Shown: in pieces, positions 1 through 61,843 of the stretch
Layout of the letters: each line of letters starts with the position of its first letter
Numbering within the stretch: position 1 is the first letter of the stretch
Virus record (IMG/VR): IMGVR_UViG_3300042360_000496
Coordinates: 1-61,843 of that record
DNA length: 61,843 bases
Source of the DNA: a virus
Taxonomy: Duplodnaviria > Caudoviricetes
Strand: one strand, 5' to 3'
Program-made: the position numbers and the translations under genes
The notes under the pieces: generated by a model
Told to the model about the DNA's origin: nothing
What the model saw: the letters and a program-made list of their open reading frames with translations, nothing else
The model's database searches: none

Positions 1-226
1 ACCCTAAATACCTAATATATTAGGTTAATTATAATTAATAAATATTAGTAGTAAAAATAACTTAAATAGGGTATAATACCCGCTTTAAAATTAATACGTA
101 TTAATTTTAAAGCGGGTATTATACCCTAAATACCTAATATATTAGGTTAATTATAATTAATAAATATTAGTAGTAAAAATAACTTAAATAGGGTATAATT
201 ACCCGCTTTAAAATTAATACGTATTA
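1..226. repeat. Direct repeat of ~104 bp (1-104 and 123-226, one 1-nt indel)
   Basis: accctaaatacctaatatattagg...cccgctttaaaattaatacgtattaa recurs with a 122-nt offset; may partly reflect contig-end assembly. Confidence 0.9.
67..128. repeat. Perfect 62-bp palindrome centred on TACGTA
   Basis: Checked base by base; symmetry axis between 97 and 98. Confidence 0.95.
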
Positions 227-267
227 ACTAACCTAAGTTATATTAAATATATTTTATTTAAAAACCC

Positions 268-296
268 TTTACTAAGCTAATAGCTTAGGGTATACT
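268..296 (+). promoter_or_regulatory. Sigma70-like promoter TTTACT-N17-TATACT with CTAA-N4-TTAG palindrome in the spacer
   Basis: -35 at 268-273, -10 at 291-296, palindrome at 277-288, upstream of ORF 375. Confidence 0.75.
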
Positions 297-374
297 TTAT
301 ATATAAAGGTTAAGGCGGTAACTAAAGCCCCCGTAACTTTTTAAAATAATAACTAAGAAATGGAGAAATACGTA

Positions 375-548
375 ATGTCAAATGAACTAAACGCTAGACG
401 CGCAGATATGACCGATGATACTACTTTACTTATTGAAAAGCTAGAAAAGCGTAAATTTGAACTACTAGCCCAAATAAACGCGGCTGAGCTTGAAATAGGG
501 AGTATTAACGGAGTAATAAGAACCCTTAAGACAAGTTTATTATTATAA
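375..548 (+). CDS. Small coiled-coil early protein
   Basis: ORF track 360..548; the 360 ATG lies inside the GAAATGGAGAA Shine-Dalgarno motif, so 375 is preferred. Confidence 0.7.
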   Translation: MSNELNARRADMTDDTTLLIEKLEKRKFELLAQINAAELEIGSINGVIRTLKTSLLL

Positions 549-556
549 TCCTGAGT

Positions 557-596
557 AAAATACGGTAGCTACTAATACGTTAGCTACCGTATTTTT
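557..596 (+). terminator. Intrinsic terminator, 15-bp stem, possibly bidirectional
   Basis: aaaatacggtagcta / tagctaccgtatttt followed by T-rich sequence, just after the ORF stop. Confidence 0.8.
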
Positions 597-1332
597 TATT
601 ATTTTAATAGCGATTTACCTATTTAATTAAAAATTAAAGGGTTTAAGTACAACCCGAGTCGTTTTTGAGTCAATTGTTAAGACGACTATAGTCGGTTTTA
701 AACGATTTACGGAGTAAATACATGATTATGACTCAAAAACTTGGGTTGTTTTAGAAAAATCGCTGTGCAGCTGTGTGTGCATGGGTATATTTAATATAAA
801 CTACTAATTAAATATATATATTTTATTTAATATTTACTAGTTTACTATTCTAAGAAGGTAATAGGTCCCGAGTGAGGGGTCTTAACCTTGGGCTTAAAAA
901 CGACTCTGCGGACGACGGCTGGACGCTTATAAAATCGGCTTAGTATACTATGTTAATGCGTAAAGCGTATTTACGTATTAACAAAACGTTAATCTAAAAT
1001 GGGTCTATAAAAGTTACTATAAGCTGCACCTATGTATTTCGCTTTAGTCCAATAACCTAAACATAATATTAATCATATTTAATAATCCGTTTATTAAGTT
1101 AAAGTTAAGGAAAACCGCTATATTTTCTTTAACTATACCTTAATAAAAGCCCCCTTTTAAGCCTAAAATTCACTATATACGTATTAACGTTGTGCTAATA
1201 TTAAGATAACTCGTATATAGCTATACGTATACACTCACCTTTAAGGTTAGGTTAACGAGACTATACGTATTACTCAGTAAATACTAATAATAAATACGTA
1301 AAGCCCTTTACTAAATAAGGTATATACTAGTT

Positions 1333-1730
1333 CGGTATACGGTATACGCTATACGGTATACCGTATACCGTATAGGCTAACTAGTATATACTAATAACCT
1401 ATACCGTATTACGTATATAGGTATACTATACCGTATTACGTATATAGGTATACTATACCGTATTACGTATATAGGTATACTATACCGTATATACGCTATA
1501 CGGTATACTATAACGTATATACGCTATACGGTATACTATAACGTATATACTAGTATACTATAACGTATATACGCTATACGGTATACTATAACGTATATAC
1601 TAGTATACTATAACGTATATACGCTATACGGTATACTATAACGTATATACGCTATACGGTATAGGTTAACTAGTATATACGGGAGGTAATAGGTATATAC
1701 GCTATACGGTATAGGTTAATAGGTATATAC
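1333..1730. repeat. Tandem array of TATACG/GTATAC-rich units (3 x 27 bp at 1399-1479, then interleaved 28- and 22-bp units)
   Basis: ctataccgtattacgtatataggtata x3; repeated cgtatatacgctatacggtatactataa and cgtatatactagtatactataa. Confidence 0.9.
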
Positions 1731-2019
1731 CTCCTACCCCTTAAAATGCGTATTTACTGAGGGGCTCACGTACAAACTCACCCTCTCCATACTTTTTTCT
1801 CGAAACATTCCGTAAATACGTCTTTTATTTTTATGTCTTACCAGAACAAAAATCCCCTCAAAACAAACGAATATTTTCGAAAGACCTCAAAAACAAATCC
1901 ACCCGAAAACCCATATTCCCTGCAAAAATTTCCAGCAAAAATCCCGAAAACCTCAGTATTTACGTAATACTTCCCTCATTAATTAGGTATATTTAATGTA
2001 AACAACGCACTTTCCCTTT

Positions 2020-2793
2020 ATGGATATAGACACCTCTCCAATACCTATAATCGAAGCCTCAAACACCTCTTCTTACGAGCAATACTCATCAATCTCACCT
2101 CTGGAGGAAGATCAAGAAGATTCTTCGTCTTCTTGGACTAATGAGTCTGAAGATAATAGTGGAAACCTCGATAATAGTGGAAACGTCATATACAACAATT
2201 CTACACTTATACCCATCCGACAACTTTCGAAGACCAACAGCGGTCTGCTAGTTGACCTTGCTACAAAAACTGTTACAAATACCTTAAATGGGTTCGTCAT
2301 AGATTATTCCGATTGGGACTTTACGTCCTTATGGGCAAAGAAAGCTGCTTTACAGAGAAATCCTAGAGCGTTCAAGAAAATAGAGCCATTGAAAATTGCC
2401 AAGATCATCGCTCTGATTAGCAATACTGGGCTTCAACACTTCGCTGCTTCGATGTTGAATGAGAATTGGCCATACATCGACAAGAATTATATTCAGACGA
2501 TGCCGAAGCTTGAAGAATGGCTCAATTTCGCACAAGATTGCTTCTCTGATACTTTAGAGGGGGAAGTTATCAGAAGAGCTTTTGTTGGGGTGAAGGTTCC
2601 TGTGTTTTTCCAGGGAATACAATGTGGAGAAGAAACAAGATATTCGGATTCTCTTGCACTTGCCGTCCTGAAGAAGAGGAGACAGGAATATCGCGAAGGG
2701 AAGACCGAAGGAGCTGCCAAGGAATCTGGTGGAGTTCTAGTTGTCAATCAAACATCGAATTCGAATGATGAATGGGAGAGGTTGACGGAATGA
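2020..2793 (+). CDS. terS: Terminase small subunit with acidic low-complexity N-terminal extension
   Basis: Immediately upstream of TerL; C-terminal LEGEVIRRAFVG..PVFFQG..G...YSDSL pattern typical of this TerS type. Confidence 0.75.
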   Translation: MDIDTSPIPIIEASNTSSYEQYSSISPLEEDQEDSSSSWTNESEDNSGNLDNSGNVIYNNSTLIPIRQLSKTNSGLLVDLATKTVTNTLNGFVIDYSDWDFTSLWAKKAALQRNPRAFKKIEPLKIAKIIALISNTGLQHFAASMLNENWPYIDKNYIQTMPKLEEWLNFAQDCFSDTLEGEVIRRAFVGVKVPVFFQGIQCGEETRYSDSLALAVLKKRRQEYREGKTEGAAKESGGVLVVNQTSNSNDEWERLTE

Positions 2794-4340
2794 ACATGAC
2801 GTCAACCTCTAGCATATCCCCTCCCGTCAACAAAATCCGATGGGAAAGTCGAGACGATACTCTCAAGGCAGTTTACACGAATCCTGAGGATGCTAACGAA
2901 GTTGAAGCAACATGGGCTCCTCAAGATGGATCTCAAGATTTGTTTCTCAGATGTCCTGTGTTTGAAGTTTTATTCACGGGAACTCGTGGACCTGGAAAAA
3001 CAGATGCTCTTCTTATGGACTTCGCGAAGAACGTGGGAAAAGGTTACAAAGAAGAATGGCGTGGGATTCTTTTTCGGAGGACTTATCCGGAACTTTCAGA
3101 TGTTATAGATAAATCAAAGAAATGGTTCAGTAAGATTTTCCCACGAGCTAAGTTCAATGAGTCGAAGAATTTCTGGTTGTTTCCTGATGGAGAGAAGCTT
3201 TTCTTCCGACATTTTGAACGTCCTGCTGATTATTACAGTTATCACGGACATGCGTATCCTTGGATAGCTTGGGAAGAGTTGACAACGTGGCCAGATGATA
3301 AATGCTACAAGTCTATGATGTCTTGTGCGAGATCGACTATTGTTGGTGTACCCATCACTGTCAGAGCAACAACGAATCCTTATGGTATTGGGCACAACTG
3401 GGTGAAGTCAAGATTTAGGCTTCCTGTTCCTCCGAATAAGAAAGTTGGGAAGATAATATATGATTCTGTCGATCAAGATGACAAACCAGAACCACCAAGA
3501 GTTGCTATCCATGGAGATTTGAATGAAAACAAGATTCTCCTACACTCCAATCCAGACTACATAGACCGAATTAGAGCTTCTGCTAGAAATAACTCAGAAC
3601 TTCAAGCTTGGTTGTATGGATCGTGGGATATTGTCGCTGGAGGGATGTTCGATGATATTTGGTGCGACTATAGAGATAAGATAATTGTTCCACGATTTGA
3701 AATCCCAAAAACATGGAGAATCGACAGATCTTTTGACTGGGGGAGCTCAAAACCTTTCTCTGTTGGTTGGTGGGCTGTCAGTGATGGTGGTGATGTTCTT
3801 CTGCCCAATAATAAGGTGATGTCCACGATGAAAGGTGACCTCTTCCGTATAAATGAATGGTATGGGTGGTCTGGGACTCCGAATGAGGGGACTAAAATGT
3901 TGGTAGATGAAATTGCTAAGGGGATATTGAAAAGAGAGAAATCGTGGGGCATGGATAAAGGTAGAGTCGTTGCTGGACCTGCAGATAGTTCAATATTTGA
4001 CGAAGAGAATGGAAATTGTATTGCTACAGATTTTCAAAATCTTGGAATATATTGGGAGAAAGCTGACAAGAAGCCAGGATCCAGGAAACAAGGTTGGGAA
4101 CAAGTTAGGAAAAGACTTAAAGCCACATATAACAATGGAGCTCCTAGAGAAGAAGCAGGACTGTTTATCTTTGATCATTGCACTCAATGGACGAGAACAG
4201 TTCCTTGTCTACCGAGAGACGACAAAGATATTGATGATGTTGATACAGAAGCTGAAGATCACATCGGTGATGACACGAGATATAGGGTTAGATTCGAATC
4301 CAGAGAGATAATCCAAAGCAAGTCGATAGGGATGTTCTAA
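2790..4340 (+). CDS. terL: Terminase large subunit
   Basis: Walker A GTRGPGKT, Walker B WEELT, coupling motif ATTNP, RNase H-like FDWGSSKP and EDHIGD; ATGA overlap with terS (track start 2772). Confidence 0.95.
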   Translation: MNMTSTSSISPPVNKIRWESRDDTLKAVYTNPEDANEVEATWAPQDGSQDLFLRCPVFEVLFTGTRGPGKTDALLMDFAKNVGKGYKEEWRGILFRRTYPELSDVIDKSKKWFSKIFPRAKFNESKNFWLFPDGEKLFFRHFERPADYYSYHGHAYPWIAWEELTTWPDDKCYKSMMSCARSTIVGVPITVRATTNPYGIGHNWVKSRFRLPVPPNKKVGKIIYDSVDQDDKPEPPRVAIHGDLNENKILLHSNPDYIDRIRASARNNSELQAWLYGSWDIVAGGMFDDIWCDYRDKIIVPRFEIPKTWRIDRSFDWGSSKPFSVGWWAVSDGGDVLLPNNKVMSTMKGDLFRINEWYGWSGTPNEGTKMLVDEIAKGILKREKSWGMDKGRVVAGPADSSIFDEENGNCIATDFQNLGIYWEKADKKPGSRKQGWEQVRKRLKATYNNGAPREEAGLFIFDHCTQWTRTVPCLPRDDKDIDDVDTEAEDHIGDDTRYRVRFESREIIQSKSIGMF

Positions 4341-4436
4341 ACAAAGTATTTAAAAATACGTCGTTTGGCTTAGTTATAAACAACGAAATTAAACCGATAA
4401 CTAATTTGTGAAAACTAACTAAAAAGGAAAATTAAA

Positions 4437-4706
4437 ATGGAAACTTTAACTGTAGATCAAAAAATCCAAGAAACAAAAGAAGTTTACGTGGCTCTTTCTC
4501 AACTTAGAGAAGCATATCTCCAAGTCGAAGAAAGCATGACTGTTACTTACACAAAATTATTAGAATTAATAGAGTTAAGATCAAAAGCTGGAGATTTGGA
4601 TGAATTGTTCCTTAAACCCGATAAAAAGATTGTTTCTCGCAATATATCAGTGGTACGAAAGAAAAAAGCACGAACCACAAACAGTAACAGACAAGCAACT
4701 AATTAA
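4437..4706 (+). CDS. Hypothetical protein
   Basis: ORF with AAGGA RBS. Confidence 0.65.
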   Translation: METLTVDQKIQETKEVYVALSQLREAYLQVEESMTVTYTKLLELIELRSKAGDLDELFLKPDKKIVSRNISVVRKKKARTTNSNRQATN

Positions 4707-4866
4707 GGAAATATTTAAGTTCTTAGCCTCGAAAGACGAGGGTAGTATAGAACTGTCTTTAAGGGCATATGATCATTGTAAAAAAGAAACAGAAAAGGAG
4801 AAATCTCATGCCGCTTTATCAGATCATGGTGGTTCTCTATTCGTTGATCCTCACCTTGGGCACTAA
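4600..4866 (+). CDS. Hypothetical protein
   Basis: ORF overlapping the previous one; fills the gap before portal. Confidence 0.45.
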   Translation: MNCSLNPIKRLFLAIYQWYERKKHEPQTVTDKQLIKEIFKFLASKDEGSIELSLRAYDHCKKETEKEKSHAALSDHGGSLFVDPHLGH

Positions 4867-4918
4867 AATAATGTGGATGTCCAATTAAATAATTGTAACA
4901 GCCAGTTATAATTATTTC

Positions 4919-6271
4919 ATGGCAGTTTCAACCACACATCCACAGTACGGCTTAAAATTAAACGATTGGCTTCAAATGCAACACACTTATGAAGGTGAGC
5001 AAGAAGTCAAACGTCAAAGAACTTTATATCTCCCAGCGACATCTGGTATGATCGCTGATGGGATGGCCAGTAGCTCAGAATTAGGGTATAAAGCATATTC
5101 TTCCTACCTAACTAGAGCTGTATTTCCAGACATGGTTAAACAAGCCGTGGACGCGATGGTTGGTTTGATGCACAAAAAACCACCATTGATAAAACTCCCA
5201 GACAAATTGAAACCTCTATTAAAATCTTGTACTCTTCAGGGAGAATCTCTTCCAATGCTTCTTAGAAGGATAAATGAGGGACAACTTATTTATGGAAGGT
5301 ATGGTCTTTTGGTTGAAGTCCCAGATGGAAGTGGACCAAATGTTCTTCCGTATCTCGCTCCTTATGATGCCCAATCAATGACGAATTGGGATGATTATGG
5401 TAAGTTTGTAATATTGAGAGAAAAGAAGAATGAACCTGCAGCAGACTTCTCCTGGAAAGAAGAAATAAAGTACAGAGTTTGTGTCTTTAGAGATAACATC
5501 TACATGGTTCAGACTGTTGGAGGAGATGGAGTAAATGAAACTGTATTCGATGACAAATTAGCTCTTAAACCAGCAATCGCAGGAAACGAATTTAAACAAC
5601 TTCCATTTGTTTTTATAAATACAAACGATCTCGTTCCAGACGTAGATGACATTCCTTTGCTTGGAGTCAGCAATCTTTCATTGACGATCTATCGTTTGCA
5701 AGCTGATTATAGACAAACTTTGTTCCAACAAGGACAAGAAACTTTGGTCATTATAGGAGCTTCACAAGAAGCTGGAAAAGAAAGAAGAATTGGTGCTAAT
5801 GCTGTAATAGAGCTTCCAAAAGATTGTGATGCTAAATACGTTGGTGTTTCTGCCCAAGCATTGGGTGAAATGAGAGAAGCTCTCAAAGAGGATATGCAAA
5901 GAGCTGCAGAAATGGGTGCGAAGATAATTGATACAACTTCAACCCAACAATCTGGAGAAGCTCTTAGAATAAGGATGGCCAGTAAGACGGCAACTTTAAC
6001 AAGTATTGCTAAGACTGCTGCAGAAGGTCTACAACAAGCTTTAAGATATTGTGCCGAGATAGTTGGTGCTAATCCTGAAGAAGTAGTCGTCGAAGCTGAC
6101 ACAGACTTCGCTGAACAACCAGTAACAGGTCAAGAGTTGCTCCTGTTCACTAATGCCAAACTTGCTGGTGCTCCTATCTCTTGGGAGTCTATTCATAGAA
6201 TACTCAAACAGAGAGACCTAACAGAATACAGCTATGAAGAAGAAAAGGCACTAATTGACGCAGAAATTTAA
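4919..6271 (+). CDS. Portal protein (DUF4055-type)
   Basis: Position after TerL; HPQY, YLP, Y..YLTRA, SGEALRIR motifs. Confidence 0.9.
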   Translation: MAVSTTHPQYGLKLNDWLQMQHTYEGEQEVKRQRTLYLPATSGMIADGMASSSELGYKAYSSYLTRAVFPDMVKQAVDAMVGLMHKKPPLIKLPDKLKPLLKSCTLQGESLPMLLRRINEGQLIYGRYGLLVEVPDGSGPNVLPYLAPYDAQSMTNWDDYGKFVILREKKNEPAADFSWKEEIKYRVCVFRDNIYMVQTVGGDGVNETVFDDKLALKPAIAGNEFKQLPFVFINTNDLVPDVDDIPLLGVSNLSLTIYRLQADYRQTLFQQGQETLVIIGASQEAGKERRIGANAVIELPKDCDAKYVGVSAQALGEMREALKEDMQRAAEMGAKIIDTTSTQQSGEALRIRMASKTATLTSIAKTAAEGLQQALRYCAEIVGANPEEVVVEADTDFAEQPVTGQELLLFTNAKLAGAPISWESIHRILKQRDLTEYSYEEEKALIDAEI

Positions 6272-6273
6272 TC

Positions 6274-7437
6274 ATGGGAACAACCAATGAAGATATAAGA
6301 AACTTTCTACTCCTCAGACAATTAGATTTACTTAGATACAGTAAGTCTGTGCAGAAGAAGATAATAAAGTTGCTAGAAGAAAGTCAGTCTTACGTTACTG
6401 AATCGATAGAGAAGAAGATTTCTACTCTTGTAGGAAAAGATATCATTTCAACTTACACTCTTGATAGACTTAAAGCTCTGGATAAAGCAATTAAGGATAT
6501 AAGATTCGGCAGTTTTCTTTCAATCGGTAAAGAATTGAAATCTTCTCTTTATGAATTAGCGAAGGAAGAACTCAAACATAGCTTGGATCTTGTTAACGGA
6601 AGTGTTCCTGTTGTTCTGGACTTAGTTAACCCAGACTTTGCTAGACTGAGAGCATTGGTCACAGATAACCCTATCCAAGGAAAAGTCTTAAAGGATTGGA
6701 TTCTTAAACTTTCCAGGGATGATTATGGCAGGTTAACAAGCTCTGTTAGACTTGGATTGTCGACTGGACAAACAAATAAAGAAATCCTAAACAATGTAGA
6801 ACTTCTCCTAGAGCTTACCAAGAAGCAAGTAAGTACAATAGTTAGAACTGCGATAATGGACGTTGCTGCCTCTGTGAGAGAGCAACTCTACAATGAAAAT
6901 CAAGAAGTGTTTGAAAAAGAAATATACGTGGCAACTCTAGACGCCAGAACAACAGCGATCTGCAGAGCAAATGACGGTAAAATATTTGAGAAAGGCAAAG
7001 GTCTTATGCCACCAGCTCATTTCAATTGTCGCTCTATAAGAGTTCCCCTACTTACTGAAAAATTAATAGGAGATAGACCTTTCAATCCAACAACTCAAAA
7101 GCAGTTGCTTGCAGAGTATGCTAAACAAAATAATTTAGGTAAAATTACAAACAGGGACGATTTGCCACGTGGTACAAAAAAAGATTTTGATACTTTTGCA
7201 AGGAAACGAGCAAGAGAGTTGATCGGAACTGTACCAGCGTCTACAACCTATGAAGATTTTATAAAAGCTCAGTCTGTTGAGTTTCAAAATGAAGTCCTTG
7301 GGAAGACTAAGGCACAATTATTTAGAAATGGAGGGCTTAAATTGGATCAGTTTGTAGACACTAATGGTAATGAGTTGACCATCTTAGAGCTTTCTGAAAG
7401 GTATAAGGAAGCCTTCAGAAAAGCTGGTTTATTGTAG
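6274..7437 (+). CDS. Minor head/morphogenesis protein (SPP1 gp7/Mu F family)
   Basis: YVATLDARTT..C...DG and PPAHFNCRS motifs. Confidence 0.9.
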   Translation: MGTTNEDIRNFLLLRQLDLLRYSKSVQKKIIKLLEESQSYVTESIEKKISTLVGKDIISTYTLDRLKALDKAIKDIRFGSFLSIGKELKSSLYELAKEELKHSLDLVNGSVPVVLDLVNPDFARLRALVTDNPIQGKVLKDWILKLSRDDYGRLTSSVRLGLSTGQTNKEILNNVELLLELTKKQVSTIVRTAIMDVAASVREQLYNENQEVFEKEIYVATLDARTTAICRANDGKIFEKGKGLMPPAHFNCRSIRVPLLTEKLIGDRPFNPTTQKQLLAEYAKQNNLGKITNRDDLPRGTKKDFDTFARKRARELIGTVPASTTYEDFIKAQSVEFQNEVLGKTKAQLFRNGGLKLDQFVDTNGNELTILELSERYKEAFRKAGLL

Positions 7438-7455
7438 TAGTTAAAAAGGAAAATT

Positions 7456-8259
7456 ATGCTCAAACTAAAATATGATTCGTTAGACCAAGTCCCAGCCAAG
7501 TATTTAGATCTTTATGAGATTAAAGATGGAGTTTATCTATTAACTGGTGTAGAGTTACCACCTTCCAAAGAAGCAGACGTTCAGAGACTTCAAACAGCTC
7601 TCACAAAGGAGAGAAGTGACCACTCTTCAACTAAAGAAAAATTAAAACCATTTGAAAACATCGATCCAGCAACTGTTCAAGCAAGTCTTGATGAGCTTGA
7701 AGAATTAAGAATAAAAGTTGACGGATTAAAAGACACCGATGTTGAAGGTAAAGTCCAGAAGCTTGTGGACTCTAAAGTTGAAAGAATTAAAGCAACTTAC
7801 GAAAGAGAAAAACAACAACTTACAACAAAGTTATCAACCTATGAACAACAAGTTGCTGACCTCTCTGGAACAATAACAAAAACAAAAATAAATGGAGCTT
7901 TGATGAAAGCTGCCCAAGAAAATAAAATTGTACCAACTGCTATTGAAGATATTCTTCTTCACTCTTCAATGTTTGAAGTCTCAGAGTCTGGTGACATCAT
8001 TTCAAAAGAATCAAAATTGGACGTCAATGTTTGGTTACAAGATATGAAAGATAAAAGACCGCATTGGTGGCCAGCTTCTGTCGGAGGTGGTGCAAGCGGT
8101 TCCAACTCTAATGGAGGAGGATCTAACAATCCTTGGTCTAAGGCTAGCTGGAACTTGACCGAACAAGGTAGAATATTAAAAGAACAAGGTGCCGACAAGG
8201 CAGGTCAATTAGCTAAACTAGCTGGTGTAGACGTCTATGCAAGTAAACCTGCGTCCTAA
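7456..8259 (+). CDS. Head scaffolding protein
   Basis: Coiled coil, RPHWWPASVGGGA, NPW..WNLTEQG; lies upstream of the capsid gene. Confidence 0.85.
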   Translation: MLKLKYDSLDQVPAKYLDLYEIKDGVYLLTGVELPPSKEADVQRLQTALTKERSDHSSTKEKLKPFENIDPATVQASLDELEELRIKVDGLKDTDVEGKVQKLVDSKVERIKATYEREKQQLTTKLSTYEQQVADLSGTITKTKINGALMKAAQENKIVPTAIEDILLHSSMFEVSESGDIISKESKLDVNVWLQDMKDKRPHWWPASVGGGASGSNSNGGGSNNPWSKASWNLTEQGRILKEQGADKAGQLAKLAGVDVYASKPAS

Positions 8260-8857
8260 GTTTTTATTTATTCTTGGTGGAATTTGTCCCACTCCATATG
8301 CTCTGGATGATGTGGTCAAATCAAAATTTGATCAAAGTATCTACGATAAGATTTTAGAAATCGACTATGAACCCTTCTTAGATGAAAGATACGATTGGAT
8401 TCCTTTCTACAAGAGAATGAAACTAGTCGACAAACATGGAGATTGGTGGCAATTCAATTTCAGACCAAAAGCAAGACAAGCCATCCGAGACTATATAACA
8501 TGGACGATCAACAAATTCAAAGAAGATGAGTTTGAGGTTCACGTCCTAGCACATAGTCTCGGTACTTGGGCTTTGCTAGGCTCAGAAGTCCGCATTGAAA
8601 AAGCTTTTTTGTTTGGTTCTCCAATAGGATCTAGATCTTGGATTGTTAGAAATAGTGTGAACTTCGAATTGAAAAATGCTTTCTCAAAATTCTCTTGTAA
8701 AGAGCTTTTCTATGGTTACAATAAACATGATTTTGTAAGTTCAAGAACACCTAATGTTGGTTTTCTACAGAAGTTTACAAAAAGGCTAATATTAAAAGAA
8801 ATAAGTTCTGGTCATGATCTAAAAAATTACTTAGACAAATACAAAGAAGATGGATAG
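8237..8857 (+). CDS. Alpha/beta-hydrolase fold protein
   Basis: Nucleophile elbow AHSLG, FGSP, candidate Asp (HDFV) and His (SGH). Confidence 0.7.
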   Translation: MQVNLRPKFLFILGGICPTPYALDDVVKSKFDQSIYDKILEIDYEPFLDERYDWIPFYKRMKLVDKHGDWWQFNFRPKARQAIRDYITWTINKFKEDEFEVHVLAHSLGTWALLGSEVRIEKAFLFGSPIGSRSWIVRNSVNFELKNAFSKFSCKELFYGYNKHDFVSSRTPNVGFLQKFTKRLILKEISSGHDLKNYLDKYKEDG

Positions 8858-9185
8858 AAATATATTTTACATAATCCTCATTTTGCTTCTGGTTTTATTA
8901 CCAGTTGTGGCATACTCGGATACAATCTTTACACCAGATTTTGGCTATGATTCAACATCCTACAAAGCTCCAGCTCTCTATGGAAGAAAAGACTACTTTA
9001 ACACAGTTGAAAGCATAAATAGAGACCAACTAAATAATAAATCTCTTACATCTTGTATAAACAAGATTTCAACTTGTCACGACAACACTGCTCTGGTTAA
9101 TAAATTAATTGAGGACAATCACTATTTAAAGCTCCAAAATGAAAAATTAATGAATGAACTAATTTATAATAGAACTATTAAATAA
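8850..9185 (+). CDS. Secreted or membrane-anchored coiled-coil protein
   Basis: Hydrophobic N-terminus ending AYS; C-terminal coiled coil. Confidence 0.65.
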   Translation: MDRNIFYIILILLLVLLPVVAYSDTIFTPDFGYDSTSYKAPALYGRKDYFNTVESINRDQLNNKSLTSCINKISTCHDNTALVNKLIEDNHYLKLQNEKLMNELIYNRTIK

Positions 9186-9236
9186 TGTTGGTTGCATGGG
9201 CAACTAACCAACATGTGTTGGTTGATGAGCGTTATT
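9181..9236 (+). promoter_or_regulatory. Structured 5' leader of the capsid gene (two hairpins within a closing stem)
   Basis: gttgc-atgg-gcaac and aaccaac-atgt-gttggtt, closed by aataatg/cgttatt. Confidence 0.5.
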
Positions 9237-9271
9237 GAAAGATAAATTCCTTATTAACTACAAAAACAAAA

Positions 9272-10324
9272 ATGGCTGTAACAAAAATTGCTGACGTTAT
9301 TGTACCAGAAAGGTTCACCCCTTATGTACAACAACTTACACAAGAAAAATCAGAACTCATCCAATCTGGTGTAATTGGTCTTAGTGCCCAATTAAATGCA
9401 GATCTAAATGGTGGTGGTCTTACCTTTAACCAACCATCTTTCCAAGATCTTACTAACGACGTGGAAAACGTTGCTAGTGATGACGACGCGACTAATAGTT
9501 CTCCAAAGAAAATTGTCACCAGTAAAGAAATCCAAGTTCGTCTAAGCAGAAACCAAAGTTGGTCAAGCATGGATTTAACTTCAGATCTCGCTGGAACAGA
9601 CCCTATGGCTGCTATTGGAAACAGAGTTGGTTATTACTGGTCTAGACGTTTACAAGCTGCTGCAATCGCAACTATCCAAGGGATATTCGCAGATAACGAT
9701 GCTGCTCCTTCAGCTTCTGAGCACGTTCAATATGATTTAACTAACAATGTTTCTGGTGGTGGTTTTGTTGACGGAGTTACAAACTTCACAACTGAAGCTT
9801 TCATCGACACTACTGTCACCATGGGTGATTCTTCAAACAGTTTGGGTGCAATTCTCGTTCACTCGATTGTTTACGCAAGAATGAAAAAGAATAACTTAAT
9901 TGACTATATCCCAGATGCTCGTGGAGAAGTAAACATTCCAACTTTCCAAGGACTTCGTGTTATAGTTGATGATGCTCTTCCTAACCCTGCAGGTGTAGCT
10001 GGTCTTTCACAAACTTCTGCTGGTATCTACCATTCCTGGTTGATGGGTGCAGGAGCCGTTGTGTTTGGTCAAGGACAACCAAAAACACCAACCGAAGTAA
10101 TTCGTGTTCCTTCTGCTGGTAATGGTGCTGGTCAAGAAACTTTGTTTAACAGAGTTGAGTGGGCAATTCACCCAGTTGGACATAAGTACGCTGGAACTCC
10201 TCCTTCAGGTGGTCCAAGCAATGCTGCTACTTCCAACAACTTAGGGGCTGCTGGCTCTTGGCAACGTGTTTTCCCAGAAAGAAAACAAATCAAGATCGCT
10301 CGTCTAATAACAAGAGAGGTTTGA
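9272..10324 (+). CDS. Major capsid protein
   Basis: MAVTKIADVIVPE.F, DL..DLAGTDPM.AI, HP.G, W.RV..RKQI motifs; size and position. Confidence 0.92.
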   Translation: MAVTKIADVIVPERFTPYVQQLTQEKSELIQSGVIGLSAQLNADLNGGGLTFNQPSFQDLTNDVENVASDDDATNSSPKKIVTSKEIQVRLSRNQSWSSMDLTSDLAGTDPMAAIGNRVGYYWSRRLQAAAIATIQGIFADNDAAPSASEHVQYDLTNNVSGGGFVDGVTNFTTEAFIDTTVTMGDSSNSLGAILVHSIVYARMKKNNLIDYIPDARGEVNIPTFQGLRVIVDDALPNPAGVAGLSQTSAGIYHSWLMGAGAVVFGQGQPKTPTEVIRVPSAGNGAGQETLFNRVEWAIHPVGHKYAGTPPSGGPSNAATSNNLGAAGSWQRVFPERKQIKIARLITREV

Positions 10325-10328
10325 TAAC

Positions 10329-10853
10329 ATGACTAAAGGTTCGCCAAGAATAGCTAAAAGAGGAAATCCAGCGAGACAAGAAGTTTTAAAACAAACTTTT
10401 GTTGTCAAGAATGGTGCTTTGACTGTTAATGGTGCAACTGGGGTTGGTTTCGGCTCTGCTGTAATAGGAGACTTCCCTCAGGGGAACATCCTATTTCTTG
10501 GAGCTGTTTCTTACTTTCAGTTCACCACTGCCGATGCAGGTGTTACAGCAACTTTTGATGGTGATTATTCCATCGGAATTGTTGCCACCATCGACACTGA
10601 CGTAGCAGATGCTGGAGAAGCTGACATAGTTCCTTCAACCGCTCTTGGAGCTGCAACTGCTCAAGCTTCACCAACTGTTAGAGGAACTCAATCAAGTGGA
10701 GCTCTTGCTGGAGTTATATTTGACAACACCGATGATAGTTTAGAGATAAACTTGAATCTGTTGATTGACGATGCTAACATCAGTGCAAACGGTGTTGCAT
10801 TCGTAGTAAATGGTCAAGTAACAATTCTATATAGCATACTAGGAGACGATTAA
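10329..10853 (+). CDS. Putative capsid decoration/cement protein
   Basis: Beta-rich Gly/Ala/Thr protein directly after the capsid gene. Confidence 0.6.
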   Translation: MTKGSPRIAKRGNPARQEVLKQTFVVKNGALTVNGATGVGFGSAVIGDFPQGNILFLGAVSYFQFTTADAGVTATFDGDYSIGIVATIDTDVADAGEADIVPSTALGAATAQASPTVRGTQSSGALAGVIFDNTDDSLEINLNLLIDDANISANGVAFVVNGQVTILYSILGDD

Positions 10854-11392
10854 TGCAAATTGAAGAAGCTTTACTACAGTTGGACGTAGCAAATGATGAT
10901 CAGTGGACTCAAGATGGTTTGCCAAGAGTTGATGTCATACAGATATTAACAGAAAACAATACCGTCACCAGAGCTGAAATCACAGCTGTCGATCCAACTT
11001 TCTCAAGATACCCAACTAACAAAGAGGAAATACCAAATGAAAGCGAAACCATCAACCAAGACTCCCCCAAAGCAGAAACCAACAAGCCCAAAAAAGAAGA
11101 AGTAGAAGCAAAAGTTGAAGCTGTTAAAGCTGAACTTGCTGAGCTCGTTTCTGAAAAAGCTTTCTTGGATAAAAAAGTTGAAGACAAACAAAAAGAATTA
11201 GATCTTTTGTTAGATTCTTTAACTGAAGAATTCCCAGCTTTATCTCCTGCACAAGCAATACAAGATTATTTGCAAAAAAGTGCACAAATAAGAGCTGCTA
11301 GAAGTGGATCTGTTGAGGATGTTGTTAAAAGAGCAATCGCTAGCAACACTAAAATAAATTCTCCAAAACCCATTATAACACCAGCACAATGA
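10853..11392 (+). CDS. Head-region protein (LD..ND..WT.DGLP motif, coiled coil)
   Basis: Translationally coupled; motif familiar from related siphoviruses. Confidence 0.6.
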   Translation: MQIEEALLQLDVANDDQWTQDGLPRVDVIQILTENNTVTRAEITAVDPTFSRYPTNKEEIPNESETINQDSPKAETNKPKKEEVEAKVEAVKAELAELVSEKAFLDKKVEDKQKELDLLLDSLTEEFPALSPAQAIQDYLQKSAQIRAARSGSVEDVVKRAIASNTKINSPKPIITPAQ

Positions 11393-11460
11393 GACAAAAA
11401 CAAAGACAAGCAGTTTTATGTTACATTAGAAAAGAGTATAGAGCATTGAGGTCTGTATAA
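11389..11460 (+). CDS. 23-aa micro-ORF MRQKQRQAVLCYIRKEYRALRSV (absent from ORF track)
   Basis: ATGA overlap upstream and TAATG overlap downstream; exactly fills the intergenic gap. Confidence 0.65.
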   Translation: MRQKQRQAVLCYIRKEYRALRSV

Positions 11461-11993
11461 TGGCTTTCATAGTTGAAGATGCAACAGGACTTTCAGCAGC
11501 TAACGCTTATGTGTCGGCTGCTGAAGTCTTGTCCTATTTGACTGAAAGAGGTAGACAAGCAGACTGGTCTGTCCTTTCACAAGCTGAAAAAGAGGCTGCA
11601 ATAATAAAAGCCACCGATTATATTGAAACCAGATTTCACAGATTCTTCATTGGTTCACCACTAACAACAACCCAAGCTCTGTCCTTTCCAAGAGAGTACA
11701 CAGATACTGAACCAGATTATGGACTTGTTCCAACAATTTTAAAAAGAGCGTGTATAGAATACACCGTCCGAGCAGCTACAACAGAGCTCATTCTAGATGA
11801 TTTAGAAGGAGCTGTAAAAAAGAAAAGGGAGAAAGCAGGTCCAGTAGAGCAAGAAATAGTATACACCAATTCATCTCTTCCAATCTCTACAAGCTCACTT
11901 GTTGCGTCTGACTCATTACCTACTTACCCAGTCGCAGATCTATTAATAGAGCCTCTTCTAAAGACTAATGGAGGAACAATAGCAGTACGATGA
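11460..11993 (+). CDS. Head-tail adaptor (DnaT-like family)
   Basis: VEDATG...AN.YVS, ATDYIE, QAL.FPR motifs. Confidence 0.85.
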   Translation: MAFIVEDATGLSAANAYVSAAEVLSYLTERGRQADWSVLSQAEKEAAIIKATDYIETRFHRFFIGSPLTTTQALSFPREYTDTEPDYGLVPTILKRACIEYTVRAATTELILDDLEGAVKKKREKAGPVEQEIVYTNSSLPISTSSLVASDSLPTYPVADLLIEPLLKTNGGTIAVR

Positions 11994-12235
11994 TTAAACA
12001 AATAGAATTCTTAAAAGAAATTGAAGAAGCACTGCTGAACTATGCTCCCAAGCAGAAGATTAGAGGATTTTCTGTTGTTGTAATATTAGAAGATTGTGAT
12101 CTCGTCATGACAGAAGAGGGTGAAGACTGTTATGACAAACTGATTGGAATCCTCGAAGGTGTAAAATTCAACATGATGGCTGACAGGAGAAGAGAAAACG
12201 CCTGCATGTTGGATAGTATTTTAGAGGAGGAATGA
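11990..12235 (+). CDS. Hypothetical protein inserted in the neck module
   Basis: Coupled ORF. Confidence 0.6.
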   Translation: MIKQIEFLKEIEEALLNYAPKQKIRGFSVVVILEDCDLVMTEEGEDCYDKLIGILEGVKFNMMADRRRENACMLDSILEEE

Positions 12236-12642
12236 TGGCAACACTATCTGAGAAAATGGCCAAAGTTACTAAAAAACTTATAGAAAAAGATGGTAGATTA
12301 GTCACCATAATAAAATCTAATAAAACAGATACAGACCCTGTAAAGCCTTGGAGAAAGAATGAGACACCTTGGATAGATGGAACAGAGGTTCAAGTAAAAG
12401 CAATGTTCGTCACACCAAAATCCCCGACAGATTTTGGTCAAGGGTCGGTCACAGCCTTGGGCTTAGTTCCCTTGGATGCTAGATTAAATTGGTTGATATT
12501 CGCAGAGGATAGCTTTCCAGGAGAAAACTATAAAGACTATGAATACATAAAAGACGGAGATGAGATCTGGAAAATAACTGTCCACGAGACTTTAAAGCCA
12601 GGAGAAAAGGCAATTCTACACTTAATGGGGATTGAACAATAA
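12232..12642 (+). CDS. Putative head closure/stopper protein
   Basis: Position; LIEKDGR, DP.KPW, LKPG motifs. Confidence 0.65.
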   Translation: MMATLSEKMAKVTKKLIEKDGRLVTIIKSNKTDTDPVKPWRKNETPWIDGTEVQVKAMFVTPKSPTDFGQGSVTALGLVPLDARLNWLIFAEDSFPGENYKDYEYIKDGDEIWKITVHETLKPGEKAILHLMGIEQ

Positions 12643-13067
12643 TGCTAGAAACAGTCAGAGACGAATTAATATCTTTAGTCTACACGGCTCTGAAAGCTGA
12701 TCCCCTAACCGAAGACATTGAAATTCTCTATGAAGACACAGATATAGATAAACCTAAATCACTAGATGTGAGTTGGTGCAGAATCTCTGTTAAGCACGTT
12801 TCTGGGAAACAAGCAACTTTGGCTAACCAAGTAAATCAGAGAAGATACAGGAGAAATGGTCTCTTGATTGTTCAACTTTTTACACCAATTGGAACTGGTT
12901 TAAGTTTAGCAGATAAATACGCTAAAATAATCCTAGATTCAGTTGAAGGAAAATCAACAACTTCCAATGTTTGGCTAAGAAATTGTCGCACCAACGAAAT
13001 TGGAAGAGAAGGTTCCTGGCAACAGACAAACATATTTGCTGATTTTGAATACGACGAGGAAAAATAA
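12642..13067 (+). CDS. Tail terminator
   Basis: Position; G...VQLFTP.GTG, W.Q.N....F.YDE motifs. Confidence 0.75.
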   Translation: MLETVRDELISLVYTALKADPLTEDIEILYEDTDIDKPKSLDVSWCRISVKHVSGKQATLANQVNQRRYRRNGLLIVQLFTPIGTGLSLADKYAKIILDSVEGKSTTSNVWLRNCRTNEIGREGSWQQTNIFADFEYDEEK

Positions 13068-13069
13068 AA

Positions 13070-14527
13070 ATGCCGAACACCTTAGACTCTAATACAACTG
13101 GACTAAGATACGCCACAGAAGATACAATTGGTGTTTTGCCAGGATCTGGAGTTGTTTGGAAAAGTTTAGAGCCAAACTCTTATGGAGACTTTGGAGCCCA
13201 ATATACTCAGGTTGCTAGAAACCCAATTAAACCTGACAGACAAAGAGTTAAGGGTGTTCTCACTGACAAAGAGTCTTCAGCAAATTTTCAAACAGATTTT
13301 ATCGGCTCACAATTACTAGATCTTTTATCTGGTTTCTTTTTTGCTGCTTGGAGAGATAAAACCTCTTCCTCTCCAACAGCTGTTTCCGGGACTGCCTACA
13401 CTCTTTCTTCTGTCACAGGTTTTGTAAACAATAACTTGATTTTGGCAGAAGGATTCGCGATTGCTGGAAACAATGGTTTCAAGCCAATCACTGTTTCTGG
13501 TTCAACACTTGTCGCTTCTGGTCTTGCAATTGAAACACCACCAACAACTTCTAAAGTTACAAAAGTTGGCCAGAGAGGTGCTTCTGGAGATATTACTTTA
13601 ACAGTTTCTGCTGGAGTTGGAACACTTGGTTCTACAACTTTAAACTTCACAACCCTTGGGCTTATCGCAGGTGAATGGCTCTGGATAGGTGGAGACGCCA
13701 CTGCTAATAAGTTTGCAACAGCAGCAAATAATGGTTTTTACAAAATCAAAACTATCGCAGCAAATGCTATTGTATTTGACAAAATACCAACTGGAGCTAC
13801 AACTGACACTGGTTCAGGAAAACTTATTGATCTCTATTTTGGTTCTATTCTTAAAAATGAGAGTGATACAACCTTAATTGTTAAGAAGAGTTTTCAATTT
13901 GAAAGACAATACACCTCAACTTTGTTTGAGTACATTGAAGGATGCGTTGCCAATAAATTAGACTTTGATATCAAAACAGCAGACAAAGTAGTTTGTGAAA
14001 TGGGTTTTGTTGGGATCGATGCTGAAGATTTAACCTCTGCCAAGGCTGGTACTCACCCAACTTCAACCTTTGGTACAGCTTATAACAGCTCCTCGGACTT
14101 CATGAAGCTTTCACTCTACGATGCTTCTGGAAATAACCTCAGCTCCTATATTACCGATCTTAAAATCTCTATCAGTAATAATGCCACGACATTGAAAGCA
14201 GCTGGTACTCTTGGAGGATTTGACATCAATGTGGGGGACTTTATGGTGTCTGCCTCGTTAACAGCTTACTTCGTCAATAACCTAGCTGTTGATGCAATCA
14301 GAAATAACACTTCTGTTTCTCTAAGCTTCGCTTTGGGTCAACCAAACGATAGTCAAGGATGGATTTTTGATATTCCAAATCTAACTCTTGGTGATGGTAG
14401 AAAAGCTGTTGAAAAAGATAAACCAATTACCCTCCCTTTAACAGCTGAAGCCGCAGCAGACAGCGTCTACAACACAACTATGGCGATCACAAACTTCAAA
14501 TATCTTCCTGCTTTAGCTTATAATTAA
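13070..14527 (+). CDS. Major tail tube protein with internal Thr/Gly-rich insertion domain
   Basis: DSN.TGLRY..E, LEPNSYGDFG, R.R.KG motifs; precedes the chaperones and tape measure. Confidence 0.85.
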   Translation: MPNTLDSNTTGLRYATEDTIGVLPGSGVVWKSLEPNSYGDFGAQYTQVARNPIKPDRQRVKGVLTDKESSANFQTDFIGSQLLDLLSGFFFAAWRDKTSSSPTAVSGTAYTLSSVTGFVNNNLILAEGFAIAGNNGFKPITVSGSTLVASGLAIETPPTTSKVTKVGQRGASGDITLTVSAGVGTLGSTTLNFTTLGLIAGEWLWIGGDATANKFATAANNGFYKIKTIAANAIVFDKIPTGATTDTGSGKLIDLYFGSILKNESDTTLIVKKSFQFERQYTSTLFEYIEGCVANKLDFDIKTADKVVCEMGFVGIDAEDLTSAKAGTHPTSTFGTAYNSSSDFMKLSLYDASGNNLSSYITDLKISISNNATTLKAAGTLGGFDINVGDFMVSASLTAYFVNNLAVDAIRNNTSVSLSFALGQPNDSQGWIFDIPNLTLGDGRKAVEKDKPITLPLTAEAAADSVYNTTMAITNFKYLPALAYN

Positions 14528-14551
14528 AAAGTAAAAAAAGAAAGAAGAGAA

Positions 14552-14980
14552 ATGACATCACCTTATAAATTATTTGAAACAAACAAGGACTTTGAAAAAT
14601 CCGGAATAACACTAGATTATGGTGATTTCTGGATAAAAATTGCAAGAGCTGGTGGAGCAAACAAAAAATATGAAAAAATTTTGCAAGCTAAGCTCAGACC
14701 ATTCCAAGCCCAATTGAGAACAAACACCTTGGATAATGCAGTTGCTGAAAGACTCTATAGAGAAATCTATGCTTCAGCAGTTATTCTCGGATGGGGATCG
14801 AAGGAGTTTGGTGAAGGAAAACTTGTTGGAAAAGATAATGATCCTCTTGAGTTCAATATTGATAATGCTATTGCTTTATTGAGTGATCTCCCAGACTTGT
14901 TCAATGACATAAAAGAACAATCAGAGAAAGTTGCCTTATTTAGAAATGAGGAGCTTAGAGAAGACGCAAAAAACTCGTAG
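14552..14980 (+). CDS. Tail assembly chaperone (gpG-like)
   Basis: IARAGGANK, LGW, LPDLF motifs; ends at a slippery site. Confidence 0.85.
   Translation: MTSPYKLFETNKDFEKSGITLDYGDFWIKIARAGGANKKYEKILQAKLRPFQAQLRTNTLDNAVAERLYREIYASAVILGWGSKEFGEGKLVGKDNDPLEFNIDNAIALLSDLPDLFNDIKEQSEKVALFRNEELREDAKNS
14968..14974 (+). other. -1 programmed frameshift heptamer A AAA AAC
   Basis: The -1 frame is open from 14974 (LVDVLKYQLEHG...) into ORF 15100..15309. Confidence 0.85.
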
Positions 14981-15309
14981 ACGTTCTCAAATACCAATTA
15001 GAACATGGTGAAAGAGAACGACAAATTCTAGAGATAGCTGCCAAAAGCAATGACCCTCTGCCAGATTTCATAGCTAATCAACCTCTCCTTCTTCCGTGGT
15101 TGGTTAGCTACTACGAAGCATTCAAAGATCTGTCTACATGTAGATCCCAAGGAATGTCTACAGGTCCAATTCCATGGACTGCAATAAATCACTATTGTCA
15201 ACGCTATAATATAAAAGGTGAAGACTTTGAAACATTTACTGTTCTCATACGTGCTATGGACGAGGAATTCCTTGTCTACTCAAAAGAATTAAATGACAGA
15301 TGCAAATAA
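14974..15309 (+). CDS. Frameshifted tail chaperone extension (gpT-like)
   Basis: AF.DLSTCR..GM..GPIPWTAI motif; in frame with the -1 slip. Confidence 0.8.
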   Translation, partial: LVDVLKYQLEHGERERQILEIAAKSNDPLPDFIANQPLLLPWLVSYYEAFKDLSTCRSQGMSTGPIPWTAINHYCQRYNIKGEDFETFTVLIRAMDEEFLVYSKELNDRCK

Positions 15310-15697
15310 ATTCCAAAAGAAACTAACTGAAATTTCTTTCAAGTTTAAGACAAACACAACAGAGCTTCTAAAGAAAGCTGCAAAAGTTATAAACCAAACA
15401 GTCATTTTGGCAACTCCTGTAGACACTGGTAGAGCAAGATCCAATTGGTTGGTTTCAATCGATCAACCAAGAAAAGAAACTATAGAAACACTTGGGAAAG
15501 ATCCTTCAGCTGCTATCAGTGAAGGAAATCAAGTTATAAATGGTTACAAAAAAGAAAACAAAGCAATCTACATATCTAATAATCTTCCCTACATTGGCAG
15601 ATTAAACGAAGGCTATTCTGCACAAGCTCCAGCAGCCTTTGTTGAGCAAGCTGTAGCTGCTGCTGTGAACGCCATAGAAGGAGTGCAGATTCTATGA
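15293..15697 (+). CDS. HK97 gp10-like tail completion protein
   Basis: TPVDTGRARSNW, ISNNLPY..RLN.GYS.QAP. Confidence 0.85.
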   Translation: MTDANKFQKKLTEISFKFKTNTTELLKKAAKVINQTVILATPVDTGRARSNWLVSIDQPRKETIETLGKDPSAAISEGNQVINGYKKENKAIYISNNLPYIGRLNEGYSAQAPAAFVEQAVAAAVNAIEGVQIL

Positions 15698-18600
15698 CAA
15701 CAGAAACATTTAATATAGAAATTAGAGAAGACGGCTCCAAGAATGTAGTTAGAGTCTTCGATGAAATAGGTAGATCCAGTAAATCAGCTGCAGACTCTGC
15801 TGAAAGATTAAAAAAGAACTTAAATTTTTCCGATACTGCAAGTCAGCTTGCAAGGATTGAGATCAAGTTAGCTCAAATGAATCAGAGATTTTATGGTCTT
15901 CAAGGAACTACTTCCAAGCTTGTTGAAGTTTTGCGTGGTTTACGGAATACCATGACTCTTCTTATGTACTCGTTTGGACTTAAAGTGTTGGGAGATGTTT
16001 TAGACTCATACACGGGAATTCTAAACAAACTTAGACTTGTAACAGAAGGATCTGAAAACCTAGCAACCGTCAATGAGAGAGTCTTTCAGTCTGCACAAAA
16101 AACAAGGTCGGACTATGAGCAAACTGCAAATCTCTATGGAAGAATCGCCAGATCAACAAAAACTCTTGGAAAATCACAAGAAGAAGTTCTTGGATTTACA
16201 GAAAATGTTAACAAAGCTTTGGTTATAACTGGAGCGAATGGACAAGAAGCAGTTGCAACTTTGATTCAGTTAGGTCAGGCTCTTGGTTCTGGAAGGCTGG
16301 CAGGAGATGAACTTAGAAGTATCTTAGAAAATAACCCAAGATTAGCAAGAGCCATAGCAGATGGTATTGGAGTTAGTTATGGACAACTGAGAAAGTTGGG
16401 AGCTGAGGGAAAACTAACAGCTAGCTCTGTCTTTGAAGCAATACAATCTCAGACTGCTAAATTGGATAAAGAATTTAAAAAGATAGTTCCAACAATTTCT
16501 GGTGGATTCACGGTCTTAAGAAATGCTGCTTTAAAATTCATTGGTGATTTTGACCAAGCAAATAAAATCTCAGAAAACTTCGCGAAGGGATTAATGTTCC
16601 TCGGAAATAACTTTGATACTGTTGCAAGACTAGTAATGGTGCTTGGAGCCAGCTTACTTGTTGCTTTTGGACCTCAAATTCTTGGTTTCATAGGTTTATT
16701 AACAACTGCGTTTTTCGGACTGACAGCAGCGATTGCATCTAACCCCATTGGGCTTATCGCTGTAGGAGTGACTGCAGCAGCAAGTGCTTTATTTCTGTTC
16801 TCCGACAAGATAAAAATAAGTAAAGATGGAGTAATAACACTGAGAGACGTCTTTGATGTTACTTTAAGTTATATTGGAGACGGTCTAAACTCCCTTGGTA
16901 TTAATTGGGGATCAGTTTGGAAACTTACTACAGATTCATTTTCTGCGGCTTGGAAACTTGCTACAAGTTTGTTTTCTTCTAACAGTCAAAAAGCTGCTGA
17001 TGAATCAAGTGATTCTTTTAAATCATTCATTAATGGATTTATTGGGATAAACATCGCAGCCTTCAAATTTGTTATTAAAAACTGGAGTCTATTTCCTGCA
17101 GCTTTTGGAGACTTAATGGCAAAGGCAGCAAACTTAGGGATAGCAGCTTTTGAAGAATTTATAAATTTTTCATCAGCTGGTATAAACAATCTAATTCCAA
17201 CTCTGAATGATACTATTGCCAAACTTCCAGGAGGCAAAAAAGACGCTATTCCTCTTCTAAAAGGTGGTGCGAAACTTGGTAGAATTCCAGAAAGTGGAGC
17301 CAATGCACCTGTTGGAGCAAGTGCCAGAGCTGAATTTGAAAAAGCACTGAGTGTAGATTATGTTGGTGGCTTCATAACAAAAGTAAGAAGAGATCTTAGG
17401 AATAATGCTAAGAACAGACTTGCAAGATCTAGAGTTGGTGATGGAAATCTTTTAGATGGGGATCCAAATGCTACTGGTGGAGATGAAGAAAAGAAAAAGA
17501 AGAAAAAGAAAGGTGTTGACAGAGCTGAAGAACTTAGAAAAGTCAATGCAGAACTCGACCAACAGATAAAACTGCTTGGTGTAGAAAAAGAAAAGAGAGA
17601 AGCTCTACAACAATTCATGCAAATAGAATCTAGTCTGAAAGATAAGAAAATAACTCTAGATAAACAAGAAAGAAAAGCAATTGAAGATAAGATCCAAGCA
17701 ATAGACACCCTTAAAAAGGCAGAAGAGAAAAGAGAAATACTTAAAAACAAAAATGAAGATTTAGACAAAGAAGTCCAATTACTCGGTGTTGTTAAAAAAG
17801 ATAGAGAAGCTCTTGGACAGATCCTACAGATTGAAGCCCAATTAAAGAAGATAACGAAGAACTTAACTGGTGAGGAGATTCTACAAATGGAACAACTCGC
17901 TAGAAGAATAAAAGAAGTCAATCAGCTAAAAATAGATGATGCTGCTAGATTGAAAATAAAAGAAGAAACAGAAGATATAAACAATCAAATACTTTCTCTG
18001 CAAGCTGAGTCAAGAGAAAGAACTATTCTGACTGCTATCTATCAATTCGAAAAAGAACAAAGAAGAGATGGTGTTTCAAACATTGAAGCAGAAGTCTCTT
18101 CTAGACTGAAACTTCTAACTTTTCTAAGAGATGAAGAAGAATTATCTAGAAACAAAGATTCTATCCTACAAAGTCTAGGAATGACTCAAGAAGACTACAA
18201 TAGAAAATTATTTGCTTTGACTAGTCTATTAGTTGAAGGGAAGATAAGCTCTGAGCAATTCAATATTGCTTTGATGTCTTTAAGAACGCAGTTGAATTCA
18301 ACATCAACTTCCTTTTCTGCAGGATTCGAAGAAGGGTTTAAGGGTCTCATAAAAACTTCAAAGGATTTTGGCAGTGAGGTGGCAAGTACAATTGGAAACG
18401 CTTTTCAAGGACTTGAAGATCAGTTTGTAAGTTTTGTTACTACAGGAAAGACAGACTTTAAATCTATGATAAACAGTATGTTGTCAGACCTGTCTAGACT
18501 TCTTATAAGATATTTGATAATTCAACCTCTGTTGAAAGGTCTTGGTGGAGCTTTAAAAATTCCTGGACTTGGTTCTGCAGATGGTAATGTTTTTGAAAAT

Positions 18601-18951
18601 GGAGTCCACGTCTCCCCATACGCAAATGGTGGTGTCATATCTAACCCAACTATCTTCCCAATGGCCAAAGGTGGTGTTGGATTGATGGGTGAAGCAGGTC
18701 CAGAAGCTATTATGCCATTAAAAAGAACACCAAATGGTAGACTTGGAATAAGTGTGATGGGCTCTTCTGGTGGTGGAAACACCTCAGTTTTTGCCCCTGT
18801 TGTTTCTGTTACAGTTGAAGCAGGAAAAGGTGGTCAAGATAAAGACCAAAAAATGGGAGACGAAGTTGCTGCAAAAATAAACTCAGTTTTAGAGATAAAA
18901 ATGGCAGACTTCATACAAAAACAAAAGAGACCAGGAGGAATGCTTAACTAA
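15694..18951 (+). CDS. Tape measure protein
   Basis: 1085 aa; QL.QALGSG.L.GDE.RS domain, hydrophobic stretch, lambda-type C-terminus GEAGPEAIMPL. Confidence 0.95.
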   Translation: MTTETFNIEIREDGSKNVVRVFDEIGRSSKSAADSAERLKKNLNFSDTASQLARIEIKLAQMNQRFYGLQGTTSKLVEVLRGLRNTMTLLMYSFGLKVLGDVLDSYTGILNKLRLVTEGSENLATVNERVFQSAQKTRSDYEQTANLYGRIARSTKTLGKSQEEVLGFTENVNKALVITGANGQEAVATLIQLGQALGSGRLAGDELRSILENNPRLARAIADGIGVSYGQLRKLGAEGKLTASSVFEAIQSQTAKLDKEFKKIVPTISGGFTVLRNAALKFIGDFDQANKISENFAKGLMFLGNNFDTVARLVMVLGASLLVAFGPQILGFIGLLTTAFFGLTAAIASNPIGLIAVGVTAAASALFLFSDKIKISKDGVITLRDVFDVTLSYIGDGLNSLGINWGSVWKLTTDSFSAAWKLATSLFSSNSQKAADESSDSFKSFINGFIGINIAAFKFVIKNWSLFPAAFGDLMAKAANLGIAAFEEFINFSSAGINNLIPTLNDTIAKLPGGKKDAIPLLKGGAKLGRIPESGANAPVGASARAEFEKALSVDYVGGFITKVRRDLRNNAKNRLARSRVGDGNLLDGDPNATGGDEEKKKKKKKGVDRAEELRKVNAELDQQIKLLGVEKEKREALQQFMQIESSLKDKKITLDKQERKAIEDKIQAIDTLKKAEEKREILKNKNEDLDKEVQLLGVVKKDREALGQILQIEAQLKKITKNLTGEEILQMEQLARRIKEVNQLKIDDAARLKIKEETEDINNQILSLQAESRERTILTAIYQFEKEQRRDGVSNIEAEVSSRLKLLTFLRDEEELSRNKDSILQSLGMTQEDYNRKLFALTSLLVEGKISSEQFNIALMSLRTQLNSTSTSFSAGFEEGFKGLIKTSKDFGSEVASTIGNAFQGLEDQFVSFVTTGKTDFKSMINSMLSDLSRLLIRYLIIQPLLKGLGGALKIPGLGSADGNVFENGVHVSPYANGGVISNPTIFPMAKGGVGLMGEAGPEAIMPLKRTPNGRLGISVMGSSGGGNTSVFAPVVSVTVEAGKGGQDKDQKMGDEVAAKINSVLEIKMADFIQKQKRPGGMLN

Positions 18952-19301
18952 TGCCACTAACATTTCCAAACCACCCAGTTCATTATGGTTCTAAGCCAAA
19001 AACAGAGATGAAAGTTCTGGAGGCAGACTTCGGTGATGGCTACACACAAAGAGTTGCAGATGGTTTAAATTCTATAAAAGAAACTTGGACTGTTGACTGG
19101 AAGAACATAGAGAAGGTTGATGCATTTGAAATAGTAAATTTCTTGAAAGCAAGAAAAGGTTTCGAAGCTTTCTATTGGACACCTCCAGGAGAATTAAGTG
19201 CAAGACTTTGGACTTGTAAGACTTTTGATGGTCCAACTCCAACAGAAGGAAACTATCTATACAACGTTGGAGCAACTTTCAGAGAGGAGTTTGATATTTG
19301 A
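18951..19301 (+). CDS. Distal tail protein (lambda gpM-like)
   Basis: FGDGY.QR..DGLN, F.WTPP. Confidence 0.9.
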   Translation: MPLTFPNHPVHYGSKPKTEMKVLEADFGDGYTQRVADGLNSIKETWTVDWKNIEKVDAFEIVNFLKARKGFEAFYWTPPGELSARLWTCKTFDGPTPTEGNYLYNVGATFREEFDI

Positions 19302-20002
19302 CAATAGAAGCAAATGTACAATCACCAAGTCCTGGAGAGATAGTTGAACTCTTTACAATTGATCTTACAGACATGGGTGGGACAATTCTCTATCTTACTC
19401 CTGGAGTGATGGATGGAACAGCTGTTGTATTCGATGGAAACATTTATGTACCAATCCCAATGGAAACCCAAGGATTTACATGGAATTCAAAAGGTTCTCT
19501 TCCAAGACCAACCATAAGGATATCTTCTGTAACAAGCTTAGTAAATGCAGTAATAATAGAGTTCAATGACCTTCTTGGAGCCAGAGTTTACAGAATAAGA
19601 ACATTTGCTGAGTTCTTAGATAATGGTTCAAATCCAGATCCAACTTCAACTTTCCCAATTGATATTTATCAAGTTGAAAGAAAAGTCAATCAAAACAAAG
19701 TCTTTGTGGAGTGGGAACTGAGCACTTATATTGACCAAGAAGGAATACAAATTCCAAAGAGACAAGTCCTCAGAGACACCTGTACCCACACCTACAGATT
19801 CTGGGACTCAACTTTGTTAGAGTTCAAATATGATAATGTAACCTGTCCATATACTGGAACAAATCACTTTGATGTAAATGATGATCCCTGCAATCCTCCA
19901 CAAGACAGATGCAGTAAGAAATTAACAGGATGTAGAAAAAGGTTTGGACAAAATGGTGTCCTCCCAACGAGGGCTTTCCCAGGAGTAGCACGTGTTCGAT
20001 AA
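19298..20002 (+). CDS. Minor tail protein L (Fe-S cysteines)
   Basis: LPRP, C..YR, CPY.G, D.C.K...GC..RF, FPG. Confidence 0.9.
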   Translation: MTIEANVQSPSPGEIVELFTIDLTDMGGTILYLTPGVMDGTAVVFDGNIYVPIPMETQGFTWNSKGSLPRPTIRISSVTSLVNAVIIEFNDLLGARVYRIRTFAEFLDNGSNPDPTSTFPIDIYQVERKVNQNKVFVEWELSTYIDQEGIQIPKRQVLRDTCTHTYRFWDSTLLEFKYDNVTCPYTGTNHFDVNDDPCNPPQDRCSKKLTGCRKRFGQNGVLPTRAFPGVARVR

Positions 20003-20702
20003 CTATAAAACAGAAATTCAGGATTATCTTATTTCTCAATACCCACGAGAAGGTGTAGTCGCCATAACCTCCTTGGGCTTAGAGTTCTTAGAAAATATTG
20101 CAGAGGAGCCAAACGAGCAATTTAGACTCAAAAAAGAAGACACCCTAAGAATATATGAGAATGGATTGTTAGCAATCGTACACAGTCACCCAGATCAGTT
20201 TCATTGTCCTTCTGCCCAAGATATGAAGGGACAATCTGAAAGTGGAGTTCCATGGGGAATTTGTAAGACTGTTGAAGGACAATCAACTGAAATTCTTTGG
20301 TTTGGTGATCAAATAGAAAAGAAACAATTGATCGGTAGACCCTTTGTACACGGTGTTACAGACTGTTATAATTTGATCAAGGATTATTACAAAGAAACAT
20401 ATCAAATAGAGCTAAAGGACTATCCAAGAGACTGGGAGTGGTGGTTAAAACAAAATCTTTATGAAGAATTCTTTGGTGATTGTGGTTTTGAAATAGTTCA
20501 AGACCAACCACAATGTGGGGATGTGTTTTTAGCTAAAATTAAATCAAATGTATTCAACCATGGTGGAATTTATCTGGGAAAGGAATTGATTCTTCATCAC
20601 CTAACATCAACAAAACCAATAGATTTCAGTCGGATAAGTAAGAGAGAACCAATATCTAGATGGAATAATTTTATAAGAGTTTGGCTCAGGTATAAAAAAT
20701 GA
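19992..20702 (+). CDS. Tail assembly protein K (JAB + NlpC/P60)
   Basis: HSHP..PS..D JAB motif; DCY, NH.GIY, HH. Confidence 0.9.
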   Translation: MFDNYKTEIQDYLISQYPREGVVAITSLGLEFLENIAEEPNEQFRLKKEDTLRIYENGLLAIVHSHPDQFHCPSAQDMKGQSESGVPWGICKTVEGQSTEILWFGDQIEKKQLIGRPFVHGVTDCYNLIKDYYKETYQIELKDYPRDWEWWLKQNLYEEFFGDCGFEIVQDQPQCGDVFLAKIKSNVFNHGGIYLGKELILHHLTSTKPIDFSRISKREPISRWNNFIRVWLRYKK

Positions 20703-21481
20703 AAAGAAAAATAGTTCTCCATGGGAGATTAAAAGAAAAGTTTGGTGAGTCTTATGAAATGGAAGTTTCAACTCCAGCAGAAGCTGTGAGATCTCTATGT
20801 TTTCAACTAAAGGGTTTCAGAGATGAATTGAAGACTGGTTCTTACTATGTTATCAGAGGAAAAAAGAAAATCGGAGAAGATAAACTCCATTTTGGATTTG
20901 GTAAAGTAAGAGAGTTCCACCTTGTACCAGTCCTGGAAGGAGCAAAATCTGGTGTTGGAAAAGCAATCGGATTAGCTGTACTTGGGATTGCTCTTATCGC
21001 AGCTGCCGTTGTATTCGCTCCAGCTGCAGGTCTAGGAGCAACCGCTTTCACAGTTCTAGGAACTTCTGTAACCTTTGGGCAGATAGCACTTCTTGGAGGT
21101 GCTTTGGTTTTGGCTGGGGTTGCAACTTTACTTACACCCACACCCAAAGTAAATTCAGCAGACTACAATAGTCGAGAATCTGCGGATCAGAGAAAATCCT
21201 TTCTCTATAATGGAGCAACAAATACAGTTGAACAAGGACAACCTGTTCCACTCGTCTATGGAAGGATGAGAGTTGGGAGTGTTGTGATTTCAACAGGTAT
21301 TGATACTGTTCAACTTAGTGGTGGAGATCCACCTCCAGCTCCACTTGTTTCTTCACCAATAACACAACCTCCTCCAAAACTAAGAATAAACGAATTCTTT
21401 AACAATAACAAAGTTCTCTACAAAAATACAGGATTCGAGGATTCAATCTTTGTCAATCACTTTATCAACAGAGGAAGCTAA
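20699..21481 (+). CDS. Tail assembly protein I (ubiquitin-like N-terminus)
   Basis: L.G.L...FG, PAEA.R.L, QG.PVP.VYG...VGS.VIS. Confidence 0.9.
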   Translation: MKRKIVLHGRLKEKFGESYEMEVSTPAEAVRSLCFQLKGFRDELKTGSYYVIRGKKKIGEDKLHFGFGKVREFHLVPVLEGAKSGVGKAIGLAVLGIALIAAAVVFAPAAGLGATAFTVLGTSVTFGQIALLGGALVLAGVATLLTPTPKVNSADYNSRESADQRKSFLYNGATNTVEQGQPVPLVYGRMRVGSVVISTGIDTVQLSGGDPPPAPLVSSPITQPPPKLRINEFFNNNKVLYKNTGFEDSIFVNHFINRGS

Positions 21482-24400
21482 TTGAAAAGAAGAGAGATAA
21501 AAGGAGAAAAAGGATGTTTTGCTAGAGGCTCTCTAGTGATGATGGCTGACAAGACAGAAGTCAACATTGAATGCTTACAAATTGGAGATAAGTTACTTGG
21601 ATTTGAACCAAATGGAGAACTCTGCGAGACAACAGTCCAAGAGATAAGAAAACATGAGAATGAGAAAGCTTGGGAGTTTAGATTTTGGAATAGTACTGTT
21701 ACATGTACATCAAATCATTGGATTTTAAACCAGTTCAATTCCTTCGTTGAGATAGCTTCTCTAACTTGTGAAGATGCAGCAGTAAATGTGAACGGTCATT
21801 TGGAGCCACTCTACAGAGACCTTTCACTTGGGCTTGACACAGATGTCTTCTCTATAATCACCACAAATCACACCTTAATTGTAAACAAATTAAGATTCCA
21901 CAACGGTGGTTTGGGTTTAGAGCCTCACTTAGCTGGTAAGAAGGGGGGTGGCAAAGGGGACGGTGGAGGACAAGCCAGAACACCAGTTGAAAATCCAAAC
22001 AATCTTCAGAGTAAGAACATTGCCAGAATAATAGATTTGATATCTGAAGGTCCAATCCAAGGTTTGGTTGATGGATTTAAATCAATATACTTAGATGATA
22101 CACCAATACAAAATGATGATGACAGCTACAACTTTCAAGGATTTGAAATAGAAGGAAGACTTGGATACCCAGACCAAGACTTCTTGGCAGGTTTTAAACA
22201 AGCTGAAGCAGAAATATCTGTAGGGACAGAATTATTATTTGGGTCTCCTGTTGTAAGAACTATTAGTGATCCAGATTTAGATGCTTTAATTGTCAAGATA
22301 CAGATTCCAAACCTTTCTACAGTAAATTTAACTACGGGAGACACAACAGGTGGTTCTGTAACAATTAAGATAGAACTGAGAGAAAATGCTGGAGTTTACG
22401 AAACAATAATCCAAGACACAATTTCTGGGAAAACGACTTCTCCTTATGAAAGATCCTACAGAGTCCCACTAAACTACAACACACAACCATGGGATTTGCG
22501 TGTCTCAAGACTTACAGCTGACTCTTTTGTACAAACAACACAAAATAAAACATATTTCTCTTCTTACACCAAAGTCACAGACGTCAAACTTACATATCCA
22601 GACTGTGCTGTTGTAGGAGTTGTAGCAGATGCTGAACAGTTTGGTTCCAGAATCCCCAGTAGATCCTATGAAGTCTATGGATTAATAGTTAATATCCCAT
22701 CAAACTACAACCCGACAACAAGAGTCTACACAGGTATTTGGAACGGAACATTCAAATTAGCTTGGACAGATAATCCTGCTTGGGTCTTCTACGACTTATT
22801 GGTAAATCGCAGGTATGGTCTTGGAGAAGAGGTTAGTGGATATTTCGTTGATAAATGGTCAATCTATGAAATTGGTAAGTATTGTGATGGGCTTGTATCA
22901 GACGGACAAGGAGGATTTGAACCAAGATTCAGATTCAATGGTGTAATAAACAGCCGATCAGAAGCTTACAGAGTTTTAAATACAATAGCCTCTGCATTCC
23001 TCTCAATGATCTATTGGGGAGCAGGTGTTGTAACTCTTGCCCAAGATTCTCCATCGGATCCTGTTAAACTAGTCTCTCCAGCAAATGTAATTGATGGTTT
23101 ATTCAATTATTCTGGATCTTCTCTAAAGTCTAGAAGCACTGTAGCACTTGTTACATGGAATGATCCAGCTGATGCTTACAGAGCTTCTGTAGAGGTTGTT
23201 GAAGACCCTGAAGGAATAAGAAGATATGGTTTCAGACCAACAGATGTTGCTGCATTTGGTTGCACTTCACGTTCCCAAGCCCAAAGATATGGGAAATGGA
23301 TCCTGGATACAAATAAGTTTGCGACGGAAACAGTAAGTTATAAATGTTCCTTTGATCACATGGATCTTCGTCCTGGAGAGATAATAGCGATAGCAGATCC
23401 AGCTTATGCTGGTGCAAGACTAGGTGGAAGAATAAAGACAGCAACCACAACTGTCTTAGAGTTAGATCTAGTTCCAACAGAAACAGCTGGAGAAGCTCAC
23501 TACATTTGGTGTACACTGCCAAATGGAGATGTTGTTCAAAAACAAATTTTGTCTTTTGCTGGGAATACTGTTACATTGGATTCTGCTCTAAGCTCTGCTC
23601 CTTTGGTTGGTTCTATGTGGGTCTTAGGTGCGGCTTCAGTAAATCCAAGACAGTTTAGAGTTGTCTCTGTAACAGAGACAGATAAAAACATCTACGAAGT
23701 CACAGCGATTCAACACGATGAAACAAAATATGACAGAGTTGAATCTAACATCTCCACACCAACAGAAGAATTCTCTATCCTTCCAAGCGGTAAATTAGGA
23801 AAACCTTTAAACATCTCAATCCAAGAGTATCTGTACAAAGTTGGTCTTGGAGCAAAAGCAGCTTTTGACATTTCTGTATCACCAACATCAGATCCAAGAG
23901 CCAAGTTCTATGAAGTACAAATCTTAAGACCTGGAGACACAGATTATAAAACAATCTCATTATCTTCTATCTTCTCTGTTAAGGTGGAAGATACAATTAA
24001 TGGTACTTATGGTGTTAGAGCCAGATCCGTCTCCTCATTTGGGCTTAGAAGCGAATGGCTGCAAAAATCTTTTATTGTTGTTGCTTTATTAGCTCCTCCA
24101 AAAAATGTCACAGAATTAAGAGTCACTGTAAATTCAAATCAGTTGTTTATGGACTGGGATGCAGTTCCAGACTTAGATTTAGCTTTCTATGAAATAAAGT
24201 ACACTCCAGAAAGTAGTGGTGCTGCTTGGGGATCCAGTCAGCTGCTCAGACAAACAACAGGAACTAGCTTAACTGTTCCAGCTGCTAATGGTTCTTATTT
24301 AATAAAAGCTGTTGATACATCTGGTGTCTACAGTTTGATGGAGACTGTATCAGTTGTTGGGGTTGTTGATTTATTAAACAAAAATATTGTTGAAGAAGTG

Positions 24401-25138
24401 TTGGAAAGCCCAACATGGATAGGGACAAAAACAAATGTAGAAGTTAACAGTGTAAATTTGACTCTTTCCTCCACAACGATGCTCTCTGAATGGACAACAA
24501 TCAACAGTATAACAAACATTGGCTATGACTATGATGGAGTTTACCTTACTGGAGAATACATTGCTGCTGAAACGGTCGATATGGGAGAGATCTACACCTG
24601 TACGATATCCAGTGACATAAGAGCATTCGGTAACAACTTGACCACCAAGATAGGTGATTGGCCAATTTTGTCTAATATTCTAGAACTTGGTGAAAGTGTT
24701 GATCCAGCTTCTTGGACTGTAGAATTACAGATAAGAAAAAGCAATGATAACATAACTTGGACTCCTTGGGAGAAGTTCTACATAGGTGAGCACAGTGCAA
24801 GAGCTTTTCAATTTAAGCTTTTATTGACAAGTTTGGACAAAAGAATTACACCTGTCGTGACTAAGTTTCTTGTGACAGTTGATATGCCAGATAGAGTTTA
24901 TTCTGGTCAAGATTTGGTTTGTCCTCCTGGTGGGTTATCTGTTGTGTATTTACCAAGTTTTGCAGCTAAACCAGCTGTTGCTGTAAATGTTCAAGGTGTT
25001 ACTGGAGGAGAATATAACACGATCACTTCAGCGACAGAAACAGGATTTACAATTCAGTTTTTCTCTAACGACACGAACACTGCTGTCACTCGAACTTTTG
25101 ATTATGTTGCTCATGGTTATGGAAGAAAAATAGGCTAA
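21482..25138 (+). CDS. Central tail fibre/tip protein J with N-terminal Hint domain
   Basis: DLISEGPI.GL, WTDNPAW..YD, EPRF, FN3-like repeats. Confidence 0.92.
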   Translation: MKRREIKGEKGCFARGSLVMMADKTEVNIECLQIGDKLLGFEPNGELCETTVQEIRKHENEKAWEFRFWNSTVTCTSNHWILNQFNSFVEIASLTCEDAAVNVNGHLEPLYRDLSLGLDTDVFSIITTNHTLIVNKLRFHNGGLGLEPHLAGKKGGGKGDGGGQARTPVENPNNLQSKNIARIIDLISEGPIQGLVDGFKSIYLDDTPIQNDDDSYNFQGFEIEGRLGYPDQDFLAGFKQAEAEISVGTELLFGSPVVRTISDPDLDALIVKIQIPNLSTVNLTTGDTTGGSVTIKIELRENAGVYETIIQDTISGKTTSPYERSYRVPLNYNTQPWDLRVSRLTADSFVQTTQNKTYFSSYTKVTDVKLTYPDCAVVGVVADAEQFGSRIPSRSYEVYGLIVNIPSNYNPTTRVYTGIWNGTFKLAWTDNPAWVFYDLLVNRRYGLGEEVSGYFVDKWSIYEIGKYCDGLVSDGQGGFEPRFRFNGVINSRSEAYRVLNTIASAFLSMIYWGAGVVTLAQDSPSDPVKLVSPANVIDGLFNYSGSSLKSRSTVALVTWNDPADAYRASVEVVEDPEGIRRYGFRPTDVAAFGCTSRSQAQRYGKWILDTNKFATETVSYKCSFDHMDLRPGEIIAIADPAYAGARLGGRIKTATTTVLELDLVPTETAGEAHYIWCTLPNGDVVQKQILSFAGNTVTLDSALSSAPLVGSMWVLGAASVNPRQFRVVSVTETDKNIYEVTAIQHDETKYDRVESNISTPTEEFSILPSGKLGKPLNISIQEYLYKVGLGAKAAFDISVSPTSDPRAKFYEVQILRPGDTDYKTISLSSIFSVKVEDTINGTYGVRARSVSSFGLRSEWLQKSFIVVALLAPPKNVTELRVTVNSNQLFMDWDAVPDLDLAFYEIKYTPESSGAAWGSSQLLRQTTGTSLTVPAANGSYLIKAVDTSGVYSLMETVSVVGVVDLLNKNIVEEVLESPTWIGTKTNVEVNSVNLTLSSTTMLSEWTTINSITNIGYDYDGVYLTGEYIAAETVDMGEIYTCTISSDIRAFGNNLTTKIGDWPILSNILELGESVDPASWTVELQIRKSNDNITWTPWEKFYIGEHSARAFQFKLLLTSLDKRITPVVTKFLVTVDMPDRVYSGQDLVCPPGGLSVVYLPSFAAKPAVAVNVQGVTGGEYNTITSATETGFTIQFFSNDTNTAVTRTFDYVAHGYGRKIG
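21515..21904 (+). other. Hint (mini-intein/BIL-like) domain, 130 aa
   Basis: Starts CFARGS, block B TSNH, ends FHN followed by Gly; no endonuclease domain. Confidence 0.85.
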
Positions 25139-25147
25139 AATAATTTC

Positions 25148-26449
25148 ATGTCACAATTTGATTTATCAACACTTTCACCATCCGACAGCGGTAACACTCT
25201 TGTTTCCTCGTTGGATTCCTTTTCGGCTGCTTTTCTGTCAAATAACTCTGGTGCTACACGACCATCTTATGCTGTAGAAGGAACTATATGGACTAAAATT
25301 GTCTCAGCAACTTTAAGACAAGTTTATTATTATGATGGGGATACAGACTTTCTTCTTTTCACCTATAATCCTGTTGCAAACACCTTTGTTATAGACTCAG
25401 ACACATTAAATGGTTTTGCTGATTATGCAAGAACCATAGTCAATGCTTCCGATCCAGGTGCTGTTGGGGCTTATAACTATTGGATAGACACAACCACAGG
25501 ATTTGTAAAGCAAAGAAATGCAGCTAATAGTGGGTGGATTATTATTGGAAAAAGTAATGTAGATGGTCTTCTTCTAACTGGTTCTGGCAATCCAAATGGA
25601 GTTGTCACTGGTAACTTTGAAGGACAGCAATATTACGATACAACTAATGATTTACTTTGGATTTATAGTGGCTCATCTACTGTTTGGTACAGTATTGGCG
25701 GGATAAAAAGTGGATCACTTCCAACCAACTATCACGATGTACAAATTGAATTTTTAACAGCTGCAACAATCAGAATTAAAGCTGGCTCTAGATGTAGAAG
25801 TACGGATGATACAAAAGACATTATCTTTACAGCTGATTATACGATTGATATGTCTAATGCTACTCCTACAAGCACAACAGGAGGAAGAAGCGTTGCAGAA
25901 GCAGCAAACACTTGGTATTACCTATATGTTGGCTTAACTTCTACTGGTTTACCTTTAGCTTGGCTTGATACTGCTGATTTAAGTGCTGGTGGTTCTCCGA
26001 CTAATCCAGCCGCTTATGCAAGTGGGAGAAGGCAATTAAAGATCGCTATACGTAATGATGGCAGCAGTGACATCTTGTCTTTTATTTATTCTGGCAATAA
26101 TAAAGTAACTTACAAAACCCTTTACAACATCTTGGCAGCTGGTACAGCGGGATTTTATACAACAGTCAGCGCGTCATCTTTCGTGCCTCCGATTAGCCGA
26201 TTAGCGACCTTGTTTGCATCGATGAGTGCCACGAATACAACAGTGGGGGAACTATTAATTAGGGAGACAGGGCAAACACTGGCCTTGAATACTGTGGTTG
26301 GTGCAATAGGCGCAGGCGGCGCATGGGCGGGGAGGGTGTTCTTCGATGCAACCTTAAATACTTCTCAACAATTGGACTACTCCTGGAGCGTATCCGCTCA
26401 CCAAGCATTTCTAGCTATTCAAGCTTTTGAAGTTACGGAGGTTAAATAA
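25148..26449 (+). CDS. Tail fibre/receptor-binding protein
   Basis: NSG..RPSYA..G.IW shaft motif; beta-rich; GC-richer C-terminus. Confidence 0.75.
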   Translation: MSQFDLSTLSPSDSGNTLVSSLDSFSAAFLSNNSGATRPSYAVEGTIWTKIVSATLRQVYYYDGDTDFLLFTYNPVANTFVIDSDTLNGFADYARTIVNASDPGAVGAYNYWIDTTTGFVKQRNAANSGWIIIGKSNVDGLLLTGSGNPNGVVTGNFEGQQYYDTTNDLLWIYSGSSTVWYSIGGIKSGSLPTNYHDVQIEFLTAATIRIKAGSRCRSTDDTKDIIFTADYTIDMSNATPTSTTGGRSVAEAANTWYYLYVGLTSTGLPLAWLDTADLSAGGSPTNPAAYASGRRQLKIAIRNDGSSDILSFIYSGNNKVTYKTLYNILAAGTAGFYTTVSASSFVPPISRLATLFASMSATNTTVGELLIRETGQTLALNTVVGAIGAGGAWAGRVFFDATLNTSQQLDYSWSVSAHQAFLAIQAFEVTEVK

Positions 26450-26929
26450 ATGTTAGTAATCAGAAAAAAAGATAATCACAAACAAATTAAAGCAAGTGGA
26501 TATGTTGGAAAAGGTGGACTTGGTGAATTTGATTCAAATGTTTTTGAAGAAATCGAAATTGATGAATTACCTGAAGATTGGGAGCAAGCGGTAGAAAAAC
26601 CAATCGCAAAAGGGAAAGACCTACTCAATTATTTAATAAAAGTAGTAAGAGAACAAAGCAATCAAGAAGGGCTTAAACCATCTGGGAAATGTATCAAGTT
26701 GAATAGATTTGAAAACATATTTACTAAGTGGAAATATTTAGATACGGAAACAGGCAATATTTGGAAATATCTAGAAATTGAAGATGAATTTACAAAAGCA
26801 GAATTTGACAATTTTGTGAAAAGTTTGATTGATTCACAGGCTCTCAATAACCAGAACGGAAAGAAAATTATTATTGATTCAGTAATTGGATTAATTCAGC
26901 AATGGTCGAGTACAGTAAGATTCGTTTAA
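26450..26929 (+). CDS. Hypothetical protein, possible fibre chaperone
   Basis: Abuts the fibre gene. Confidence 0.55.
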   Translation: MLVIRKKDNHKQIKASGYVGKGGLGEFDSNVFEEIEIDELPEDWEQAVEKPIAKGKDLLNYLIKVVREQSNQEGLKPSGKCIKLNRFENIFTKWKYLDTETGNIWKYLEIEDEFTKAEFDNFVKSLIDSQALNNQNGKKIIIDSVIGLIQQWSSTVRFV

Positions 26930-26980
26930 ATCTGTTTGAAATAATTAGTTTTTATTAAATATTATAGGTAAGCTTGTTGT

Positions 26981-27481
26981 ATGTCAAAACTAATTACAAC
27001 AGCTTATTACGACAGAAGAGCAGTCCAAAATGTTAATGGTCTGTTCACCATAAAAACTACTCTTGACGATGCAATTGTTGAGGAATTCTCAAAACTACCT
27101 GCTAGGAGCGGTCAAAATGGTTTCCTGGACAGTTGGACAACAGCTAAGTCTCCAATTCCGTTTTCCAATGAATTGATCTCTGATCTATATATTTGGTTAG
27201 ACGGACAAAAACAAATTGGTCAGTGGCCAACTGGTGGGCAAATTGGTGAGTTTTGGAACATATCCACTGATGATGATAGAGTCACCATCAGAGGTAAAAA
27301 TGGAAAAATAAGAAAAGTGATTGGAGCTCACCCAGAAAATGCGTATGCTGGGTCAGCTGGTTGTGTAGTTCTTCTACATGAGACTGAAGAACAAAAACAA
27401 CGAATTTTGGCAGTAAGAGATTATTTGAAACAGTTACATGAAGTCAGAAAAATAGAGAAAATTAGGCTGATTGTATTATGA
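26981..27481 (+). CDS. Candidate endolysin, L,D-transpeptidase/Tlde1-like fold
   Basis: A.SG, PIP and H-x6-GSAGC motif; directly upstream of a holin-like gene. Confidence 0.55.
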   Translation: MSKLITTAYYDRRAVQNVNGLFTIKTTLDDAIVEEFSKLPARSGQNGFLDSWTTAKSPIPFSNELISDLYIWLDGQKQIGQWPTGGQIGEFWNISTDDDRVTIRGKNGKIRKVIGAHPENAYAGSAGCVVLLHETEEQKQRILAVRDYLKQLHEVRKIEKIRLIVL

Positions 27482-27768
27482 ATCCAGGAGATGTAGATAT
27501 TACTCAATTGGCTCCTTACTTGGAGAAAGGTGGGTTTGCAGTTATTTGCCTCTTGTTGATTTGGAATCTTATTCAAGACAAAAGAGCAATGTCCGAAGAG
27601 CAAAAAAGATTAACAGCTGTCATAGAGTCTAACAGCAAGGTCCAAGAAAACATGAATTTGTTGTTGACCCTCATCAACACAAATCTACAGGGTCTTAACA
27701 CAACCATAGCTGTCCACAATCAAAAGATAGAAAACTTTGAAAAAATAGTCTATAGCCATGTCAAATAA
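27478..27768 (+). CDS. Holin-like protein (single TM + coiled coil, BhlA/UviB-like layout)
   Basis: GGFAVICLLLIW TM segment followed by coiled coil. Confidence 0.6.
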   Translation: MNPGDVDITQLAPYLEKGGFAVICLLLIWNLIQDKRAMSEEQKRLTAVIESNSKVQENMNLLLTLINTNLQGLNTTIAVHNQKIENFEKIVYSHVK

Positions 27769-28201
27769 GACCAAAGAAATATATAGATCAAAAAATACAT
27801 CGACTTTTTACAATGTTGATACAAACGTCATTGAATGGTCTGCTTCTAATATTCCAAACCTACCTGAATGGAGAGAGTCTCTCCTATTGGGCATCAAAGC
27901 CCAAATTGAAAATAATTGTCATAAATGGTTGAATGATGGAAGAAAGATGCAAGCTTTTGGTTGCCAAGAACAAATACATTTTGTTAACAAAACAATTAAC
28001 GATTTTTCTGCAGCTTTCTTTAAAAGTGGTAAAAGAAAACAAAAGATTGCTTTTATAAATTCAGAGCACCCAATTGGTAAATTAGCAATACATGCCTATG
28101 TTTGCTGCACAAAAGTGTTGTATCCAGAATTTTGTACTGTGGAAGTCTTTGACACCAGAGAAGAAGCCTATTCTTGGCTCTTGGATGAAAGTTCAGGGTA
28201 A
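27758..28201 (+). CDS. STAS/SEC14 (SpoIIAA-like) domain protein
   Basis: KWL.D.R, KIAFI, F.T.EEA..WL pattern. Confidence 0.55.
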   Translation: MSNKTKEIYRSKNTSTFYNVDTNVIEWSASNIPNLPEWRESLLLGIKAQIENNCHKWLNDGRKMQAFGCQEQIHFVNKTINDFSAAFFKSGKRKQKIAFINSEHPIGKLAIHAYVCCTKVLYPEFCTVEVFDTREEAYSWLLDESSG

Positions 28202-28305
28202 AACTATCTATTTAAGATTTTATGGGTCTAAAATAGGAAGCGGGACAACCCTTTTTGTTGGTTAATAAAAAGAGTTATACTAATTCTATAGAAATGGAGA
28301 AATAA

Positions 28306-29736
28306 ATGAAATTCAAAACACAACCCTATAAACATCAGTTAGAAGAATTCGAAAACAAAAAGGACACACTTGCATATGCATTGTTCTGGGAGCAAGGAAC
28401 TGGAAAGACTAAAGAGATATTGGATCAAGTTCAATATCTTGCAGAAAAAGGAGAGATAGACTCTCTTCTCATAGTCGCACCAAACATGATCCATATAAAC
28501 TGGATCAAGGAGGAGATTCCAACCCACTTGGGCTTAGAGAACTATGTAACTCACTATTATGAGTCTTCAAAAGCTGCCAATAAATCACACATAGCTGCTT
28601 GTGAAGCATTATTGAAGACAAAAGATTTTGCGATATTAGCAATCTCCTATGATGCTTTTATCACAGTTAAGGGAAAAGATTTTGCCAAGAAGTTTCTCAC
28701 AAAAAAGAAATGCATGTACATACTTGATGAGTCGACAAGAATAAAGACTCCTGGAAGTAAGCGTACAAAGACGATAGTTGCTTCTGGTAGATATGCAAAA
28801 TACAAAAGAATCCTCACTGGGACGCCTGTAACCCAAGGTCCATTTGATGTTTATGCACCAATAAAATTTCTTGATGAGACTTTTTGGAAGAGAAATGGAT
28901 TAGCCTCTTACAGTTGCTTTAAAAATTACTTTGGATTGTTCGAGCAGAAGATAAACAGAGGAACAAACAGGTCTTACGAATTATTGTTAGGATATCAAAG
29001 ACTCGACGAGATGAATGAAATCTTGAAGCCCATAACGAGCAGAGTGGTGAAGAGTGAAGTTCTAGATCTACCAGAGAAGACCTACACCAAGAGATTCTTT
29101 GAAATGACCAAAGAACAAATTGCGATGTACAAAGCTATGAGAGACGAGTTCATTGTTTTCATTGGGCAAAACGATGTAATAGAAGCTCCACTGGCTCTGA
29201 CAAGAATTCTAAAACTTCACCAAATAACTTGTGGTTACATTCCCGATGAGAATAACACTTTTCATCAAATCTCAGAAATAAACCAAAGATTAGAAGCTTT
29301 CAAAGAGGTTATCGAAGACATAACAACTCCAACAATTATTTGGTGCAGGTTTAAAAAGGACATAGAACTTATTCAATCTGTGATTGGTGACAGGATGGTT
29401 AGATTTGATGGGTCTGTTGATAACGATCAAAGACAAGAAAATCTAAAATTATTTAAGTCTGGAGAAAAACAATTCTTTGTCTCCACAACGGAAGTTGGAG
29501 GGACAGGGTTGACTCTAAATGAAGCAAAGACAGTTATATACTACACAAATAATTACAAGCTAGAGAACAGGCTCCAATCGGAGGATAGGTGCCACAGAGT
29601 TGGACAGAATGATACTGTTCTCTACATTGATATAATTGCACAAAATACAATTGATGAGCACATAGTTAAAGCTCTCAGAAAAAAGTTAGATATTTCCAGG
29701 ATCATTACTGGAGATGAAGTGAAGGAGTGGTTATGA
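28306..29736 (+). CDS. SNF2-family helicase
   Basis: EQGTGKT, DES, LTGTP, QSEDRCHRVGQ. Confidence 0.93.
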   Translation: MKFKTQPYKHQLEEFENKKDTLAYALFWEQGTGKTKEILDQVQYLAEKGEIDSLLIVAPNMIHINWIKEEIPTHLGLENYVTHYYESSKAANKSHIAACEALLKTKDFAILAISYDAFITVKGKDFAKKFLTKKKCMYILDESTRIKTPGSKRTKTIVASGRYAKYKRILTGTPVTQGPFDVYAPIKFLDETFWKRNGLASYSCFKNYFGLFEQKINRGTNRSYELLLGYQRLDEMNEILKPITSRVVKSEVLDLPEKTYTKRFFEMTKEQIAMYKAMRDEFIVFIGQNDVIEAPLALTRILKLHQITCGYIPDENNTFHQISEINQRLEAFKEVIEDITTPTIIWCRFKKDIELIQSVIGDRMVRFDGSVDNDQRQENLKLFKSGEKQFFVSTTEVGGTGLTLNEAKTVIYYTNNYKLENRLQSEDRCHRVGQNDTVLYIDIIAQNTIDEHIVKALRKKLDISRIITGDEVKEWL

Positions 29737-30107
29737 CAGTTTATATAGTTTCCGATCACAAAGTTCTAGACTTTGAAACAAATAGTTATGTTTCAAAATA
29801 TGACTACACACCAGCAGAAAAGTTTGGAGAATTAGAATTTCTTCTCTCTCCAACAGCTAATCCATTTAAAAATATGGATGTGATAATCCAAGAGCTTCAT
29901 TCAAAGCTCCAAAACTCGACAATGGATGATTATCTTATTTTAGCTGGGAACCCTGTTCTAATGTCTACAGCAGCTGCGATAATGGCTTCCTATAATGAAG
30001 GATGGGTCAACCTTCTGCAGTGGAATGGATATAAAAAAGAATACAATCCACTAACTTTTCAAATAAATTCATCAAAACGTTGGGAAATACCTATTTTAAA
30101 AAAGTAA
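29733..30107 (+). CDS. Conserved hypothetical phage protein
   Basis: A.KFGEL..L, DYL...GNP, LLQW motifs; AGGAG RBS. Confidence 0.7.
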   Translation: MTVYIVSDHKVLDFETNSYVSKYDYTPAEKFGELEFLLSPTANPFKNMDVIIQELHSKLQNSTMDDYLILAGNPVLMSTAAAIMASYNEGWVNLLQWNGYKKEYNPLTFQINSSKRWEIPILKK

Positions 30108-30145
30108 ACAAGTTTATAATTTATGAGTTAAATCAAAAAGAAGAA

Positions 30146-30700
30146 ATGGAGACAAATAATATTAACGACGAAGAAAAATATTTAGAATTCACTGACTTGT
30201 CAGAAGACGGCATGTCTAGACTCTCTAAACTTACTTCAGAACAACTTTCTTTACAAATTAAGCTAGAAAAGCTAGAGAAAGAAGCAGCTGAAGTCAAAGA
30301 AAAGTTGAGAAATATTTCAGAAACATTGATCCCAGATCTCATGGAATCTTTGAATATGGAAAGTTTCACAACTTCTGCTGGTCTATGTGTTGAAGTTAAA
30401 CAAAAGATTCGTACTTCAATAACAGAAACTAATAGACAAGAAGCAATTAAATGGCTCGTAAACAATGGATTTGCAGCATCTGTAAAAAATGAAGTTAAAG
30501 TTTCATTTTCCAAAGATGAATATGACAAAGCACAAAATCTTGCAGCTGATTTAAGAGACAAGAATTTTCCTGCTCTTGAGAATCAAACTGTTCATCCACA
30601 GACTCTTCAATCAATTGTAACAAATTGTCTCAAAGATGGGGTTAATATCCCACTTGAGTTGTTTTCAGTGTTCAGACAACGTTCAACAAAAATATCCTAA
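30146..30700 (+). CDS. Conserved replication-module protein
   Basis: IPDLM, A..WL..NG, VHPQTL motifs; precedes SSB. Confidence 0.7.
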   Translation: METNNINDEEKYLEFTDLSEDGMSRLSKLTSEQLSLQIKLEKLEKEAAEVKEKLRNISETLIPDLMESLNMESFTTSAGLCVEVKQKIRTSITETNRQEAIKWLVNNGFAASVKNEVKVSFSKDEYDKAQNLAADLRDKNFPALENQTVHPQTLQSIVTNCLKDGVNIPLELFSVFRQRSTKIS

Positions 30701-30722
30701 CATAATAGACTTTAAACAAAAA

Positions 30723-31547
30723 ATGGCAAAAGATAAAACATCAGTTCCCGAAACATCTACAACAGAAGCTGTTGTAGAAACAGGCCCAAAAGAAATAGCA
30801 GTAATGAATTATGGAGACTACGCAAATGCTGGTTTCGACAATCAATCAAAGGATGATGTAAGTCTTCCTTTTCTTGGAATACTTCAAACAACGAGTCCTC
30901 AACTTGATTTGTTACCAAATGCTAAACCTGGACAAATCGTAAACACCGTCACACAAGATCTATATGACGGCAAAACTGGTATCAAATTTGTCCCAGGAAC
31001 AACTCAACATCTTTATGTTGAATGGGTTCCAAGAACTGCTGGAGGTGGTTTTGTAGGAACTCACAAACCAGATAGTGACGTTGTTACCAAAGCCCAAGAG
31101 AAAGCAACCGCTTGGAACGAACTAAAGAATGGAAATAATGACCTTATCGAAACATTTTACATCTTTGGTGTAATGCTGGATGACGAGGACACACCCTTGG
31201 GCATGGCAGTTCTTTCATTCTCCTCAACCAAAATAAAGGTCTACAAGAGAATCAATACAAAGCTTAGAACTTTCCAACTTCCATTAGCAAATGGTAGAAA
31301 AGTTGTTCCACCTCTCTTTGCCCATAGGTTGAAGATTTCAACTGTCAAAGAAAAATCAACCAAAGGAGATTTCTACAACTTTAGTATTGAACCAGCAAAT
31401 GGTGATATAAAGGAATCTCTCCTCCCAGTAGATCATCCTGCATTTTTAGCTGCTAAGACTTGTGGTGAATTAGTTGCTAAGGGTGCTGTTAAAGCTGATG
31501 AAGGTACTAATCCCACCAACAAACCTGATGGAGAAGTTCCATTCTAA
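30723..31547 (+). CDS. Putative single-stranded DNA-binding/annealing protein
   Basis: LP.L..LQ..SPQ, YVEW.PR..GGG; acidic C-terminus ending EVPF. Confidence 0.65.
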   Translation: MAKDKTSVPETSTTEAVVETGPKEIAVMNYGDYANAGFDNQSKDDVSLPFLGILQTTSPQLDLLPNAKPGQIVNTVTQDLYDGKTGIKFVPGTTQHLYVEWVPRTAGGGFVGTHKPDSDVVTKAQEKATAWNELKNGNNDLIETFYIFGVMLDDEDTPLGMAVLSFSSTKIKVYKRINTKLRTFQLPLANGRKVVPPLFAHRLKISTVKEKSTKGDFYNFSIEPANGDIKESLLPVDHPAFLAAKTCGELVAKGAVKADEGTNPTNKPDGEVPF

Positions 31548-31548
31548 T

Positions 31549-32739
31549 ATGTGGAGTCCTCAGCAAGAAAGAGCCTTGTCCGTTGTAGACAAATGGTTCA
31601 AAGAGGAATCCAAAACTAAGAAAATATTTAGATTGTTCGGCTATGCTGGCACGGGAAAAACAACCCTTGCCAAGCATTTCGCCGAAAATATAAATGGAAA
31701 AGTTTTGTATGGGGCTTTCACAGGAAAGGCAGCCCATGTACTCACACAAAAAGGATGTACAGCAAGAACTATTCACAGCCTCATCTACAGACCTCTTCAA
31801 AGATCTCAAAAAGATATTAGAGAATTGAAGGAAAAAATAGATGAGACTCTAGACGCAGTAGAAAAGGAGAAACTAGAATTAAAATTAAAAGAACTTTCCA
31901 AGAAACATGGAAGACCTCTATTCGAGCTTGTAGAAGATAGTGAAGTTAGAGATGCAGCATTAATAATAATTGATGAGTGCTCTATGGTTGGTAAACAGAT
32001 GGGTCAAGACTTATGTTCGTTTGGTGTACCAATCCTTGTTCTTGGGGATCCAGGACAATTACCACCTATTGGAGATGCTGGATTCTTTACAGCTCAAACA
32101 CCAGATATCCTTCTGACAGAGGTTCATCGTCAAGCCCAAGATAATCCCATCCTCAAACTGGCAACTTTTGCTAGAAATAGTGAGGAAATACCTTGTGGAG
32201 ACTACGGTGGAGGAGTAATTGTAAAAAGAAAAAATCAAGTGACAGCTGATGAAATAATGGCTGCCGATCAAGTCTTGATTGGTAGAAATGAAACCAGAAG
32301 AGCCTGGAACAACAGAATTAGACAAATAAAATACAACAAGGATTATGTTGACCCACAGCTTGGAGATAAGGTTATTTGTCTAAAGAACAACAATAAATCT
32401 GGCTTGATGAATGGAAGTTTGTGGGAATTATCGGATTATGTTAATGTACAATCGGATACTGTATTTACTGTTATAAACTCTTTGGATCAAGACTATAATT
32501 GTATGCAAGTGAAAATGTATGTTGATATATTTCGTGGCAAAGAAATTGATTTCTTTAACAGAATGGAGGGTGTCGAGGATTTCGATTATGGTTATGCAGT
32601 AACCGTCCACAAATCACAAGGATCACAGTGGGACAAAGTTATATTATTAGACGAAAGTCATTCTTTTCGCTCTACAAAAGATAAATGGCTCTATACAGGA
32701 ATTACACGTGCAGCTAAGGAGTTAACTATTTTGGTATGA
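31549..32739 (+). CDS. RecD/Dda-like SF1B helicase
   Basis: GYAGTGKT, DECSM, GD..QLPP, YA.TVHKSQGS, YT.ITRA. Confidence 0.92.
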   Translation: MWSPQQERALSVVDKWFKEESKTKKIFRLFGYAGTGKTTLAKHFAENINGKVLYGAFTGKAAHVLTQKGCTARTIHSLIYRPLQRSQKDIRELKEKIDETLDAVEKEKLELKLKELSKKHGRPLFELVEDSEVRDAALIIIDECSMVGKQMGQDLCSFGVPILVLGDPGQLPPIGDAGFFTAQTPDILLTEVHRQAQDNPILKLATFARNSEEIPCGDYGGGVIVKRKNQVTADEIMAADQVLIGRNETRRAWNNRIRQIKYNKDYVDPQLGDKVICLKNNNKSGLMNGSLWELSDYVNVQSDTVFTVINSLDQDYNCMQVKMYVDIFRGKEIDFFNRMEGVEDFDYGYAVTVHKSQGSQWDKVILLDESHSFRSTKDKWLYTGITRAAKELTILV

Positions 32740-34532
32740 AACAAAGAGAATTGACAAACTTTTCGATCGAGACTCTCAAAGACAGATACATGATCGAAGG
32801 TGAAACACCAGAAGACATGTTCAGGAGAGTTTCAAAAGCTTTCTCAGACGACGATAAACATGCTGAAAGACTTTACAATTACATGTCAAGTTTGTGGTTT
32901 CTCCCTGCTTCTCCTGTTCTAATGAACGGTGGAACAGATAGAGGTTTACCCATATCTTGTTATTTAAACTCCGTGGAGGACTCCAGAGAGGGTATCTTCA
33001 AGACTTGGATAGAATCTTGCTGGTTAGGATCTGAAGGTGGTGGAGTTGGAACAAATTGGTCTAATCTCCGTGCAATTGGTGAGATGGTTCATGGAAAGGG
33101 AACCTCTTCGGGCATCATACCTTTCATGAAAGTTCAGGACAGTATGACATTGGCAATAAACCAAGGCTCTCTCAGAAGAGGGGCAGCTGCTGTTTATCTA
33201 CATATTTCTCATCCCGAGATTGAAGAATTTATCTCAATAAGAAAGCCTACTGGAGGAGATAAAAATAGAAAATGTTTAAAGCTTCACACTGGAGTTATCA
33301 TTCCAGATGAGTTTATGGAAGCTGCAATGTTGGGAAAGGAATATGTTCTAAAGGATCCTCATTCAAAGAAGCCAAAAAAAGTTGTAAAGGCCGAAGAACT
33401 TTACCAAAAGATCCTGGAAATGAGAATAGAAACAGGAGAATCCTACATAGTTTATGAAGATAATGCACAAAAAGGATTTTCTAGTCACCAGAAACAGCTT
33501 GGAATGAAGGTTTCCCAAAGTAACCTTTGCTCTGAAATCATGTTACATACTGGTCTTGATCACCTTGGAAAGAATCGAACAGCTGTTTGTTGTCTTTCAA
33601 GTTTGAATGTAGAATATTACGACGAATGGTGCAGGAACGAGCTATTCATCGAAGACGTAATAAGGTTCCTGGACAATGTTCTTCAGTCCTTTATTGACAA
33701 AGCTAAGGATTATCCTGGTTTTGAAGATGCGGTCTATTCTGCGACTCGAGAACGATCTATTGGGCTTGGAGTCATGGGTCTTCAAAGTTGGTATCAAAAG
33801 AACAATTTAGCTTTTGAAAGTTTTCTGGCAAAAACTTGGAATCTAAATATCTTCAAAGATGTAAGAGAAAAAGCAGATAAAGCAAACTATAAATTAGCAT
33901 TAGAGAAAGGCTCTTGTCCTGATGCCCAAGAGGTTGGAGCAGTAGCAAGATGCAGCCATCTCCTGGCAGTGGCTCCTACAGCGTCAATTTCTATAATAGC
34001 AAATACATCACCATGTATAGAGCCTTGGAATGCTAATATCTTCACTCAGAAGACTCTATCAGGCTTCTTCACAGTTAAAAATAAATATTTGGATACGCTC
34101 TTCCACAAAAAAGCTTTAGAAAAAGTTGTTCCAGATAGTTCATTTGTAAGTGACAACAGTTTAGAAATTGTGAAACAAGTTCAAGAAATTGTTACAAATT
34201 GGTGGGATAAAGTTCTAGAAGCTGGTGGATCAGTTCAAGATTTTGATGAAGAAGTATTATCTGCTGAGGACAAAATGGTCTTCAGAACAGCTTTCGAAGT
34301 TGATCAAAGAGCCATAGTTAATCAAGCTGGTGACAGAACTCCTTTCATCGACCAAGGACAATCTTTGAATCTATTTTTACCAAGTGATATAGATAAAAGA
34401 GATCTACTTGCCTTACACGTCTCAGCTTGGAAAAAAGGAGTGAAATCTCTTTATTATTGTAGAAGTAAATCTTTACAAAGAGCTGGAACAGCGGGCAACC
34501 TAGACTATGAGGAATGTCTCAGTTGCCAATAA
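32736..34532 (+). CDS. nrdA: Ribonucleotide reductase class Ia alpha subunit
   Basis: PISC, SNLCSEI, APTAS, YYCRS, C-terminal CLSC. Confidence 0.96.
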   Translation: MKQRELTNFSIETLKDRYMIEGETPEDMFRRVSKAFSDDDKHAERLYNYMSSLWFLPASPVLMNGGTDRGLPISCYLNSVEDSREGIFKTWIESCWLGSEGGGVGTNWSNLRAIGEMVHGKGTSSGIIPFMKVQDSMTLAINQGSLRRGAAAVYLHISHPEIEEFISIRKPTGGDKNRKCLKLHTGVIIPDEFMEAAMLGKEYVLKDPHSKKPKKVVKAEELYQKILEMRIETGESYIVYEDNAQKGFSSHQKQLGMKVSQSNLCSEIMLHTGLDHLGKNRTAVCCLSSLNVEYYDEWCRNELFIEDVIRFLDNVLQSFIDKAKDYPGFEDAVYSATRERSIGLGVMGLQSWYQKNNLAFESFLAKTWNLNIFKDVREKADKANYKLALEKGSCPDAQEVGAVARCSHLLAVAPTASISIIANTSPCIEPWNANIFTQKTLSGFFTVKNKYLDTLFHKKALEKVVPDSSFVSDNSLEIVKQVQEIVTNWWDKVLEAGGSVQDFDEEVLSAEDKMVFRTAFEVDQRAIVNQAGDRTPFIDQGQSLNLFLPSDIDKRDLLALHVSAWKKGVKSLYYCRSKSLQRAGTAGNLDYEECLSCQ

Positions 34533-35173
34533 TCCCTTACCAAATAAATAAATATATGTTAGACGTTCATCAAAGAAGAGCATGCAATATAAAAGATTTT
34601 TACAAAAAGCTTAAGTTTTATTACAACCTTCTCGGAGATGGTTCATTGATTGAGTTCGAAAAACTTACAATCGACCGTGTCAGAGAACTTGTTAGACTCT
34701 CTGACTTAATACAAAAAAGACCAAAAATTGGTGTTGAGGAATATCAAAAAATTACTTCCAACTCTTTAAAAAGAGAGGGATGGAGTTTTGGTGAACATTT
34801 AAACTTAGAAAAAAGAGAACACCCTCTTGCAGGAGAGTTTTCCGAATTATCAAGTCTAGACAAAATAAAACAATCTGTCTTATTGGCAATCGCGAAGCAT
34901 CACTTTCTGCCAAGTAGCAAAGCTAACGTTAAGTGGAACAAAGAAGATCAATGCTTTGTCGCAACTACAAAAAATAGTGACTTAATTGGTTGTGGAGACT
35001 CAGCAATAGAGGCTGTTCAACATTTAAAAAATCATCTCAAGGATGAGGATGAAACACCCCACAAAAAAGCTGTAAAACAAGACATAGAATTGCACGAAGA
35101 AAACATTGGAGTATCAACAGGAGGAAATTTAACAGAAACAGATGAACCTACAAACACAGAAGACAGCATTTAA
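34514..35173 (+). CDS. RyR-domain plus HicB-like domain protein
   Basis: GWSFGE...EKREHPL..EFSEL (RyR repeat-like); W..EDQ.FVA....L.G.GDS..EA (HicB-like). Confidence 0.5.
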   Translation: MSQLPIIPYQINKYMLDVHQRRACNIKDFYKKLKFYYNLLGDGSLIEFEKLTIDRVRELVRLSDLIQKRPKIGVEEYQKITSNSLKREGWSFGEHLNLEKREHPLAGEFSELSSLDKIKQSVLLAIAKHHFLPSSKANVKWNKEDQCFVATTKNSDLIGCGDSAIEAVQHLKNHLKDEDETPHKKAVKQDIELHEENIGVSTGGNLTETDEPTNTEDSI

Positions 35174-36107
35174 ACCATTTTACTATCCTTGGGCTTATGA
35201 GTGTTGGAAGAAACAACAACAAATACATTGGATTGTGGATGAAGTTGATCTTGGGCAAGACGTCCAGGACTGGGAAAATACCTTAAGCCCAAGTGAAAAA
35301 GAATTCCTAACACAAATCTTTAGATTCTTCACGCAAGCCGATATAGATGTTAACAACAACTATATGGAGAACTACAGTAGAATCTTTAAACCAACAGAAA
35401 TAAAGATGATGTTGTCTGCATTTTCCAATATGGAAACTGTTCACATTGATGCTTATGCCTTGTTGATAGAGACTGTTGGGATGCCAGAATCTGAGTATGA
35501 AGCTTTCTTAAATTACAAAGAAATGAGAGAAAAGCATGAGTATTTATCAAACTTCAACATGTCAAGCCCAAGGGAAATACTAAAGACTTTGGCTGCTTTT
35601 GGAGCTTTCACTGAAGGATTGCAACTATATGCTAGTTTTGCGATGCTACTAAATTTCCCTCGTTTTGGCAAAATGAAAGGAATGGGTCAGGTTGTAACAT
35701 GGTCTGTGAGAGATGAAAGTCTTCACTGTATTGGAATTATAAATCTCTTCCACACTTATGCAACTGAGACTGGAGCTTTAGATGATTCCCTTAAAAAAGA
35801 AATTGTTGAAATAGCAAAGCGAGTTGTTGAGTTAGAGGACAATTTCATCGACTTAGCATTCAAAGTTGGTGGAATCCGAGGGATGGAAGCTGATGATATC
35901 AAAGCATACATCAGATACGTTGCAGATTGGCGTTTGGAGCAGTTAAAAATGGAACCTATATATAATATAAAGCAACATCCGATACCATGGTTAAAGGAGA
36001 TTCTAAATGGCGTGGAGCATGCTAATTTCTTTGAAGTCACTGCAACGGAGTATTCCAAAGCAGCAACAAAAGGAGATTGGAAATCAGCTTGGGATAGTAT
36101 TAACTAA
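35142..36107 (+). CDS. nrdB: Ribonucleotide reductase beta subunit
   Basis: FFTQAD, E.VH..AY, EG..L..SF, RDESLH, NFFE. Confidence 0.96.
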   Translation: MNLQTQKTAFKPFYYPWAYECWKKQQQIHWIVDEVDLGQDVQDWENTLSPSEKEFLTQIFRFFTQADIDVNNNYMENYSRIFKPTEIKMMLSAFSNMETVHIDAYALLIETVGMPESEYEAFLNYKEMREKHEYLSNFNMSSPREILKTLAAFGAFTEGLQLYASFAMLLNFPRFGKMKGMGQVVTWSVRDESLHCIGIINLFHTYATETGALDDSLKKEIVEIAKRVVELEDNFIDLAFKVGGIRGMEADDIKAYIRYVADWRLEQLKMEPIYNIKQHPIPWLKEILNGVEHANFFEVTATEYSKAATKGDWKSAWDSIN

Positions 36108-36870
36108 CCCAACTTGGGTTGCTCGCACAAGCAACAACTGTCTTGACATCTGTATTCTCTGAGGTATAGACCCAGCTATCTAACTTTCTGTAGTAGCTGG
36201 GTTTTTTACCACTCATGTGAGCAAAGTCAGTTATCTTGTCTTTCCAAGCTCTTTTCCCAGCTTTTGTTTTATAACTAGCTAACTTAGCATTCTCTATGGA
36301 CGATACATTCTTTATCTTTGTCTTGCTGACTCTCTTCTTAATTGAGGCAAAATCTTTATCCATGTTAGGATTCCAACCACGACAAACTTTGTCAATGAGT
36401 TCATTAATAGAAGCTTTTGGATAAGTCTTATTCATCTTCATAAGTCTTCTTGTATAGGCTGCTAAGACAACCTCTTGATCAGCTAAATTACCATTTGCTA
36501 TTTCATATCTAAGAATTGTTTCTGCTGATCTATCGAGTGCCACCCTAACCTTCCATGGAATCTTGTACGGTGTTATCATTGGGCTGAACGAAGCAACTAT
36601 TGTCGGAGGCTCTTTAATTGGTGAAGGTTCTTGAGGGTCTTCTTGCTCCTGAACTATTTTGCCAGAGACAATATTAGTTTGTAACATTTCACCAATTGTC
36701 TCACCATCCTTAGCAGATATTTTTGGTGTTATCTTGAAAAAATTGAATACTAAAGACACAATTAGTATTACAAAAAGTATCTTTAAAATTCTGTGGTATT
36801 TTCTTTTTTGTTTATCCTCTATCTCTTGGACAATAGAACGCACGAGAAACTTTGTTTGATAATAATCCAT
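36100..36870 (-). CDS. Membrane-anchored hypothetical protein (moron, opposite strand)
   Basis: One TM helix near the N-terminus; followed on its 5' side by an AT-rich intergenic region. Confidence 0.7.
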   Translation of the reverse strand: MDYYQTKFLVRSIVQEIEDKQKRKYHRILKILFVILIVSLVFNFFKITPKISAKDGETIGEMLQTNIVSGKIVQEQEDPQEPSPIKEPPTIVASFSPMITPYKIPWKVRVALDRSAETILRYEIANGNLADQEVVLAAYTRRLMKMNKTYPKASINELIDKVCRGWNPNMDKDFASIKKRVSKTKIKNVSSIENAKLASYKTKAGKRAWKDKITDFAHMSGKKPSYYRKLDSWVYTSENTDVKTVVACASNPSWVS

Positions 36871-37024
36871 ATTTTTCTACATTTCTTTTTTATAGATAGT
36901 ACATGCCCTAAGACGATAAGTTAAAACTTTAAGTTCCTTAATTAAATTTAATAAAAAGACCAAGCCTTTTTCTCGAGAAAGAGAATAAAATTTTATTTGA
37001 ATCTAAGTAGAAATGGAGAAAAAG

Positions 37025-37369
37025 ATGAAACCATTGATGCTTCTTACCCAGAAGTACAACCGTCTCTGCAGGTTTTTCAACAAAAATTATATGCCTTCTT
37101 TTATCAAAGAAGAGCATGCAATTAAAAAGATTTTAGAACTGCAGGAATTAGTATCAGATCAACCACATATACAAGATCTATTTTTGTTAATTGTTGAGGG
37201 TGCTACAATGCCGATGCTGGTTGAACACTGGTTGAAAGTTAAACCAGAGGACAAAGATATCAAAGAAGAGAGTGTCAGAAAAAAGATAAATAATATCTTG
37301 GCTGACATTGCTTCGCGATTAAATCTAAGAATCGAAACTGGTATAATAATTCTAGAGGTAAAAGCATGA
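37025..37369 (+). CDS. Hypothetical protein leading the modification operon
   Basis: GAAATGGAGAA RBS; track start 37013 lies within the RBS. Confidence 0.65.
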   Translation: MKPLMLLTQKYNRLCRFFNKNYMPSFIKEEHAIKKILELQELVSDQPHIQDLFLLIVEGATMPMLVEHWLKVKPEDKDIKEESVRKKINNILADIASRLNLRIETGIIILEVKA

Positions 37370-38304
37370 CAGAATCAGTAACAGAAGCTACAAAACAACC
37401 TAGAAAAGTCAGAGAACCAAGACTTGATTTAGGACAAAAAATTAAAATGGATTTGTCTGGCTTTTGGAAATACTCTATAGATAGAGAAACCATAAGAATC
37501 AAAAAAGATGTCCTTAAACTACCAAAACCATTGACAGAGGATGAAGTATTTCTAAAAAATAAATTCTGTAATATTTTTAGAGAACATGACAGAACAACTA
37601 AATGGTTTAGAGAAAATATCAGAGATCCTTTAAAAGATAGTCCTGGAGTCTTATTCGCAACTGTTGCGTTTAGATGGTTTAACAGATGGCAGACTGGAGA
37701 GATTATCCAAGATCTACTTCTTGAACCACCAACAAGTTGGGAAACCTTTGAAACTACTATAAGATCAAGATTGATAGGTGTTAAACCAATTATCACTGGT
37801 TCTTATATGATCAAGACTCCGACTGGGCTTAACAAATCGGACGGTGTAATATCCAATATAAAAAACTTTTGGGGTGTAACAACTGAACCAAAGAGTCTAA
37901 AAGATATGCATACTTTCATAAAAGGGAAACCATTTATGGGCTCTTTTATGGCTTATGAAGTAGTTACAGATCTCCGTCATACATATCTCTGTAGAGAAGC
38001 AGAAGATATTAATACTTGGGCAGCAGCAGGCCCAGGAGCAGCTAGAGGATTAGCAAGAATTATTGGTAAACCTCTAGATTATTTTTCTCACTACTCACAT
38101 TTAGACCAAATAACAATGTGCTCATTGATGGAACAAATCTTACAGGATTCCATAACAAGCTGGCCAACAGAATGGTCTGATTGGGAAATGAGAGACGTGG
38201 AACACACTTTATGTGAATATGACAAATATTTAAGATGCCAATCTGGTCAAGGAAAAACAAAACAAAAATATGAGGGAGGGGTTTGTGAAGAAAATAATAG
38301 TTGA
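37366..38304 (+). CDS. 5-hydroxymethyluracil DNA kinase (aGPT-Pplase1/5-HMUDK family)
   Basis: KFCN.FRE.DRTT, FR.FN, G.F.AYEVV.DL, GPGA.RGL, R.VEH.LCE.DKY.R. Confidence 0.85.
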   Translation: MTESVTEATKQPRKVREPRLDLGQKIKMDLSGFWKYSIDRETIRIKKDVLKLPKPLTEDEVFLKNKFCNIFREHDRTTKWFRENIRDPLKDSPGVLFATVAFRWFNRWQTGEIIQDLLLEPPTSWETFETTIRSRLIGVKPIITGSYMIKTPTGLNKSDGVISNIKNFWGVTTEPKSLKDMHTFIKGKPFMGSFMAYEVVTDLRHTYLCREAEDINTWAAAGPGAARGLARIIGKPLDYFSHYSHLDQITMCSLMEQILQDSITSWPTEWSDWEMRDVEHTLCEYDKYLRCQSGQGKTKQKYEGGVCEENNS

Positions 38305-39283
38305 CTTGGATGACACAATTTGTTCAACCTTCAACAGAGATTTTGAAAATTCTGTTCCCAATCTAAGGTTAATAAATAAAATAAACAACCTTTTTTATCA
38401 AGACTGGGAAATAGTTATTCTAACAGCAAGAGGAAACTTATCCTGTAAAAATTTGGAAGAAAGGGAACAGAAATACAGAAAACAAATCGAAGTTTGGTTA
38501 AAGAAAAATGGTGTAAAATACACAAGACTATCTTTCGAGAAAGAGCTTGCTGTACACTACATTGACGATAAGTCTATTAGACCAGATGAATTTTGTGAGT
38601 TAGAAATTGAAAATTTAATTGGTTGGTCTGGTGCAACTATAGAAAAACATGGAGAAAAGGTTCTAAAAACTCACGAGAAGATACATTCCGAAGTTTCTTG
38701 GTACCAATTAGCAAAGAATTTTGATTTTAATGTTCCAAAAATATCTTCTGTTGTTGGAAAAACTCTAGAGATGGAGTATATCCATGGAAAAACTGGAGAT
38801 GTTTCTTCTAAAGAGTTGTTCGAAATTTGTGAAAAGTTTAAACTTATAAAACATTCTTCTCCAGACTTCGAAACATACTTGGAATATATCTCCAAACACT
38901 GTACACTAGATGTATTCACAGAGTTTGTTGAAAAATTGAAAAAGGATAGCCACACTTTTTTTAATTCCCAAAAGTCTTTTTGTCATGGTGATCTTTCGCT
39001 GGAAAACATAATAAAGTCAGAGATAAATTATAAGTTGTATCTTATTGACCCAATATATCTTCCAGCTGTCTATTCGTCTTGGCTTCTTGACATAAGTAAG
39101 AGTCTTTATTCATTAAAATTTCTTGGACAAGCAGAAAAATATGAAGAACTATTGGAACTTTCACCAAACAAATTGGATGTTTTAAAACTTGAGGCTACCC
39201 ACTGGATGAGAGTTTATAAGTATGCACCAACAGAAACAAAGCCCAGAATTTTGGAGGAGTTTAGACAATGTTTGACCAAATAG
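38285..39283 (+). CDS. HAD phosphatase fused to APH/choline-kinase-fold kinase
   Basis: N-terminal DLDDT, TARG, YIDDK; C-terminal HGDL..EN and LIDP; GTG start with GGAGG (track start 38270). Confidence 0.85.
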   Translation: MKKIIVDLDDTICSTFNRDFENSVPNLRLINKINNLFYQDWEIVILTARGNLSCKNLEEREQKYRKQIEVWLKKNGVKYTRLSFEKELAVHYIDDKSIRPDEFCELEIENLIGWSGATIEKHGEKVLKTHEKIHSEVSWYQLAKNFDFNVPKISSVVGKTLEMEYIHGKTGDVSSKELFEICEKFKLIKHSSPDFETYLEYISKHCTLDVFTEFVEKLKKDSHTFFNSQKSFCHGDLSLENIIKSEINYKLYLIDPIYLPAVYSSWLLDISKSLYSLKFLGQAEKYEELLELSPNKLDVLKLEATHWMRVYKYAPTETKPRILEEFRQCLTK

Positions 39284-39705
39284 AAAAGGCAAAAACTAAA
39301 GGTCTGAAAATTGGATTTACAGCTTCAACTTTTGATCTTCTTCATCCTGGACATATAGCTATGTTGGCAGAAGCAAAAGCCAATTGTCAATTCTTGGTTG
39401 TTGGATTGCTTACAGATCCAACTATCAGTCGTCCAGAAAAGGAAAAGCCTGTCCAAACTATGCTTGAAAGATATATACAAATTCAAGCTGTTAGATTTGT
39501 TGACATGGTTGTTCCATTCGAGACAGAAGAGGAATTGGAACAATTACTTCTGACAATAATGCCAGACATCCGATTTATAGGTGAAGAATATAAAAACACA
39601 AACCACACTGGCAGAGAAATAGAAGGAATAACAAATTATTACAATAAAAGAAAACACAAATTTAGTTCTACCGATTTAAGAGACAGACTGAGGAAAACAA
39701 AATGA
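39268..39705 (+). CDS. HxGH nucleotidyltransferase (TagD/RfaE-II cytidylyltransferase superfamily)
   Basis: STFDLLHPGH, ER...L/I.A...VD.V, R.H.FSST.LR. Confidence 0.9.
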   Translation: MFDQIEKAKTKGLKIGFTASTFDLLHPGHIAMLAEAKANCQFLVVGLLTDPTISRPEKEKPVQTMLERYIQIQAVRFVDMVVPFETEEELEQLLLTIMPDIRFIGEEYKNTNHTGREIEGITNYYNKRKHKFSSTDLRDRLRKTK

Positions 39706-41126
39706 AAACTTGCAAAAAAGACAAAATGAAAATTGCTTATGTATGTCACAAAGGAGACACATATGGTGGATTTGTTTCTCACACAGAGCATGCAATCCAT
39801 GGCTTGAAAAAAAGAGGGCACGATGTAGACTTCTTTTTTCTCTCCTATTCTGGTCCAAATGAAATGTTTGTTAGAAAAAAGATTGATACTCTTCACAAGG
39901 AAGGTGTAACAATAGAAGGTAAACATTTCAGAACGTTGGACAGAGGTATAGGGACAGGGTTGTATAATCATATACAACTTGGTTGGATCACACCAGTGAC
40001 TCCTTATAAAACTCTTCAGCAGAAGAAAATTCTAAAGGAAAAGCTTGAAACTTATGATGTTGTGATCTGGCATACACCATTTTGGTTTAAACAGAAACCA
40101 GTACTTTGCGACACAGATTGGCCAATGCTTCTTGATTTACAAAATCCTGTTAATGTTGCTTTTCATCATGATGCCAATATTAGAGACAATTCAGCTTGGA
40201 TGTTTTTTATCGACAAATATTTTGATAGATTAATAAATGTCCATCAAGCCAGCTACAACAGCTCAAGCGTCTTCGAAACACCAAGAACTTTGATTTTCAA
40301 TCCACAAATCATAAATAAGGTCGAAAAAGATTTTAATGGTGACAAAAAAGTTAAATTCTTTTCTCTCCAATACTGGAAAGGATCTAAACATGTTGACGAC
40401 TTGATTCGTGCAATTCCACATCTAAAGGAAGATATCTTGATAAGAGTTGCAGGAAATGGTCTAGATTATAGATATCTAAAATCGATTGATAAATGCCCAG
40501 AGGATTTTATTGGCAGCCCCAAAAGGGATCCTGATATTCTTGAGTCTAATATAGGTAGACCCATCTTCAATCTTGCCTTGGAAACAGGAAAATTAGAGGA
40601 CTTGAATTGGGTGACTGAACAAGAGAGGAATTCGATATTTGAAGATACAGATTTTTTTGTAGACACTGCGTGGTACAAAGTAAGTACCGAACTTGGAGAA
40701 CATTTCAGCAGAACTTTGGTGGAAGCTATGATACGTGGAATCGTTCCAATAGCTAGGAATCTTGGGCTTAGCAACAATCTGGAAGGGAATGGAGAAGTGT
40801 TTAAAGCTGGAGAAAACTATATTATGATTCCATATGATGCTACTCCAAAAGAATTTGCTGAAATACTTGATGGTGCTTCAAAAATTAGCTCGGGAGAATA
40901 CAAGAGAATACAAAATAATAATTTTGAACTTTTGAAACATTTTGACTTGGACTATGTTGTAGAACAATATGAGAAGGTCTTTAAAGGGGAGCCTTGTGGC
41001 TTCTATGGAAAATACGAAACTGGTGGTACAGAAATTCCAGATAAATTTTTGCAAAAAGCAGAAAAACAATGGTTTGGAACAGGTGATCACAGAACATTTA
41101 AATTTAAAAAGGAGAAAAATGACTAA
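39702..41126 (+). CDS. GT-B glycosyltransferase (GT4-like), candidate DNA glycosyltransferase
   Basis: MKIA..., GG...H.E....GL..RGHDV, K....LIRA, EHFSR..VEAM..G..P. Confidence 0.8.
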   Translation: MKTCKKDKMKIAYVCHKGDTYGGFVSHTEHAIHGLKKRGHDVDFFFLSYSGPNEMFVRKKIDTLHKEGVTIEGKHFRTLDRGIGTGLYNHIQLGWITPVTPYKTLQQKKILKEKLETYDVVIWHTPFWFKQKPVLCDTDWPMLLDLQNPVNVAFHHDANIRDNSAWMFFIDKYFDRLINVHQASYNSSSVFETPRTLIFNPQIINKVEKDFNGDKKVKFFSLQYWKGSKHVDDLIRAIPHLKEDILIRVAGNGLDYRYLKSIDKCPEDFIGSPKRDPDILESNIGRPIFNLALETGKLEDLNWVTEQERNSIFEDTDFFVDTAWYKVSTELGEHFSRTLVEAMIRGIVPIARNLGLSNNLEGNGEVFKAGENYIMIPYDATPKEFAEILDGASKISSGEYKRIQNNNFELLKHFDLDYVVEQYEKVFKGEPCGFYGKYETGGTEIPDKFLQKAEKQWFGTGDHRTFKFKKEKND

Positions 41127-41643
41127 ACCAACAATTACACAGATTCTAAAGCTTCTAGACAAACCAGCACTTGTCAAGTGGGCAAATAAGCTTGGGCTTG
41201 AAGGAACCTCTCTAGACTCTTTCTACGAAAAGAAAAGAGAAGAAGGAATATCTCTCCATGCCCAAATAGAACGATATGTGAAGAGTGGTGTTAGAATGAA
41301 GGATCCAGCTCATCAAGAAAGGATTGAGAAATTCTTTCAGACGAGAAGAGTGGTTGCTACCGAAAGAGAAATAGAGACGGAATGGTTCACTGGAAGAACT
41401 GACGTTGTATTTTACCAAGATGATGATCAATATGTTGGGGACTTCAAGTCTTCAGATGGGCTTTACTTTGAAAATAAGCTACAACTAGCTGCATATCAGC
41501 TTGCTTATCCTCAAGCAAAGATCTGCGTCATACATATACCACTGTTCGTTGTAGACACTATAAAGGAGGATCTAAGACCTTATCAGGACATTGTTAAGTT
41601 GCTTTCTAAAGTCTGGCAAATAAAGGAGGGGATAATTAAATGA
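41119..41643 (+). CDS. PD-(D/E)xK nuclease-like protein
   Basis: T.IL..LDKPAL..WA, G...H, GR.D, DFK, Q..AY. Confidence 0.7.
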   Translation: MTKPTITQILKLLDKPALVKWANKLGLEGTSLDSFYEKKREEGISLHAQIERYVKSGVRMKDPAHQERIEKFFQTRRVVATEREIETEWFTGRTDVVFYQDDDQYVGDFKSSDGLYFENKLQLAAYQLAYPQAKICVIHIPLFVVDTIKEDLRPYQDIVKLLSKVWQIKEGIIK

Positions 41644-41933
41644 AACTTGAAAGTCTAGCAAAGGCAAATCTACTTAGCAGCAAATTACAGATAGCTGAAG
41701 AAGAATTAAAAAATCTTGAAAAATTCTTAAAAACCTATGAACCATTAGCACCTGAAGAAAAGGAAAATGTCCGGATGAAACTCTTCCAATCTACGTCAGG
41801 AAAAGACGTGATGCTGCTGGCCTTCAGTCTTAGATTAGAAGACCCAGAGATAGTTCTTCAGTTATTACAAATTATTAAATCAAGAAAAGAATCACAAATA
41901 GCACAGTTTAAATTGGAGATTGAAAGTCTATGA
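41640..41933 (+). CDS. Hypothetical protein
   Basis: Coupled ORF. Confidence 0.6.
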   Translation: MKLESLAKANLLSSKLQIAEEELKNLEKFLKTYEPLAPEEKENVRMKLFQSTSGKDVMLLAFSLRLEDPEIVLQLLQIIKSRKESQIAQFKLEIESL

Positions 41934-42949
41934 AAGTTATAAAAGTTAGAAACGTCAATGACGCATTCATTATGGGTCTGAACTACCTCCAGAGAGAAGG
42001 TGTAGAAAGAGATTCAAGAAATGGAAAAGTTCTGGTTGCACCAGAACCTGTTTGCACAGTCTATCTACAGCCCAAAGAGAGGGTATTATTTAACATTGTT
42101 AGAGATGCTAATCCATTTTTCCACCTCTATGAAAGTATATGGATGCTAGCTGGTAGACGTGATGTACAAAGTTTAACAAACTTTGTTGCAAGAATGGAAG
42201 AGTTTTCAGATGATGGGACAACCTTTCATGCTGCCTATGGTTACAGATGGAGGAATCAATTTAAAATACAGGACAACTCTCTAGCAGATTTTGTAGATGA
42301 TACTTCTTTAGATACAAGTGATCAAATTTCTAAAATTATTGATATTCTAAAGAACAATAAAGATGATCGTAGAGCTGTCCTGCAGATATGGGATGCTCAT
42401 CTGGATCTTGGAAAACAATCAAAAGATATTCCCTGCAATTTAACTGTCCACTTTCAAGTTACAGCAGAAAATAAACTTGACATGACTGTCTTTAATCGAT
42501 CAAATGATATTATCTGGGGATGTTATGGAGCCAATGCTGTCCATTTCAGCTTTCTGCAAGAGTATGTAGCATATAAAACTTCTTACGAAATTGGCAGATA
42601 TTATCAGATCTCTGACAACTATCATGCCTATCTTAAGACTCTAGAGAAGGTTAAAGACGAAAAAACAATTTCAGATCCTTATTCTGGACCATCTGCTCCA
42701 AGAGTAGTTGGTGTTGATTTTTCAACTGATGAATGTTTAAAGTTCATCAGAGAGGTGAGACCAGAAAGTATGTATTCAAACTTCAATTTCAATTCTGTGT
42801 TTCTTAGAGAAGTAGCTCTTCCAATGACACTCAGCTATTATCACTATAAAAAAGGAGACAAAAGATTGGCTCAAGACACTCTTTTGAAGATGATAGCTGG
42901 TGTTGACTGGAAAATAGCTGCTCTAGAATGGTTAGGGAGGAGAAAATAA
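41930..42949 (+). CDS. Thymidylate synthase homologue, probable dUMP hydroxymethylase
   Basis: RDANPFFHL.E, catalytic DIPCN, RSND..WG..GAN (Asn indicates dUMP specificity), H.Y; co-occurs with a 5-hmU DNA kinase. Confidence 0.8.
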   Translation: MKVIKVRNVNDAFIMGLNYLQREGVERDSRNGKVLVAPEPVCTVYLQPKERVLFNIVRDANPFFHLYESIWMLAGRRDVQSLTNFVARMEEFSDDGTTFHAAYGYRWRNQFKIQDNSLADFVDDTSLDTSDQISKIIDILKNNKDDRRAVLQIWDAHLDLGKQSKDIPCNLTVHFQVTAENKLDMTVFNRSNDIIWGCYGANAVHFSFLQEYVAYKTSYEIGRYYQISDNYHAYLKTLEKVKDEKTISDPYSGPSAPRVVGVDFSTDECLKFIREVRPESMYSNFNFNSVFLREVALPMTLSYYHYKKGDKRLAQDTLLKMIAGVDWKIAALEWLGRRK

Positions 42950-42973
42950 AATAAAATTAATAAGGTTATTTTG

Positions 42974-42992
42974 CTAAGATATTAGTTATGAT
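42974..42992 (+). promoter_or_regulatory. CTAA-N4-TTAG palindrome plus -10 box (TATGAT)
   Basis: ctaagatattag-t-tatgat upstream of ORF 43033. Confidence 0.55.
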
Positions 42993-43032
42993 TCTTATAG
43001 GTGACTAAAACCTATAAGAAATGGAGAATAAA

Positions 43033-43581
43033 ATGCAAACAGCACAATTAGTAGATCTAGAGCAGTTTAGAGGAAATATTTCTCTGAATGTTACTCAAAT
43101 GAACAGTCAAGTTCGTCACATGAAGAACAGAGAAATGGATTGGGAGGTGTTTCTACCAACCAAAGGAAAGAATTTACAAAGAGGGTTTGTTTGGACTGTT
43201 GGTCAAAAAAGAGAACTGATAGAATCAATTCTTCTTGGGAGGCAGATTCCAAACTTCTATTTCATAAATTCTTTTGACACTGTAAAAAACAAAGACATAT
43301 TGATCGTCATAGACGGAAAACAAAGGCTCTCAACAATCTTTGACTTTTTGGACGATAAATTCACAATGTCATTTACAGGTTGGTTGGATGATTATGAATT
43401 TCTCTTCTCCGAGCTTCCACTAGAATATCAAAGAGCAATAACTGGTTTTTGGCTGAACTATCACATTGTCAATGAAGACATGGATAAGAGAATAACAGAT
43501 AAAGAAAAGATACAATGGTTCAAGTTTATAAATTTCGCAGGTACACAACAAGATAAAACACATATGGAGGAATTAAATTGA
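43033..43581 (+). CDS. DUF262 (ParB/Srx-like) domain protein
   Basis: QR..VW, LIESIL.G..IP, IDGKQRL. Confidence 0.85.
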   Translation: MQTAQLVDLEQFRGNISLNVTQMNSQVRHMKNREMDWEVFLPTKGKNLQRGFVWTVGQKRELIESILLGRQIPNFYFINSFDTVKNKDILIVIDGKQRLSTIFDFLDDKFTMSFTGWLDDYEFLFSELPLEYQRAITGFWLNYHIVNEDMDKRITDKEKIQWFKFINFAGTQQDKTHMEELN

Positions 43582-44027
43582 TTAAACAATTACTAATAAT
43601 CTCACTAATTACATCAAGTTGTTTTGGTGCAGATTTAAAAATGAATGTAGAGACCGATGAATTTACAAATGTGATAAATAAGCACTGTAGATACATAGAA
43701 GTTGACCCAAGAAGGCAATGGACTATGTATGAGATATTAAAATTTACAAAAACAAACTTCTCTTGGGGAGAATCAAACAAGTATCCAGAAAGACAAAACA
43801 CAGAAGATAGAAAGTTGAATCTTCTGTGCGAAGAAACTGGTTACAAATCTGAATTAAAAGAGATAAACTTTAAAAGCAGAGCCTCTAGTAGACACTTTGA
43901 AGAGTCAACATTTGAACTTACAAAAAAGGATCAAGAAGAAATTACAAAATGTCTAAATCTAAAAATTAGATATGGTTATGTTGTTAGAGAATTAGGAAAC
44001 ACAAAGTGCTTGGAGGAATTAAATTGA
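43578..44027 (+). CDS. Secreted hypothetical protein
   Basis: Signal-peptide-like N-terminus; flanked by 17-bp direct repeats. Confidence 0.6.
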   Translation: MIKQLLIISLITSSCFGADLKMNVETDEFTNVINKHCRYIEVDPRRQWTMYEILKFTKTNFSWGESNKYPERQNTEDRKLNLLCEETGYKSELKEINFKSRASSRHFEESTFELTKKDQEEITKCLNLKIRYGYVVRELGNTKCLEELN

Positions 44028-44560
44028 CAACAAATTACCAAATAAAAAGAACAAGAGAAGCAGCTGACGTTAAAAGGTTTCACACCTTTCCATCCATTAA
44101 AGAGCAAACTGTTGGACAGCATTCATTCAATATGTTAACTATGCTGTTCCAATTTGTCAAGGAACCGAGTTTAAATCTGATAAAGGCTATAACTTATCAT
44201 GACTTTGCAGAAAGATGGGTTGGAGACATTCCAGCAACTGCTAAGTGGGGAAATGAAGAGTGGGGAAATCTAACAGAGTCCATTGAAGAATCTGTTAGAT
44301 TAAAACTCGGATTCATTTCTGGTGAATTGACCGAAGATGAAAAGAACATTCTAAGTTTTCTAGACACCTTAGAGCTGTTCTATTGGGCTTTGGAAGAAGC
44401 CGAATTAGGAAACAAAAATGGGTACTTCCTTGCCAAGAAAGTAAACAAGATTGTCTTAGAAAAATATGCAAAAACTAGGTTACAAACTACCATGAGCAGC
44501 TTATTATTTAGAATAGATTTACAACACCAAAGAACAGAAGATGGAGATGCATTCAATTGA
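44024..44560 (+). CDS. HD-domain 5'-deoxynucleotidase-like protein (YfbR family)
   Basis: V.RFH, TV..HS, HD.AE...GDIP, D.LE. Confidence 0.8.
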   Translation: MTTNYQIKRTREAADVKRFHTFPSIKEQTVGQHSFNMLTMLFQFVKEPSLNLIKAITYHDFAERWVGDIPATAKWGNEEWGNLTESIEESVRLKLGFISGELTEDEKNILSFLDTLELFYWALEEAELGNKNGYFLAKKVNKIVLEKYAKTRLQTTMSSLLFRIDLQHQRTEDGDAFN

Positions 44561-45111
44561 ACATATACGACTCATTCGACGCGATGATTGATTTAGAAAC
44601 CTATGGGAAAGCTCCAGGGTGCGGAATCCAGCAGATCGGTTTAGTCTTCTTTAATAGGGATGAACTAATAGATATACAACCTTATGATTGTCACCAATGG
44701 TTCATCGACAGACAGTCTAGTACTGACCTTGGGCTTAAAGAAGATTCAGAAACTTTAAACTGGTGGAAGAAACAAAGTGTTGAAGCCCAAGAAGGGTTCA
44801 ATAGACCTGGAATCTCAATTACAAAGGCTCTGCGAGAGTTTGCTGAACTTGAAGAATGGCAAAATGTTAGGTGTGTTTGGTCTCATGGAGCATCCTTTGA
44901 CATACCTATCATAGGGTGGGCTCTTAGGGAGGCTTTAATAAAGGCTCCTTGGAAATACAGCTCTATAAGAGATACAAGGACAATATTTGAGATAAGCCCC
45001 CCCGACGACATAGAAAATAAACTCAAACACTCAGCTCTACAAGATTCTATAACACAAGTTAAGGAAGTCCAAAACAGTTTTAAAAAACTAAAGGAGAAAT
45101 TAAATGTCTAA
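44557..45111 (+). CDS. DEDDh 3'-5' exonuclease (Rv2179c-like)
   Basis: MIDLET, W..GA.FD, RD.RT, H.AL.D. Confidence 0.85.
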   Translation: MNIYDSFDAMIDLETYGKAPGCGIQQIGLVFFNRDELIDIQPYDCHQWFIDRQSSTDLGLKEDSETLNWWKKQSVEAQEGFNRPGISITKALREFAELEEWQNVRCVWSHGASFDIPIIGWALREALIKAPWKYSSIRDTRTIFEISPPDDIENKLKHSALQDSITQVKEVQNSFKKLKEKLNV

Positions 45112-45619
45112 AACAATTGAAACTATTTTACAAGAAGATATTGATGGATTGAAAGAAGCAAACAAACAATATGGAGGGAGTTGGATTAAGCGTGGAGGGG
45201 TTGGAGCCTTCATGATGCTTGCTCGAAAATGGGATAGAATTGAAGAAAAGATGAACTCTTCAAAATCAAACAGTGTTATAGACATAATTGAACAAGACAC
45301 TCGAGCAGAAGGAATAATAGACGATATTAGGGATTTAAGAAGATATTTAATGCTGGTGGAGGCATACAACATTGGTGGTTCTGACTATCTAAACTGCCTA
45401 GAAAGAATATCTTTGTCAAAAGAATTTTGCTCAAGTCTAATGTTTGACACTCTTCTAGGGATTTGGTACACCATAGAAAGTGAATGTAAAGATTGTGGTT
45501 GGGACATCTTTAAAATTAAAAGTTCTTACAAAACGGAACACTTGAGAAGTCTATTGGTTCAAATAGAACTTCTTTTCTCAGCTCTTGGAATCGACCCAAA
45601 ACATAGGGATAACAAATGA
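45104..45619 (+). CDS. Nucleotide-modification-associated alpha-helical protein, putative dNTP pyrophosphatase
   Basis: YG.SW..RGG.GAFMMLARKWDR.E and D.I.DL..YL..VE pattern, as in hypermodifying phages. Confidence 0.55.
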   Translation: MSKTIETILQEDIDGLKEANKQYGGSWIKRGGVGAFMMLARKWDRIEEKMNSSKSNSVIDIIEQDTRAEGIIDDIRDLRRYLMLVEAYNIGGSDYLNCLERISLSKEFCSSLMFDTLLGIWYTIESECKDCGWDIFKIKSSYKTEHLRSLLVQIELLFSALGIDPKHRDNK

Positions 45620-45969
45620 TTAGAGATTTATTATTTAAAGTGGATCTAGAGGAGTTGGCAAAGAGGGAAGTTTCTGAACTCTGTAAAAGAGGTAGAGATT
45701 GGTTAGATTCTATTCATTACCAAGAATGGAAAGCCCAACAATTGAACCAAATGTCACAGTTCAAATTTAAACACAAAGATGAGTTTAGTTTCGTTGTTGT
45801 TGATCGTGTAACAAACTTTTGTTATTATGCTAAGGACTACAAAGAAGCTCTAGGAGTTTGTGCACAAATAGTAAAGGATTCAAAAACAAATTTAGATGGT
45901 AAGTTAACAATTTCAAGAGTTGTCAACACTCTAAGAAAATACGATGAAAAATATGAGTGGGAGAATTAA
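45616..45969 (+). CDS. Hypothetical protein
   Basis: Coupled ORF. Confidence 0.55.
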   Translation: MIRDLLFKVDLEELAKREVSELCKRGRDWLDSIHYQEWKAQQLNQMSQFKFKHKDEFSFVVVDRVTNFCYYAKDYKEALGVCAQIVKDSKTNLDGKLTISRVVNTLRKYDEKYEWEN

Positions 45970-47849
45970 TGCTTCAACTATCTATATTTGAACCAGATAC
46001 AGAATGGTCACCACCAGATGTTTCTATACTACCTTCTTGGGAAAATTCTTCCTATGTAGGAATAGACATAGAAACACATGACCAAGCCATATCAGATGGT
46101 TTTGGTTCTGGTTGTAAATGGAAGAACAGTTATATTGTAGGAATCTCTTTTTGTCTTGAAAATTACAAACCATTCTATCTCCCAATAAGACATTTCGCAG
46201 GAGGAAACTTAGATAGAGAGAAAGTTTTTGACTATCTAAAAGACCAAGCTAAAAAATTTAAAGGAGAGTTGATTGGAGCAAATCTACAATACGATCTTGG
46301 ATACCTACTTGACGAGGGAGTTTGGTTTAGAAATGTTAAATTCTTTAGAGATATACAAATAGCAGATCCTCTCATATATGAGCTACACGATTCATATTCT
46401 CTCCAGTCAATAGCCAAACGATATGGTCTTGGAGGTAAGGATGAAGGGGTTCTTTCTAGCTTTGCTAAAATGCATAAATTAGATCCTAAAAGAGATCTAT
46501 GGAAAATGAACAGTAAGTTCGTCGGCAAATATGCCGAACAGGATGCTCTACTCCCCATGCAGATCTATGAAAAGCAAAGAGTTCATATAGTCAAGAACGA
46601 ACTTCAGGAAGTCTTTAAATTGGAGAGTAGAGTCCTCCCAGTTCTAATTAAAATGAGGGATCGTGGTGTAAGAATAGATACTGACAAATTAAAATACATA
46701 GAAAAATGGTCGATAGAACAGGAGAAGAATTGTCTTTCTGAGATCCACATGCGTACAGGAATCTCCTTGGGCTTGGGGGACATAAATAAAAAACCTCCGC
46801 TTGTTAAAGTCTTAGAAACAATAGGAATAAAGGTTGAGAAGACTCCATCAGGTCAACCAAAGATAGATAAAAATACACTTAAAGATATTAATCACCCTGT
46901 TGCAGAAGCTCTAGCAAGGGCAAAGAAAGTAAACCATCTTAGAACAAGTTTTGTTAAATCCATCCAAGACAGGCTTATAGAGGGAAGAATACATTGTACA
47001 TTCAATCAATTAGCAAGAGAGAATGATACAAAAGATGGTATTGCTGGTGCTAGGTGGGGAAGGATGTCCAGTGAACAACCAAACCTTCAACAACAACCTT
47101 CTAGAGATGATTTTGCTTCAATGTGGAGGTCTATCTATCTTCCTGATGAGGGTCTACAATGGGGAAGTTTAGACTATTCGCAACAAGAGCCAAGAATGTT
47201 AGTCCACTTTGCTGCTCTCTTGCGACTACCCAAAGCCCAGGAAGCATTGGAGAAGTATAAATCAGACCCAAATATGGACAACCATCAGATGATGGCTGAC
47301 ATGACAGGCTTGCCAAGAAAGAATGCAAAAGATATTTTCCTTGGTAAGTGCTATGGGATGGGTGGAGCAAAGTTTTGTAAATCTGTTGGGCTTCCTACAA
47401 GTTTCATGACAAACGAAAAAGGAATCGTCATAGAGATAGCAGGAGACGAGGGTCAGGAGATGTTAAATCAGTTTGATGATAGGCTCCCTTTTGTTAAAGG
47501 TATGGCTAGAAAAGCCCAAGATGCGGCTGCAAGAAGAGGATACATCAAAACCATATCTGGAAGGAGATGTCACTTTCCAACAGAATTAGATGGTAGATTT
47601 GGATGGACACATAAAGCTCTTAATAGGCTCATCCAAGGAAGTAGTGCAGATCAGACTAAGATGGCCATGGTTGCTCTAGAAGCAGCAGGATACCCTCTAC
47701 AGTTACAAGTACACGATGAAGTTACAGCTTCGATTCCAAATAAGGAGGTGGGAGAAGCTATGGCAGATATTATGTCAAACTGTGCTAATCTTACTCTGCC
47801 GTTTAAGGTAGATTTAGAAATCGGTGATAGTTGGGGAGGTGTTAAATAG
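45969..47849 (+). CDS. polA: Family A DNA polymerase with 3'-5' exonuclease
   Basis: DIET exo I, GR.SS..PNLQQ, DYSQQE.R, K...LG..YG, QVHDE. Confidence 0.95.
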   Translation: MLQLSIFEPDTEWSPPDVSILPSWENSSYVGIDIETHDQAISDGFGSGCKWKNSYIVGISFCLENYKPFYLPIRHFAGGNLDREKVFDYLKDQAKKFKGELIGANLQYDLGYLLDEGVWFRNVKFFRDIQIADPLIYELHDSYSLQSIAKRYGLGGKDEGVLSSFAKMHKLDPKRDLWKMNSKFVGKYAEQDALLPMQIYEKQRVHIVKNELQEVFKLESRVLPVLIKMRDRGVRIDTDKLKYIEKWSIEQEKNCLSEIHMRTGISLGLGDINKKPPLVKVLETIGIKVEKTPSGQPKIDKNTLKDINHPVAEALARAKKVNHLRTSFVKSIQDRLIEGRIHCTFNQLARENDTKDGIAGARWGRMSSEQPNLQQQPSRDDFASMWRSIYLPDEGLQWGSLDYSQQEPRMLVHFAALLRLPKAQEALEKYKSDPNMDNHQMMADMTGLPRKNAKDIFLGKCYGMGGAKFCKSVGLPTSFMTNEKGIVIEIAGDEGQEMLNQFDDRLPFVKGMARKAQDAAARRGYIKTISGRRCHFPTELDGRFGWTHKALNRLIQGSSADQTKMAMVALEAAGYPLQLQVHDEVTASIPNKEVGEAMADIMSNCANLTLPFKVDLEIGDSWGGVK

Positions 47850-47878
47850 TTTACTTTTTAAAAATAAGAGGGTATACT
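47850..47878 (+). promoter_or_regulatory. Sigma70-like promoter TTTACT-N17-TATACT
   Basis: Same hexamers and spacing as the 268-296 promoter. Confidence 0.7.
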
Positions 47879-47919
47879 GAATTTGTTAATTAAATATAAA
47901 GAAATGGAGAAACTAAATA

Positions 47920-49077
47920 ATGCTATTGTTTGAAAATATTGGTGTCATGGAAATGGAATTCCTAAGGACTTTTGGAGCTTCTGTTAAGAATACTGAAAAT
48001 CCGATAGGCTTCTTTGGGACAGGTCTTAAGTATGCTATCGCTGTTATTTTAAGGAATAAAGGATCGATAAAAATCTTTTCTGGACTCGACGAATACAACT
48101 TCAGTCTAGAAAAGAAAATTCTAAGAGATCAACCATTCGACATTGTCACAATGAACGGCTTCTCCTTGGGCTTCACAAGCGAATTGGGAAAGACTTGGGA
48201 ACCATGGATGGCTTATAGAGAGCTTTACTGTAACCTCCTAGACGAAAAAGGAAGTTTGATGCATTCTCTCGCAGGTCTAGAAAATGGAGAAGAAAATAAA
48301 ACTAAGATTTATGTAGATGGGTTGGATCAGATTTACTACGATCACAATAAATACTTTTTAGACGGAACGCACGATGCTCTCTCAGAGGGAGTAGAGATAT
48401 CCAATAGACCAAATAAGTATCAATACTATAGGAATGTGCGTGTGTGGACTGAACCATCTGCTCTGACTTACAACTTCATAAAAGAAATTGCTCTCACAGA
48501 AGACAGAACTATTAAGTACACCTCATCGTTAGAGAATATTGCAGGATCTATTGTTAGATTAAAAGACAAAAAACTGTTGAAAGCCGCTTTATCAGCTGGG
48601 GAAGGAAAATTAGAAAATAAATTCAACTATAAATATTTTTCTGGGCACACTGAAGAATTTTATGAGGTCACAAAATCTCTTGGTTCTGACGCAAACTTCT
48701 CTGCCCAAGCTGTTCTTGCTGCTAAGACATCATACAGTGATGTTTCTTGTGAAGGCCTCACTCCAAGAGAACAAGAAATATTTAATAAAGCTGTGAGGAC
48801 AATTGATTCTCTGAACCTTGGCTTTACAAAAGACCCAGACTATTTATTCGTTCATTGTTTTCCTGGGGACAATAGCAAACTTGCTGAAGTTGTTGATGAC
48901 AGAATTATAATATCTAAAGAAGCTTTCAATTCTGACTTTACAGCAACTCTGCTGGAAGAGTTAGTACATCTAAACAAAGGTTATTACGATTGCACCAGAA
49001 ACTTGCAGACCTATCTATTCCAGATGGTTGTAAAGTTAGCTGAAGAGAATTTAATCAAACTAAGAGGAACCATATAA
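47920..49077 (+). CDS. GHKL-type ATPase domain protein
   Basis: G.S.K, IG.FGTGLKYA.A, REL..N..DE; C-terminal LLEELVH. Confidence 0.7.
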   Translation: MLLFENIGVMEMEFLRTFGASVKNTENPIGFFGTGLKYAIAVILRNKGSIKIFSGLDEYNFSLEKKILRDQPFDIVTMNGFSLGFTSELGKTWEPWMAYRELYCNLLDEKGSLMHSLAGLENGEENKTKIYVDGLDQIYYDHNKYFLDGTHDALSEGVEISNRPNKYQYYRNVRVWTEPSALTYNFIKEIALTEDRTIKYTSSLENIAGSIVRLKDKKLLKAALSAGEGKLENKFNYKYFSGHTEEFYEVTKSLGSDANFSAQAVLAAKTSYSDVSCEGLTPREQEIFNKAVRTIDSLNLGFTKDPDYLFVHCFPGDNSKLAEVVDDRIIISKEAFNSDFTATLLEELVHLNKGYYDCTRNLQTYLFQMVVKLAEENLIKLRGTI

Positions 49078-49080
49078 CAT

Positions 49081-49509
49081 ATGATAAACACACTAGAAAA
49101 AGTTAGAGAATTTGCCCAAGCTTTCACACCAAATCAGTGTGGATTCATAACCTACAATTCGCCAACCAAACAGATCGTTGCTCTTCGTTTACAACTACTA
49201 ATTGAAGAAGTCGGGGAATTAGCCCATGGTCTAGCAAAAGATGATCCAATGGAGATCCTGGATGCTTTATCGGATATTCAGTATGTTCTCGATGGGACTT
49301 ACCTAGCTCTTGGACTTGACAGATTTAAAGAGGCAGCTTTTATGGAGGTCCATAGATCTAACATGAGTAAGTTGGGGAGTGATGGTAAGCCCATAATAAA
49401 CGGAGCTGGAAGAGTGGTGAAGAGCGAAAATTATCGGGAGCCAAATTTACCAAAAGTTGTTAATGATATTCTATTAAATGGCTTAACAGGAGAAACAATA
49501 AATGGATGA
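49081..49509 (+). CDS. MazG-like NTP pyrophosphohydrolase (dUTPase-like)
   Basis: L..EE..EL, DAL.D..YV..G, EVH.SNMSK, G.V.K. Confidence 0.88.
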   Translation: MINTLEKVREFAQAFTPNQCGFITYNSPTKQIVALRLQLLIEEVGELAHGLAKDDPMEILDALSDIQYVLDGTYLALGLDRFKEAAFMEVHRSNMSKLGSDGKPIINGAGRVVKSENYREPNLPKVVNDILLNGLTGETING

Positions 49510-49855
49510 AACATACAAAAAGCTGCTTGAGCTTATACTAAGAAATTCCAAGGTTCCAGTCAAGTTTGTGGTTAACCAATCTTTGTTTGATTTTCACTTA
49601 GAATATAACACTGCTCTAGCAAAAAGTTGGACTGTTTCTATAGAAACAATATACGAACCTTATCTTGACGATATTTTCTTCACTGAAAGAGAAAAAATGT
49701 TGAAATACGTCTATGACAGATATTTTCCAATTTACGACTCCATTGGAGATGTACCATTAGGACTGTTGGATTCACTTGTAGAAGAGAAAATAAAGACAAC
49801 AGAATGTGTTCTAGTAAAAATAAAGCAGGGAGAAAAGTATGGAAATATTTTGTAA
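49502..49855 (+). CDS. Hypothetical protein
   Basis: Coupled ORF. Confidence 0.55.
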   Translation: MDETYKKLLELILRNSKVPVKFVVNQSLFDFHLEYNTALAKSWTVSIETIYEPYLDDIFFTEREKMLKYVYDRYFPIYDSIGDVPLGLLDSLVEEKIKTTECVLVKIKQGEKYGNIL

Positions 49856-50183
49856 AGAAATAGACTCCATAATAAAAGAAAAAATTGACTATCTAGAGTG
49901 GAGACTTTCTCTTTTATCAAAAGAGAAAGTACAGCTAGAAAAAAGAATACAAAACTTAAAAGGAGAAAATCAAATGAGCTTAAGAAAAGTAAAATATGCG
50001 ACTAATGGTGAAATGGCAAGCGAAAAAGTCTTCACTGAGAGTGGACTTTTCCATCAATGGGGAGTTGAATCCTCTTGTGGACCAGATGAAAATGGCGTTA
50101 TGGATTCTGTTGCTATCGTTGAACTGCCAGATGGAACAATAAAATTGATATTAGCACATCTTATTAAGTTTGAAGGAGAATAA
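49839..50183 (+). CDS. Hypothetical protein
   Basis: G.FHQWG...AIVE..DG motif; an internal AAGGAG RBS suggests a second start near 49975. Confidence 0.6.
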   Translation: MEIFCKEIDSIIKEKIDYLEWRLSLLSKEKVQLEKRIQNLKGENQMSLRKVKYATNGEMASEKVFTESGLFHQWGVESSCGPDENGVMDSVAIVELPDGTIKLILAHLIKFEGE

Positions 50184-50379
50184 AATGACCATACAATTTT
50201 TAATTAAAAAAGGAACAGCAAGTGTTATTAATAAATACTGCAACAACAAAACTGGTTTTATTGCTAACATGGAGATTGCTCCTAACTTGTGGAGAATTGT
50301 GTATGATGATGGAAAGGGAGAGGATTTTGAGGAACAATTAAAAAAGATTAGAGAAAAGAAAAGGAGAACAAATGACTGA
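50170..50379 (+). CDS. Hypothetical protein
   Basis: ORF; likely starts at the internal Met after AAGGAG. Confidence 0.55.
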   Translation: MKENKMTIQFLIKKGTASVINKYCNNKTGFIANMEIAPNLWRIVYDDGKGEDFEEQLKKIREKKRRTND

Positions 50380-50620
50380 GCTAGAACTTTATAAATTAAT
50401 TGAAAAATATGCCTCCAGTCACCATTGGAACAATGAAGGTACAGATGTTATAGTCCTTGTTAACAATTGTGATATTGAAGAGTTTGTAGAAAAGTTACCA
50501 AAATTTGAGAATGGTCTAAAGATCACTCTAATGGACGGATACATAGCTTTTGAAATGTCTGAGATCTGTGATAAATGTGATATCGAAATGACTAATGTCT
50601 TTCCAAAGGAGGAGGAATGA
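50372..50620 (+). CDS. Hypothetical protein
   Basis: AAGGAG RBS; MTELELYK. Confidence 0.65.
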   Translation: MTELELYKLIEKYASSHHWNNEGTDVIVLVNNCDIEEFVEKLPKFENGLKITLMDGYIAFEMSEICDKCDIEMTNVFPKEEE

Positions 50621-50907
50621 AAACTGACTTAGAAAAAACAACAGATAAACTAAGACTTGCCCATAGATTATCGGAGCTTCTTGGGATGAAGGAAGACTAC
50701 ATAACTGTCACTGAGCTTGTTGCTGTCGCAAAAGAAATTCATACTTCTTATGGCCAAGAAACTTGGAGGGTAGAATGTTATTGTCCTGGGATGTCTGTAG
50801 ATTATTATTTACAATGTGTGGTGCAGCACTTATTTCAAACTTATGGTGAAGGTTGGGTCTCAGCGAATCTAGAGGCTCTTCTGAATCAATATGAAAGGAG
50901 TTTATGA
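50617..50907 (+). CDS. Hypothetical protein
   Basis: GGAGG RBS, ATGA coupling. Confidence 0.6.
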   Translation: MKTDLEKTTDKLRLAHRLSELLGMKEDYITVTELVAVAKEIHTSYGQETWRVECYCPGMSVDYYLQCVVQHLFQTYGEGWVSANLEALLNQYERSL

Positions 50908-51800
50908 AAATCCCATCCTTCAGAACTTTTTTTAAACGACATGGTTTTGATGGAGTGGTTTCAACTTTTGCTCCTTTAGTTCTGGCACCGATAGCTCTCA
51001 CTGGAATGCTTTCTAACAGCCCAACATACCCCTTAGTTATGATGGGTCTCTGGAGCAATTCCCTCTTCCAAGGAGTGAAGCAAGCCTCACCCAGCAGAAT
51101 CTTTTCCTATTCCCTTGCCCTTCTATTTGGGCTTAACTGGTGTAGAGAGAAACTCCAAAATTTTTTGCCAAAAATTCCATTAAGAAATAATAAAGAATCC
51201 AATAGAAAAGCTGGAGAAAAGAAGTCTGAGAGAAAGATTGGAGATTTTGAAAAGCTTTTCGGCAAACTTATTTATCCAGCTTTAATGATGATAACTTATC
51301 TGGCATCTGGATCTTACATGAATAAAAGTGCTAAGCCCATAGAGGGGAGCTTGACCAAGTTTGATTGGTCAAAGTATAAGAATTATTTGTCACACAATTT
51401 TAAAGCTGAGACTCAATGGTTAAAAAATCCATTTAAAAGTCTTCCTCTTGGACTCAACTTCTGTCAGATGATTCTGAGAGGATCCTCAAGTGCCTTATTT
51501 GGGTTGGCATTTATTCAATCGGGACTTAACTTTGATGAGAATTCCATCAGTCGTATTGCGGACAAGATACTCTGGGCAGGAGACTTTCTTGGTGGTGCAA
51601 CAGATATTGCTACAGGTTGCAATCGCGAATTGATTAAAAAATATGGAGTGTTGGCTGCTTGTCTAGAGTCTGGAGGAGGTGGAGCTGATATTTACGCAGG
51701 AATAATGAGGGATTCAAATGTTGGAATCACCTCTAGATTCGCTGCCACTGCTCTCAGTCAGATGGCAGGTGGATTGAAAGGGTTAACTAAGTCCTATTGA
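50904..51800 (+). CDS. Multi-pass membrane hypothetical protein
   Basis: AAGGAG RBS; several hydrophobic and Gly/Ala-rich helices. Confidence 0.65.
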   Translation: MKIPSFRTFFKRHGFDGVVSTFAPLVLAPIALTGMLSNSPTYPLVMMGLWSNSLFQGVKQASPSRIFSYSLALLFGLNWCREKLQNFLPKIPLRNNKESNRKAGEKKSERKIGDFEKLFGKLIYPALMMITYLASGSYMNKSAKPIEGSLTKFDWSKYKNYLSHNFKAETQWLKNPFKSLPLGLNFCQMILRGSSSALFGLAFIQSGLNFDENSISRIADKILWAGDFLGGATDIATGCNRELIKKYGVLAACLESGGGGADIYAGIMRDSNVGITSRFAATALSQMAGGLKGLTKSY

Positions 51801-52169
51801 CACTGTAAACCATCCCCCCGCCTCCATTTCTGCTTCTGTTTTTATATTACTCACTAAGCTTGCAGGTATATGTTCAATCGGCTTGATGCTCTGACTATTT
51901 GCGATCAAGTTTTCTAACTCAGTTGCTTCACTGGCTGTAATTGTAGCTTTAATTGTGTCTACCAATAAAATAGGATTTGCTTCTGGTGAGATTGGCAGTA
52001 AATCGTTTTCTGGGAATACTAATGCCACTTCGTTATTTTCGGGATGTTCAATCCAACCGCAATAATATTGAGTTGTTTCATTAAAAGCGGGAACGCTCAT
52101 CCCATAGATAAAACGGCTAATTGCTTGAGCGTATGCGGTTGATGGTGTTTTTAAAATTAAATATTTCAT
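51783..52169 (-). CDS. Hypothetical protein, partner of the lectin-like gene
   Basis: AAGGA RBS; same strand and adjacent to 52178..53086. Confidence 0.7.
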   Translation of the reverse strand: MKYLILKTPSTAYAQAISRFIYGMSVPAFNETTQYYCGWIEHPENNEVALVFPENDLLPISPEANPILLVDTIKATITASEATELENLIANSQSIKPIEHIPASLVSNIKTEAEMEAGGWFTVSIGLS

Positions 52170-52177
52170 GATTTTCC

Positions 52178-53086
52178 TTATGCAACGGTGATGCCGTAGT
52201 ATTGCCCTTGGTTACGCTCAAGCGTTTGACGGTCGGTGGTGGAGAATGCCGATGGGAATACGATAGTTTCTGAGTTATACCCATCGTAATACCACTGACT
52301 GTCACCGCGTTGACCAATAAAAAGTTGGTTCAGGGTGATCCTTCCACCCGTTCCATTATTGCCACCGTTTGTCCGAATGTTTGATTCTGTCGCAGTCGTG
52401 GTTAAGCTCACAACATAAGACTGTCCTATTGTTGGCAAAAAGCCTGTCTGCACTACTGGAACCCCTGCGTCTGGAATGTATCCCAATGAGGCATTTGGGG
52501 TTGGCGGAAAGAATCCAGTAAAGCTGCTGAATATTCCCCTTGGTACGGAACCGCTGCCAGTCCCAATAGAATAGCGAACAGTTGGTGCTTGTGTTACGTC
52601 ATTTAGCACAGATGACAAGGTAAGCTGAGAAAGTGGCAGGGATACACCACTGAAAGACGTATTTGACCCGTTAAACCTGATAGCGGGTTTGCCGTTGGCA
52701 ATATTAATCACCCCTGCATTCACAATGTGCGGCTGCGATCCTGCCGTGGTCTGCGTGGCATTGCGCCCGTTGCCAGATTGGTCATACCAAGTGGTAACAA
52801 AGCCGTTGCCAGCACCACAATGAGCAAGCAAAGCAACAGTGTCTAAGTCACCACTTGTAGTAAAGCCAATATCAGCCTCAGCATTATCACTCGAACGTCT
52901 AACCCTGATAGCATTGCCAGTGTATGCATTTCTTAGTTTCCGCAATGAGTAAGCAGCCGATGAGCTAACACTTAAGCGGTCTAGAATGCCTATAAAGATT
53001 GGTGAATTTAGAGAATTTAGAGAATTTCTTCTCTTCTTCCTGATGTAATAGAGGACAGCACGCCAAGTTTTATTATTTTTAAACAA
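52178..53086 (-). CDS. Concanavalin A/LamG-like (arabinofuranosidase-B catalytic-like) fibre protein
   Basis: AAYSLRKL..AY.G.AIRVRR.SD..E.DIGF, V..WYDQSGNG...Q, LE.NQ..YY. Confidence 0.75.
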   Translation of the reverse strand: MFKNNKTWRAVLYYIRKKRRNSLNSLNSPIFIGILDRLSVSSSAAYSLRKLRNAYTGNAIRVRRSSDNAEADIGFTTSGDLDTVALLAHCGAGNGFVTTWYDQSGNGRNATQTTAGSQPHIVNAGVINIANGKPAIRFNGSNTSFSGVSLPLSQLTLSSVLNDVTQAPTVRYSIGTGSGSVPRGIFSSFTGFFPPTPNASLGYIPDAGVPVVQTGFLPTIGQSYVVSLTTTATESNIRTNGGNNGTGGRITLNQLFIGQRGDSQWYYDGYNSETIVFPSAFSTTDRQTLERNQGQYYGITVA

Positions 53087-53154
53087 TCACCAATACCACA
53101 CCAAGTAGACAATTAATTAATTAAATTATAAATTATTAATCCTATTTAAATTTG

Positions 53155-53218
53155 CTAATAAGTTAGGTATAATTCTAATAAGATGCTAAATCCACTAATT
53201 TAGCATCTTATTAGAATT
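53155..53218 (+). promoter_or_regulatory. CTAA-N4-TTAG, TATAAT and a 21-bp-arm inverted repeat
   Basis: ctaataagttag-g-tataat; aattctaataagatgctaaat / atttagcatcttattagaatt. Confidence 0.65.
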
Positions 53219-53236
53219 CACAGAAAAGGAGACAAA

Positions 53237-53911
53237 ATGTCACATTTTACAGTATTAGTAGTAGGAAATGACCCAGAAAAAGAATTAGAACCATTCAACG
53301 AGAACACAAGACTGCCGAGATATGTTAAATACACAAAAGAGCAATTAATCGCAAAAGAAAGAGAGAAAATAGAAAAATATAAAAACAGCACTTACGCAGA
53401 ATTTCTTGCAGATCCCGAGAAATATAAAGCTAAGTGTAGTCCTTTTCTGATTAATTATCTGGAAAACGAATTTCCAACAAAACTAAAGTTGGACGATGAA
53501 GGGTTACATAAATTAGCAATCGAAGATCATGAGCCAGAAGAAGTTGGACCAGACGGAGAAGTCTACTCAACTTACAATCCTAAATCAAAATGGGATCGGT
53601 ACCAACTCGGTGGGAGATGGAGCGGGATGATTAAACTCAAAGAAGGAAAAGAAGGAGTAATTGGTTCACCTGGACTTGGTGTTCATGAAGTTGGGATTGA
53701 TCAAGCCAAGAAAGGTGACATTGCCAATTTTGACGAAATAAACACCTTTGCTGTCCTTAAAGATGGTGAATGGTATGAAAGAGGAAAGATGGGCTGGTGG
53801 GCAATGGTGAGCGATGAGAAAGATGAAGAAGCTTGGGATTCGGAATTCAAAAAGCTGATTGAAGGTCTACCAGACGACACACTTATCTCTATCTATGATT
53901 GTCACATATAA
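53237..53911 (+). CDS. Conserved hypothetical phage protein
   Basis: MSHF.VLV, NP.SKWD...GGRW.G, DG.W.E.G.MGW, D.H. Confidence 0.8.
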   Translation: MSHFTVLVVGNDPEKELEPFNENTRLPRYVKYTKEQLIAKEREKIEKYKNSTYAEFLADPEKYKAKCSPFLINYLENEFPTKLKLDDEGLHKLAIEDHEPEEVGPDGEVYSTYNPKSKWDRYQLGGRWSGMIKLKEGKEGVIGSPGLGVHEVGIDQAKKGDIANFDEINTFAVLKDGEWYERGKMGWWAMVSDEKDEEAWDSEFKKLIEGLPDDTLISIYDCHI

Positions 53912-53931
53912 ACTAACGAAAAGGAGACAAA

Positions 53932-54123
53932 ATGATTGAAATTAAAAACCTAACTGAATCGCACGTCAACAGACTAGTGATTTACACACCTTTTGAAGGA
54001 TGTGAAAGCTCTGAGAAACAAACAGGTCGTATCACAAGTTGGAATGATAAGTTCATTTTCGTGGATTATGACAACACTGGGAGAGGTCAAGCTACAAACT
54101 GCAGTGATCTGAATTTTGAATAA
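53932..54123 (+). CDS. Small SH3-like hypothetical protein
   Basis: G.ITS.ND..IFV.Y; AAGGAG RBS. Confidence 0.65.
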   Translation: MIEIKNLTESHVNRLVIYTPFEGCESSEKQTGRITSWNDKFIFVDYDNTGRGQATNCSDLNFE

Positions 54124-54150
54124 ATAAAACTAACAAAAAGGAAAATTAAA

Positions 54151-54336
54151 ATGTCAAAAATACAAAATCTTTATGATTCTCTTACAGAAGCGGAGAAAAA
54201 AGAACTTCACCACATAGTTTTCGTTGAGAATGGGAGGAAGGCAGGATCCAAGAAATCCGAAATTAAAGCTGCAACCTCAGCTAAGAACGGGATCCTGGGT
54301 GGACGTCCTAAATCACTTCATCGTCAAAGTAAATAA
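54151..54336 (+). CDS. Small basic protein with NG..GGRPK motif, possibly DNA-binding
   Basis: G.K.G..KS..KA.....NG..GGRPK. Confidence 0.65.
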   Translation: MSKIQNLYDSLTEAEKKELHHIVFVENGRKAGSKKSEIKAATSAKNGILGGRPKSLHRQSK

Positions 54337-56623
54337 CATTCCATGGGATATTTGTATGAAACAAATCATCCCATGCTTGTCTACAAAAATCCAACTCTGG
54401 GAGAGAAATATAATATTTTCTCTCCCTTATTAGCATTCCCTGATCGTTTGTAGACTCAAACATTCTTTGATAGCTAACAATCTGTCCTTTTGTAACTTTA
54501 CTGATAAATTTACCGAAGCTGGTCATTGAACAACGTCTTTGAATCCCCAATTTTTTGAGATATTCTACATATTCGTAAAATAACACGTCCTTACAAATAT
54601 CTTTCTTCCAAATTCCTTCTTGCAATCTGTTAAACCACCACTCTTCATCAGCATTAAGTGAAAATATCTTTTGCTCAGTTAATGCCTCTGTTTTGGGTAC
54701 AGAGCGAACGTTAAAGTTAGTTAAATCCACTTGCAGCAAATAATAAAGAAGATGATTGTATCCTTTTCCCTCGGACAAATCTGTGTGGATCCTTTTGAAA
54801 TAATGACTATTCTGCATCTGGCACACACCAACATCCAAAACAAAGAATCTTCTTTCATCAGTTCCTGCGGGGACAACCCAGGAATTGTTACTTGCTAAAA
54901 TAACGTGTGTACAATTCAAAGAACTCTCCACGTCAATTCCTTTAGACTCTATTGATATTGACTCTTCAGTGATTAAAGTTTTTAAAACACTTTCATGCTT
55001 CTTGTCACCCGCATAGAAAGCCTCATCTCCAAATAAAATGACGCAATCTCTAAGGTGAGCATTAAAAGATCCAACAAGATGTTTAGGATCGCTGACTTGC
55101 ATGTAGTGACGCCCAAAGAGATAACCAAATTGATTGGCGAAGAAAGATTTTCCTGTACCTTGTCTCCCACGGAGAACAATAGCAGTTTGACCAGGAGAAT
55201 CAGGTTTCTGTATAGCTCTTGCCATCCATCCGATAAGATAATTATAATGTTCTTCATCGTCTTTACAGACGTTGTTTCGGAGGTGCAGGAGAAAGCTTTC
55301 ATGATTCTTGCCAGGAAGAGGTTCAACAGCAAATCCTTTCCACAAATTATAAGAATTTCTAACTTCCTTTCCTGGAGAGAACACAACCGTGTCGAACTGT
55401 CTCCTTTTTGGATTTTTTAACCACCATTCCCCCACCTGCATCAACTTGGGCTTGCCATTCTTGTCCGCACCAAATTCTACATATTGATGGAGATACCTAT
55501 TGCGAAAGTCTGCAAAAGATTGAAAGCTAAGTTTTAATCTGTTAAGACCATAGTCCATCGTCTCTTCCACAATTTTGCATTTTCCTCCAATATTAGAGAT
55601 GACTGCGAATTGATCGTTGAGCTTCCTTAACCAAGGATCTACAGCTTCTTCTACAGCTCTTTGTATTTGTCTTAACGCATATCTTTCCGAGGATCCTCTC
55701 TTCTCCAGGACGCTCTCAGAGATTAAGAAGTCCTGATCTGTTATGACGGAATACATAACTTCTTCAGGCACACTACAGCGTACCATCGCACAGAGTGCAT
55801 CAAATAACCAAGCTGATCGGCTGTTATCTCCCTTTTTTACCTCATCAGGATGATGACCATTTACAATTATGACTTTTGTTCTGGGAGGAACATCCCATTC
55901 GTCCAGATCATCTATGGAACACAATCTTTTTATGTTCCCAGATATTTCTATCTCAAGCCCAAAGGACATGCCTGTTGTTTGCAGAAGAGGGGCAGCCGAA
56001 AATTTATTTAACTCGTAGATATTATTCGGGTCAAACTCAACAACCTCCGACCAGATCGGGACTCGACCTTTCTTCCTCTTTAATTCATTGGGAATATTAA
56101 GCGTTCCAGGGAGTCTACAGAGTCGGTCTATATTGTGACAATGATCTGCCTTAAAAGTTATTTCAAGCTGCATGTTATATCTAGCAGCTTGTTCCGCTCT
56201 TTCCAGGTTTCCATCAATTTCTATCGGATATCGCAATTTCCAGAAAACTTGGTATCCACCTCCAGAAGAGACAATGATCGTAGGTGGAGGGATTTCCTTG
56301 GGCATTCTATATAAAGATTGCAACAAAGCTTGTCTCTCTTCGCTAGAACCAGAAAATGTATCAATGTCGACGTGTAGATAGTCAACTTGTTTTATTTCGC
56401 TTCTATCTGCTTTCTTGAATACAGGCTTTGCTACAGGATTAACATGCCAATAAATATTACGGACTTCATTGTAAGATTCTATCCAATTGAAACATTCCTC
56501 CTCTTGGGCAGGATAAAAAGTTTTTGTTTCAATATTTTTCTGTTCTACATCTATCGCTGTTAGAGCCCATGGACCATCCGGATGAACTTTTTGTAGGAAG
56601 TCTATCGAATCTCTAGTAGGCAT
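54308..56623 (-). CDS. Primase-helicase (RepB-like primase + SF3/NrS-1-like helicase)
   Basis: HVDID, SSGGG.Q..W, R..RLPG..N; Walker A GRQGTGKS, DEA, ASN, ERRF. Confidence 0.9.
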   Translation of the reverse strand: MPTRDSIDFLQKVHPDGPWALTAIDVEQKNIETKTFYPAQEEECFNWIESYNEVRNIYWHVNPVAKPVFKKADRSEIKQVDYLHVDIDTFSGSSEERQALLQSLYRMPKEIPPPTIIVSSGGGYQVFWKLRYPIEIDGNLERAEQAARYNMQLEITFKADHCHNIDRLCRLPGTLNIPNELKRKKGRVPIWSEVVEFDPNNIYELNKFSAAPLLQTTGMSFGLEIEISGNIKRLCSIDDLDEWDVPPRTKVIIVNGHHPDEVKKGDNSRSAWLFDALCAMVRCSVPEEVMYSVITDQDFLISESVLEKRGSSERYALRQIQRAVEEAVDPWLRKLNDQFAVISNIGGKCKIVEETMDYGLNRLKLSFQSFADFRNRYLHQYVEFGADKNGKPKLMQVGEWWLKNPKRRQFDTVVFSPGKEVRNSYNLWKGFAVEPLPGKNHESFLLHLRNNVCKDDEEHYNYLIGWMARAIQKPDSPGQTAIVLRGRQGTGKSFFANQFGYLFGRHYMQVSDPKHLVGSFNAHLRDCVILFGDEAFYAGDKKHESVLKTLITEESISIESKGIDVESSLNCTHVILASNNSWVVPAGTDERRFFVLDVGVCQMQNSHYFKRIHTDLSEGKGYNHLLYYLLQVDLTNFNVRSVPKTEALTEQKIFSLNADEEWWFNRLQEGIWKKDICKDVLFYEYVEYLKKLGIQRRCSMTSFGKFISKVTKGQIVSYQRMFESTNDQGMLIRERKYYISLPELDFCRQAWDDLFHTNIPWNVIYFDDEVI

Positions 56624-56945
56624 TCCAGAACCTCCTTAAGAGAAATGTATTCACTAGTCCTTTCTCCATTTTATTAACCCAAAGTCTCGTGCAACCTACT
56701 TCCTCAGCTAATTGTTCTTGTGTAAAACCATGTCTTTTTCTTAAAATTGTTAATTCCTCCGCTTCAGTGAGATCTTTTATAATCGGTGTTAAAATATGTT
56801 TGTAATTTTTATTATATTGTTCCTTTTCCAACGAGGTGTAGCCAGAAGTTGTAATTCCAGCCAATTTAGCAATTTGTTTTCTTTTCAAATTTTGTCGCTT
56901 ACGATTAATAATAAATGCTTCATATCTTTCCAGCTTTAATTGCAT
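56613..56945 (-). CDS. Tandem XRE-family HTH regulator
   Basis: Two HTH units, e.g. LRKRHGFTQEQLAEEVGCTR.WV..ME.G. Confidence 0.8.
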   Translation of the reverse strand: MQLKLERYEAFIINRKRQNLKRKQIAKLAGITTSGYTSLEKEQYNKNYKHILTPIIKDLTEAEELTILRKRHGFTQEQLAEEVGCTRLWVNKMEKGLVNTFLLRRFWNAY

Positions 56946-57330
56946 TTATAAATCCTCCATTCAAACCAGTGTTAGACCACCATGTAGAGATATCTTTCAG
57001 TTCTTGAGCAGTTATTTTGCCCAAGAAGTTGAAAGCAGTGAGACCGTCGAGAAGATGCCAATCCCCTCCAATGCAGATCATCACCCAAACATTCCCACCT
57101 TTCCTTGCTCTACGATGAATCCAAGCTTTTTGTTGTGGGGTGTAGTGGTCTATTATGATCGGTGTATCCTCTTTCTTAGGATAATTCTTCACCCATTTAC
57201 ACTCAATCCATCCTTCACAAAAATTTATATCTGGCGTTCCGGGATAAGCTGAGTTTTCTATTGATATAGGATCCAGATCGAATCTTTTCATATACAAATT
57301 AATGACTTGCCTCATTTTCTGTTCGCTCAT
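56920..57330 (-). CDS. PD-(D/E)xK Holliday junction resolvase/VRR-NUC-like nuclease
   Basis: IEN....GTPD, WIECK, TPQQ..W. Confidence 0.8.
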   Translation of the reverse strand: MSEQKMRQVINLYMKRFDLDPISIENSAYPGTPDINFCEGWIECKWVKNYPKKEDTPIIIDHYTPQQKAWIHRRARKGGNVWVMICIGGDWHLLDGLTAFNFLGKITAQELKDISTWWSNTGLNGGFINAIKAGKI

Positions 57331-57521
57331 CTTCTTGCTAAAATCTCCTTTTCCATTTTCTCTAGTAATATTATGTCAGTACTAATCCTGTTCTGTTCTT
57401 GTTTGAACGGAAACGGTTTTGAATTTTCGATTTCCAATTTTTTAAAAAGTTTGGATTTAACTTCTCTCAACATTTTTAAGATGTCTATTTTTTCGGCAAC
57501 ATTTGGAGCTGTCTTAGCCAC
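57327..57521 (-). CDS. Hypothetical protein
   Basis: GGAG RBS; coupled ORF. Confidence 0.55.
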   Translation of the reverse strand: MAKTAPNVAEKIDILKMLREVKSKLFKKLEIENSKPFPFKQEQNRISTDIILLEKMEKEILARR

Positions 57522-58098
57522 ATCTCCTCCTTATGTCGGCCTTGATAGAGTCAATAACGTTGTTATTGACTCTACTCAGTTCCAAGCTATTACAGATGAT
57601 TTCCGATTGCACCCCTTGGGCTTCAGGCCAGACTGCAACAACGTCTTCGTAGTATTTAGAGTCTTCGATTAAAATATAATAGTTTTTTCTGATTCTGTCA
57701 TAGTTCTGACTGAGAGATTTATCAAGTCTTTCGTGATTTTTTAAAAGTTCCAAGATTTCTTCTGGAACTTCCCACCCTACCCAATTCAAAGCTTTATGCG
57801 TTGTAGGGAAAGTTAATACATTTTCTGTTGTGAAAGTGATAACAGCGTCTTTAAATTCAAATTCTATTTTAGAATTCTTGATTTTAGGGTTACAAGAAGA
57901 CTTAAGACAGTGATGTTTTTCCAGGACTTCAGAATCTTTTTTCGGTAATTCTTTGTCTAGGAGCTTTTTGAGAGCTTTTTCGATTTTTTCTTTTCTTTCA
58001 CTAGAAAGTTTATTTTCTTCTTCTGTTTCTTTTATTAATCCCTTTACAAGATTCTTTAGGATGTATCGGTGATTTTTTGTTAACTTAGTTTTTGCCAT
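57514..58098 (-). CDS. Putative Nmad5-like (nucleotide-modification-associated) protein
   Basis: N-terminal .KLT...R..I and C-terminal V...WPEA pattern; GAAATGGAGAA RBS. Confidence 0.5.
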   Translation of the reverse strand: MAKTKLTKNHRYILKNLVKGLIKETEEENKLSSERKEKIEKALKKLLDKELPKKDSEVLEKHHCLKSSCNPKIKNSKIEFEFKDAVITFTTENVLTFPTTHKALNWVGWEVPEEILELLKNHERLDKSLSQNYDRIRKNYYILIEDSKYYEDVVAVWPEAQGVQSEIICNSLELSRVNNNVIDSIKADIRRRCG

Positions 58099-58206
58099 TT
58101 ATTTCTCCATTTCTAAAGTTTACTTTTTTAGTTTATTTTAAAAAAGTAAATAAAAAAATGGATTTACTTAATAATTTAGAAATTTCTTTTCTAAATTATT
58201 AAGGAA

Positions 58207-58668
58207 TTATACCTGACTATAAATCAACACTAAAGGTTCCAGCATCGTATAAACACCAGTTACAAAGAATTCTCTGACTGAGTCTCCATTTTTTAGAATT
58301 AGTTTTATGACTCCTTTGTCTTGTTTTTGATATGTAAGACCGATGGATTCGTCGAGATATCCATCATTACTGTCTTTGATGATAGTCATGAAGGATTCTG
58401 CTTTCCCGACGTATTTTGGCTCTTCAAGGGACATTAGTTTAGTATCATATCTTGAGAAAAAAGATTTAGTTTCCGGATTTAGATATTTTATTCTGTTTAT
58501 GTCAAAGCTGAAATTCAAGATTGAGACGGTGATTTGATTTTCAGTTTCTTTAATTTTGAAATCTTTGGGAGTTAAGCCCAAGGAAAGGAGATAGTCTCTG
58601 GGAGATTGAGGTTTGAGATTTAGAGGGAAGAATTTTTTGGATTTTCTTTTTGGTTTTTGAGTTTTCAT
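58207..58668 (-). CDS. Hypothetical early protein
   Basis: ORF with basic N-terminus. Confidence 0.6.
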   Translation of the reverse strand: MKTQKPKRKSKKFFPLNLKPQSPRDYLLSLGLTPKDFKIKETENQITVSILNFSFDINRIKYLNPETKSFFSRYDTKLMSLEEPKYVGKAESFMTIIKDSNDGYLDESIGLTYQKQDKGVIKLILKNGDSVREFFVTGVYTMLEPLVLIYSQV

Positions 58669-58683
58669 TTTTATTTTGTCAAT

Positions 58684-59004
58684 TTAGACTGTCATTAAAT
58701 GGGATCTGGCTTCTGCTGAGTTTTTGAAATTGGTTATTTCTAAATTTTCATTTGTTGCAAAATAATTTGATTCTGTATTTCCTCCTCTGCAGTCCTTTTG
58801 ACCATAGGCATAGACTTTATTTGCTTCTAACTTTATAACTAATTCACCCTCTCCATTTCCTCCTTGGTGTTCTCCAGCGTAAGATCCACTTATGAAAAAT
58901 AAATTCAACTTAATACCGTCCAGGACGACTTCTGCTGCCCAAGGACGGCTGTATCTTCTGGCATTGTAGGAATAGGATTTTTTGAAATAATTTTGATTTG
59001 ACAT
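58684..59004 (-). CDS. Hypothetical early protein (YN.RRYS.PW.A...GQKD.RG)
   Basis: GAAATGGAGAA RBS; own -10 box at 59040-59045 and palindrome at 59048-59059. Confidence 0.7.
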   Translation of the reverse strand: MSNQNYFKKSYSYNARRYSRPWAAEVVLDGIKLNLFFISGSYAGEHQGGNGEGELVIKLEANKVYAYGQKDCRGGNTESNYFATNENLEITNFKNSAEARSHLMTV

Positions 59005-59078
59005 TTGATTTCTCCATTTCTGATTTTATTTACAAAGAAATTATATCCTAAGTTGTTAGGATATTTCATTAATTTTAT

Positions 59079-59339
59079 TTAATAATCTAAGATCTTAACA
59101 TTACCTCTATGATGTTTATAATCATCCAAGGCTCTGTTGGCATCTTCACAAGTTTGACTTTTTAGTTTTCTTTTTTGGCAAATATTTGTGTAGAAGCTTG
59201 CAGTGCCGAAGTCCCAGTCCGTGATTTTCTTTTCTTCGTCTATATTTTGAATTGCTTTTTGTTCTTCAAAATAAACAGCTGTGGGAGCTACGGAAGCTGC
59301 AGTTAGAATTAAGATTAGAGAGATTATGGTGTTTTTCAT
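59079..59339 (-). CDS. Secreted or membrane small protein
   Basis: MKNTIISLILILTAA after an AAGGA RBS (track start 59399). Confidence 0.6.
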   Translation of the reverse strand: MKNTIISLILILTAASVAPTAVYFEEQKAIQNIDEEKKITDWDFGTASFYTNICQKRKLKSQTCEDANRALDDYKHHRGNVKILDY

Positions 59340-59343
59340 TTGT

Positions 59344-59577
59344 TTAATCCTTTCTGAATTGGAAACGGTCTTTGAAAGGGAAGATTTGGTGGATTTCATT
59401 TATCTCTTCAAGTCTTTTTGTTTCCACTTTTGGATTTTCTAATTTTAGAGTTTCTGGATTTATTTTGTAATTTGTTGAGTAAAAATATCTGTTTATTTGA
59501 TTTTCTAGTCTTTCTAGGGTGGGTGAAGTTCCTAGGAGATTCGGTTTTGGTTGGATTTTCTTTGATTGGGATTTCAT
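59344..59577 (-). CDS. Hypothetical early protein
   Basis: ORF preceded by 20-bp repeats. Confidence 0.6.
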   Translation of the reverse strand: MKSQSKKIQPKPNLLGTSPTLERLENQINRYFYSTNYKINPETLKLENPKVETKRLEEINEIHQIFPFKDRFQFRKD

Positions 59578-59612
59578 GATTTAATTTGTGGATTTGGGAT
59601 TTAATTTGTGGA
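59578..59612. repeat. Two copies (one partial) of the 20-bp unit gatttaatttgtggatttgr
   Basis: Read directly; abuts the start codon at 59577. Confidence 0.8.
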
Positions 59613-59652
59613 CATTAGGGTTGATAGTCGCATTTTGAAATTTTGAGAAATT

Positions 59653-59970
59653 TCAAAATGGGTCTTCCTCCAATCGGAGAGTCTTCTCTAGGATCATTTG
59701 ATTTAGTTTATCTGCGTAGTAACCACCATTTAGAGACTGAAATATATCTTCTGTGTTTAGAGCTCGGCAGTTATTTTGATCGATGTTTATAAAATCTCCT
59801 TTTTTGTCATAATTTATAGAGAAAGTGACAATTACTTTAGTTTTATTTATTGAGTTTATATGGTGATCCAGAATTATTGACCAATAAGGAGTTTGAGGTG
59901 CATTCCTGTGAAAATGGATTTGGTTTATTTCTAGAAGAGGATAATTTAATTTTGAGATTTGAGATTTCAT
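59653..59970 (-). CDS. Hypothetical early protein
   Basis: ORF preceded by 20-bp repeats. Confidence 0.6.
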   Translation of the reverse strand: MKSQISKLNYPLLEINQIHFHRNAPQTPYWSIILDHHINSINKTKVIVTFSINYDKKGDFINIDQNNCRALNTEDIFQSLNGGYYADKLNQMILEKTLRLEEDPF

Positions 59971-60040
59971 GATTTAATTTGTGGATTTGAGATTTAATTT
60001 GTGGATTTGAGATTTAATTTGTGGATTTGAGATTTAATTT
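59971..60040. repeat. 3.5 x 20-bp tandem repeat gatttaatttgtggatttga
   Basis: Read directly; abuts the start codon at 59970. Confidence 0.95.
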
Positions 60041-60054
60041 ATATATTCGGGATT

Positions 60055-60255
60055 TCAACTTTCGATTAATTTAATTTCGCTCATAGCTCTACTAGGAGGA
60101 GCGTAGCTAAGCCCAGCGATTGTGACTGTCACCACGTTCTTTACTAATTTAACTTTAAGGTCATAACCACATAGATTAGCTAATCTTTTGAGGTAATTTT
60201 CTCTTATATAAGAGCGAACTAGGGAGGCATTTTGGGTGTTAGTTAGGTTTATCAT
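60055..60255 (-). CDS. Hypothetical early protein
   Basis: GAAATGGAGAA RBS. Confidence 0.65.
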   Translation of the reverse strand: MINLTNTQNASLVRSYIRENYLKRLANLCGYDLKVKLVKNVVTVTIAGLSYAPPSRAMSEIKLIES

Positions 60256-60285
60256 GATTTATTCTCCATTTCGTTTAATTTGGGT

Positions 60286-60489
60286 TTATGAGTATATTCC
60301 GCTTATTACTGCTAAATTCTTTTTAGTTAAGGATTTAACTACAGGGGCAGAAACCCAAGTTAGGAATTTATTTCTGTAAGTTAGAGCCCAGTAACCTTGT
60401 CCATTGTTGCAAAATTTTAATTTAGCTTTTCCTCTTTTATTTTTTAGCTTATGAATTGCCCATTGATATTGTTTTGTCAGAGTTGTCAT
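60286..60489 (-). CDS. Hypothetical basic early protein
   Basis: AAGGA RBS. Confidence 0.65.
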   Translation of the reverse strand: MTTLTKQYQWAIHKLKNKRGKAKLKFCNNGQGYWALTYRNKFLTWVSAPVVKSLTKKNLAVISGIYS

Positions 60490-60515
60490 TTTGATTTTCC
60501 TTAATTTAATTTGGG

Positions 60516-60570
60516 TTTAGAGCAATTAAGCTCTCTAGAGCGGGAGTTACCGCTGAAGAGAATTTAATTT
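60516..60570 (-). repeat. Twin-hairpin intergenic element, copy 1
   Basis: tttagagcaattaagctctctagagcgggagttaccgctgaagagaatttaattt. Confidence 0.9.
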
Positions 60571-60805
60571 ATATTTCGGTATAATCAAACCTTGCTGAAC
60601 CGAAATATCTTTTTCTAAAACCAAATTTCTTGGTTTCTTTGTTATAGTAATAAGATTTTTGAGTTATTTCGTTTTCTCTATCATTCCCAGATAGAGGGTA
60701 TAGAAAAAGCTTGCCTTGTGATTTAATTTTTCTTTCGTCTAAATTTATTATTACGGTTTTTAGTAATTCTATAAATTTAATTTTGGATTGTAGATTAGTG
60801 TTCAT
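60569..60805 (-). CDS. Hypothetical early protein
   Basis: Start corrected from 60817, which lies inside the RBS motif. Confidence 0.65.
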   Translation of the reverse strand: MNTNLQSKIKFIELLKTVIINLDERKIKSQGKLFLYPLSGNDRENEITQKSYYYNKETKKFGFRKRYFGSARFDYTEI

Positions 60806-60832
60806 AGGTTTCTCCATTTCGTTTAATTTGGG

Positions 60833-60887
60833 TTTAGAGCGGTTAAGCTCTCTAGAGCGGGAGTTCCCGCTGAAGAGAATTTAATTT
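60833..60887 (-). repeat. Twin-hairpin intergenic element, copy 2
   Basis: tttagagcggttaagctctctagagcgggagttcccgctgaagagaatttaattt. Confidence 0.9.
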
Positions 60888-60893
60888 ATATAT

Positions 60894-61184
60894 CTAGGAT
60901 TCTATTTTCCAATTGTGCCAGCGGATTTTACCTTGGCTGTTATGATAGTATTGTTCACGTTTCAATTTGGTGGTACCGATTTTGACGGTCACAGAGAAGA
61001 AATAACCGTCGTAGAAAACAGAAATGTTTGGTTTAATTTCAATTTCTTTGCCTTCAGTTAGGTTATTTTCATCTTCTTCATAAGATTTTCCTAGTTCTAA
61101 AGCTAACTTTTCGCTTTTTTCAATAAAAGCTAAAGCTAATTTAAAAGCGTCGGCTTTAATTTTCTTTTCGTTAGAGGTTTTCAT
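60894..61184 (-). CDS. Hypothetical early protein
   Basis: Start corrected from 61196; -10 box at 61212-61217 and palindrome at 61220-61231. Confidence 0.65.
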   Translation of the reverse strand: MKTSNEKKIKADAFKLALAFIEKSEKLALELGKSYEEDENNLTEGKEIEIKPNISVFYDGYFFSVTVKIGTTKLKREQYYHNSQGKIRWHNWKIES

Positions 61185-61234
61185 AGGTTTCTCCATTTCT
61201 GATTTATTAGAATTATACTCTAACTAGTTAGGTT

Positions 61235-61387
61235 TTAACTTAGCTCGTCATTTACAATTATTTCTATGGAAACTTCATCAGTTTCTTGCTCTATTAAAAA
61301 TTTAAAGGTTTCGGCTACCTCTTGTGGGGAGTAATTAGCTTTAAGTTTAGTTATTACTTTTTCTAATTCGTCCATTGGGTTTGTCAT
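61235..61387 (-). CDS. 50-aa acidic protein MTNPMDELEKVITKLK... (below ORF-track cutoff)
   Basis: Open frame read by hand; fills the gap in the early gene string. Confidence 0.55.
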   Translation of the reverse strand: MTNPMDELEKVITKLKANYSPQEVAETFKFLIEQETDEVSIEIIVNDELS

Positions 61388-61414
61388 AATTTAATTTGTA
61401 TATATGAAGGGGGA

Positions 61415-61471
61415 TTTAGAGCGGTTAAGCTCTCTAGAGCGGGAGTTTACCCGCTGAAGAGAATTTAATTT
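61415..61471 (-). repeat. Twin-hairpin intergenic element, copy 3
   Basis: tttagagcggttaagctctctagagcgggagtttacccgctgaagagaatttaattt. Confidence 0.9.
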
Positions 61472-61516
61472 GTATATACAGAGTTCGATAAATTTAGGTT
61501 AAGCCCAAGGGTGGGC

Positions 61517-61741
61517 TTAGTTAATAGGTATTTCCCCTTTATAAACCGTATTATCACTAAAATAAACATATTTAGTTAAAGCTAAACTAGGGTCTTTAAA
61601 ATCATCAGCGGGAAAGTAACATTTTATATTTTCTATATGAGTTAAGGCATTTGTTTTAGTTTTAAAAACTGTAGTTTCTAGCCCGCTTTCCGTATATTGG
61701 GTAATTACATAATCTTTTCTTAGTATAGTAGGTTTTGACAT
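61517..61741 (-). CDS. First leftward early protein
   Basis: Start corrected from 61756; followed by the hairpin aagccca-aggg-tgggctt at 61501-61518. Confidence 0.65.
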   Translation of the reverse strand: MSKPTILRKDYVITQYTESGLETTVFKTKTNALTHIENIKCYFPADDFKDPSLALTKYVYFSDNTVYKGEIPIN

Positions 61742-61843
61742 TACGTATTTCTCCATTTCATTTAATTTGTATATTCGGGTAAATATAATTTAATTTATAT
61801 TTACCGAAACCTGTATATAATTTAATTTAGGTATAGCTAAATG

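What the first reader, a model, noticed from the sequence alone, without database searches (positions are those of the whole stretch)
1..1740. Terminal/early region purged of TG/TC (CA/GA) dinucleotides: a possible modification-free zone
Seen: bases 1-357 and 1333-1683 contain no TG, TC, CA or GA, so no T on either strand is followed by G or C. The first exception is the GA of the Shine-Dalgarno motif at 357. Early genes at both ends (375-548, 61517-61741) favour ACT/ACG/CCT/GCT/AGT/GGG codons, whereas the core genome favours ACA/CCA/GGA/AGA/TCT and has many TCTAGA and GATC sites. Inference: the hypermodification targets T in a 5'-T(G/C) context. The DNA first read by host RNA polymerase, or bound by terminase or origin proteins, would have evolved to stay unmodified while the core keeps protective sites. 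This predicts the enzyme's sequence specificity from genome composition. Caveat: both stretches are partly repetitive, so independent information is lower than the lengths suggest.
Basis: partly seen in the sequence, partly recalled or inferred. Interest (0 to 1): 0.88.

Follow-up and report, generated by a model that had tools for sequence, protein, structure and literature searches.

The report
Phage early region lacking T-G/T-C steps
A lake phage that chemically decorates its thymines has wiped from its early control region the two-letter contexts where related phages attach such decorations, so this stretch probably stays plain DNA.

Summary
Bases 1-357 and 1333-1683 contain no TG, TC, CA or GA, against 26% of steps genome-wide. 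After collapsing repeats the chance probability is about 1e-19 and 1e-13. Of 55 dinucleotide sets tested, this pair is by far the most extreme.

The zone holds divergent sigma-70-like early promoters (all TTTACT-N16/17-TATA[A/C]T), terminators and tandem arrays upstream of terS. The depletion continues, partial and strand-symmetric, into seven flanking early genes. It is absent from core genes and core intergenic DNA.

The phage carries a 5-hmdU DNA kinase locus. Published restriction analyses place this pathway's modification at TG/TC in M6, ViI, phiW-14 and SH-Ab 15599. A modification-free early zone is therefore my best reading (about 0.45).

Against it, 0 of 9 other kinase-bearing genomes has such a zone, and no modification data exist for this phage.

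Three AT-rich relatives, where no kinase was found, carry 560-1349-nt zones purged of a different set (AG/CT, CC/GG, CG). These zones include conserved genes whose proteins lack Gly, Pro, Arg and Trp. Dinucleotide-purged early zones are thus a wider phenomenon, unreported in my searches.

The parts
1..357 (.). Block free of TG/TC/CA/GA. It holds two about 122-nt direct repeats, each with a leftward sigma-70-like promoter (55->28 and 177->150, TTTACT-16-TATAAT). It also holds a rightward promoter (268-296, TTTACT-17-TATACT) and perfect palindromes (about 77-118; arms 91-118 / 200-227).
360..548 (+). First rightward early gene (62 aa, or 57 aa from the ATG at 375). TS/SA density is 0.168 against 0.259 expected from synonymous shuffling (z -4.6). 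No family match.
554..650 (.). Two adjoining TS/SA-free runs (554-612 and 613-650) with a hairpin plus T-run after the early gene. A 9-nt TS-bearing spacer at 548-556 is missing in 3 of 4 runs laid.
783..849 (.). TS/SA-free AT-rich run containing TTTACT motifs, flanked by TS-containing islands (651-782 and 850-1126). Those islands carry a 28-nt inverted repeat (656-683 / 879-906).
1127..1170 (.). TS/SA-free run. One lake variant (X4, C1152T) creates a TC here.
1276..1732 (.). 457 nt with only two TS/SA steps (TC at 1332, GA at 1683). It consists of tandem arrays with a 7-nt period (CGGTATA-like, about 47 copies) and 28-, 50- and 78-nt higher-order units rich in inverted repeats. I read it as a candidate binding array (iterons or a terminase or regulator site).
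1741..2019 (+). C-rich stretch of normal TS density directly upstream of terS, near-identical in contig L008 (90% mean column identity over the whole 385-column alignment; mismatches concentrate in the zone part). L008's sequence to the left of it is non-homologous yet TS-free for all 43 nt held. Candidate pac region (inference).
2020..4340 (+). terS (2020-2793, phrog_4044 2.2e-16) and terL (2772-4340, PF03237 9.2e-10). TerL is about 60% identical to those of YuA-like Pseudomonas phages and Sphaerotilus phage SN1.
60055..61756 (-). Six small leftward early genes with TS/SA depletion that fades with distance from the zone. Observed/expected runs 0.53, 0.68, 0.87, 0.81, 0.89, 0.78; the next gene, 59653-59970, is at 1.03.
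37366..38304 (+). 5-hmdU DNA kinase homologue (PF18723, 7.4e-40). It is 43-46% identical to those of PaMx11/Ab18-like phages and 29% to that of SH-Ab 15599.
38270..41126 (+). Window-specific branch of the locus. It comprises a HAD-phosphatase-like plus kinase-like protein (38270-39283), an RfaE-domain-II-like nucleotidyltransferase (39268-39705) and a GT4-type glycosyltransferase (39702-41126).
41930..42949 (+). Thymidylate-synthase homologue, the presumed dUMP hydroxymethylase.
43021..43581 (+). ParB/GmrSD_N-like protein (PF03235, 1.2e-15) beside the locus.

Best explanation
Bases 1-1740, together with about 60,055-61,843 if the two record ends adjoin, form the phage's immediate-early control region. 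It holds divergent host-type promoters, terminators and a tandem binding-site array next to terS.

Selection has removed every T followed by G or C, on either strand, from the non-coding elements. In the first early genes, 13-47% of these steps are gone.

T(G/C) is the context in which the 5-hmdU-kinase pathway installs thymidine hypermodifications in the relatives studied. Virion DNA of this zone would therefore carry only plain T or hmU and no bulky adduct.

The likely benefit is that the injected parental genome stays readable. Host RNA polymerase could then bind and open the promoters, and regulators, initiator or terminase could bind their arrays. A second possible benefit is that the zone offers no target to modification-dependent nucleases before early proteins are made.

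Shown: the purge, its specificity, its position over promoter-like sites, and the kinase locus. Inferred: this kinase's context, the unmodified state of the zone, and the benefit.
For: 1. The purge is specific to {TG/CA, TC/GA}: rank 1 of 55 sets. It survives repeat collapse.
2. It is local. Core intergenic observed/expected is 0.98. Of the 71 core ORFs between 2 kb and 60 kb, 62 have z >= 0 and none falls below -1.5, while the seven early genes have z from -1.0 to -5.5.
3. In early genes only these four dinucleotides are depleted (ratios 0.65-0.87). The other classes are at 0.96-1.28.
4. All four intergenic sigma-70-like sites use TTTACT, the closest TS-free version of TTGACA. Three of them lie in the zone.
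5. The kinase and TS homologue are present.
6. Published context. TG/TC predominates in resistant sites of M6, ViI and phiW-14, and M6 kinase is said to act at TG (PMC6449724, section 10). In SH-Ab 15599 the order is TG, then TC, then TT/TA far behind, and sites such as ACGT, AGCT and CTAG, the kind kept in the zone, are only weakly resistant to cleavage (PMC13458397). Phage T-dioxygenases are likewise NTC- or NTG-specific (PMC13229309).
7. Kinase treatment of hmU templates cut E. coli RNA polymerase output to 37% of natural DNA (PMC6457204). Bulky 5-substituents block bacterial polymerases, probably at initiation (PMC4838386, abstract).
8. The grammar is kept through turnover. L008 has unrelated but TS-free sequence at the array edge. 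In three other lake runs, 6 of 7 substitution events inside the blocks create no TS, although 57.5% of possible substitutions would.
Against: - 0 of 9 other kinase-bearing genomes has a comparable zone. The longest TS-free runs are 21-56 nt in five TerL relatives, 41 nt in SH-Ab 15599 apart from a poly(A) at the record start, and 38-41 nt in three complete phages that also carry the homologous glycosyltransferase.
- The depletion in early genes is equal on coding and template strands (0.72 vs 0.77). A pure elongation block would not give this.
- TS-containing islands of normal density lie inside 549-1340, so the purge is element-wise, not a continuous domain.
- Variants with a TS exist: one TC in X2 (by my reconstruction of its indels), one TC in X4, and a (CGGTATC)3 loose end in X3.
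- This kinase's context is inferred from homologues only 29-46% identical.
- AT-rich relatives in which no kinase was found (G013 a complete record; the other two are fragments) have zones purged of another set. Something other than this pathway can therefore produce such zones.
Confidence: 0.45

Rival explanations
1. Avoidance of a host factor unrelated to the phage's own modification. On this reading the early region is purged of short motifs recognised by a host nuclease or other defence acting on incoming DNA, and the match to the TS context is coincidence.
For: - Purged zones over early promoters also occur in relatives in which no kinase was found, with a different set.
- Nine other kinase-bearing genomes lack a zone.
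- The depletion is strand-symmetric, as expected for recognition of double-stranded DNA.
- The core avoids GCGC, CCGG and GGCC (0.22-0.54), which shows restriction pressure.
Against: - Known restriction enzymes read 4 bp or more, not dinucleotide classes.
- The same dinucleotides are at or above expectation in the core (1.09-1.14). A host target would be avoided genome-wide.
- The chance that an unrelated purge hits exactly the TS pair is about 1 in 45 pairs.
Confidence: 0.2
2. A structural or binding-site grammar. The A-(G/C)n-T block pattern with many TpA steps would be what the promoters, palindromes and tandem arrays need in their own right: easy melting, curvature, or recognition by a regulator, initiator or terminase. 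Modification would play no part.
For: - TpA observed/expected is 1.57 and 2.78 in the two stretches.
- The arrays and palindromes are dense.
- The zone sits at the divergence point of transcription and at the minimum of cumulative GC skew.
- It adjoins terS.
Against: - It does not explain the synonymous-site depletion in seven early genes.
- It does not explain why unrelated sequence in L008 keeps the same grammar.
- It does not explain why spacers, terminators and promoters of different sequence all obey one rule.
Confidence: 0.15
3. Local mutational bias, for example context-specific deamination or error-prone copying of modified T confined to this region.
For: The zone is richer in A+T than the genome (78% and 68% against 63%) and has raised CG, CC/GG and TA, as some transition schemes would give.
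Against: - No single known context rule removes both TC and CA.
- Zero occurrences over hundreds of bases need saturation, yet the promoters, palindromes and genes are intact.
- There is no reason for the bias to be local.
- In the sister zones, conserved ORFs survive under the same kind of purge.
Confidence: 0.05
4. The zone is maximally modified rather than unmodified. If this kinase acted on T preceded by G/C (ST), every G/C block in the zone would be flanked by modified T on both strands.
For: The grammar is formally symmetric: every G/C block is followed by T and preceded by A. No data exist for this phage's enzyme.
Against: In SH-Ab 15599 DNA, sites with ST but no TS (AGCT, GTAC, ACGT, CTAG) are only weakly resistant to cleavage, while TG sites are resistant (PMC13458397). 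M6, ViI and phiW-14 point to TS.
Confidence: 0.07

Closest known systems
5-hmdU-kinase-dependent thymidine hypermodification (M6, ViI, phiW-14, PaMx11, SH-Ab 15599)
   Same: A thymidylate-synthase homologue plus a PF18723 kinase. The published TG/TC context equals the purged set.
   Different: The PF18724 transferase, found in 5 of 5 kinase-bearing TerL relatives, is absent here. A glycosyltransferase, a nucleotidyltransferase, a HAD/kinase protein and a ParB-like protein stand in its place. None of the nine comparison genomes has a TS-free zone. My searches found no paper describing one.
   Same: An early-expressed stretch that lacks sequence elements harmful before early proteins are made.
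   Different: There the avoided elements are host restriction sites of 6 bp or so. Here a whole dinucleotide class is gone, and it matches the phage's own modification context. Whether this zone enters first is unknown (one search gave no molecule ends).
Zones free of AG/CT, CC/GG and CG in AT-rich TerL relatives (L056 193-1541, L066 4514-5438 = G013 23121-24045, L068 109-668), found here
   Same: They lie upstream of the packaging genes and span a sigma-70-type early promoter and terminators. The purge is strand-symmetric and total.
   Different: The dinucleotide set is disjoint. TTGACA is allowed and used. Whole genes are purged. No PF18723 or Tet_JBP hit was found. A TS-like gene, a MazG-like gene and ThyX are present.
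Vertebrate CpG islands (recalled)
   Same: Promoter regions kept free of a DNA modification.
   Different: In islands the target dinucleotide is abundant and is protected from the enzyme. Here the target itself is deleted from the sequence.

Membership tests
5-HMUDK-dependent thymidine hypermodification phage | dUMP hydroxymethylase (thymidylate-synthase homologue) | tested here: met
   41930-42949: PF00303 1.4e-24 and NCBIfam thymidylate-synthase models below their cut-offs. Substrate and product not testable.
5-HMUDK-dependent thymidine hypermodification phage | 5-hmdU DNA kinase | tested here: met
   37366-38304: PF18723 7.4e-40, 137.5 bits against a cut-off of 25.
5-HMUDK-dependent thymidine hypermodification phage | Transferase that replaces the phosphate (PF18724 'ADDT' family, found in relatives) | tested here: not met
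   No six-frame match at E <= 0.1 in the window. 5 of 5 kinase-bearing relatives match at 1.4e-23 to 3.6e-48. I infer the family's role from its position beside the kinase; I did not read it up.
5-HMUDK-dependent thymidine hypermodification phage | Partial replacement of T, at T followed by G/C | not testable with these tools
   Needs native DNA. Literature only, for other phages.
First-entering, site-poor early segment (T5 FST-like) | Lies at the physical end that enters first | tested here: inconclusive
   The record is 'linear, no end repeats'. The runs laid were contigs only, no place where molecules begin or end was listed, and no contig bridged position 1.
First-entering, site-poor early segment (T5 FST-like) | Holds host-type early promoters and the first early genes | tested here: met
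   Consensus scans only: TTTACT-N16/17-TATA[A/C]T at 55->28, 177->150 and 268-296, with genes at 360-548 and 61756-60055. The number of promoter-like sites does not exceed that in shuffles (9 against 11.2).
Iteron-type replication origin | Tandem direct repeats beside an easily melted AT-rich stretch | tested here: met
   Arrays at 1333-1732 and TpA excess. Initiator binding and origin activity not testable.
pac/terminase recognition region | Lies directly upstream of terS, with repeats | tested here: inconclusive
   Position and repeats fit. Cleavage and termini could not be examined.

The most novel reading that the evidence does not exclude
Phages with context-specific DNA hypermodification keep an immediate-early 'clean zone' from which their own modification context has been deleted. 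The purged dinucleotide set would then read out the enzyme's specificity directly from the genome.

For this phage that gives T followed by G/C.

For the G013-type relatives it predicts an undescribed pyrimidine modification at C followed by C, G or T (equally, G preceded by A, C or G). It would also explain early proteins built without Gly, Pro, Arg or Trp.
Probability: 0.35. Interest if true: 0.9.

Novelty: categorically new. Interest (0 to 1): 0.8.

Why it matters
Partial, context-specific hypermodification of phage DNA is known, but why it is partial and what it costs the phage are open questions.

A zone from which the target context has been erased would be the first genomic sign that these adducts interfere with the phage's own early DNA transactions, or expose it to modification-dependent defences.

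It would also give a sequence-only way to predict the specificity of uncharacterised modification enzymes in metagenomic phages.

The sister zones show that such selection can be strong enough to dictate the amino-acid alphabet of conserved proteins.

Both ideas can be tested directly by native-DNA sequencing of lake viromes in which this phage is common. One search listed 24 runs from 21 studies.

Tried and rejected
- No nucleotide relatives in the phage collection.
- Single-protein locus searches gave only one near-identical fragment, L008, nothing for an early protein, and only the source record for the G013 ORF.
- DNA-pattern scans of viral contigs with an array unit and with the early-gene initiation motif gave chance hits without zones.
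- The metagenome scan with the TerL alignment gave no closer relative with upstream DNA. The best was L162: 77% identity, but a contig of only 1361 nt.
- Rfam gave only sub-threshold hairpin-like hits. There are no tRNAs.
- Idea: 'a bulkier, glycosyl-type adduct explains why only this phage needs a zone'. It was raised. It was not borne out: 0 of 3 complete phages with the homologous glycosyltransferase plus kinase has a zone.
- Idea: genome-wide TS enrichment marks kinase-bearing phages. No pattern was found.
- Tet_JBP dioxygenase was not found in the G013-type records or the window.
- PF18725 was a wrong guess of mine for a transferase family; it is HEPN_SAV2148.
- Sequencing runs: no RNA holder was listed. 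Contigs gave no molecule ends and did not bridge position 1.
- Cumulative GC skew follows gene orientation and cannot separate an origin from transcription.
- Coverage limits: G005 was analysed over 60,000 of 60,155 nt and G014 over 60,000 of 62,501 nt. L161 (GC 0.396) has only about 3 kb upstream of TerL and was uninformative.
- Literature searches for a dinucleotide-free or unmodified early region in hypermodified phages found nothing.
Full report
WHAT THE WINDOW IS

The window is a whole IMG/VR virus record: 61,843 nt, estimated 99% complete, with no end repeats. TerS, TerL and portal lie at 2.0-6.3 kb. TerL is about 60% identical to those of YuA-like Pseudomonas phages and Sphaerotilus phage SN1.

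A DNA-metabolism block holds a 5-hmdU DNA kinase homologue (37366-38304, PF18723 7.4e-40), a thymidylate-synthase homologue (41930-42949), ribonucleotide reductase, an SNF2 helicase and a family A polymerase.

Genes run rightward from 360 to about 54.3 kb and leftward from 61,756 to 54,308. If the ends adjoin, transcription diverges from bases 1-357.

TG, TC, CA and GA make up 26.0% of steps in the genome. None occurs in 1-357 or in 1333-1683, and the next six longest free runs also lie in 1-1740.

- 1-357 holds two about 122-nt direct repeats with palindromes.
- 1333-1683 is a 7-nt-period array with 28-, 50- and 78-nt higher-order units.
- Counting only steps that end a 10-mer not seen before on either strand leaves 235 and 118 steps. 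With local base composition this gives log10P of -19.3 and -12.6.
- Every one of the 34 and 52 G/C blocks is preceded by A and followed by T.

Among 55 single or paired strand-symmetric dinucleotide classes this pair scores 97.6 nats. Its own halves score 55.3 and 41.7, and the next set scores 12.0.

The region also reverses the genome's signature: CG observed/expected is 2.07 against 0.47, and TA is 1.72 against 0.68.

THE DEPLETION IS LOCAL AND REACHES INTO GENES

- Core intergenic DNA is not depleted (280 observed against 286.7 expected).
- Against a synonymous-codon null, the gene at 360-548 has z = -4.6.
- The six leftward genes nearest the zone have observed/expected of 0.53, 0.68, 0.87, 0.81, 0.89 and 0.78. 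The seventh is at 1.03. Of the 71 core ORFs, 62 have z >= 0 and none falls below -1.5.
- Pooled over the seven early genes, only the four named dinucleotides fall (0.65-0.87). Other classes are at 0.96-1.28.
- The fall is the same on the coding strand (0.72) and the template strand (0.77).

ANATOMY OF THE ZONE

The consensus scan finds leftward TTTACT-16-TATAAT sites at 55->28 and 177->150 and a rightward TTTACT-17-TATACT site at 268-296. The total count of promoter-like sites does not exceed shuffles.

A genome-wide pattern search finds only one more intergenic site of this form, at 47850-47878, and no intergenic TTGACA form. TTTACT is the nearest TS-free approximation of TTGACA.

The leftward promoters point across position 1 toward the gene at 61,756. 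This fits contiguity of the record ends, which I could not verify.

TS-free runs also cover a terminator-like hairpin after the first gene (554-612) and the arrays up to 1732. Islands of normal TS density lie between them, at 651-782, 850-1126 and 1171-1275. No ORF of 45 aa or more lies in 549-2019.

The C-rich 1741-2019 stretch before terS is near-identical in a second contig, L008. To the left of it L008 has unrelated sequence that is again TS-free for all 43 nt held.

POPULATION DATA

The stretch occurs in 24 listed runs from 21 studies, mostly lake water. I laid contigs of four runs on it.
- Inside the TS-free blocks, 13 substituted positions fall into 7 events. Only one (C1152T in X4) creates a TS, although 57.5% of all possible substitutions there would.
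- Of the indels, one complex insertion in X2 creates a TC by my reconstruction.
- A loose end in X3 reads (CGGTATC)3.
- A 9-nt TS-bearing spacer at 548 is absent in three of the four runs.

This is modest support for purifying selection on the grammar. It also shows that the rule is not absolute.

LINK TO THE MODIFICATION

Flodman et al. (PMC6449724; section 10 read in full) found TG, TC or both in 57.1%, 58.3% and 49.6% of restriction sites resistant in M6, ViI and phiW-14 DNA. They inferred a TS preference of the kinase and cited unpublished activity of the M6 kinase at TG.

A 2026 paper (PMC13458397; passages) reports for SH-Ab 15599 that the modification falls preferentially at TG, less at TC and much less at TT or TA. 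Digestion at AATT and TTAA was complete, and resistance at ACGT, AGCT, CTAG and GTAC was only weak. Those are exactly the kinds of site that remain in the zone. This also argues against the mirror reading (T preceded by G/C).

Phage T-dioxygenases show NTC or NTG preference too (PMC13229309; passages).

It is not a new prediction, but the coincidence with the purged pair (1 of 45 pairs) is the main argument for the link.

On cost, two papers bear on it.
- Kinase treatment of hmU templates lowered E. coli polymerase output to 37% of natural DNA, whereas hmU alone raised it (PMC6457204; passages).
- Bulky 5-substituents block bacterial polymerases, probably at initiation (PMC4838386; abstract).

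EVIDENCE AGAINST GENERALITY

PF18723 was found in 6 of 30 TerL-relative records, and in 5 of the 14 that are at least 90% complete.
- In those five near-complete records the longest TS-free runs are 21, 37, 26, 22 and 56 nt. No 300-nt window falls below 0.70 of expectation.
- SH-Ab 15599 has none beyond a poly(A) at the record start.

The window's locus differs from those relatives. It lacks PF18724, which all five have. Instead it has a HAD/kinase protein, an RfaE-II-like nucleotidyltransferase, a GT4 glycosyltransferase and a ParB/GmrSD_N-like protein.

The glycosyltransferase family is tied to the kinase. All 9 of 9 viral records with a homologue also have PF18723. Fused forms exist: P0132 (829 aa) and 846-aa frames in G037 and G038.

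Yet three complete phages of that kind have no zone; their longest runs are 38-41 nt. The zone is thus peculiar to this lineage among the 10 kinase-bearing genomes examined.

A SISTER PHENOMENON

Scanning all TerL loci for any purged set showed three AT-rich relatives with long zones free of AG/CT, CC/GG and CG.
- L056: 1349 nt.
- L066, which is G013, a complete 62.6-kb record: 925 nt.
- L068: 560 nt.

In these zones almost every G follows T and almost every C precedes A.

In G013 the zone spans a near-consensus TTGACA-16-TACAAT site and terminators. It also holds ORFs of 154-169 aa that are 35-41% identical among the three phages. These ORFs carry 0-2 forbidden dinucleotides, and their proteins have no Gly, Pro, Arg or Trp.

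G013 has no PF18723 or Tet_JBP match. It does have a thymidylate-synthase-like gene next to a MazG-like gene, plus ThyX, which hints at a modified pyrimidine.

The two purged sets are disjoint, and each zone covers early promoters. This fits a common rule, 'the early zone lacks the phage's own modification context'. It equally shows that the kinase pathway is not needed for such zones.

WEIGHING

I put 0.45 on the modification-free early zone. The rivals are:
- 0.20 on avoidance of an unrelated host factor;
- 0.15 on a purely structural or binding grammar;
- 0.07 on the mirror reading, a maximally modified zone;
- 0.05 on mutational bias.

The remainder is unassigned. Chance, repeats or an assembly artefact are excluded for practical purposes.

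Within the main reading I cannot separate two benefits: 'readable by polymerase and DNA-binding proteins' and 'invisible to modification-dependent nucleases'. The strand symmetry in genes and the total purge of coding DNA in the sister zones lean toward a double-strand-level liability. The element-wise pattern in 549-1340 leans toward binding and opening of specific elements.

Noticed in passing
L056:193-1541; L066:4514-5438 (G013:C1:23121-24045); L068:109-668: Zones of 560-1349 nt with no AG/CT and almost no CC/GG or CG, in three AT-rich TerL relatives. They include conserved 154-169 aa ORFs (35-41% identical) whose proteins lack Gly, Pro, Arg and Trp, and no Shine-Dalgarno sequence is possible there. 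In G013 they span a TTGACA-16-TACAAT site and terminators.
   Followed up: partly
window 37013-43581: The hypermodification locus lacks the PF18724 transferase present in 5 of 5 kinase-bearing relatives. Instead it has a HAD-phosphatase/kinase-like protein, an RfaE-II-like nucleotidyltransferase, a GT4 glycosyltransferase and a ParB/GmrSD_N-like protein. This suggests an undescribed, possibly sugar- or polyol-phosphate-bearing thymidine adduct.
   Followed up: partly
P0132; G037:C1:23487-24329; G038:C1:64974-65816: Homologues of the window's glycosyltransferase occur fused to the kinase helical domain (829-846 aa). They co-occur with PF18723 in 9 of 9 viral records, mostly 51-148 kb AT-rich phages.
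   Followed up: partly
window 357-382 and 61734-61759: The two divergent first early genes share an identical 26-nt ribosome-site-plus-start stretch. Several early proteins begin MEK(Y/P)(V/M).
   Followed up: no
window 59578-60054 and 60490-61516 (minus strand): Two repeated features. First, arrays of an about 20-nt repeat (five copies seen across two intergenic stretches) at the boundary where TS depletion ends. Second, a conserved leader with a GC-rich hairpin and an ATATA-N-AAATTAAAT motif before three early genes.
   Followed up: no
L021:796-860; L078:2021-2083; L088:9093-9144; L013, L014, L017, L019: GC-rich YuA-like relatives carry a short AT-rich microsatellite upstream of terS. In some it is (TAAGT)n(AAT)n(TA)n and TS-free. 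In others it is (CTAT)n, which contains TC.
   Followed up: partly
window 2020-60000: The three most avoided 4-bp palindromes are the T-less GCGC (0.22), CCGG (0.27) and GGCC (0.54). CG observed/expected is 0.47 in the core.
   Followed up: no
window 656-683 / 879-906: A 28-nt inverted repeat (82% complementary) joins the two TS-containing islands across the TS-free run 783-849.
   Followed up: no
window 1-2100: The stretch, or parts of it, is held by 24 listed public runs from 21 studies, nearly all lake or freshwater metagenomes. Assemblies break inside the repeats.
   Followed up: partly

What the first reader, a model, noticed from the sequence alone, without database searches (positions are those of the whole stretch)
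888..61508. Highly iterated octamer TTGGGCTT/AAGCCCAA across the genome in both orientations
Hand count, a minimum. TTGGGCTT at 888, 8566, 12457, 13656, 16748, 20073, 21828, 24039, 28528, 33760, 35189, 40762, 41192, 44383, 44729, 46767, 47386, 48166, 51127, 55446, 57616 (21). AAGCCCAA at 11084, 14706, 17834, 23277, 24406, 27897, 31090, 32132, 35285, 35564, 44783, 45731, 47512, 55955, 58574, 61501 (16). It is often extended to (C)CTTGGGCTT, with many one-mismatch variants. A zero-order model at about 35% GC predicts only 1-2 copies. It falls in different reading frames (LGL, PWA, QAQ, KPK, SP) and forces otherwise uncommon GGG/GCC/CCC codons, so selection acts on the DNA. Function unknown. Candidates: primase or recombination (Chi-like) signal, loading site for a phage DNA-binding or modification protein, or mimicry of a host self-recognition or uptake sequence.
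Basis: seen in the sequence. Interest (0 to 1): 0.85.

Follow-up and report, generated by a model that had tools for sequence, protein, structure and literature searches.

The report
Phage-lineage octamer, probably a primase word
A lake phage carries one eight-letter DNA word 37 times, and related phages show that such words follow the phage's own DNA-copying genes rather than the host, so the word is most likely where the phage's primase starts new DNA strands.

Summary
TTGGGCTT/AAGCCCAA occurs 37 times (21+16) at exactly the listed coordinates. Dinucleotide shuffles give 2.3 and synonymous-codon shuffles 6.1 (max 12 of 1000); it is the most enriched 8-mer.

The window is a whole, 99%-complete siphovirus record from lake water. 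It encodes a thymidine-hypermodification module and a RepB'-type AEP primase fused to an SF3 helicase.

The core TTGGGC is also enriched in phages of 57-64% GC with 47-50%-identical primases, including Pseudomonas phage MP1412 and Bordetella phage CN1.

Phages with an NrS-1-like primase-polymerase, including E. coli phage CAjan and Pseudomonas phage NP1, carry a different word, TGTGGTYA, 34-56 times in complete genomes and evenly spaced in several. It differs by one base from the published NrS-1 primase site TTTGGTTA and contains its second site, GTGG (PMC8718748).

So the word follows the replication module, not the host. Best reading (0.5): a template recognition word of the phage primase, kept about every 2 kb per strand. 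Host Chi or uptake mimicry is contradicted. No biochemistry exists for this primase. I found no report of these words in four searches.

The parts
888..895 (+). TTGGGCTT site (intergenic by my ORF calls)
8566..8573 (+). TTGGGCTT site
   Evidence: conserved in L052
11084..11091 (-). TTGGGCTT site on the - strand
12457..12464 (+). TTGGGCTT site
13656..13663 (+). TTGGGCTT site
14706..14713 (-). TTGGGCTT site on the - strand
16748..16755 (+). TTGGGCTT site
17834..17841 (-). TTGGGCTT site on the - strand
20073..20080 (+). TTGGGCTT site
21828..21835 (+). TTGGGCTT site
23277..23284 (-). TTGGGCTT site on the - strand
24039..24046 (+). TTGGGCTT site
24406..24413 (-). TTGGGCTT site on the - strand
27897..27904 (-). 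TTGGGCTT site on the - strand
28528..28535 (+). TTGGGCTT site
31090..31097 (-). TTGGGCTT site on the - strand
32132..32139 (-). TTGGGCTT site on the - strand
33760..33767 (+). TTGGGCTT site
35189..35196 (+). TTGGGCTT site
35285..35292 (-). TTGGGCTT site on the - strand
35564..35571 (-). TTGGGCTT site on the - strand
40762..40769 (+). TTGGGCTT site
41192..41199 (+). TTGGGCTT site (intergenic/partial by my ORF calls)
44383..44390 (+). TTGGGCTT site
44729..44736 (+). TTGGGCTT site
44783..44790 (-). TTGGGCTT site on the - strand
45731..45738 (-). TTGGGCTT site on the - strand
46767..46774 (+). TTGGGCTT site
47386..47393 (+). TTGGGCTT site
47512..47519 (-). TTGGGCTT site on the - strand
48166..48173 (+). 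TTGGGCTT site
51127..51134 (+). TTGGGCTT site
55446..55453 (+). TTGGGCTT site (inside the primase gene, antisense)
55955..55962 (-). TTGGGCTT site on the - strand (inside the primase gene, sense)
57616..57623 (+). TTGGGCTT site
58574..58581 (-). TTGGGCTT site on the - strand
61501..61508 (-). TTGGGCTT site on the - strand (intergenic)
54308..56623 (-). Proposed reader of the word: primase-helicase, 771 aa. N-terminal RepB'-type AEP primase domain followed by a helical bundle (residues about 1-330), then a DUF5906/VapE-like SF3 helicase (about 436-690).
   Evidence: PHROG 1829 'DNA primase' E 2e-87. Pfam RepB_primase E 1e-7 and DUF5906 E 2e-21. PDB sequence match of residues 436-689 to chains 6k9c/6k9e named 'Primase', E 3e-11. 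AlphaFold model of residues 1-430, pLDDT 71.6. Foldseek best hits are RepB' 3h20 (E 1.5e-6) and 3h25 (TM 0.69 on the target).
45957..47849 (+). Family A DNA polymerase, part of the replication module that co-occurs with the TTGGGC core
   Evidence: homologues 42-52% in G413, G415-G420
28306..32739 (+). SNF2-type helicase, Pam3 gp32/gp33/gp34-like proteins and RecD-like SF1 helicase.
37366..44560 (+). Thymidine-hypermodification gene set: 5-hmdU DNA kinase (37366-38304), second kinase-like protein (38270-39283), GT1/GT4 glycosyltransferase (39702-41126), thymidylate-synthase-like protein (41930-42949), DUF262/GmrSD_N ParB-like protein (43021-43581), HD/YfbR-like protein (44006-44560). Context and rival reader.

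Best explanation
TTGGGCTT (core TTGGGC) is the template recognition word of the phage's own RepB'-type AEP primase-helicase (window 54308-56623, - strand). A primase that needs a long word can start a primer only where that word occurs. Selection therefore keeps the word on both strands at roughly one copy per 2 kb per strand, inside genes, using synonymous codons and tolerated residues. This is the order of one Okazaki fragment (textbook value, recalled). In a 37% GC genome the G+C-rich word would occur only once or twice by chance, so the selected copies stand out.

Shown: the enrichment at DNA level; the sharp 8-base definition; a spacing on each strand that is somewhat more even than random; the conservation of the core in phages that share the replication module, whatever their GC content or host; and the primase fold with a helical bundle.

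Inferred: that the primase, rather than another protein of the module, reads the word; which strand is read; and that priming is the step served. A further inference is that the T-free strand AAGCCCAA may be the one read, because it would be blind to thymidine hypermodification.
For: (1) The enrichment is at DNA level. There are 37 copies vs 6.1 in synonymous-codon shuffles, in all frames and on both strands.

(2) The word is sharply defined. Single-base variants are at null level except TTGGGCAT, as expected for a protein that reads 8 bases.

(3) The word follows the replication module.
- TTGGGC is enriched in WIN (67/20, z 13.6), G416 (128/53, z 13.3), G417 (119/45, z 14.3), G418 (74/37, z 8.5), MP1412 (88/41, z 8.2) and CN1 (96/47, z 6.7).
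- Close variants are enriched in ZC01 (CTGGGC 225/127, z 12.4) and G419 (TGGGCA 159/70, z 12.9).
- All eight have primases 46-50% identical to the window's.
- In 10 of 10 genomes without a close homologue of that primase, the z for TTGGGC is -1.3 to 3.0.

(4) There is a natural module swap. The window's head genes resemble those of the other group (major capsid protein 66% to NP1), but its word follows its replication genes.

(5) There is a parallel lineage.
- Six phages with an NrS-1-like primase-polymerase (G406, G408, G409, G410, NP1, CAjan) carry TGTGGTYA 34, 34, 27, 23, 48 and 56 times. The reversed-word controls give 3-8.
- Their GC content is 35-58% and their hosts include E. coli and P. 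aeruginosa.
- The published recognition sites of NrS-1 primase-polymerase are 5'-TTTGGTTA-3' and 5'-GTG(A/G)-3' (PMC8718748, passages read). TGTGGTTA shares 7 of 8 bases with the first and contains GTGG.
- The G406 protein hits the NrS-1 primase gene by tblastn (E 1e-7) and hits PDB chains named 'Primase' (E 1e-12).

(6) Spacing per strand is more even than random.
- CAjan CV 0.53/0.42 (0 of 5000 simulations as low) and NP1 top strand 0.44.
- WIN TTGGGC 0.69 (P 0.025) and 0.68 (P 0.011) per strand, but 0.91 (not significant) when the strands are pooled. This fits a strand-wise, single-strand use.

(7) The window's primase N-terminus folds like RepB' of RSF1010, with a catalytic domain plus a helical bundle. 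RepB' initiates only on specific 40-nt sites (abstract of PMC8567376, from the search listing). In AEP primases the helix bundle domain binds the recognition site (PMC8718748, passages read).

(8) In CAjan the deazaguanine modification sits in GA and GGC contexts, not GT or GGT (PMC7544227, passages read). TGTGGTTA is therefore not the modification target.
Against: - No biochemical data exist for any RepB'-type phage primase-helicase of this group that I could find, so the link to the primase is by analogy and co-inheritance only.
- The thymidine-hypermodification genes, PolA, two helicases and the Pam3-like proteins are inherited with the primase in nearly all genomes compared. Co-variation alone cannot single out the primase.
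- Three genomes with 40-48% identical primases show little or no TTGGGC enrichment: G413 (z 1.7), G415 (z 0.0) and the partial G420 (z 2.0).
- There is no switch of orientation along the genome, which simple bidirectional or unidirectional lagging-strand use would predict.
- Known primase sites are mostly 3-4 bases. In NrS-1 itself neither octamer is iterated (TTTGGTTA 1 vs 1, TGTGGTTA 4 vs 1), and its authors see TTTGGTTA as a possible origin signal (PMC8718748).
- The evidence for even spacing in the window is modest (P 0.01-0.03), and it is absent in the GC-rich relatives.
- The window's 8-base extension and its C-rich, G-poor 5' flank are not seen in relatives.
Confidence: 0.5

Rival explanations
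1. The word is read by another protein of the phage's replication/recombination module. One example is a phage-private Chi-like signal for the RecD-like helicase (31474-32739) with a PD-(D/E)XK nuclease. Another is a loading or pausing site for the SNF2 helicase or the Pam3 gp32-34-like proteins.
For: These genes are inherited together with the primase in G413 and G415-G420, so they fit the module-tracking result equally well. A Chi-like signal needs both orientations throughout a genome, which matches 21:16 and the lack of polarity. The window has a weak Cas4-like hit at 40969-41643 (E 0.009).
Against: The parallel TGTGGTYA lineage lacks homologues of these window proteins, yet shows the same phenomenon. 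Its word matches a primase site, and a primase-helicase is the protein type for which a sequence-specific template requirement is known. Both modules also carry an SF2-type helicase, so the primase is not the only shared protein class. No sequence-specific recognition is known to me for SNF2 or Pam3-like proteins (recalled).
Confidence: 0.2
2. The word directs or marks DNA hypermodification. It could be a preferred target of the 5-hmdU DNA kinase/glycosyltransferase pathway, or a loading site for the DUF262 (ParB-like) protein, which then guides modification of neighbouring DNA.
For: The window encodes a full thymidine-hypermodification set next to a ParB-fold protein. Phage ParB-like proteins can activate T-dioxygenases (PMC13229309, abstract and passages read). 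The 5-hmdU kinase gene is present in 4 of 5 of G416-G420 and in G413 and G415. The word has four T on one strand and none on the other.
Against: The DUF262 protein has no homologue in any of the 15 other genomes compared, including G416 and G417, which share the TTGGGC core. Reported contexts of thymidine hypermodification are dinucleotides (TG/TC; PMC6449724, passages read). T-dioxygenase preferences are NTC/NTG (PMC13229309). G419 lacks the kinase but has a strong TGGGCA enrichment, although that record is only 88% complete. G413 and G415 have the kinase with little enrichment. In the sister lineage the word avoids the known modification contexts (PMC7544227). About 37 modified sites would give little protection against restriction.
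Confidence: 0.1
3. There is no reader. The word is a by-product of context-dependent mutation or repair, or of codon-pair preference.
For: GC-rich 4-mers are shaped by strong avoidance in this genome (GCGC 5 vs 71, CCGG 7 vs 71, GGCC 22 vs 71). This explains why GGGC is followed by A or T in 95% of cases. A second word family, TCCWGGA, is also enriched.
Against: The word occurs in all three frames on both strands. Single-base neighbours are not enriched. The same core is enriched in genomes of 57-64% GC with different hosts and different avoidance patterns, but not in controls of equal GC. Spacing on each strand is more even than random.
Confidence: 0.07
4. The word mimics a host signal (Chi for RecBCD/AddAB, an uptake sequence or another self-recognition word).
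For: It is an octamer, like proteobacterial Chi. Both orientations are present. The host is unknown, so its genome could not be examined.
Against: Phages of one host species (P. aeruginosa) carry different words according to their replication module: NP1 has TGTGGTCA, MP1412 has CTTGGGC and ZC01 has CCTGGGC. Phages of different hosts (E. coli, Pseudomonas, Bordetella, unknown lake hosts of 35-64% GC) share words by module. There is no polarity towards the genome ends. In 401 Burkholderiales genomes the highest density of CTTGGGCTT was about 75 per Mb against 372 per Mb in the phage. In the 172-kb sample of that genome (58% GC), TTGGGCTT and its shifts were not among the ten top-ranked words at any length from 7 to 10.
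Confidence: 0.03

Closest known systems
Primase recognition sites of NrS-1 primase-polymerase (5'-TTTGGTTA-3' and 5'-GTG(A/G)-3')
   Same: It is an 8-base template word read by a phage AEP primase fused to an SF3 helicase. The helicase part of the window's protein matches PDB chains 6k9c/6k9e named 'Primase' (E 3e-11); that these are NrS-1 entries is my recollection. A sister lineage's iterated word, TGTGGTYA, is one base away from TTTGGTTA (PMC8718748).
   Different: In NrS-1 neither octamer is iterated (TTTGGTTA 1 copy, TGTGGTTA 4), and the authors propose an origin role for TTTGGTTA. Here the word is spread over the whole genome on both strands. The window's word is unrelated in sequence (5 of 8 in the best register, my count). 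Its primase domain is of the RepB' type, not the NrS-1 Prim/Pol type by sequence.
RSF1010 primase RepB' and its ssiA/ssiB initiation sites
   Same: It gives the best fold match for the window's primase N-terminus: a catalytic domain plus a helix bundle (3h20 E 1.5e-6; 3h25 TM 0.69, rmsd 3.6 A over 201 columns). The Pfam hit is RepB_primase. RepB' is strictly site-specific (abstract of PMC8567376, from the search listing).
   Different: RepB' uses two 40-nt inverted repeats at a single origin and replicates in leading-strand mode (the latter is recalled). Here there are 37 copies of a non-palindromic 8-mer with no conserved hairpin partner, and the primase is fused to a helicase.
Short primase initiation sites of DnaG/T7-type primases (e.g. 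T7 5'-GTC-3')
   Same: They are sequence-specific template words that set where lagging-strand primers start.
   Different: They are three bases long and frequent by chance, so they leave no visible mark on genome composition. The word here is 6-8 bases and must be maintained by selection (T7 site from the listing of PMC2910064 and recall).
Chi sites and their enrichment in some phage genomes
   Same: An over-represented octamer inside genes, present in both orientations.
   Different: Chi is defined by the host's RecBCD/AddAB and shared by phages of one host. Here the word differs between phages of the same host and follows the phage's replication genes.

Membership tests
Primase template recognition (initiation) sites | A cognate sequence-specific primase is encoded by the same genome | tested here: met
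   Window 54308-56623 (-): PHROG 'DNA primase', Pfam RepB_primase plus DUF5906, RepB'-like fold with a helical bundle.
Primase template recognition (initiation) sites | The word co-varies with the primase lineage and not with host or base composition | tested here: met
   The TTGGGC/YTGGGC core is enriched in 8 of 11 genomes with a primase 40-50% identical (or the window's own): z at least 6.7 for TTGGGC in 6, and a close variant in 2. It is enriched in 0 of 10 genomes without a close homologue. TGTGGTYA is enriched in 6 of 6 genomes with the NrS-1-like primase. Other module genes co-vary too.
Primase template recognition (initiation) sites | Sites on both strands at a density that can support repeated priming | tested here: met
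   The octamer occurs 21 + 16 times. TTGGGC occurs 32 + 35 times in 61.8 kb, about one per 1.8-1.9 kb per strand. Per-strand CV is 0.68-0.69 (P 0.011-0.025).
Primase template recognition (initiation) sites | Strand choice follows fork direction (orientation switch at origin and terminus) | tested here: not met
   There is no excursion of orientation skew beyond label shuffles in the window or in 8 other genomes (P 0.5-0.99). This does not exclude priming if forks run both ways, but the simple prediction fails.
Primase template recognition (initiation) sites | Primer synthesis starts at or next to the word on single-stranded template | not testable with these tools
   This needs a primase assay or mapping of nascent 5' ends.
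Chi (RecBCD/AddAB recognition) sites | The word is set by the host enzyme, so phages of one host share it | tested here: not met
   P. aeruginosa phages differ: NP1 has TGTGGTCA 37/8.1, with TTGGGC at z -0.2. MP1412 has TTGGGC 88/41. ZC01 has CTGGGC 225/127.
Chi (RecBCD/AddAB recognition) sites | Over-represented and strand-skewed in the host chromosome | tested here: inconclusive
   The host is unknown. None of the 5 genomes holding capsid-protein relatives nor the 401 Burkholderiales genomes approaches the phage's density. Only one order was scanned widely.
parS-like loading sites of a ParB-fold protein (DUF262, 43021-43581) | The reader protein is present wherever the word is conserved | tested here: not met
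   There is no homologue in 15 of 15 other genomes at E 1e-5, including G416-G418, which share TTGGGC. MP1412, CN1 and ZC01 were not tested for it.
parS-like loading sites of a ParB-fold protein (DUF262, 43021-43581) | Palindromic site of about 16 bp | tested here: not met
   The word is a non-palindromic 8-mer. Information content falls to background outside it, except for C at position -1.
Target motif of thymidine hypermodification (5-hmdU kinase pathway) | The word co-occurs with the kinase and contains the modified T in its preferred context | tested here: inconclusive
   The kinase is present in G416-G418, G420, G413 and G415, and absent from G419 (88% complete), which still has TGGGCA at z 12.9. 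G413 and G415 have the kinase but little enrichment. Published contexts are TG/TC dinucleotides (PMC6449724).

The most novel reading that the evidence does not exclude
Phage lineages whose replication depends on an AEP primase-helicase each keep a private 6-8-base 'priming word'. Selection maintains this word throughout the genome, on both strands, at roughly Okazaki-fragment spacing. The word co-evolves with the primase's helix bundle domain: TGTGGTYA in Queuovirinae such as CAjan and NP1, YTGGGC in Mesyanzhinovviridae-type modules such as MP1412 and CN1, sharpened to TTGGGCTT in this lake phage. In these hypermodified genomes the word may be chosen so that the strand that is read carries no modified base: AAGCCCAA has no T, and TGTGGTTA has no G in a GA or GGC context. 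If so, the top over-represented word of a phage genome would predict its primase specificity, and replication would become a visible force on synonymous sites.
Probability: 0.4. Interest if true: 0.78.

Novelty: new variant of a known kind. Interest (0 to 1): 0.7.

Why it matters
Primase recognition sites are usually three or four bases long and leave no visible mark on genomes. If the reading is right, an eight-base word recurs 34-56 times per complete 60-kb genome, inside genes, in two phage lineages. Several members are cultured and well studied (CAjan, NP1, MP1412, CN1).

Three consequences would follow:
- It would give a sequence-only way to read the specificity of uncharacterised AEP primases.
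- It would show that replication initiation constrains synonymous sites in phages.
- It would warn that synonymous recoding or genome refactoring of such phages can remove sites needed for replication.

The idea is directly testable with oligonucleotide priming assays and nascent-strand mapping in laboratory phage-host pairs. I found no report of either word in the searchable literature. Subscription journals and supplementary files were not searchable, so earlier notice cannot be excluded.

Tried and rejected
- **Literature on the octamers.** A search for TTGGGCTT/AAGCCCAA listed 20 of 4,456 papers; those listed showed no link to phage genomics or iterated words, going by titles and abstract openings. 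TAACCACA/TGTGGTTA/TGACCACA/TGTGGTCA as whole words gave one unrelated paper. A search on primase recognition, over-representation and phage genomes gave nothing relevant among the 15 of 943 papers listed. A search on RepB-type phage primases found no biochemical work on this group among the 10 of 13 papers listed.
- **tRNA genes for host clues.** None were found.
- **Near-identical relatives, to test site conservation.**
  - Only L052 was found (8 kb, 97.0% identical).
  - 8 of 8 window TTGGGC sites are kept in L052, which has one more. There is 1 difference in 54 word columns against 1.6 expected, so the test has no power.
  - PolA relatives reach only 54% identity.
  - The 5-hmdU kinase gave no locus in viral contigs.
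- **Sequencing runs.**
  - The phage stretch is held by 20 listed runs from 19 studies; 18 of the 20 are labelled lake water or freshwater. No RNA holder is listed.
  - Read laying on 4 runs showed only 40 of 545 variant places, all at 51.8-52.9 kb. Conservation at word positions could therefore not be assessed.
- **Host-word scan.**
  - The 5 genomes holding capsid-protein relatives have 43-179 copies of TTGGGCTT per 1.8-4.7 Mb.
  - I scanned 401 Burkholderiales genomes for CTTGGGCTT. This tally includes the unpublished genomes G384, G299, G031 and G210; none of them is a genome I name, and only the statement 'none of 401 approaches the phage's density' rests on them.
  - The highest was G203, at about 75 per Mb. 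A 171,739-base sample of it has 58% GC, and TTGGGCTT and its shifts are not among the ten top-ranked words at any length from 7 to 10.
  - The host remains unknown.
- **Orientation switch along the genome.** None was found.
- **C-rich, G-poor 5' flank.** G makes up 16 of 259 bases at positions -7 to -1, against 71 of 259 in the 3' flank. Relatives do not share this, so I do not use it as support.
- **A 'KTGG' core common to all lineages.** I considered this and dropped it, because several relatives have unrelated top words.
- **Resemblance of TRACCACA to the DnaA box.** I considered this from memory and dropped it, because the registers do not match.

Full report
**What is there.** The window is a whole IMG/VR virus record of 61,843 bases, estimated 99% complete, with no end repeats. 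GC content is 36.8%. It is a siphovirus. It encodes a large terminase, a portal, a major head protein, a tape measure and a lambda-J-like tail tip, followed by replication genes. It has no tRNA genes. Its DNA is held by 20 listed public runs from 19 studies, 18 of them labelled lake water or freshwater.

**Is it more than chance?**
- A zero-order model expects 1.4 copies.
- Dinucleotide shuffles give 2.31 (max 7 of 100).
- Shuffling synonymous codons within each of my 84 ORF calls, which keeps every protein and each gene's codon usage, gives 6.13 (sd 1.63, max 12 of 1000).
- Under that null the word ranks first of all 8-mers with 8 or more copies (z about 18); the next-ranked words are its overlapping shifts.
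- 19 sites lie on the sense strand (frames 6/10/3), 15 on the antisense strand (2/10/3), and 3 are outside my ORF calls.
- The ORF calls are my own greedy longest-ORF calls, not a gene finder's.

**Anatomy of the word.**
- GGGC as such is not enriched (130 vs 116). TGGGC (102 vs 53) and TTGGGC (67 vs 20) are enriched.
- GGGC is followed by A or T in 95% of cases and preceded by T in 78%. Part of this follows from the strong avoidance of GCGC (5 vs 71 expected), CCGG (7 vs 71) and GGCC (22 vs 71).
- The octamer itself is sharp. Of the 24 single-base variants, only TTGGGCAT (6 vs 1.4) and weakly CTGGGCTT (5 vs 1.5) exceed the null.
- Outside the eight bases, information content drops to background. 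The exceptions are C at -1 (23 of 37) and a C-rich, G-poor 5' flank: G makes up 16 of 259 bases at -7 to -1, against 71 of 259 in the 3' flank.
- Relatives do not show that flank, so I leave it unexplained.

**Gene context.** Besides family A polymerase, an SNF2 helicase, a RecD-like helicase, Pam3 gp32/33/34-like proteins and ribonucleotide reductase, the window encodes a thymidine-hypermodification set:
- a 5-hmdU DNA kinase (PF18723, E 7e-40);
- a second kinase-like protein;
- a GT1/GT4 glycosyltransferase;
- a thymidylate-synthase-like protein;
- a DUF262/GmrSD_N ParB-fold protein;
- an HD protein.

The 771-aa 'primase' at 54308-56623 (- strand) has a RepB_primase N-terminus and a DUF5906/VapE-like helicase. 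An AlphaFold model of residues 1-430, built on a six-sequence alignment (mean pLDDT 71.6), shows an alpha/beta domain followed by a helical bundle. Its best Foldseek matches are RSF1010 primase RepB' (3h20, E 1.5e-6; 3h25, TM 0.69 on the target, rmsd 3.6 A), followed by other Prim-Pol domains. The helicase part matches PDB chains 6k9c/6k9e named 'Primase' (E 3e-11). That these are NrS-1 entries is my recollection.

**Relatives: a second word.** Eighty viral contigs encode relatives of the head protein, and none shares the octamer at comparable density. Under the same codon-shuffle null, the top word of 61 loci of about 15-22 kb usually has z 4.5-9 (maximum 10.7), while the window's thirds have 8.6-12.9. 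One relative stood out: TGACCACA, 14 vs 1.1. Followed up on whole records:
- TRACCACA (reverse complement TGTGGTYA) occurs 34, 34, 27 and 23 times in G406, G408, G409 and G410. The reversed-word controls give 3-6. These genomes have 35-58% GC.
- Codon-shuffle z is 14-15 in the two complete genomes, G406 and G408.
- These phages encode an 822-aa primase-helicase with a weak NrS-1 helix-bundle hit (E 9e-6, below the Pfam cut-off) and DUF3987. They also encode a family B polymerase, DUF669, a ligase and Gat-QueC.
- The primase-helicase hits the NrS-1 primase gene by tblastn (E 1e-7) and has 42-52% identical homologues in E. coli phage CAjan and Pseudomonas phage NP1.
- In those cultured phages the word occurs 56 times (27/29; control 6) and 48 times (16/32; control 8). 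TGTGGTTA is 47 vs 8.3 (z 21) in CAjan, and TGTGGTCA is 37 vs 8.1 (z 16) in NP1.
- Spacing is strikingly even. Per-strand CV is 0.53 and 0.42 in CAjan (0 of 5000 simulations as low) and 0.44 on NP1's richer strand.

**The link to a primase.** The paper on NrS-1 primase-polymerase (PMC8718748, passages read) states that its primase recognition sequences are 5'-TTTGGTTA-3' and 5'-GTG(A/G)-3'. It also states that the helix bundle domain binds the recognition site. TGTGGTTA shares 7 of 8 bases with the first sequence and contains GTGG. In CAjan the deazaguanine modification sits in GA and GGC contexts, and GT and GGT sites are cut normally (PMC7544227, passages read). The word is therefore not the modification target. 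In NrS-1 itself neither octamer is iterated (TGTGGTTA 4 vs 1, TTTGGTTA 1 vs 1).

**The window's word follows its replication module.** The window shares only structural genes with the TGTGGTYA group. Its replication and modification genes resemble those of G413 and G415. The PolA search and a protein search on five of its records gave five viral records (G416-G420) with primases 48-50% identical by that search (46-49% by tblastn). The phage collection gave ZC01, MP1412 and CN1 at 47-49%, all Mesyanzhinovviridae.

TTGGGC, observed over codon-shuffle mean:

| Genome | Observed / null | z |
|---|---|---|
| window | 67/20 | 13.6 |
| G416 | 128/53 | 13.3 |
| G417 | 119/45 | 14.3 |
| G418 | 74/37 | 8.5 |
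| MP1412 | 88/41 | 8.2 |
| CN1 | 96/47 | 6.7 |

- G419 has TGGGCA 159/70 (z 12.9), and ZC01 has CTGGGC 225/127 (z 12.4).
- G413, G415 and the partial G420 show little TTGGGC enrichment (z 1.7, 0.0 and 2.0).
- In ten genomes without a close homologue of this primase (G406, G408-G412, G414, NP1, CAjan, NrS-1), z runs from -1.3 to 3.0.
- TGTGGT is enriched only in the other group.
- Two controls come for free. NP1, MP1412 and ZC01 all infect P. aeruginosa but carry different words. The window has NP1-like head genes (66% in the capsid protein), but the word matches its Mesyanzhinovviridae-like replication genes.
- The selected excess, 37-75 copies per genome for TTGGGC (my subtraction), is of the same order as the 34-56 copies of TGTGGTYA in complete genomes.

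**Spacing and orientation in the window.** On each strand, TTGGGC is spaced more evenly than random (CV 0.69, P 0.025; CV 0.68, P 0.011). With the strands pooled it is not (CV 0.91). That fits a use on one strand at a time, but the evidence is modest. Orientation shows no switch along the genome, in the window or in eight other genomes. The simple picture of one origin with fixed lagging strands is therefore not supported. If the words serve priming, forks must be able to run either way, or both strands must be primed.

**Reading.** I hold three positions:
- About 0.85 that the word is read by a protein of the phage's own replication module, and is neither a host signal nor a compositional by-product.
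- About 0.5 that this protein is the primase-helicase and the step served is primer initiation.
- The main rival is another protein of the same module. The hypermodification system is a weaker rival, because its one window-specific candidate (DUF262) is missing from all 15 genomes compared, and because published modification contexts are dinucleotides (PMC6449724; PMC13229309).

That the T-free strand AAGCCCAA is the strand read is a guess. It rests only on the observation that it would be blind to thymidine hypermodification.

**Limits.**
- z values rest on 50-150 shuffles (1000 for the main count), on crude ORF calls, and on a null that does not preserve codon pairs.
- The comparative panel is 21 genomes, chosen by homology to two window proteins and not by a blind survey.
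- Host names are those written in the records.
- I found no near-identical full-length relative, so selection on individual sites could not be measured.

Noticed in passing
window 37366-44560: A full thymidine-hypermodification gene set: 5-hmdU DNA kinase, second kinase-like protein, GT1/GT4 glycosyltransferase, thymidylate-synthase-like protein, DUF262 ParB-fold protein and HD protein. The glycosyltransferase, second kinase and DUF262 have no homologue in the 15 other genomes compared. This hints at a sugar-bearing 5-hmdU derivative specific to this phage.
   Followed up: partly
window 1330-1730: An intergenic array of short repeats built on TATACGGTATA / CGTATATACG units. There are 11 and 5 exact copies, several within repeats of about 28 or 50 bases. 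The array lies upstream of the ORF at 2020-2793, which precedes the large terminase. It may be an origin or a packaging-recognition region.
   Followed up: partly
window, genome-wide; also G408: A second enriched word family, TCCWGGA. TCCAGGA occurs 27 times vs 8.5 in the window (z 8.2) and 35 vs 6.5 in the low-GC relative G408 (z 13.3). It has no explanation. A CCWGG-linked repair or methylation effect is one idea.
   Followed up: no
window, genome-wide: Strong avoidance of short GC palindromes: GCGC 5 vs 71 expected, CCGG 7 vs 71, GGCC 22 vs 71, and thirteen 6-base palindromes with zero copies. In contrast, CAGCTG occurs 32 times vs 7.1 and CTGCAG 20 times vs 7.1.
   Followed up: no
window 357, 28291, 37010, 43018, 47901 (+) and 58103, 59010, 60262, 60810, 61189, 61749 (-): A conserved word GAAATGGAGAA lies a few bases upstream of start codons at 11 places. 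It looks like an extended ribosome-binding site, or the 3' part of a shared promoter/leader.
   Followed up: no
CAjan (NC_028776.1), NP1 (NC_031058.1), G406, G408, G409, G410: TGTGGTYA is iterated 23-56 times per record and evenly spaced in several of them, in cultured Queuovirinae and their uncultured relatives. It is one base away from the published NrS-1 primase recognition site (PMC8718748). A whole-word search for these octamers in the paper library gave no phage paper.
   Followed up: yes
NrS-1 (AB746912.1) 17210-17445: Three of the five TRACCACA copies of phage NrS-1 lie within 240 bases, just downstream of its primase gene (14895-17051). This may mark its origin.
   Followed up: no
window 49489-49854, 51025-51818, 51340-53340: Contigs from lake metagenomes show gene-content variants. 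One skips 364 bases at 49489-49854. Two, in different runs, replace about 783-792 bases (most of the ORF at 50904-51800) with 25-34 other bases. Depth in one run rises to 40-144 over 51.3-53.3 kb, so that segment is shared with something more abundant.
   Followed up: no
G411; G413: Weaker candidate words in two other relatives. In G411, ATTGGTCG occurs 18 times vs 4.4 (z 9.1). In G413, GGTGGCA occurs 33 times vs 10.8 (z 9.4) and GTTGGCA 27 times vs 9.7 (z 8.4).
   Followed up: no

What the first reader, a model, noticed from the sequence alone, without database searches (positions are those of the whole stretch)
37366..42949. Candidate new thymidine hypermodification pathway: 5-hmdU kinase coupled to sugar/polyol activation and a glycosyltransferase
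Seen: one translationally coupled run encoding a 5-hmU DNA kinase-family protein, a HAD+kinase fusion, an HxGH nucleotidyltransferase, a GT-B glycosyltransferase and a thymidylate synthase homologue with the dUMP-type Asn (RSND..WG..GAN). Known: in M6/YuA/ViI/phiW-14-type phages, hmdU is incorporated into DNA, phosphorylated by this kinase family and then substituted by an amino acid:DNA transferase (aGPT-Pplase2), sometimes with PLP or radical-SAM tailoring. I recognise none of those downstream enzymes here. Inference: the phage makes its own NDP-sugar or CDP-polyol and attaches it to 5-(phospho)methyl-dU, giving a glyco(phospho)thymidine. This would be an anti-restriction/anti-CRISPR coat that I cannot match to a characterised pathway.
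Basis: partly seen in the sequence, partly recalled or inferred. Interest (0 to 1): 0.93.

Follow-up and report, generated by a model that had tools for sequence, protein, structure and literature searches.

The report
Phage cassette for sugar-coated hydroxymethyluracil DNA
An uncultured phage related to Pseudomonas phage PaMx11 has swapped the usual amino-acid decoration of its thymine substitute for a sugar-making and sugar-attaching gene set, so its DNA probably carries a sugar-bearing thymine that has not yet been shown in any phage.

Summary
The gene run is real (37013-42949, eight + strand ORFs overlapping by 4-35 nt). One assignment is wrong. The 312-aa "kinase" matches only the helical domain family PF18723. 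It is the orthologue of PaMx11 gp50, not of the validated P-loop kinase gp49. The 99%-complete genome has no small P-loop kinase and no amino acid:DNA transferase, so a 5-phosphomethyl-dU step is not supported.

The thymidylate synthase homologue has the dUMP hydroxymethylase signature. The HAD/kinase fusion plus cytidylyltransferase-like enzyme is a widespread phage sugar-nucleotide module. In all 35 related loci the two sit together. They lie beside three different DNA glycosyltransferase families. A preprint showed a trio of this architecture makes heptosyl-5hmC. The module is also homologous to the phage UDP-arabinose enzymes.

The GT4-like transferase belongs to a virus-only family. Of 80 loci, 62 sit beside a TET/JBP dioxygenase. 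Another 16 sit beside the helical protein, 14 of them with a dUMP hydroxymethylase. None has both. In one lineage the transferase and the helical protein are fused.

Best reading (0.6): direct O-glycosylation of 5-hmdU in DNA, probably with heptose. This is a new variant of a known kind and needs mass spectrometry.

The parts
37013..37369 (+). 118-aa ORF of unknown function; first gene of the coupled run
   Evidence: No Pfam or PHROG hit. Overlaps the next ORF by 4 nt. Not conserved in related loci.
37366..38304 (+). HEL: stand-alone helical protein of family PF18723 (HMUDK_hel). Orthologue of PaMx11 gp50, M6 gp55 and phiW-14 gp72. Not a kinase.
   Evidence: PF18723 at E 7.4e-40 and phrog_2396 at E 3.5e-58. 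43.6% identical to PaMx11 gp50. No Walker A. Invariant F-x-N-x-x-R-x-x-D-R, GPG and E-x-x-K-Y motifs. Fused to the GT in L008.
38270..39283 (+). HADK: HAD phosphatase (res ~5-116) fused to an APH/choline-kinase-like kinase (res ~118-337). Predicted sugar-phosphate 1-kinase and distal phosphatase.
   Evidence: PDB 1xpj E 1.4e-19, choline kinase 4r77 E 0.13. TIGR01689 E 1e-14. hhalign to Serratia phage LC53 AfhF-like, prob 98.8%, and to the AfhE-like kinase part, prob 92.3%. Catalytic motifs invariant.
39268..39705 (+). NT: 145-aa HxGH nucleotidyltransferase (CTP_transf_like). Predicted sugar-1-phosphate nucleotidyltransferase.
   Evidence: PF01467 E 2.9e-11, phrog_7878 E 5.2e-37. TIGR02199 rfaE_dom_II E 2.7e-23, TagD E 2.7e-13. 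PDB ECT 3elb E 5.5e-20. Adjacent to HADK in 35 of 35 loci.
39702..41126 (+). GT: GT4-like GT-B Leloir glycosyltransferase. Predicted 5-hmU DNA glycosyltransferase.
   Evidence: PF00534 E 5.8e-8. Model pLDDT 81.3, pTM 0.84. Foldseek HepE, PimA, BshA, MshA, WaaG, and T4 alpha-GT at E 1.5e-9. The family context is TET/JBP or HEL+TS.
41119..41643 (+). PD-(D/E)XK / Cas4-like exonuclease-like ORF. The ORF is open from 40969; the likely start is the ATG at 41119.
   Evidence: phrog_298 exonuclease E 4.6e-10; Cas_Cas4 E 0.0093, below the cut-off. The ATG at 41119 overlaps the GT stop by 8 nt. Not conserved in related loci.
41640..41933 (+). 97-aa ORF of unknown function
   Evidence: No hits. 4-nt overlaps on both sides.
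41930..42949 (+). Thymidylate synthase homologue; predicted dUMP hydroxymethylase (makes 5-hmdUMP)
   Evidence: PF00303 E 1.4e-24, phrog_5131 E 3.5e-115. 46% identical to PaMx11 gp51. Asp at the L143 position, Asp169 kept, Asn at the N177 position. The criteria are quoted in PMC13326640.
43021..43581 (+). DUF262 / GmrSD N-terminal (ParB-like) domain protein; role unknown
   Evidence: PF03235 E 1.2e-15. Carries a DGKQR motif. Not conserved in related loci.
44006..44560 (+). HD-domain YfbR-like 5'-deoxynucleotidase homologue (PaMx11 gp52-like). Candidate for keeping dTMP out of the pool.
   Evidence: PF12917 E 1.8e-7. 43% identical to PaMx11 gp52. Present near the TS in related loci.
49081..49509 (+). 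MazG-like pyrophosphohydrolase; candidate dTTP/dUTP pool sanitiser
   Evidence: PF01503 PRA-PH E 6e-8. The role is inferred by analogy with the dTTPase/dUTPase named in PMC13458397.

Best explanation
The phage replaces thymidine by 5-hydroxymethyl-dU before replication. The thymidylate synthase homologue makes 5-hmdUMP, and the HD and MazG-like enzymes probably trim the dT pool. After replication the phage O-glycosylates the hydroxymethyl group directly.

The sugar donor is made by the phage. The kinase domain of the HAD/kinase fusion phosphorylates C1 of a host sugar phosphate. The HAD domain removes the distal phosphate. The HxGH nucleotidyltransferase turns the sugar-1-phosphate into an NDP-sugar. 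The sugar is most likely a heptose from host heptose-7-phosphate. A pentose or a hexose is not excluded.

The GT4-like transferase moves the sugar onto 5-hmU in DNA. The helical protein (PF18723) acts as its partner for reading or binding hmU-DNA. No phosphorylation of hmU and no amino-acid transfer is involved. The product would be a base-J-like 5-(glycosyloxymethyl)uracil that shields the genome from nucleases.

Shown: domain identities, synteny, co-occurrence and fusions. Inferred: every enzymatic step, the sugar, the acceptor and the role of the helical protein.
For: (1) The scaffold is PaMx11-like. PolA is 53% identical, Dda 45%, TS 46% and HEL 43%. The slot that in PaMx11 holds AADT, FAD lyase, acetyltransferase and P-loop kinase holds HADK, NT and GT here.

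(2) The TS has Asp at the L143 position, keeps Asp169 and has Asn at the N177 position. So do all 15 TS homologues found next to GT+HEL elsewhere.

(3) HADK and NT lie together in 35 of 35 loci with a full-length HADK. Their neighbours include a T4 AGT-family DNA alpha-glucosyltransferase (PF11440, E 6.9e-15), a TAGT-like GT (PF20691, E 6.9e-7; next to a TET/JBP in L017) and this GT.

(4) A HAD/APH bifunctional enzyme + cytidylyltransferase + GT-B trio was needed for heptosyl- and di-heptosyl-5hmC in E. coli (bioRxiv 10.1101/2023.12.21.572611). The best curated match of NT is heptose-1-P adenylyltransferase.

(5) The HAD and kinase domains are homologous to the AfhF/AfhE-type enzymes of an arabinosyl-DNA phage (PMC13326640).

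(6) The GT is a GT4-type Leloir fold. T4 alpha-GT is among its matches and there is no TagF-type hit among the chains listed.

(7) In 80 viral loci of the GT family, 62 have an adjacent TET/JBP (61 of 61 measured lie within 1.5 kb). Another 16 have HEL, 14 of them with TS. None has both.

(8) GT and HEL are one 837-aa protein in L008/L009.

(9) HEL also occurs fused to the P-loop 5-hmdU kinase (an Atlas cluster of 76 members), to an N6/N4 DNA methylase, to MazG and to a chromodomain.

(10) There is no AADT, no P-loop kinase and no TET in the window. There is no AADT in five related records (control 3 of 3).
Against: There is no chemistry. The phage is uncultured, and nothing shows what its DNA contains.

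The acceptor of the GT is inferred from context only. The 62 TET-linked members work without HEL, so HEL is not a general requirement of this GT family.

The function of HEL is unknown. M6 gp55 was dispensable for the kinase + AADT reaction in lysates (PMC8989533). My HEL model is poor (pLDDT 60.7), and no PDB match has E<=0.001.

The best PDB sequence match of NT is ethanolamine-phosphate cytidylyltransferase (E 5.5e-20), so a CDP-alcohol product is not excluded by sequence.

Neither a heptose-7-P nor an arabinose-5-P isomerase is encoded, so the precursor must come from an unknown host.

I could not test whether the preprint's GT53 belongs to this GT family, because supplements are closed.

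Many loci are near-copies (62 different of 82 rows), so the counts overstate independent events.
Confidence: 0.6

Rival explanations
1. 5-hmdU in DNA is first phosphorylated, here by the APH-like domain of HADK standing in for the missing P-loop kinase. HEL, or the GT, then displaces the phosphate, or esterifies it, with a sugar or polyol from an NDP/CDP donor. The product is a glyco(phospho)thymidine.
For: HEL belongs to the family that accompanies, or is fused to, the 5-hmdU DNA kinase. It has a mostly conserved Cys-Glu-x-x-Lys-Tyr motif, with Cys in 6 of 7 aligned sequences. This recalls the catalytic Cys of the clade 2 transferases (PMC8989533, PMC13458397). NT resembles phospho-alcohol cytidylyltransferases.
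Against: No P-loop kinase is encoded. HADK is fused to a phosphatase, is homologous to small-molecule sugar kinases and occurs unchanged in 5hmC loci with AGT- or TAGT-type transferases that need no DNA kinase. The GT is a Leloir GT4 fold, not a TagF-type phosphotransferase. HEL gives no sequence match to the solved clade 2 transferases.
Confidence: 0.08
2. The sugar genes do not act on DNA. They glycosylate a host envelope polymer, a virion protein or a small molecule, acting as an auxiliary metabolic or superinfection-exclusion module. The phage DNA carries plain 5-hmdU.
For: GT4 enzymes and heptose or CDP-alcohol pathways normally serve LPS, teichoic acid and capsule synthesis. The top structural matches are such enzymes. 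The preprint notes that about 65% of its GT-containing contigs had no base-modification gene nearby.
Against: GT and HEL are fused in one lineage. 78 of 80 GT-family loci lie beside an enzyme that makes hydroxymethylpyrimidine in DNA or nucleotides, either TET/JBP or HEL (14 of the 16 HEL loci also have the TS). The cassette sits inside the nucleotide and replication module and is translationally coupled to the TS. No relative of the GT was found in 185,579 species genomes, although that pattern-seeded search has limited sensitivity.
Confidence: 0.12
3. Same direct glycosylation of 5-hmU, but HEL is unrelated to the GT step. HEL would be a general partner of the dUMP hydroxymethylase / hmU lifestyle. 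For example it might protect hmU-DNA from host glycosylases or help choose which sites stay unmodified. The fusion with the GT would then be incidental.
For: TS and this helical family are reported as constant partners in M6-like phages and in pelagiphages that apparently lack other hypermodification genes (PMC9599517). HEL is also found fused to MazG and to a DNA methylase. TET-linked GTs lack HEL.
Against: The GT-HEL fusion and the kinase-HEL fusions both join HEL to enzymes that act on the 5-CH2OH group. All 16 HEL-context loci in the GT set have HEL within 9 kb of the GT.
Confidence: 0.15

Closest known systems
'Contig 53' subclass III biosynthetic gene cluster: heptosyl- and di-heptosyl-5hmC (bioRxiv 10.1101/2023.12.21.572611; passages and section 9 read)
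   Same: A HAD-like/APH-like bifunctional enzyme, a cytidylyltransferase (CTP_transf) and a GT-B DNA glycosyltransferase. All three were required for sugar transfer to a 5-hydroxymethylpyrimidine in DNA. The precursor comes from the host metabolome.
   Different: There the acceptor is 5hmC, made after replication by a C5-methyltransferase and a TET-like dioxygenase. Here the acceptor is predicted to be 5-hmU, made before replication by a dUMP hydroxymethylase. A PF18723 helical protein is part of this cassette. I could not test whether GT53 is in the same GT family. L017 shows a TET + TAGT-like GT + HADK + NT layout that may be the closer match.
PaMx11 / M6 thymidine hypermodification clusters: 5-HMUDK + amino acid:DNA transferase + tailoring enzymes (PMC8989533; PMC11472151; PMC13458397)
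   Same: Same phage scaffold and gene order (RNR, then TS homologue, HD protein and PolA). Same dUMP hydroxymethylase type. Same helical protein (gp50 / gp55).
   Different: No P-loop kinase, no AADT, and no FAD, acetyltransferase, PLP or radical-SAM enzymes. Sugar activation genes and a GT stand in their place, so no 5-phosphomethyl-dU intermediate is expected.
Arabinosyl-5-hydroxycytosine pathway of RB69, DLP3, HY126 and LC53: AfhE kinase/NT, AfhF HAD phosphatase, GT4-like arabinosyltransferases (PMC13326640)
   Same: A 1xpj-like HAD phosphatase and an APH-like sugar-phosphate 1-kinase, homologous by hhalign. GT4-like DNA glycosyltransferases with the same PDB neighbours (PimA, BshA, MshA, sucrose-phosphate synthase). 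A TS homologue supplies the acceptor base.
   Different: There the kinase is fused to a MurU-like NTP transferase and the phosphatase stands alone. Here the kinase is fused to the phosphatase and the NT is of the HxGH class. There is no arabinose-5-P isomerase here. There the acceptor is 5-hydroxycytosine, made by a D169N TS variant. Here Asp169 and Asn177 are kept.
Base J of kinetoplastids: JBP thymine dioxygenase + JGT glucosyltransferase (as described in PMC13229309; further details recalled)
   Same: The predicted product class: an O-glycoside of 5-hydroxymethyluracil in DNA.
   Different: Base J is made after replication by a dioxygenase and a GT-A-type JGT using UDP-glucose. Here hmU is made as a nucleotide. 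The GT is GT-B/GT4, so an alpha linkage would be expected if it is retaining. The sugar is probably not glucose.
TS + aG/PT-PPlase1 partner genes of HTVC023P-type pelagiphages, sometimes with a 5'-deoxynucleotidase and a glucosyltransferase (PMC9599517, passages read)
   Same: Co-location of the TS homologue, the clade 1 helical protein, an HD-type deoxynucleotidase and a glycosyltransferase near PolA. No kinase or AADT is mentioned.
   Different: That report gives annotation only and proposes no pathway or product. No HAD/kinase + NT sugar module was reported in the passages I read.

Membership tests
5-hmdU DNA kinase (5-HMUDK) | P-loop (Walker A) kinase domain, as in PaMx11 gp49, M6 gp54 and ViI gp67 | tested here: not met
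   The 312-aa protein has no Walker A. Whole-window Walker A sites lie only in the terminase, two helicase-type proteins and one likely chance site. PF18748 is absent (the control found 2 of 3 known phages). tblastn with gp49 gave a best E of 1.4.
5-hmdU DNA kinase (5-HMUDK) | Associated helical domain PF18723 | tested here: met
   PF18723 at E 7.4e-40 over profile positions 6-276 of 281.
AADT-type thymidine hypermodification pathway | Amino acid:DNA transferase (aGPT-Pplase2, PF18724) | tested here: not met
   No match at E<=1 in the window, and none in five related records. The same search found it in 3 of 3 known phages. tblastn with gp46 gave a best E of 0.41.
AADT-type thymidine hypermodification pathway | dUMP hydroxymethylase supplying 5-hmdU | tested here: met
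   Sequence signature only: Asp at L143, Asp169 and Asn177. 46% identical to PaMx11 gp51. Activity was not tested.
HAD/APH + cytidylyltransferase + GT-B DNA glycosylation cluster (contig 53 type) | Bifunctional HAD-like / APH-like enzyme | tested here: met
HAD/APH + cytidylyltransferase + GT-B DNA glycosylation cluster (contig 53 type) | CTP_transf_like nucleotidyltransferase next to it | tested here: met
   Adjacent in 35 of 35 loci.
HAD/APH + cytidylyltransferase + GT-B DNA glycosylation cluster (contig 53 type) | GT-B fold DNA glycosyltransferase | tested here: inconclusive
   The GT-B/GT4 fold is met. Action on DNA is inferred from context only.
HAD/APH + cytidylyltransferase + GT-B DNA glycosylation cluster (contig 53 type) | 5hmC acceptor made by a C5-methyltransferase + TET/JBP | tested here: not met
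   No TET/JBP in the window. The TS has the dUMP-type Asn.
HAD/APH + cytidylyltransferase + GT-B DNA glycosylation cluster (contig 53 type) | Heptose as the transferred sugar | not testable with these tools
   Only indirect: the best curated match of NT is rfaE domain II.
AfhE/AfhF UDP-arabinofuranose pathway | 1xpj-like HAD phosphatase and APH-like sugar-phosphate kinase | tested here: met
   hhalign prob 98.8% (E 5.6e-17) and 92.3% (E 5.4e-7) to the LC53 proteins.
AfhE/AfhF UDP-arabinofuranose pathway | MurU-like NTP transferase domain and arabinose-5-phosphate isomerase | tested here: not met
   NT is PF01467, not NTP_transferase. There is no SIS domain in the window (the control rang in 14 of 14 genomes). 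No LC53 isomerase relative was found in any held locus.
GT4-type retaining Leloir glycosyltransferases | Two Rossmann-like domains, an N-terminal Gly-Gly motif and a C-terminal x-x7-E motif, with nearest folds in GT4 | tested here: met
   Invariant G22-G23 and an H334-F-x-R...E-A-M motif. Foldseek top hits are HepE, PimA, BshA, MshA and WaaG at E 1e-12 to 1e-10. Motif names are recalled. Stereochemistry was not tested.

The most novel reading that the evidence does not exclude
The virion DNA carries a natural base not yet described: 5-(heptosyloxymethyl)uracil. The nucleoside should be about 450 u, the thymine-side counterpart of the 449 u heptosyl-5hmC.

The PF18723 helical family (aGPT-Pplase clade 1 / 'kinase helical domain') would be a portable reader of 5-hydroxymethyluracil in DNA. 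It would recruit whichever enzyme is to act on the CH2OH group: a kinase, a glycosyltransferase or a methylase. That would explain its constant partnership with dUMP hydroxymethylases and its fusion to chromodomains in fungi.
Probability: 0.3. Interest if true: 0.8.

Novelty: new variant of a known kind. Interest (0 to 1): 0.62.

Why it matters
Sugar-decorated cytosines are well documented in phages. Thymine-side hypermodifications characterised so far in M6/ViI-type phages run through a DNA kinase and an amino-acid transferase.

This cassette predicts a second, kinase-free branch from 5-hmdU, a phage analogue of base J. It is built from a sugar-nucleotide module already shown to work on 5hmC. 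It would add a new DNA base and a new enzyme (a 5-hmU DNA glycosyltransferase) useful for labelling or mapping 5hmU. It also gives the first functional handle on the widespread helical protein that accompanies every dUMP hydroxymethylase of this type. The exclusive pairing of the GT family with either TET/JBP or HEL + TS shows how one transferase family is plugged into post-replicative and pre-replicative routes.

The test is simple, because 5-hmdU DNA substrates and the co-expression platform already exist.

Tried and rejected
1. DNA-level relatives. Megablast of 37000-43600 against 50,697 phage records found nothing. tblastn with the GT found nothing there either.

2. The search for related loci with the single HADK sequence found nothing. 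The alignment query worked.

3. A GT-family scan of genome contigs found no relatives. The search is pattern-seeded, so this is weak evidence of absence.

4. Sequence profiles of HEL and GT against the PDB gave no meaningful hit for HEL (best E 0.34, a chance-looking GPG match) and only marginal BshA hits for the GT.

5. The HEL structure model was poor (pLDDT 60.7). Foldseek found 0 of 54 matches with E<=0.001. HhH DNA glycosylases (MjOgg, AlkA, EndoIII, AGOG) appear among the weak hits at TM 0.25-0.37. This is not evidence.

6. Complex prediction of GT + HEL returned 'no answer' (score 0.00, controls not folded). It is not used for or against binding.

7. The promoter and terminator scan of 35800-45200 gave counts at chance level (31 against 28.7 expected; 4 against 4.8).

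8. A CDP-polyol / TagF-type reading was considered. I rejected it as the main model because no TagF-type fold appears among the chains listed for the GT model and Pfam assigns Glycos_transf_1.

9. An arabinose reading was considered, by analogy with the Afh pathway. I ranked it below heptose because no isomerase is encoded and NT is closest to rfaE domain II. It is not excluded.

10. The right arm of the genome (53237-59970) holds a primase-helicase, an HTH protein and unknowns, but no modification enzyme.

11. Searches for prior reports of this cassette or of glycosylated 5hmU in phages found the related work cited here and no report of the product. Subscription journals and supplements were not searchable. 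Iyer et al. 2013 (PMC3763556) is not held.

Full report
WHAT IS THERE. The window is a whole IMG/VR virus record of 61,843 bp, estimated 99% complete. G+C is about 37%. Its replication module resembles the PaMx11-like siphoviruses of Pseudomonas. PolA is 53% identical, the Dda-like helicase 45%, and the Pam3 gp32-34-like proteins, the RNR subunits and an HD protein lie in the same order.

From 37013 to 42949 eight + strand ORFs overlap their neighbours by 4, 35, 16, 4, 8, 4 and 4 nt. The 'translationally coupled run' is therefore real. A promoter and terminator scan of the region was at chance level and adds nothing.

THE 'KINASE' IS NOT A KINASE. The 312-aa protein (37366-38304) matches only PF18723, '5-hmdU DNA kinase, helical domain' (E 7.4e-40). 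In PaMx11 the validated kinase is gp49, a P-loop protein (Table 1 of PMC8989533; Pfam). The next gene, gp50, is the PF18723 protein. The window's protein is 43.6% identical to gp50 over its full length and shows nothing to gp49 (best E 1.4).

The phiW-14 homologue gp72 is annotated as similar to M6 ORF055. In lysate reconstitution M6 gp55 could be left out. A Stenotrophomonas phage record calls its homologue 'alpha-glutamyl/putrescinyl thymine pyrophosphorylase'. A pelagiphage study calls the constant partner of this TS type 'aG/PT-PPlase1'. That PF18723 equals that clade 1 name is my inference.

Walker A motifs in the whole window occur only in the terminase, the Dda-like helicase, the primase-helicase and one likely chance site. 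PF18748 and PF18724 (the amino acid:DNA transferase) give no match at E<=1. As controls, PF18724 was found in 3 of 3 known thymidine-hypermodifying phages. PF18748 was found in 2 of 3, with only one above the cut-off. Pfam scans of 40 ORFs between 28306 and 59970 found no PLP or radical-SAM enzyme.

THE BASE. The TS homologue (41930-42949) is 46% identical to PaMx11 gp51. Aligned to solved thymidylate synthases, it has Asp where E. coli ThyA has Leu143. It keeps Asp169 and keeps the Asn of position 177. According to PMC13326640 (passages), Asn177 marks dUMP use. An acidic residue at 143 marks hydroxymethylation. D169N marks the 5-hydroxy-dCMP synthases. The enzyme is therefore predicted to make 5-hmdUMP. 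This rests on a sequence signature, not an assay. An HD 5'-deoxynucleotidase-like protein and a MazG-like protein lie downstream, as in related hmU phages.

THE SUGAR MODULE. The 337-aa protein has an N-terminal HAD phosphatase with all catalytic motifs invariant. Its C-terminal kinase is of the APH/choline-kinase class, with the V-x-K, HGDxxxxN and IDP motifs invariant. The HAD part matches PDB 1xpj (E 1.4e-19) and TIGR01689. The next protein is a 145-aa HxGH nucleotidyltransferase. Its best curated match is the heptose-1-phosphate adenylyltransferase domain of RfaE (E 2.7e-23), ahead of TagD. Its best PDB sequence match is ethanolamine-phosphate cytidylyltransferase.

A profile search found at least 424 protein clusters of the fusion. 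A scan of viral contigs with the fusion's alignment returned 62 loci. Of these, 35 have a full-length fusion, and all 35 have the nucleotidyltransferase beside it. Ten of the 35 also have this GT and HEL. The other 25 do not, and 20 of those have a TS-family gene.

In 19 non-redundant neighbourhoods, six (the window included) are of the window's type. The others carry a T4 AGT-family DNA alpha-glucosyltransferase (PF11440, E 6.9e-15), a TAGT-like transferase (PF20691, E 6.9e-7) or a weak Glyco_trans_1_2 match. They also carry a C5 DNA methylase-like protein, a dCMP deaminase and a short TS with Asp at the 177 position, meaning dCMP use. One locus (L017) reads TET/JBP, TAGT-like GT, fusion, NT. 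The pair is thus a donor-supply module shared by several DNA glycosylation systems.

Two published systems explain the module. A preprint (10.1101/2023.12.21.572611; passages and section 9 read) reports that 'contig 53' encodes a HAD-like/APH-like bifunctional enzyme, a cytidylyltransferase and a GT-B DNA glycosyltransferase. All three were essential for mono- and di-heptosyl-5hmC in E. coli.

PMC13326640 (passages) describes UDP-arabinofuranose synthesis in RB69-type phages. An APH-like kinase domain acts on arabinose-5-P (AfhE type), and a 1xpj-like HAD phosphatase removes the 5-phosphate (AfhF type). Profile comparison links the window's fusion to both proteins of Serratia phage LC53, a phage named in that paper (98.8% and 92.3% probability). 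The window has no SIS isomerase. No held locus has a relative of the LC53 isomerase. The sugar phosphate must therefore come from the host.

THE TRANSFERASE AND ITS PARTNER. The 474-aa protein is Glycos_transf_1. Its model (pLDDT 81.3) matches GT4 Leloir enzymes best: HepE, PimA, BshA, MshA, WaaG and sucrose-phosphate synthase. T4 alpha-glucosyltransferase bound to DNA is also among the matches (E 1.5e-9).

The family was not found in 50,697 phage records or in a pattern-seeded scan of 185,579 species genomes. In viral contigs 101 relatives were found and 80 were kept. Of those 80, 62 have a TET/JBP dioxygenase (PF12851, E 1.8e-24 for a representative), and 61 of the 61 measured lie within 1.5 kb of the GT. 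Another 16 have HEL, 14 of them with a TS. None has both and two have neither. All 15 TS homologues in that set (14 beside HEL and one in a locus without HEL) carry the same dUMP hydroxymethylase signature as the window.

On a quick maximum-likelihood tree the window lies in a HEL-context clade of ten (support 96). A second HEL-context clade is sister to a single TET clade (support 99). Many rows are near-copies (62 different of 82), so the labels are not independent.

In L008/L009 the GT and HEL are one 837-aa protein (the same protein was recovered as P0121). HEL also occurs fused to an N6/N4 DNA methylase and to MazG. In the ESM Atlas it occurs fused to the P-loop kinase (a cluster of 76 members) and to a chromodomain in Basidiomycota (a cluster of 139 members).

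HOW IT MOST LIKELY WORKS. 5-hmdU is incorporated in place of T. The phage makes an NDP-sugar from a host sugar phosphate. The GT transfers the sugar to the hydroxymethyl group in DNA, with HEL as a DNA-side partner. I put this at 0.6.

Heptose is my first guess for the sugar, from the contig 53 precedent and the RfaE-like NT. I would not put it above about 0.5 given glycosylation. A non-DNA target gets 0.12. A version in which HEL is unrelated to the GT step gets 0.15.

The weak points are these. There is no chemistry. The function of HEL is unknown: the model is poor and has no significant structural match. The TET-linked GTs do without HEL. NT resembles phospho-alcohol cytidylyltransferases.

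NOVELTY. Glycosylated hydroxymethyl- or hydroxy-cytosines, and the sugar module itself, are known. The association of GT-B enzymes with thymidylate synthase homologues has been noted in bulk (28% of GT-B hits). So has the co-location of the TS, the clade 1 helical protein, a deoxynucleotidase and a glucosyltransferase in pelagiphages. The authors of PMC13229309 expect sugar-modified 5hmU downstream of phage thymine dioxygenases.

In seven literature searches I found no demonstration of a glycosylated 5-hmU in phage DNA. I also found no description of this kinase-free, HEL-linked cassette. Supplements and subscription journals were not visible. I therefore file it as a new variant of a known kind.

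Paper supplements were closed.

Noticed in passing
window 52178-53086 (-): 302-aa protein with a partial match to the alpha-L-arabinofuranosidase B catalytic domain (PF09206, E 3.6e-9, profile positions 13-93 of 315). It may be a tail or lysis glycosidase. Any link to the sugar chemistry of the DNA was not examined.
   Followed up: no
window 43021-43581 (+): 186-aa protein consisting only of the GmrSD N-terminal / DUF262 ParB-like domain (DGKQR motif), with no nuclease domain, directly after the TS gene. It is not conserved in related loci. ParB-like proteins are reported as regulators in phage thymine-dioxygenase clusters (PMC13229309). A decoy against GmrSD-type restriction is another possibility.
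   Followed up: partly
window 43578-44027 (+): 149-aa ORF with an N-terminal hydrophobic stretch ending in Ser-Ser-Cys, which looks like a lipoprotein signal. It sits in the middle of the nucleotide-metabolism genes and has no family hit.
   Followed up: no
L007:9417-10385 (same contig as L015): A radical SAM + SPASM protein (PF04055 E 9.5e-16, PF13186 E 2.5e-11) lies between the GT and HEL in this 110-kb phage record. This hints at further tailoring of the sugar or the base in that lineage.
   Followed up: no
L028:11532-12941, L032:13632-14858 and relatives (13 non-redundant loci): A second cassette type: the HAD/kinase fusion + NT with a T4 AGT-like DNA alpha-glucosyltransferase, a C5 DNA methylase-like protein, a dCMP deaminase and a short TS with Asp at the 177 position. 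It predicts sugar-modified 5hmC with a phage-made donor in T4-like uncultured phages.
   Followed up: partly
L076:11507-12169 (Agathobaculum phage AB434P3, cultured): The TS homologue is annotated as deoxyuridylate hydroxymethyltransferase, but it has Asp at the position that marks dCMP use. It sits next to a HAD/kinase fusion and NT. This cultured gut phage could be used to test the sugar module.
   Followed up: partly
proteins P0122, P0123; Atlas clusters: The PF18723 helical domain also occurs fused to MazG + PF18722, to an N6/N4 DNA methylase, and, in Basidiomycota, to a chromodomain (a cluster of 139 members).
   Followed up: partly
L089:8294-9004 and the second HEL-context GT clade (L087-L091, L098, L107, L110): These loci have GT + HEL + dUMP-type TS but no HAD/kinase fusion. 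An FkbM-type methyltransferase (PF05050, E 3e-9) lies between HEL and the GT. They may use a host NDP-sugar and a methylated product.
   Followed up: no
window 41119-41643 (+): A PD-(D/E)XK / Cas4-like exonuclease-like gene is embedded in the cassette between the GT and the TS. It is absent from related loci. It could be a nuclease that spares modified DNA.
   Followed up: no
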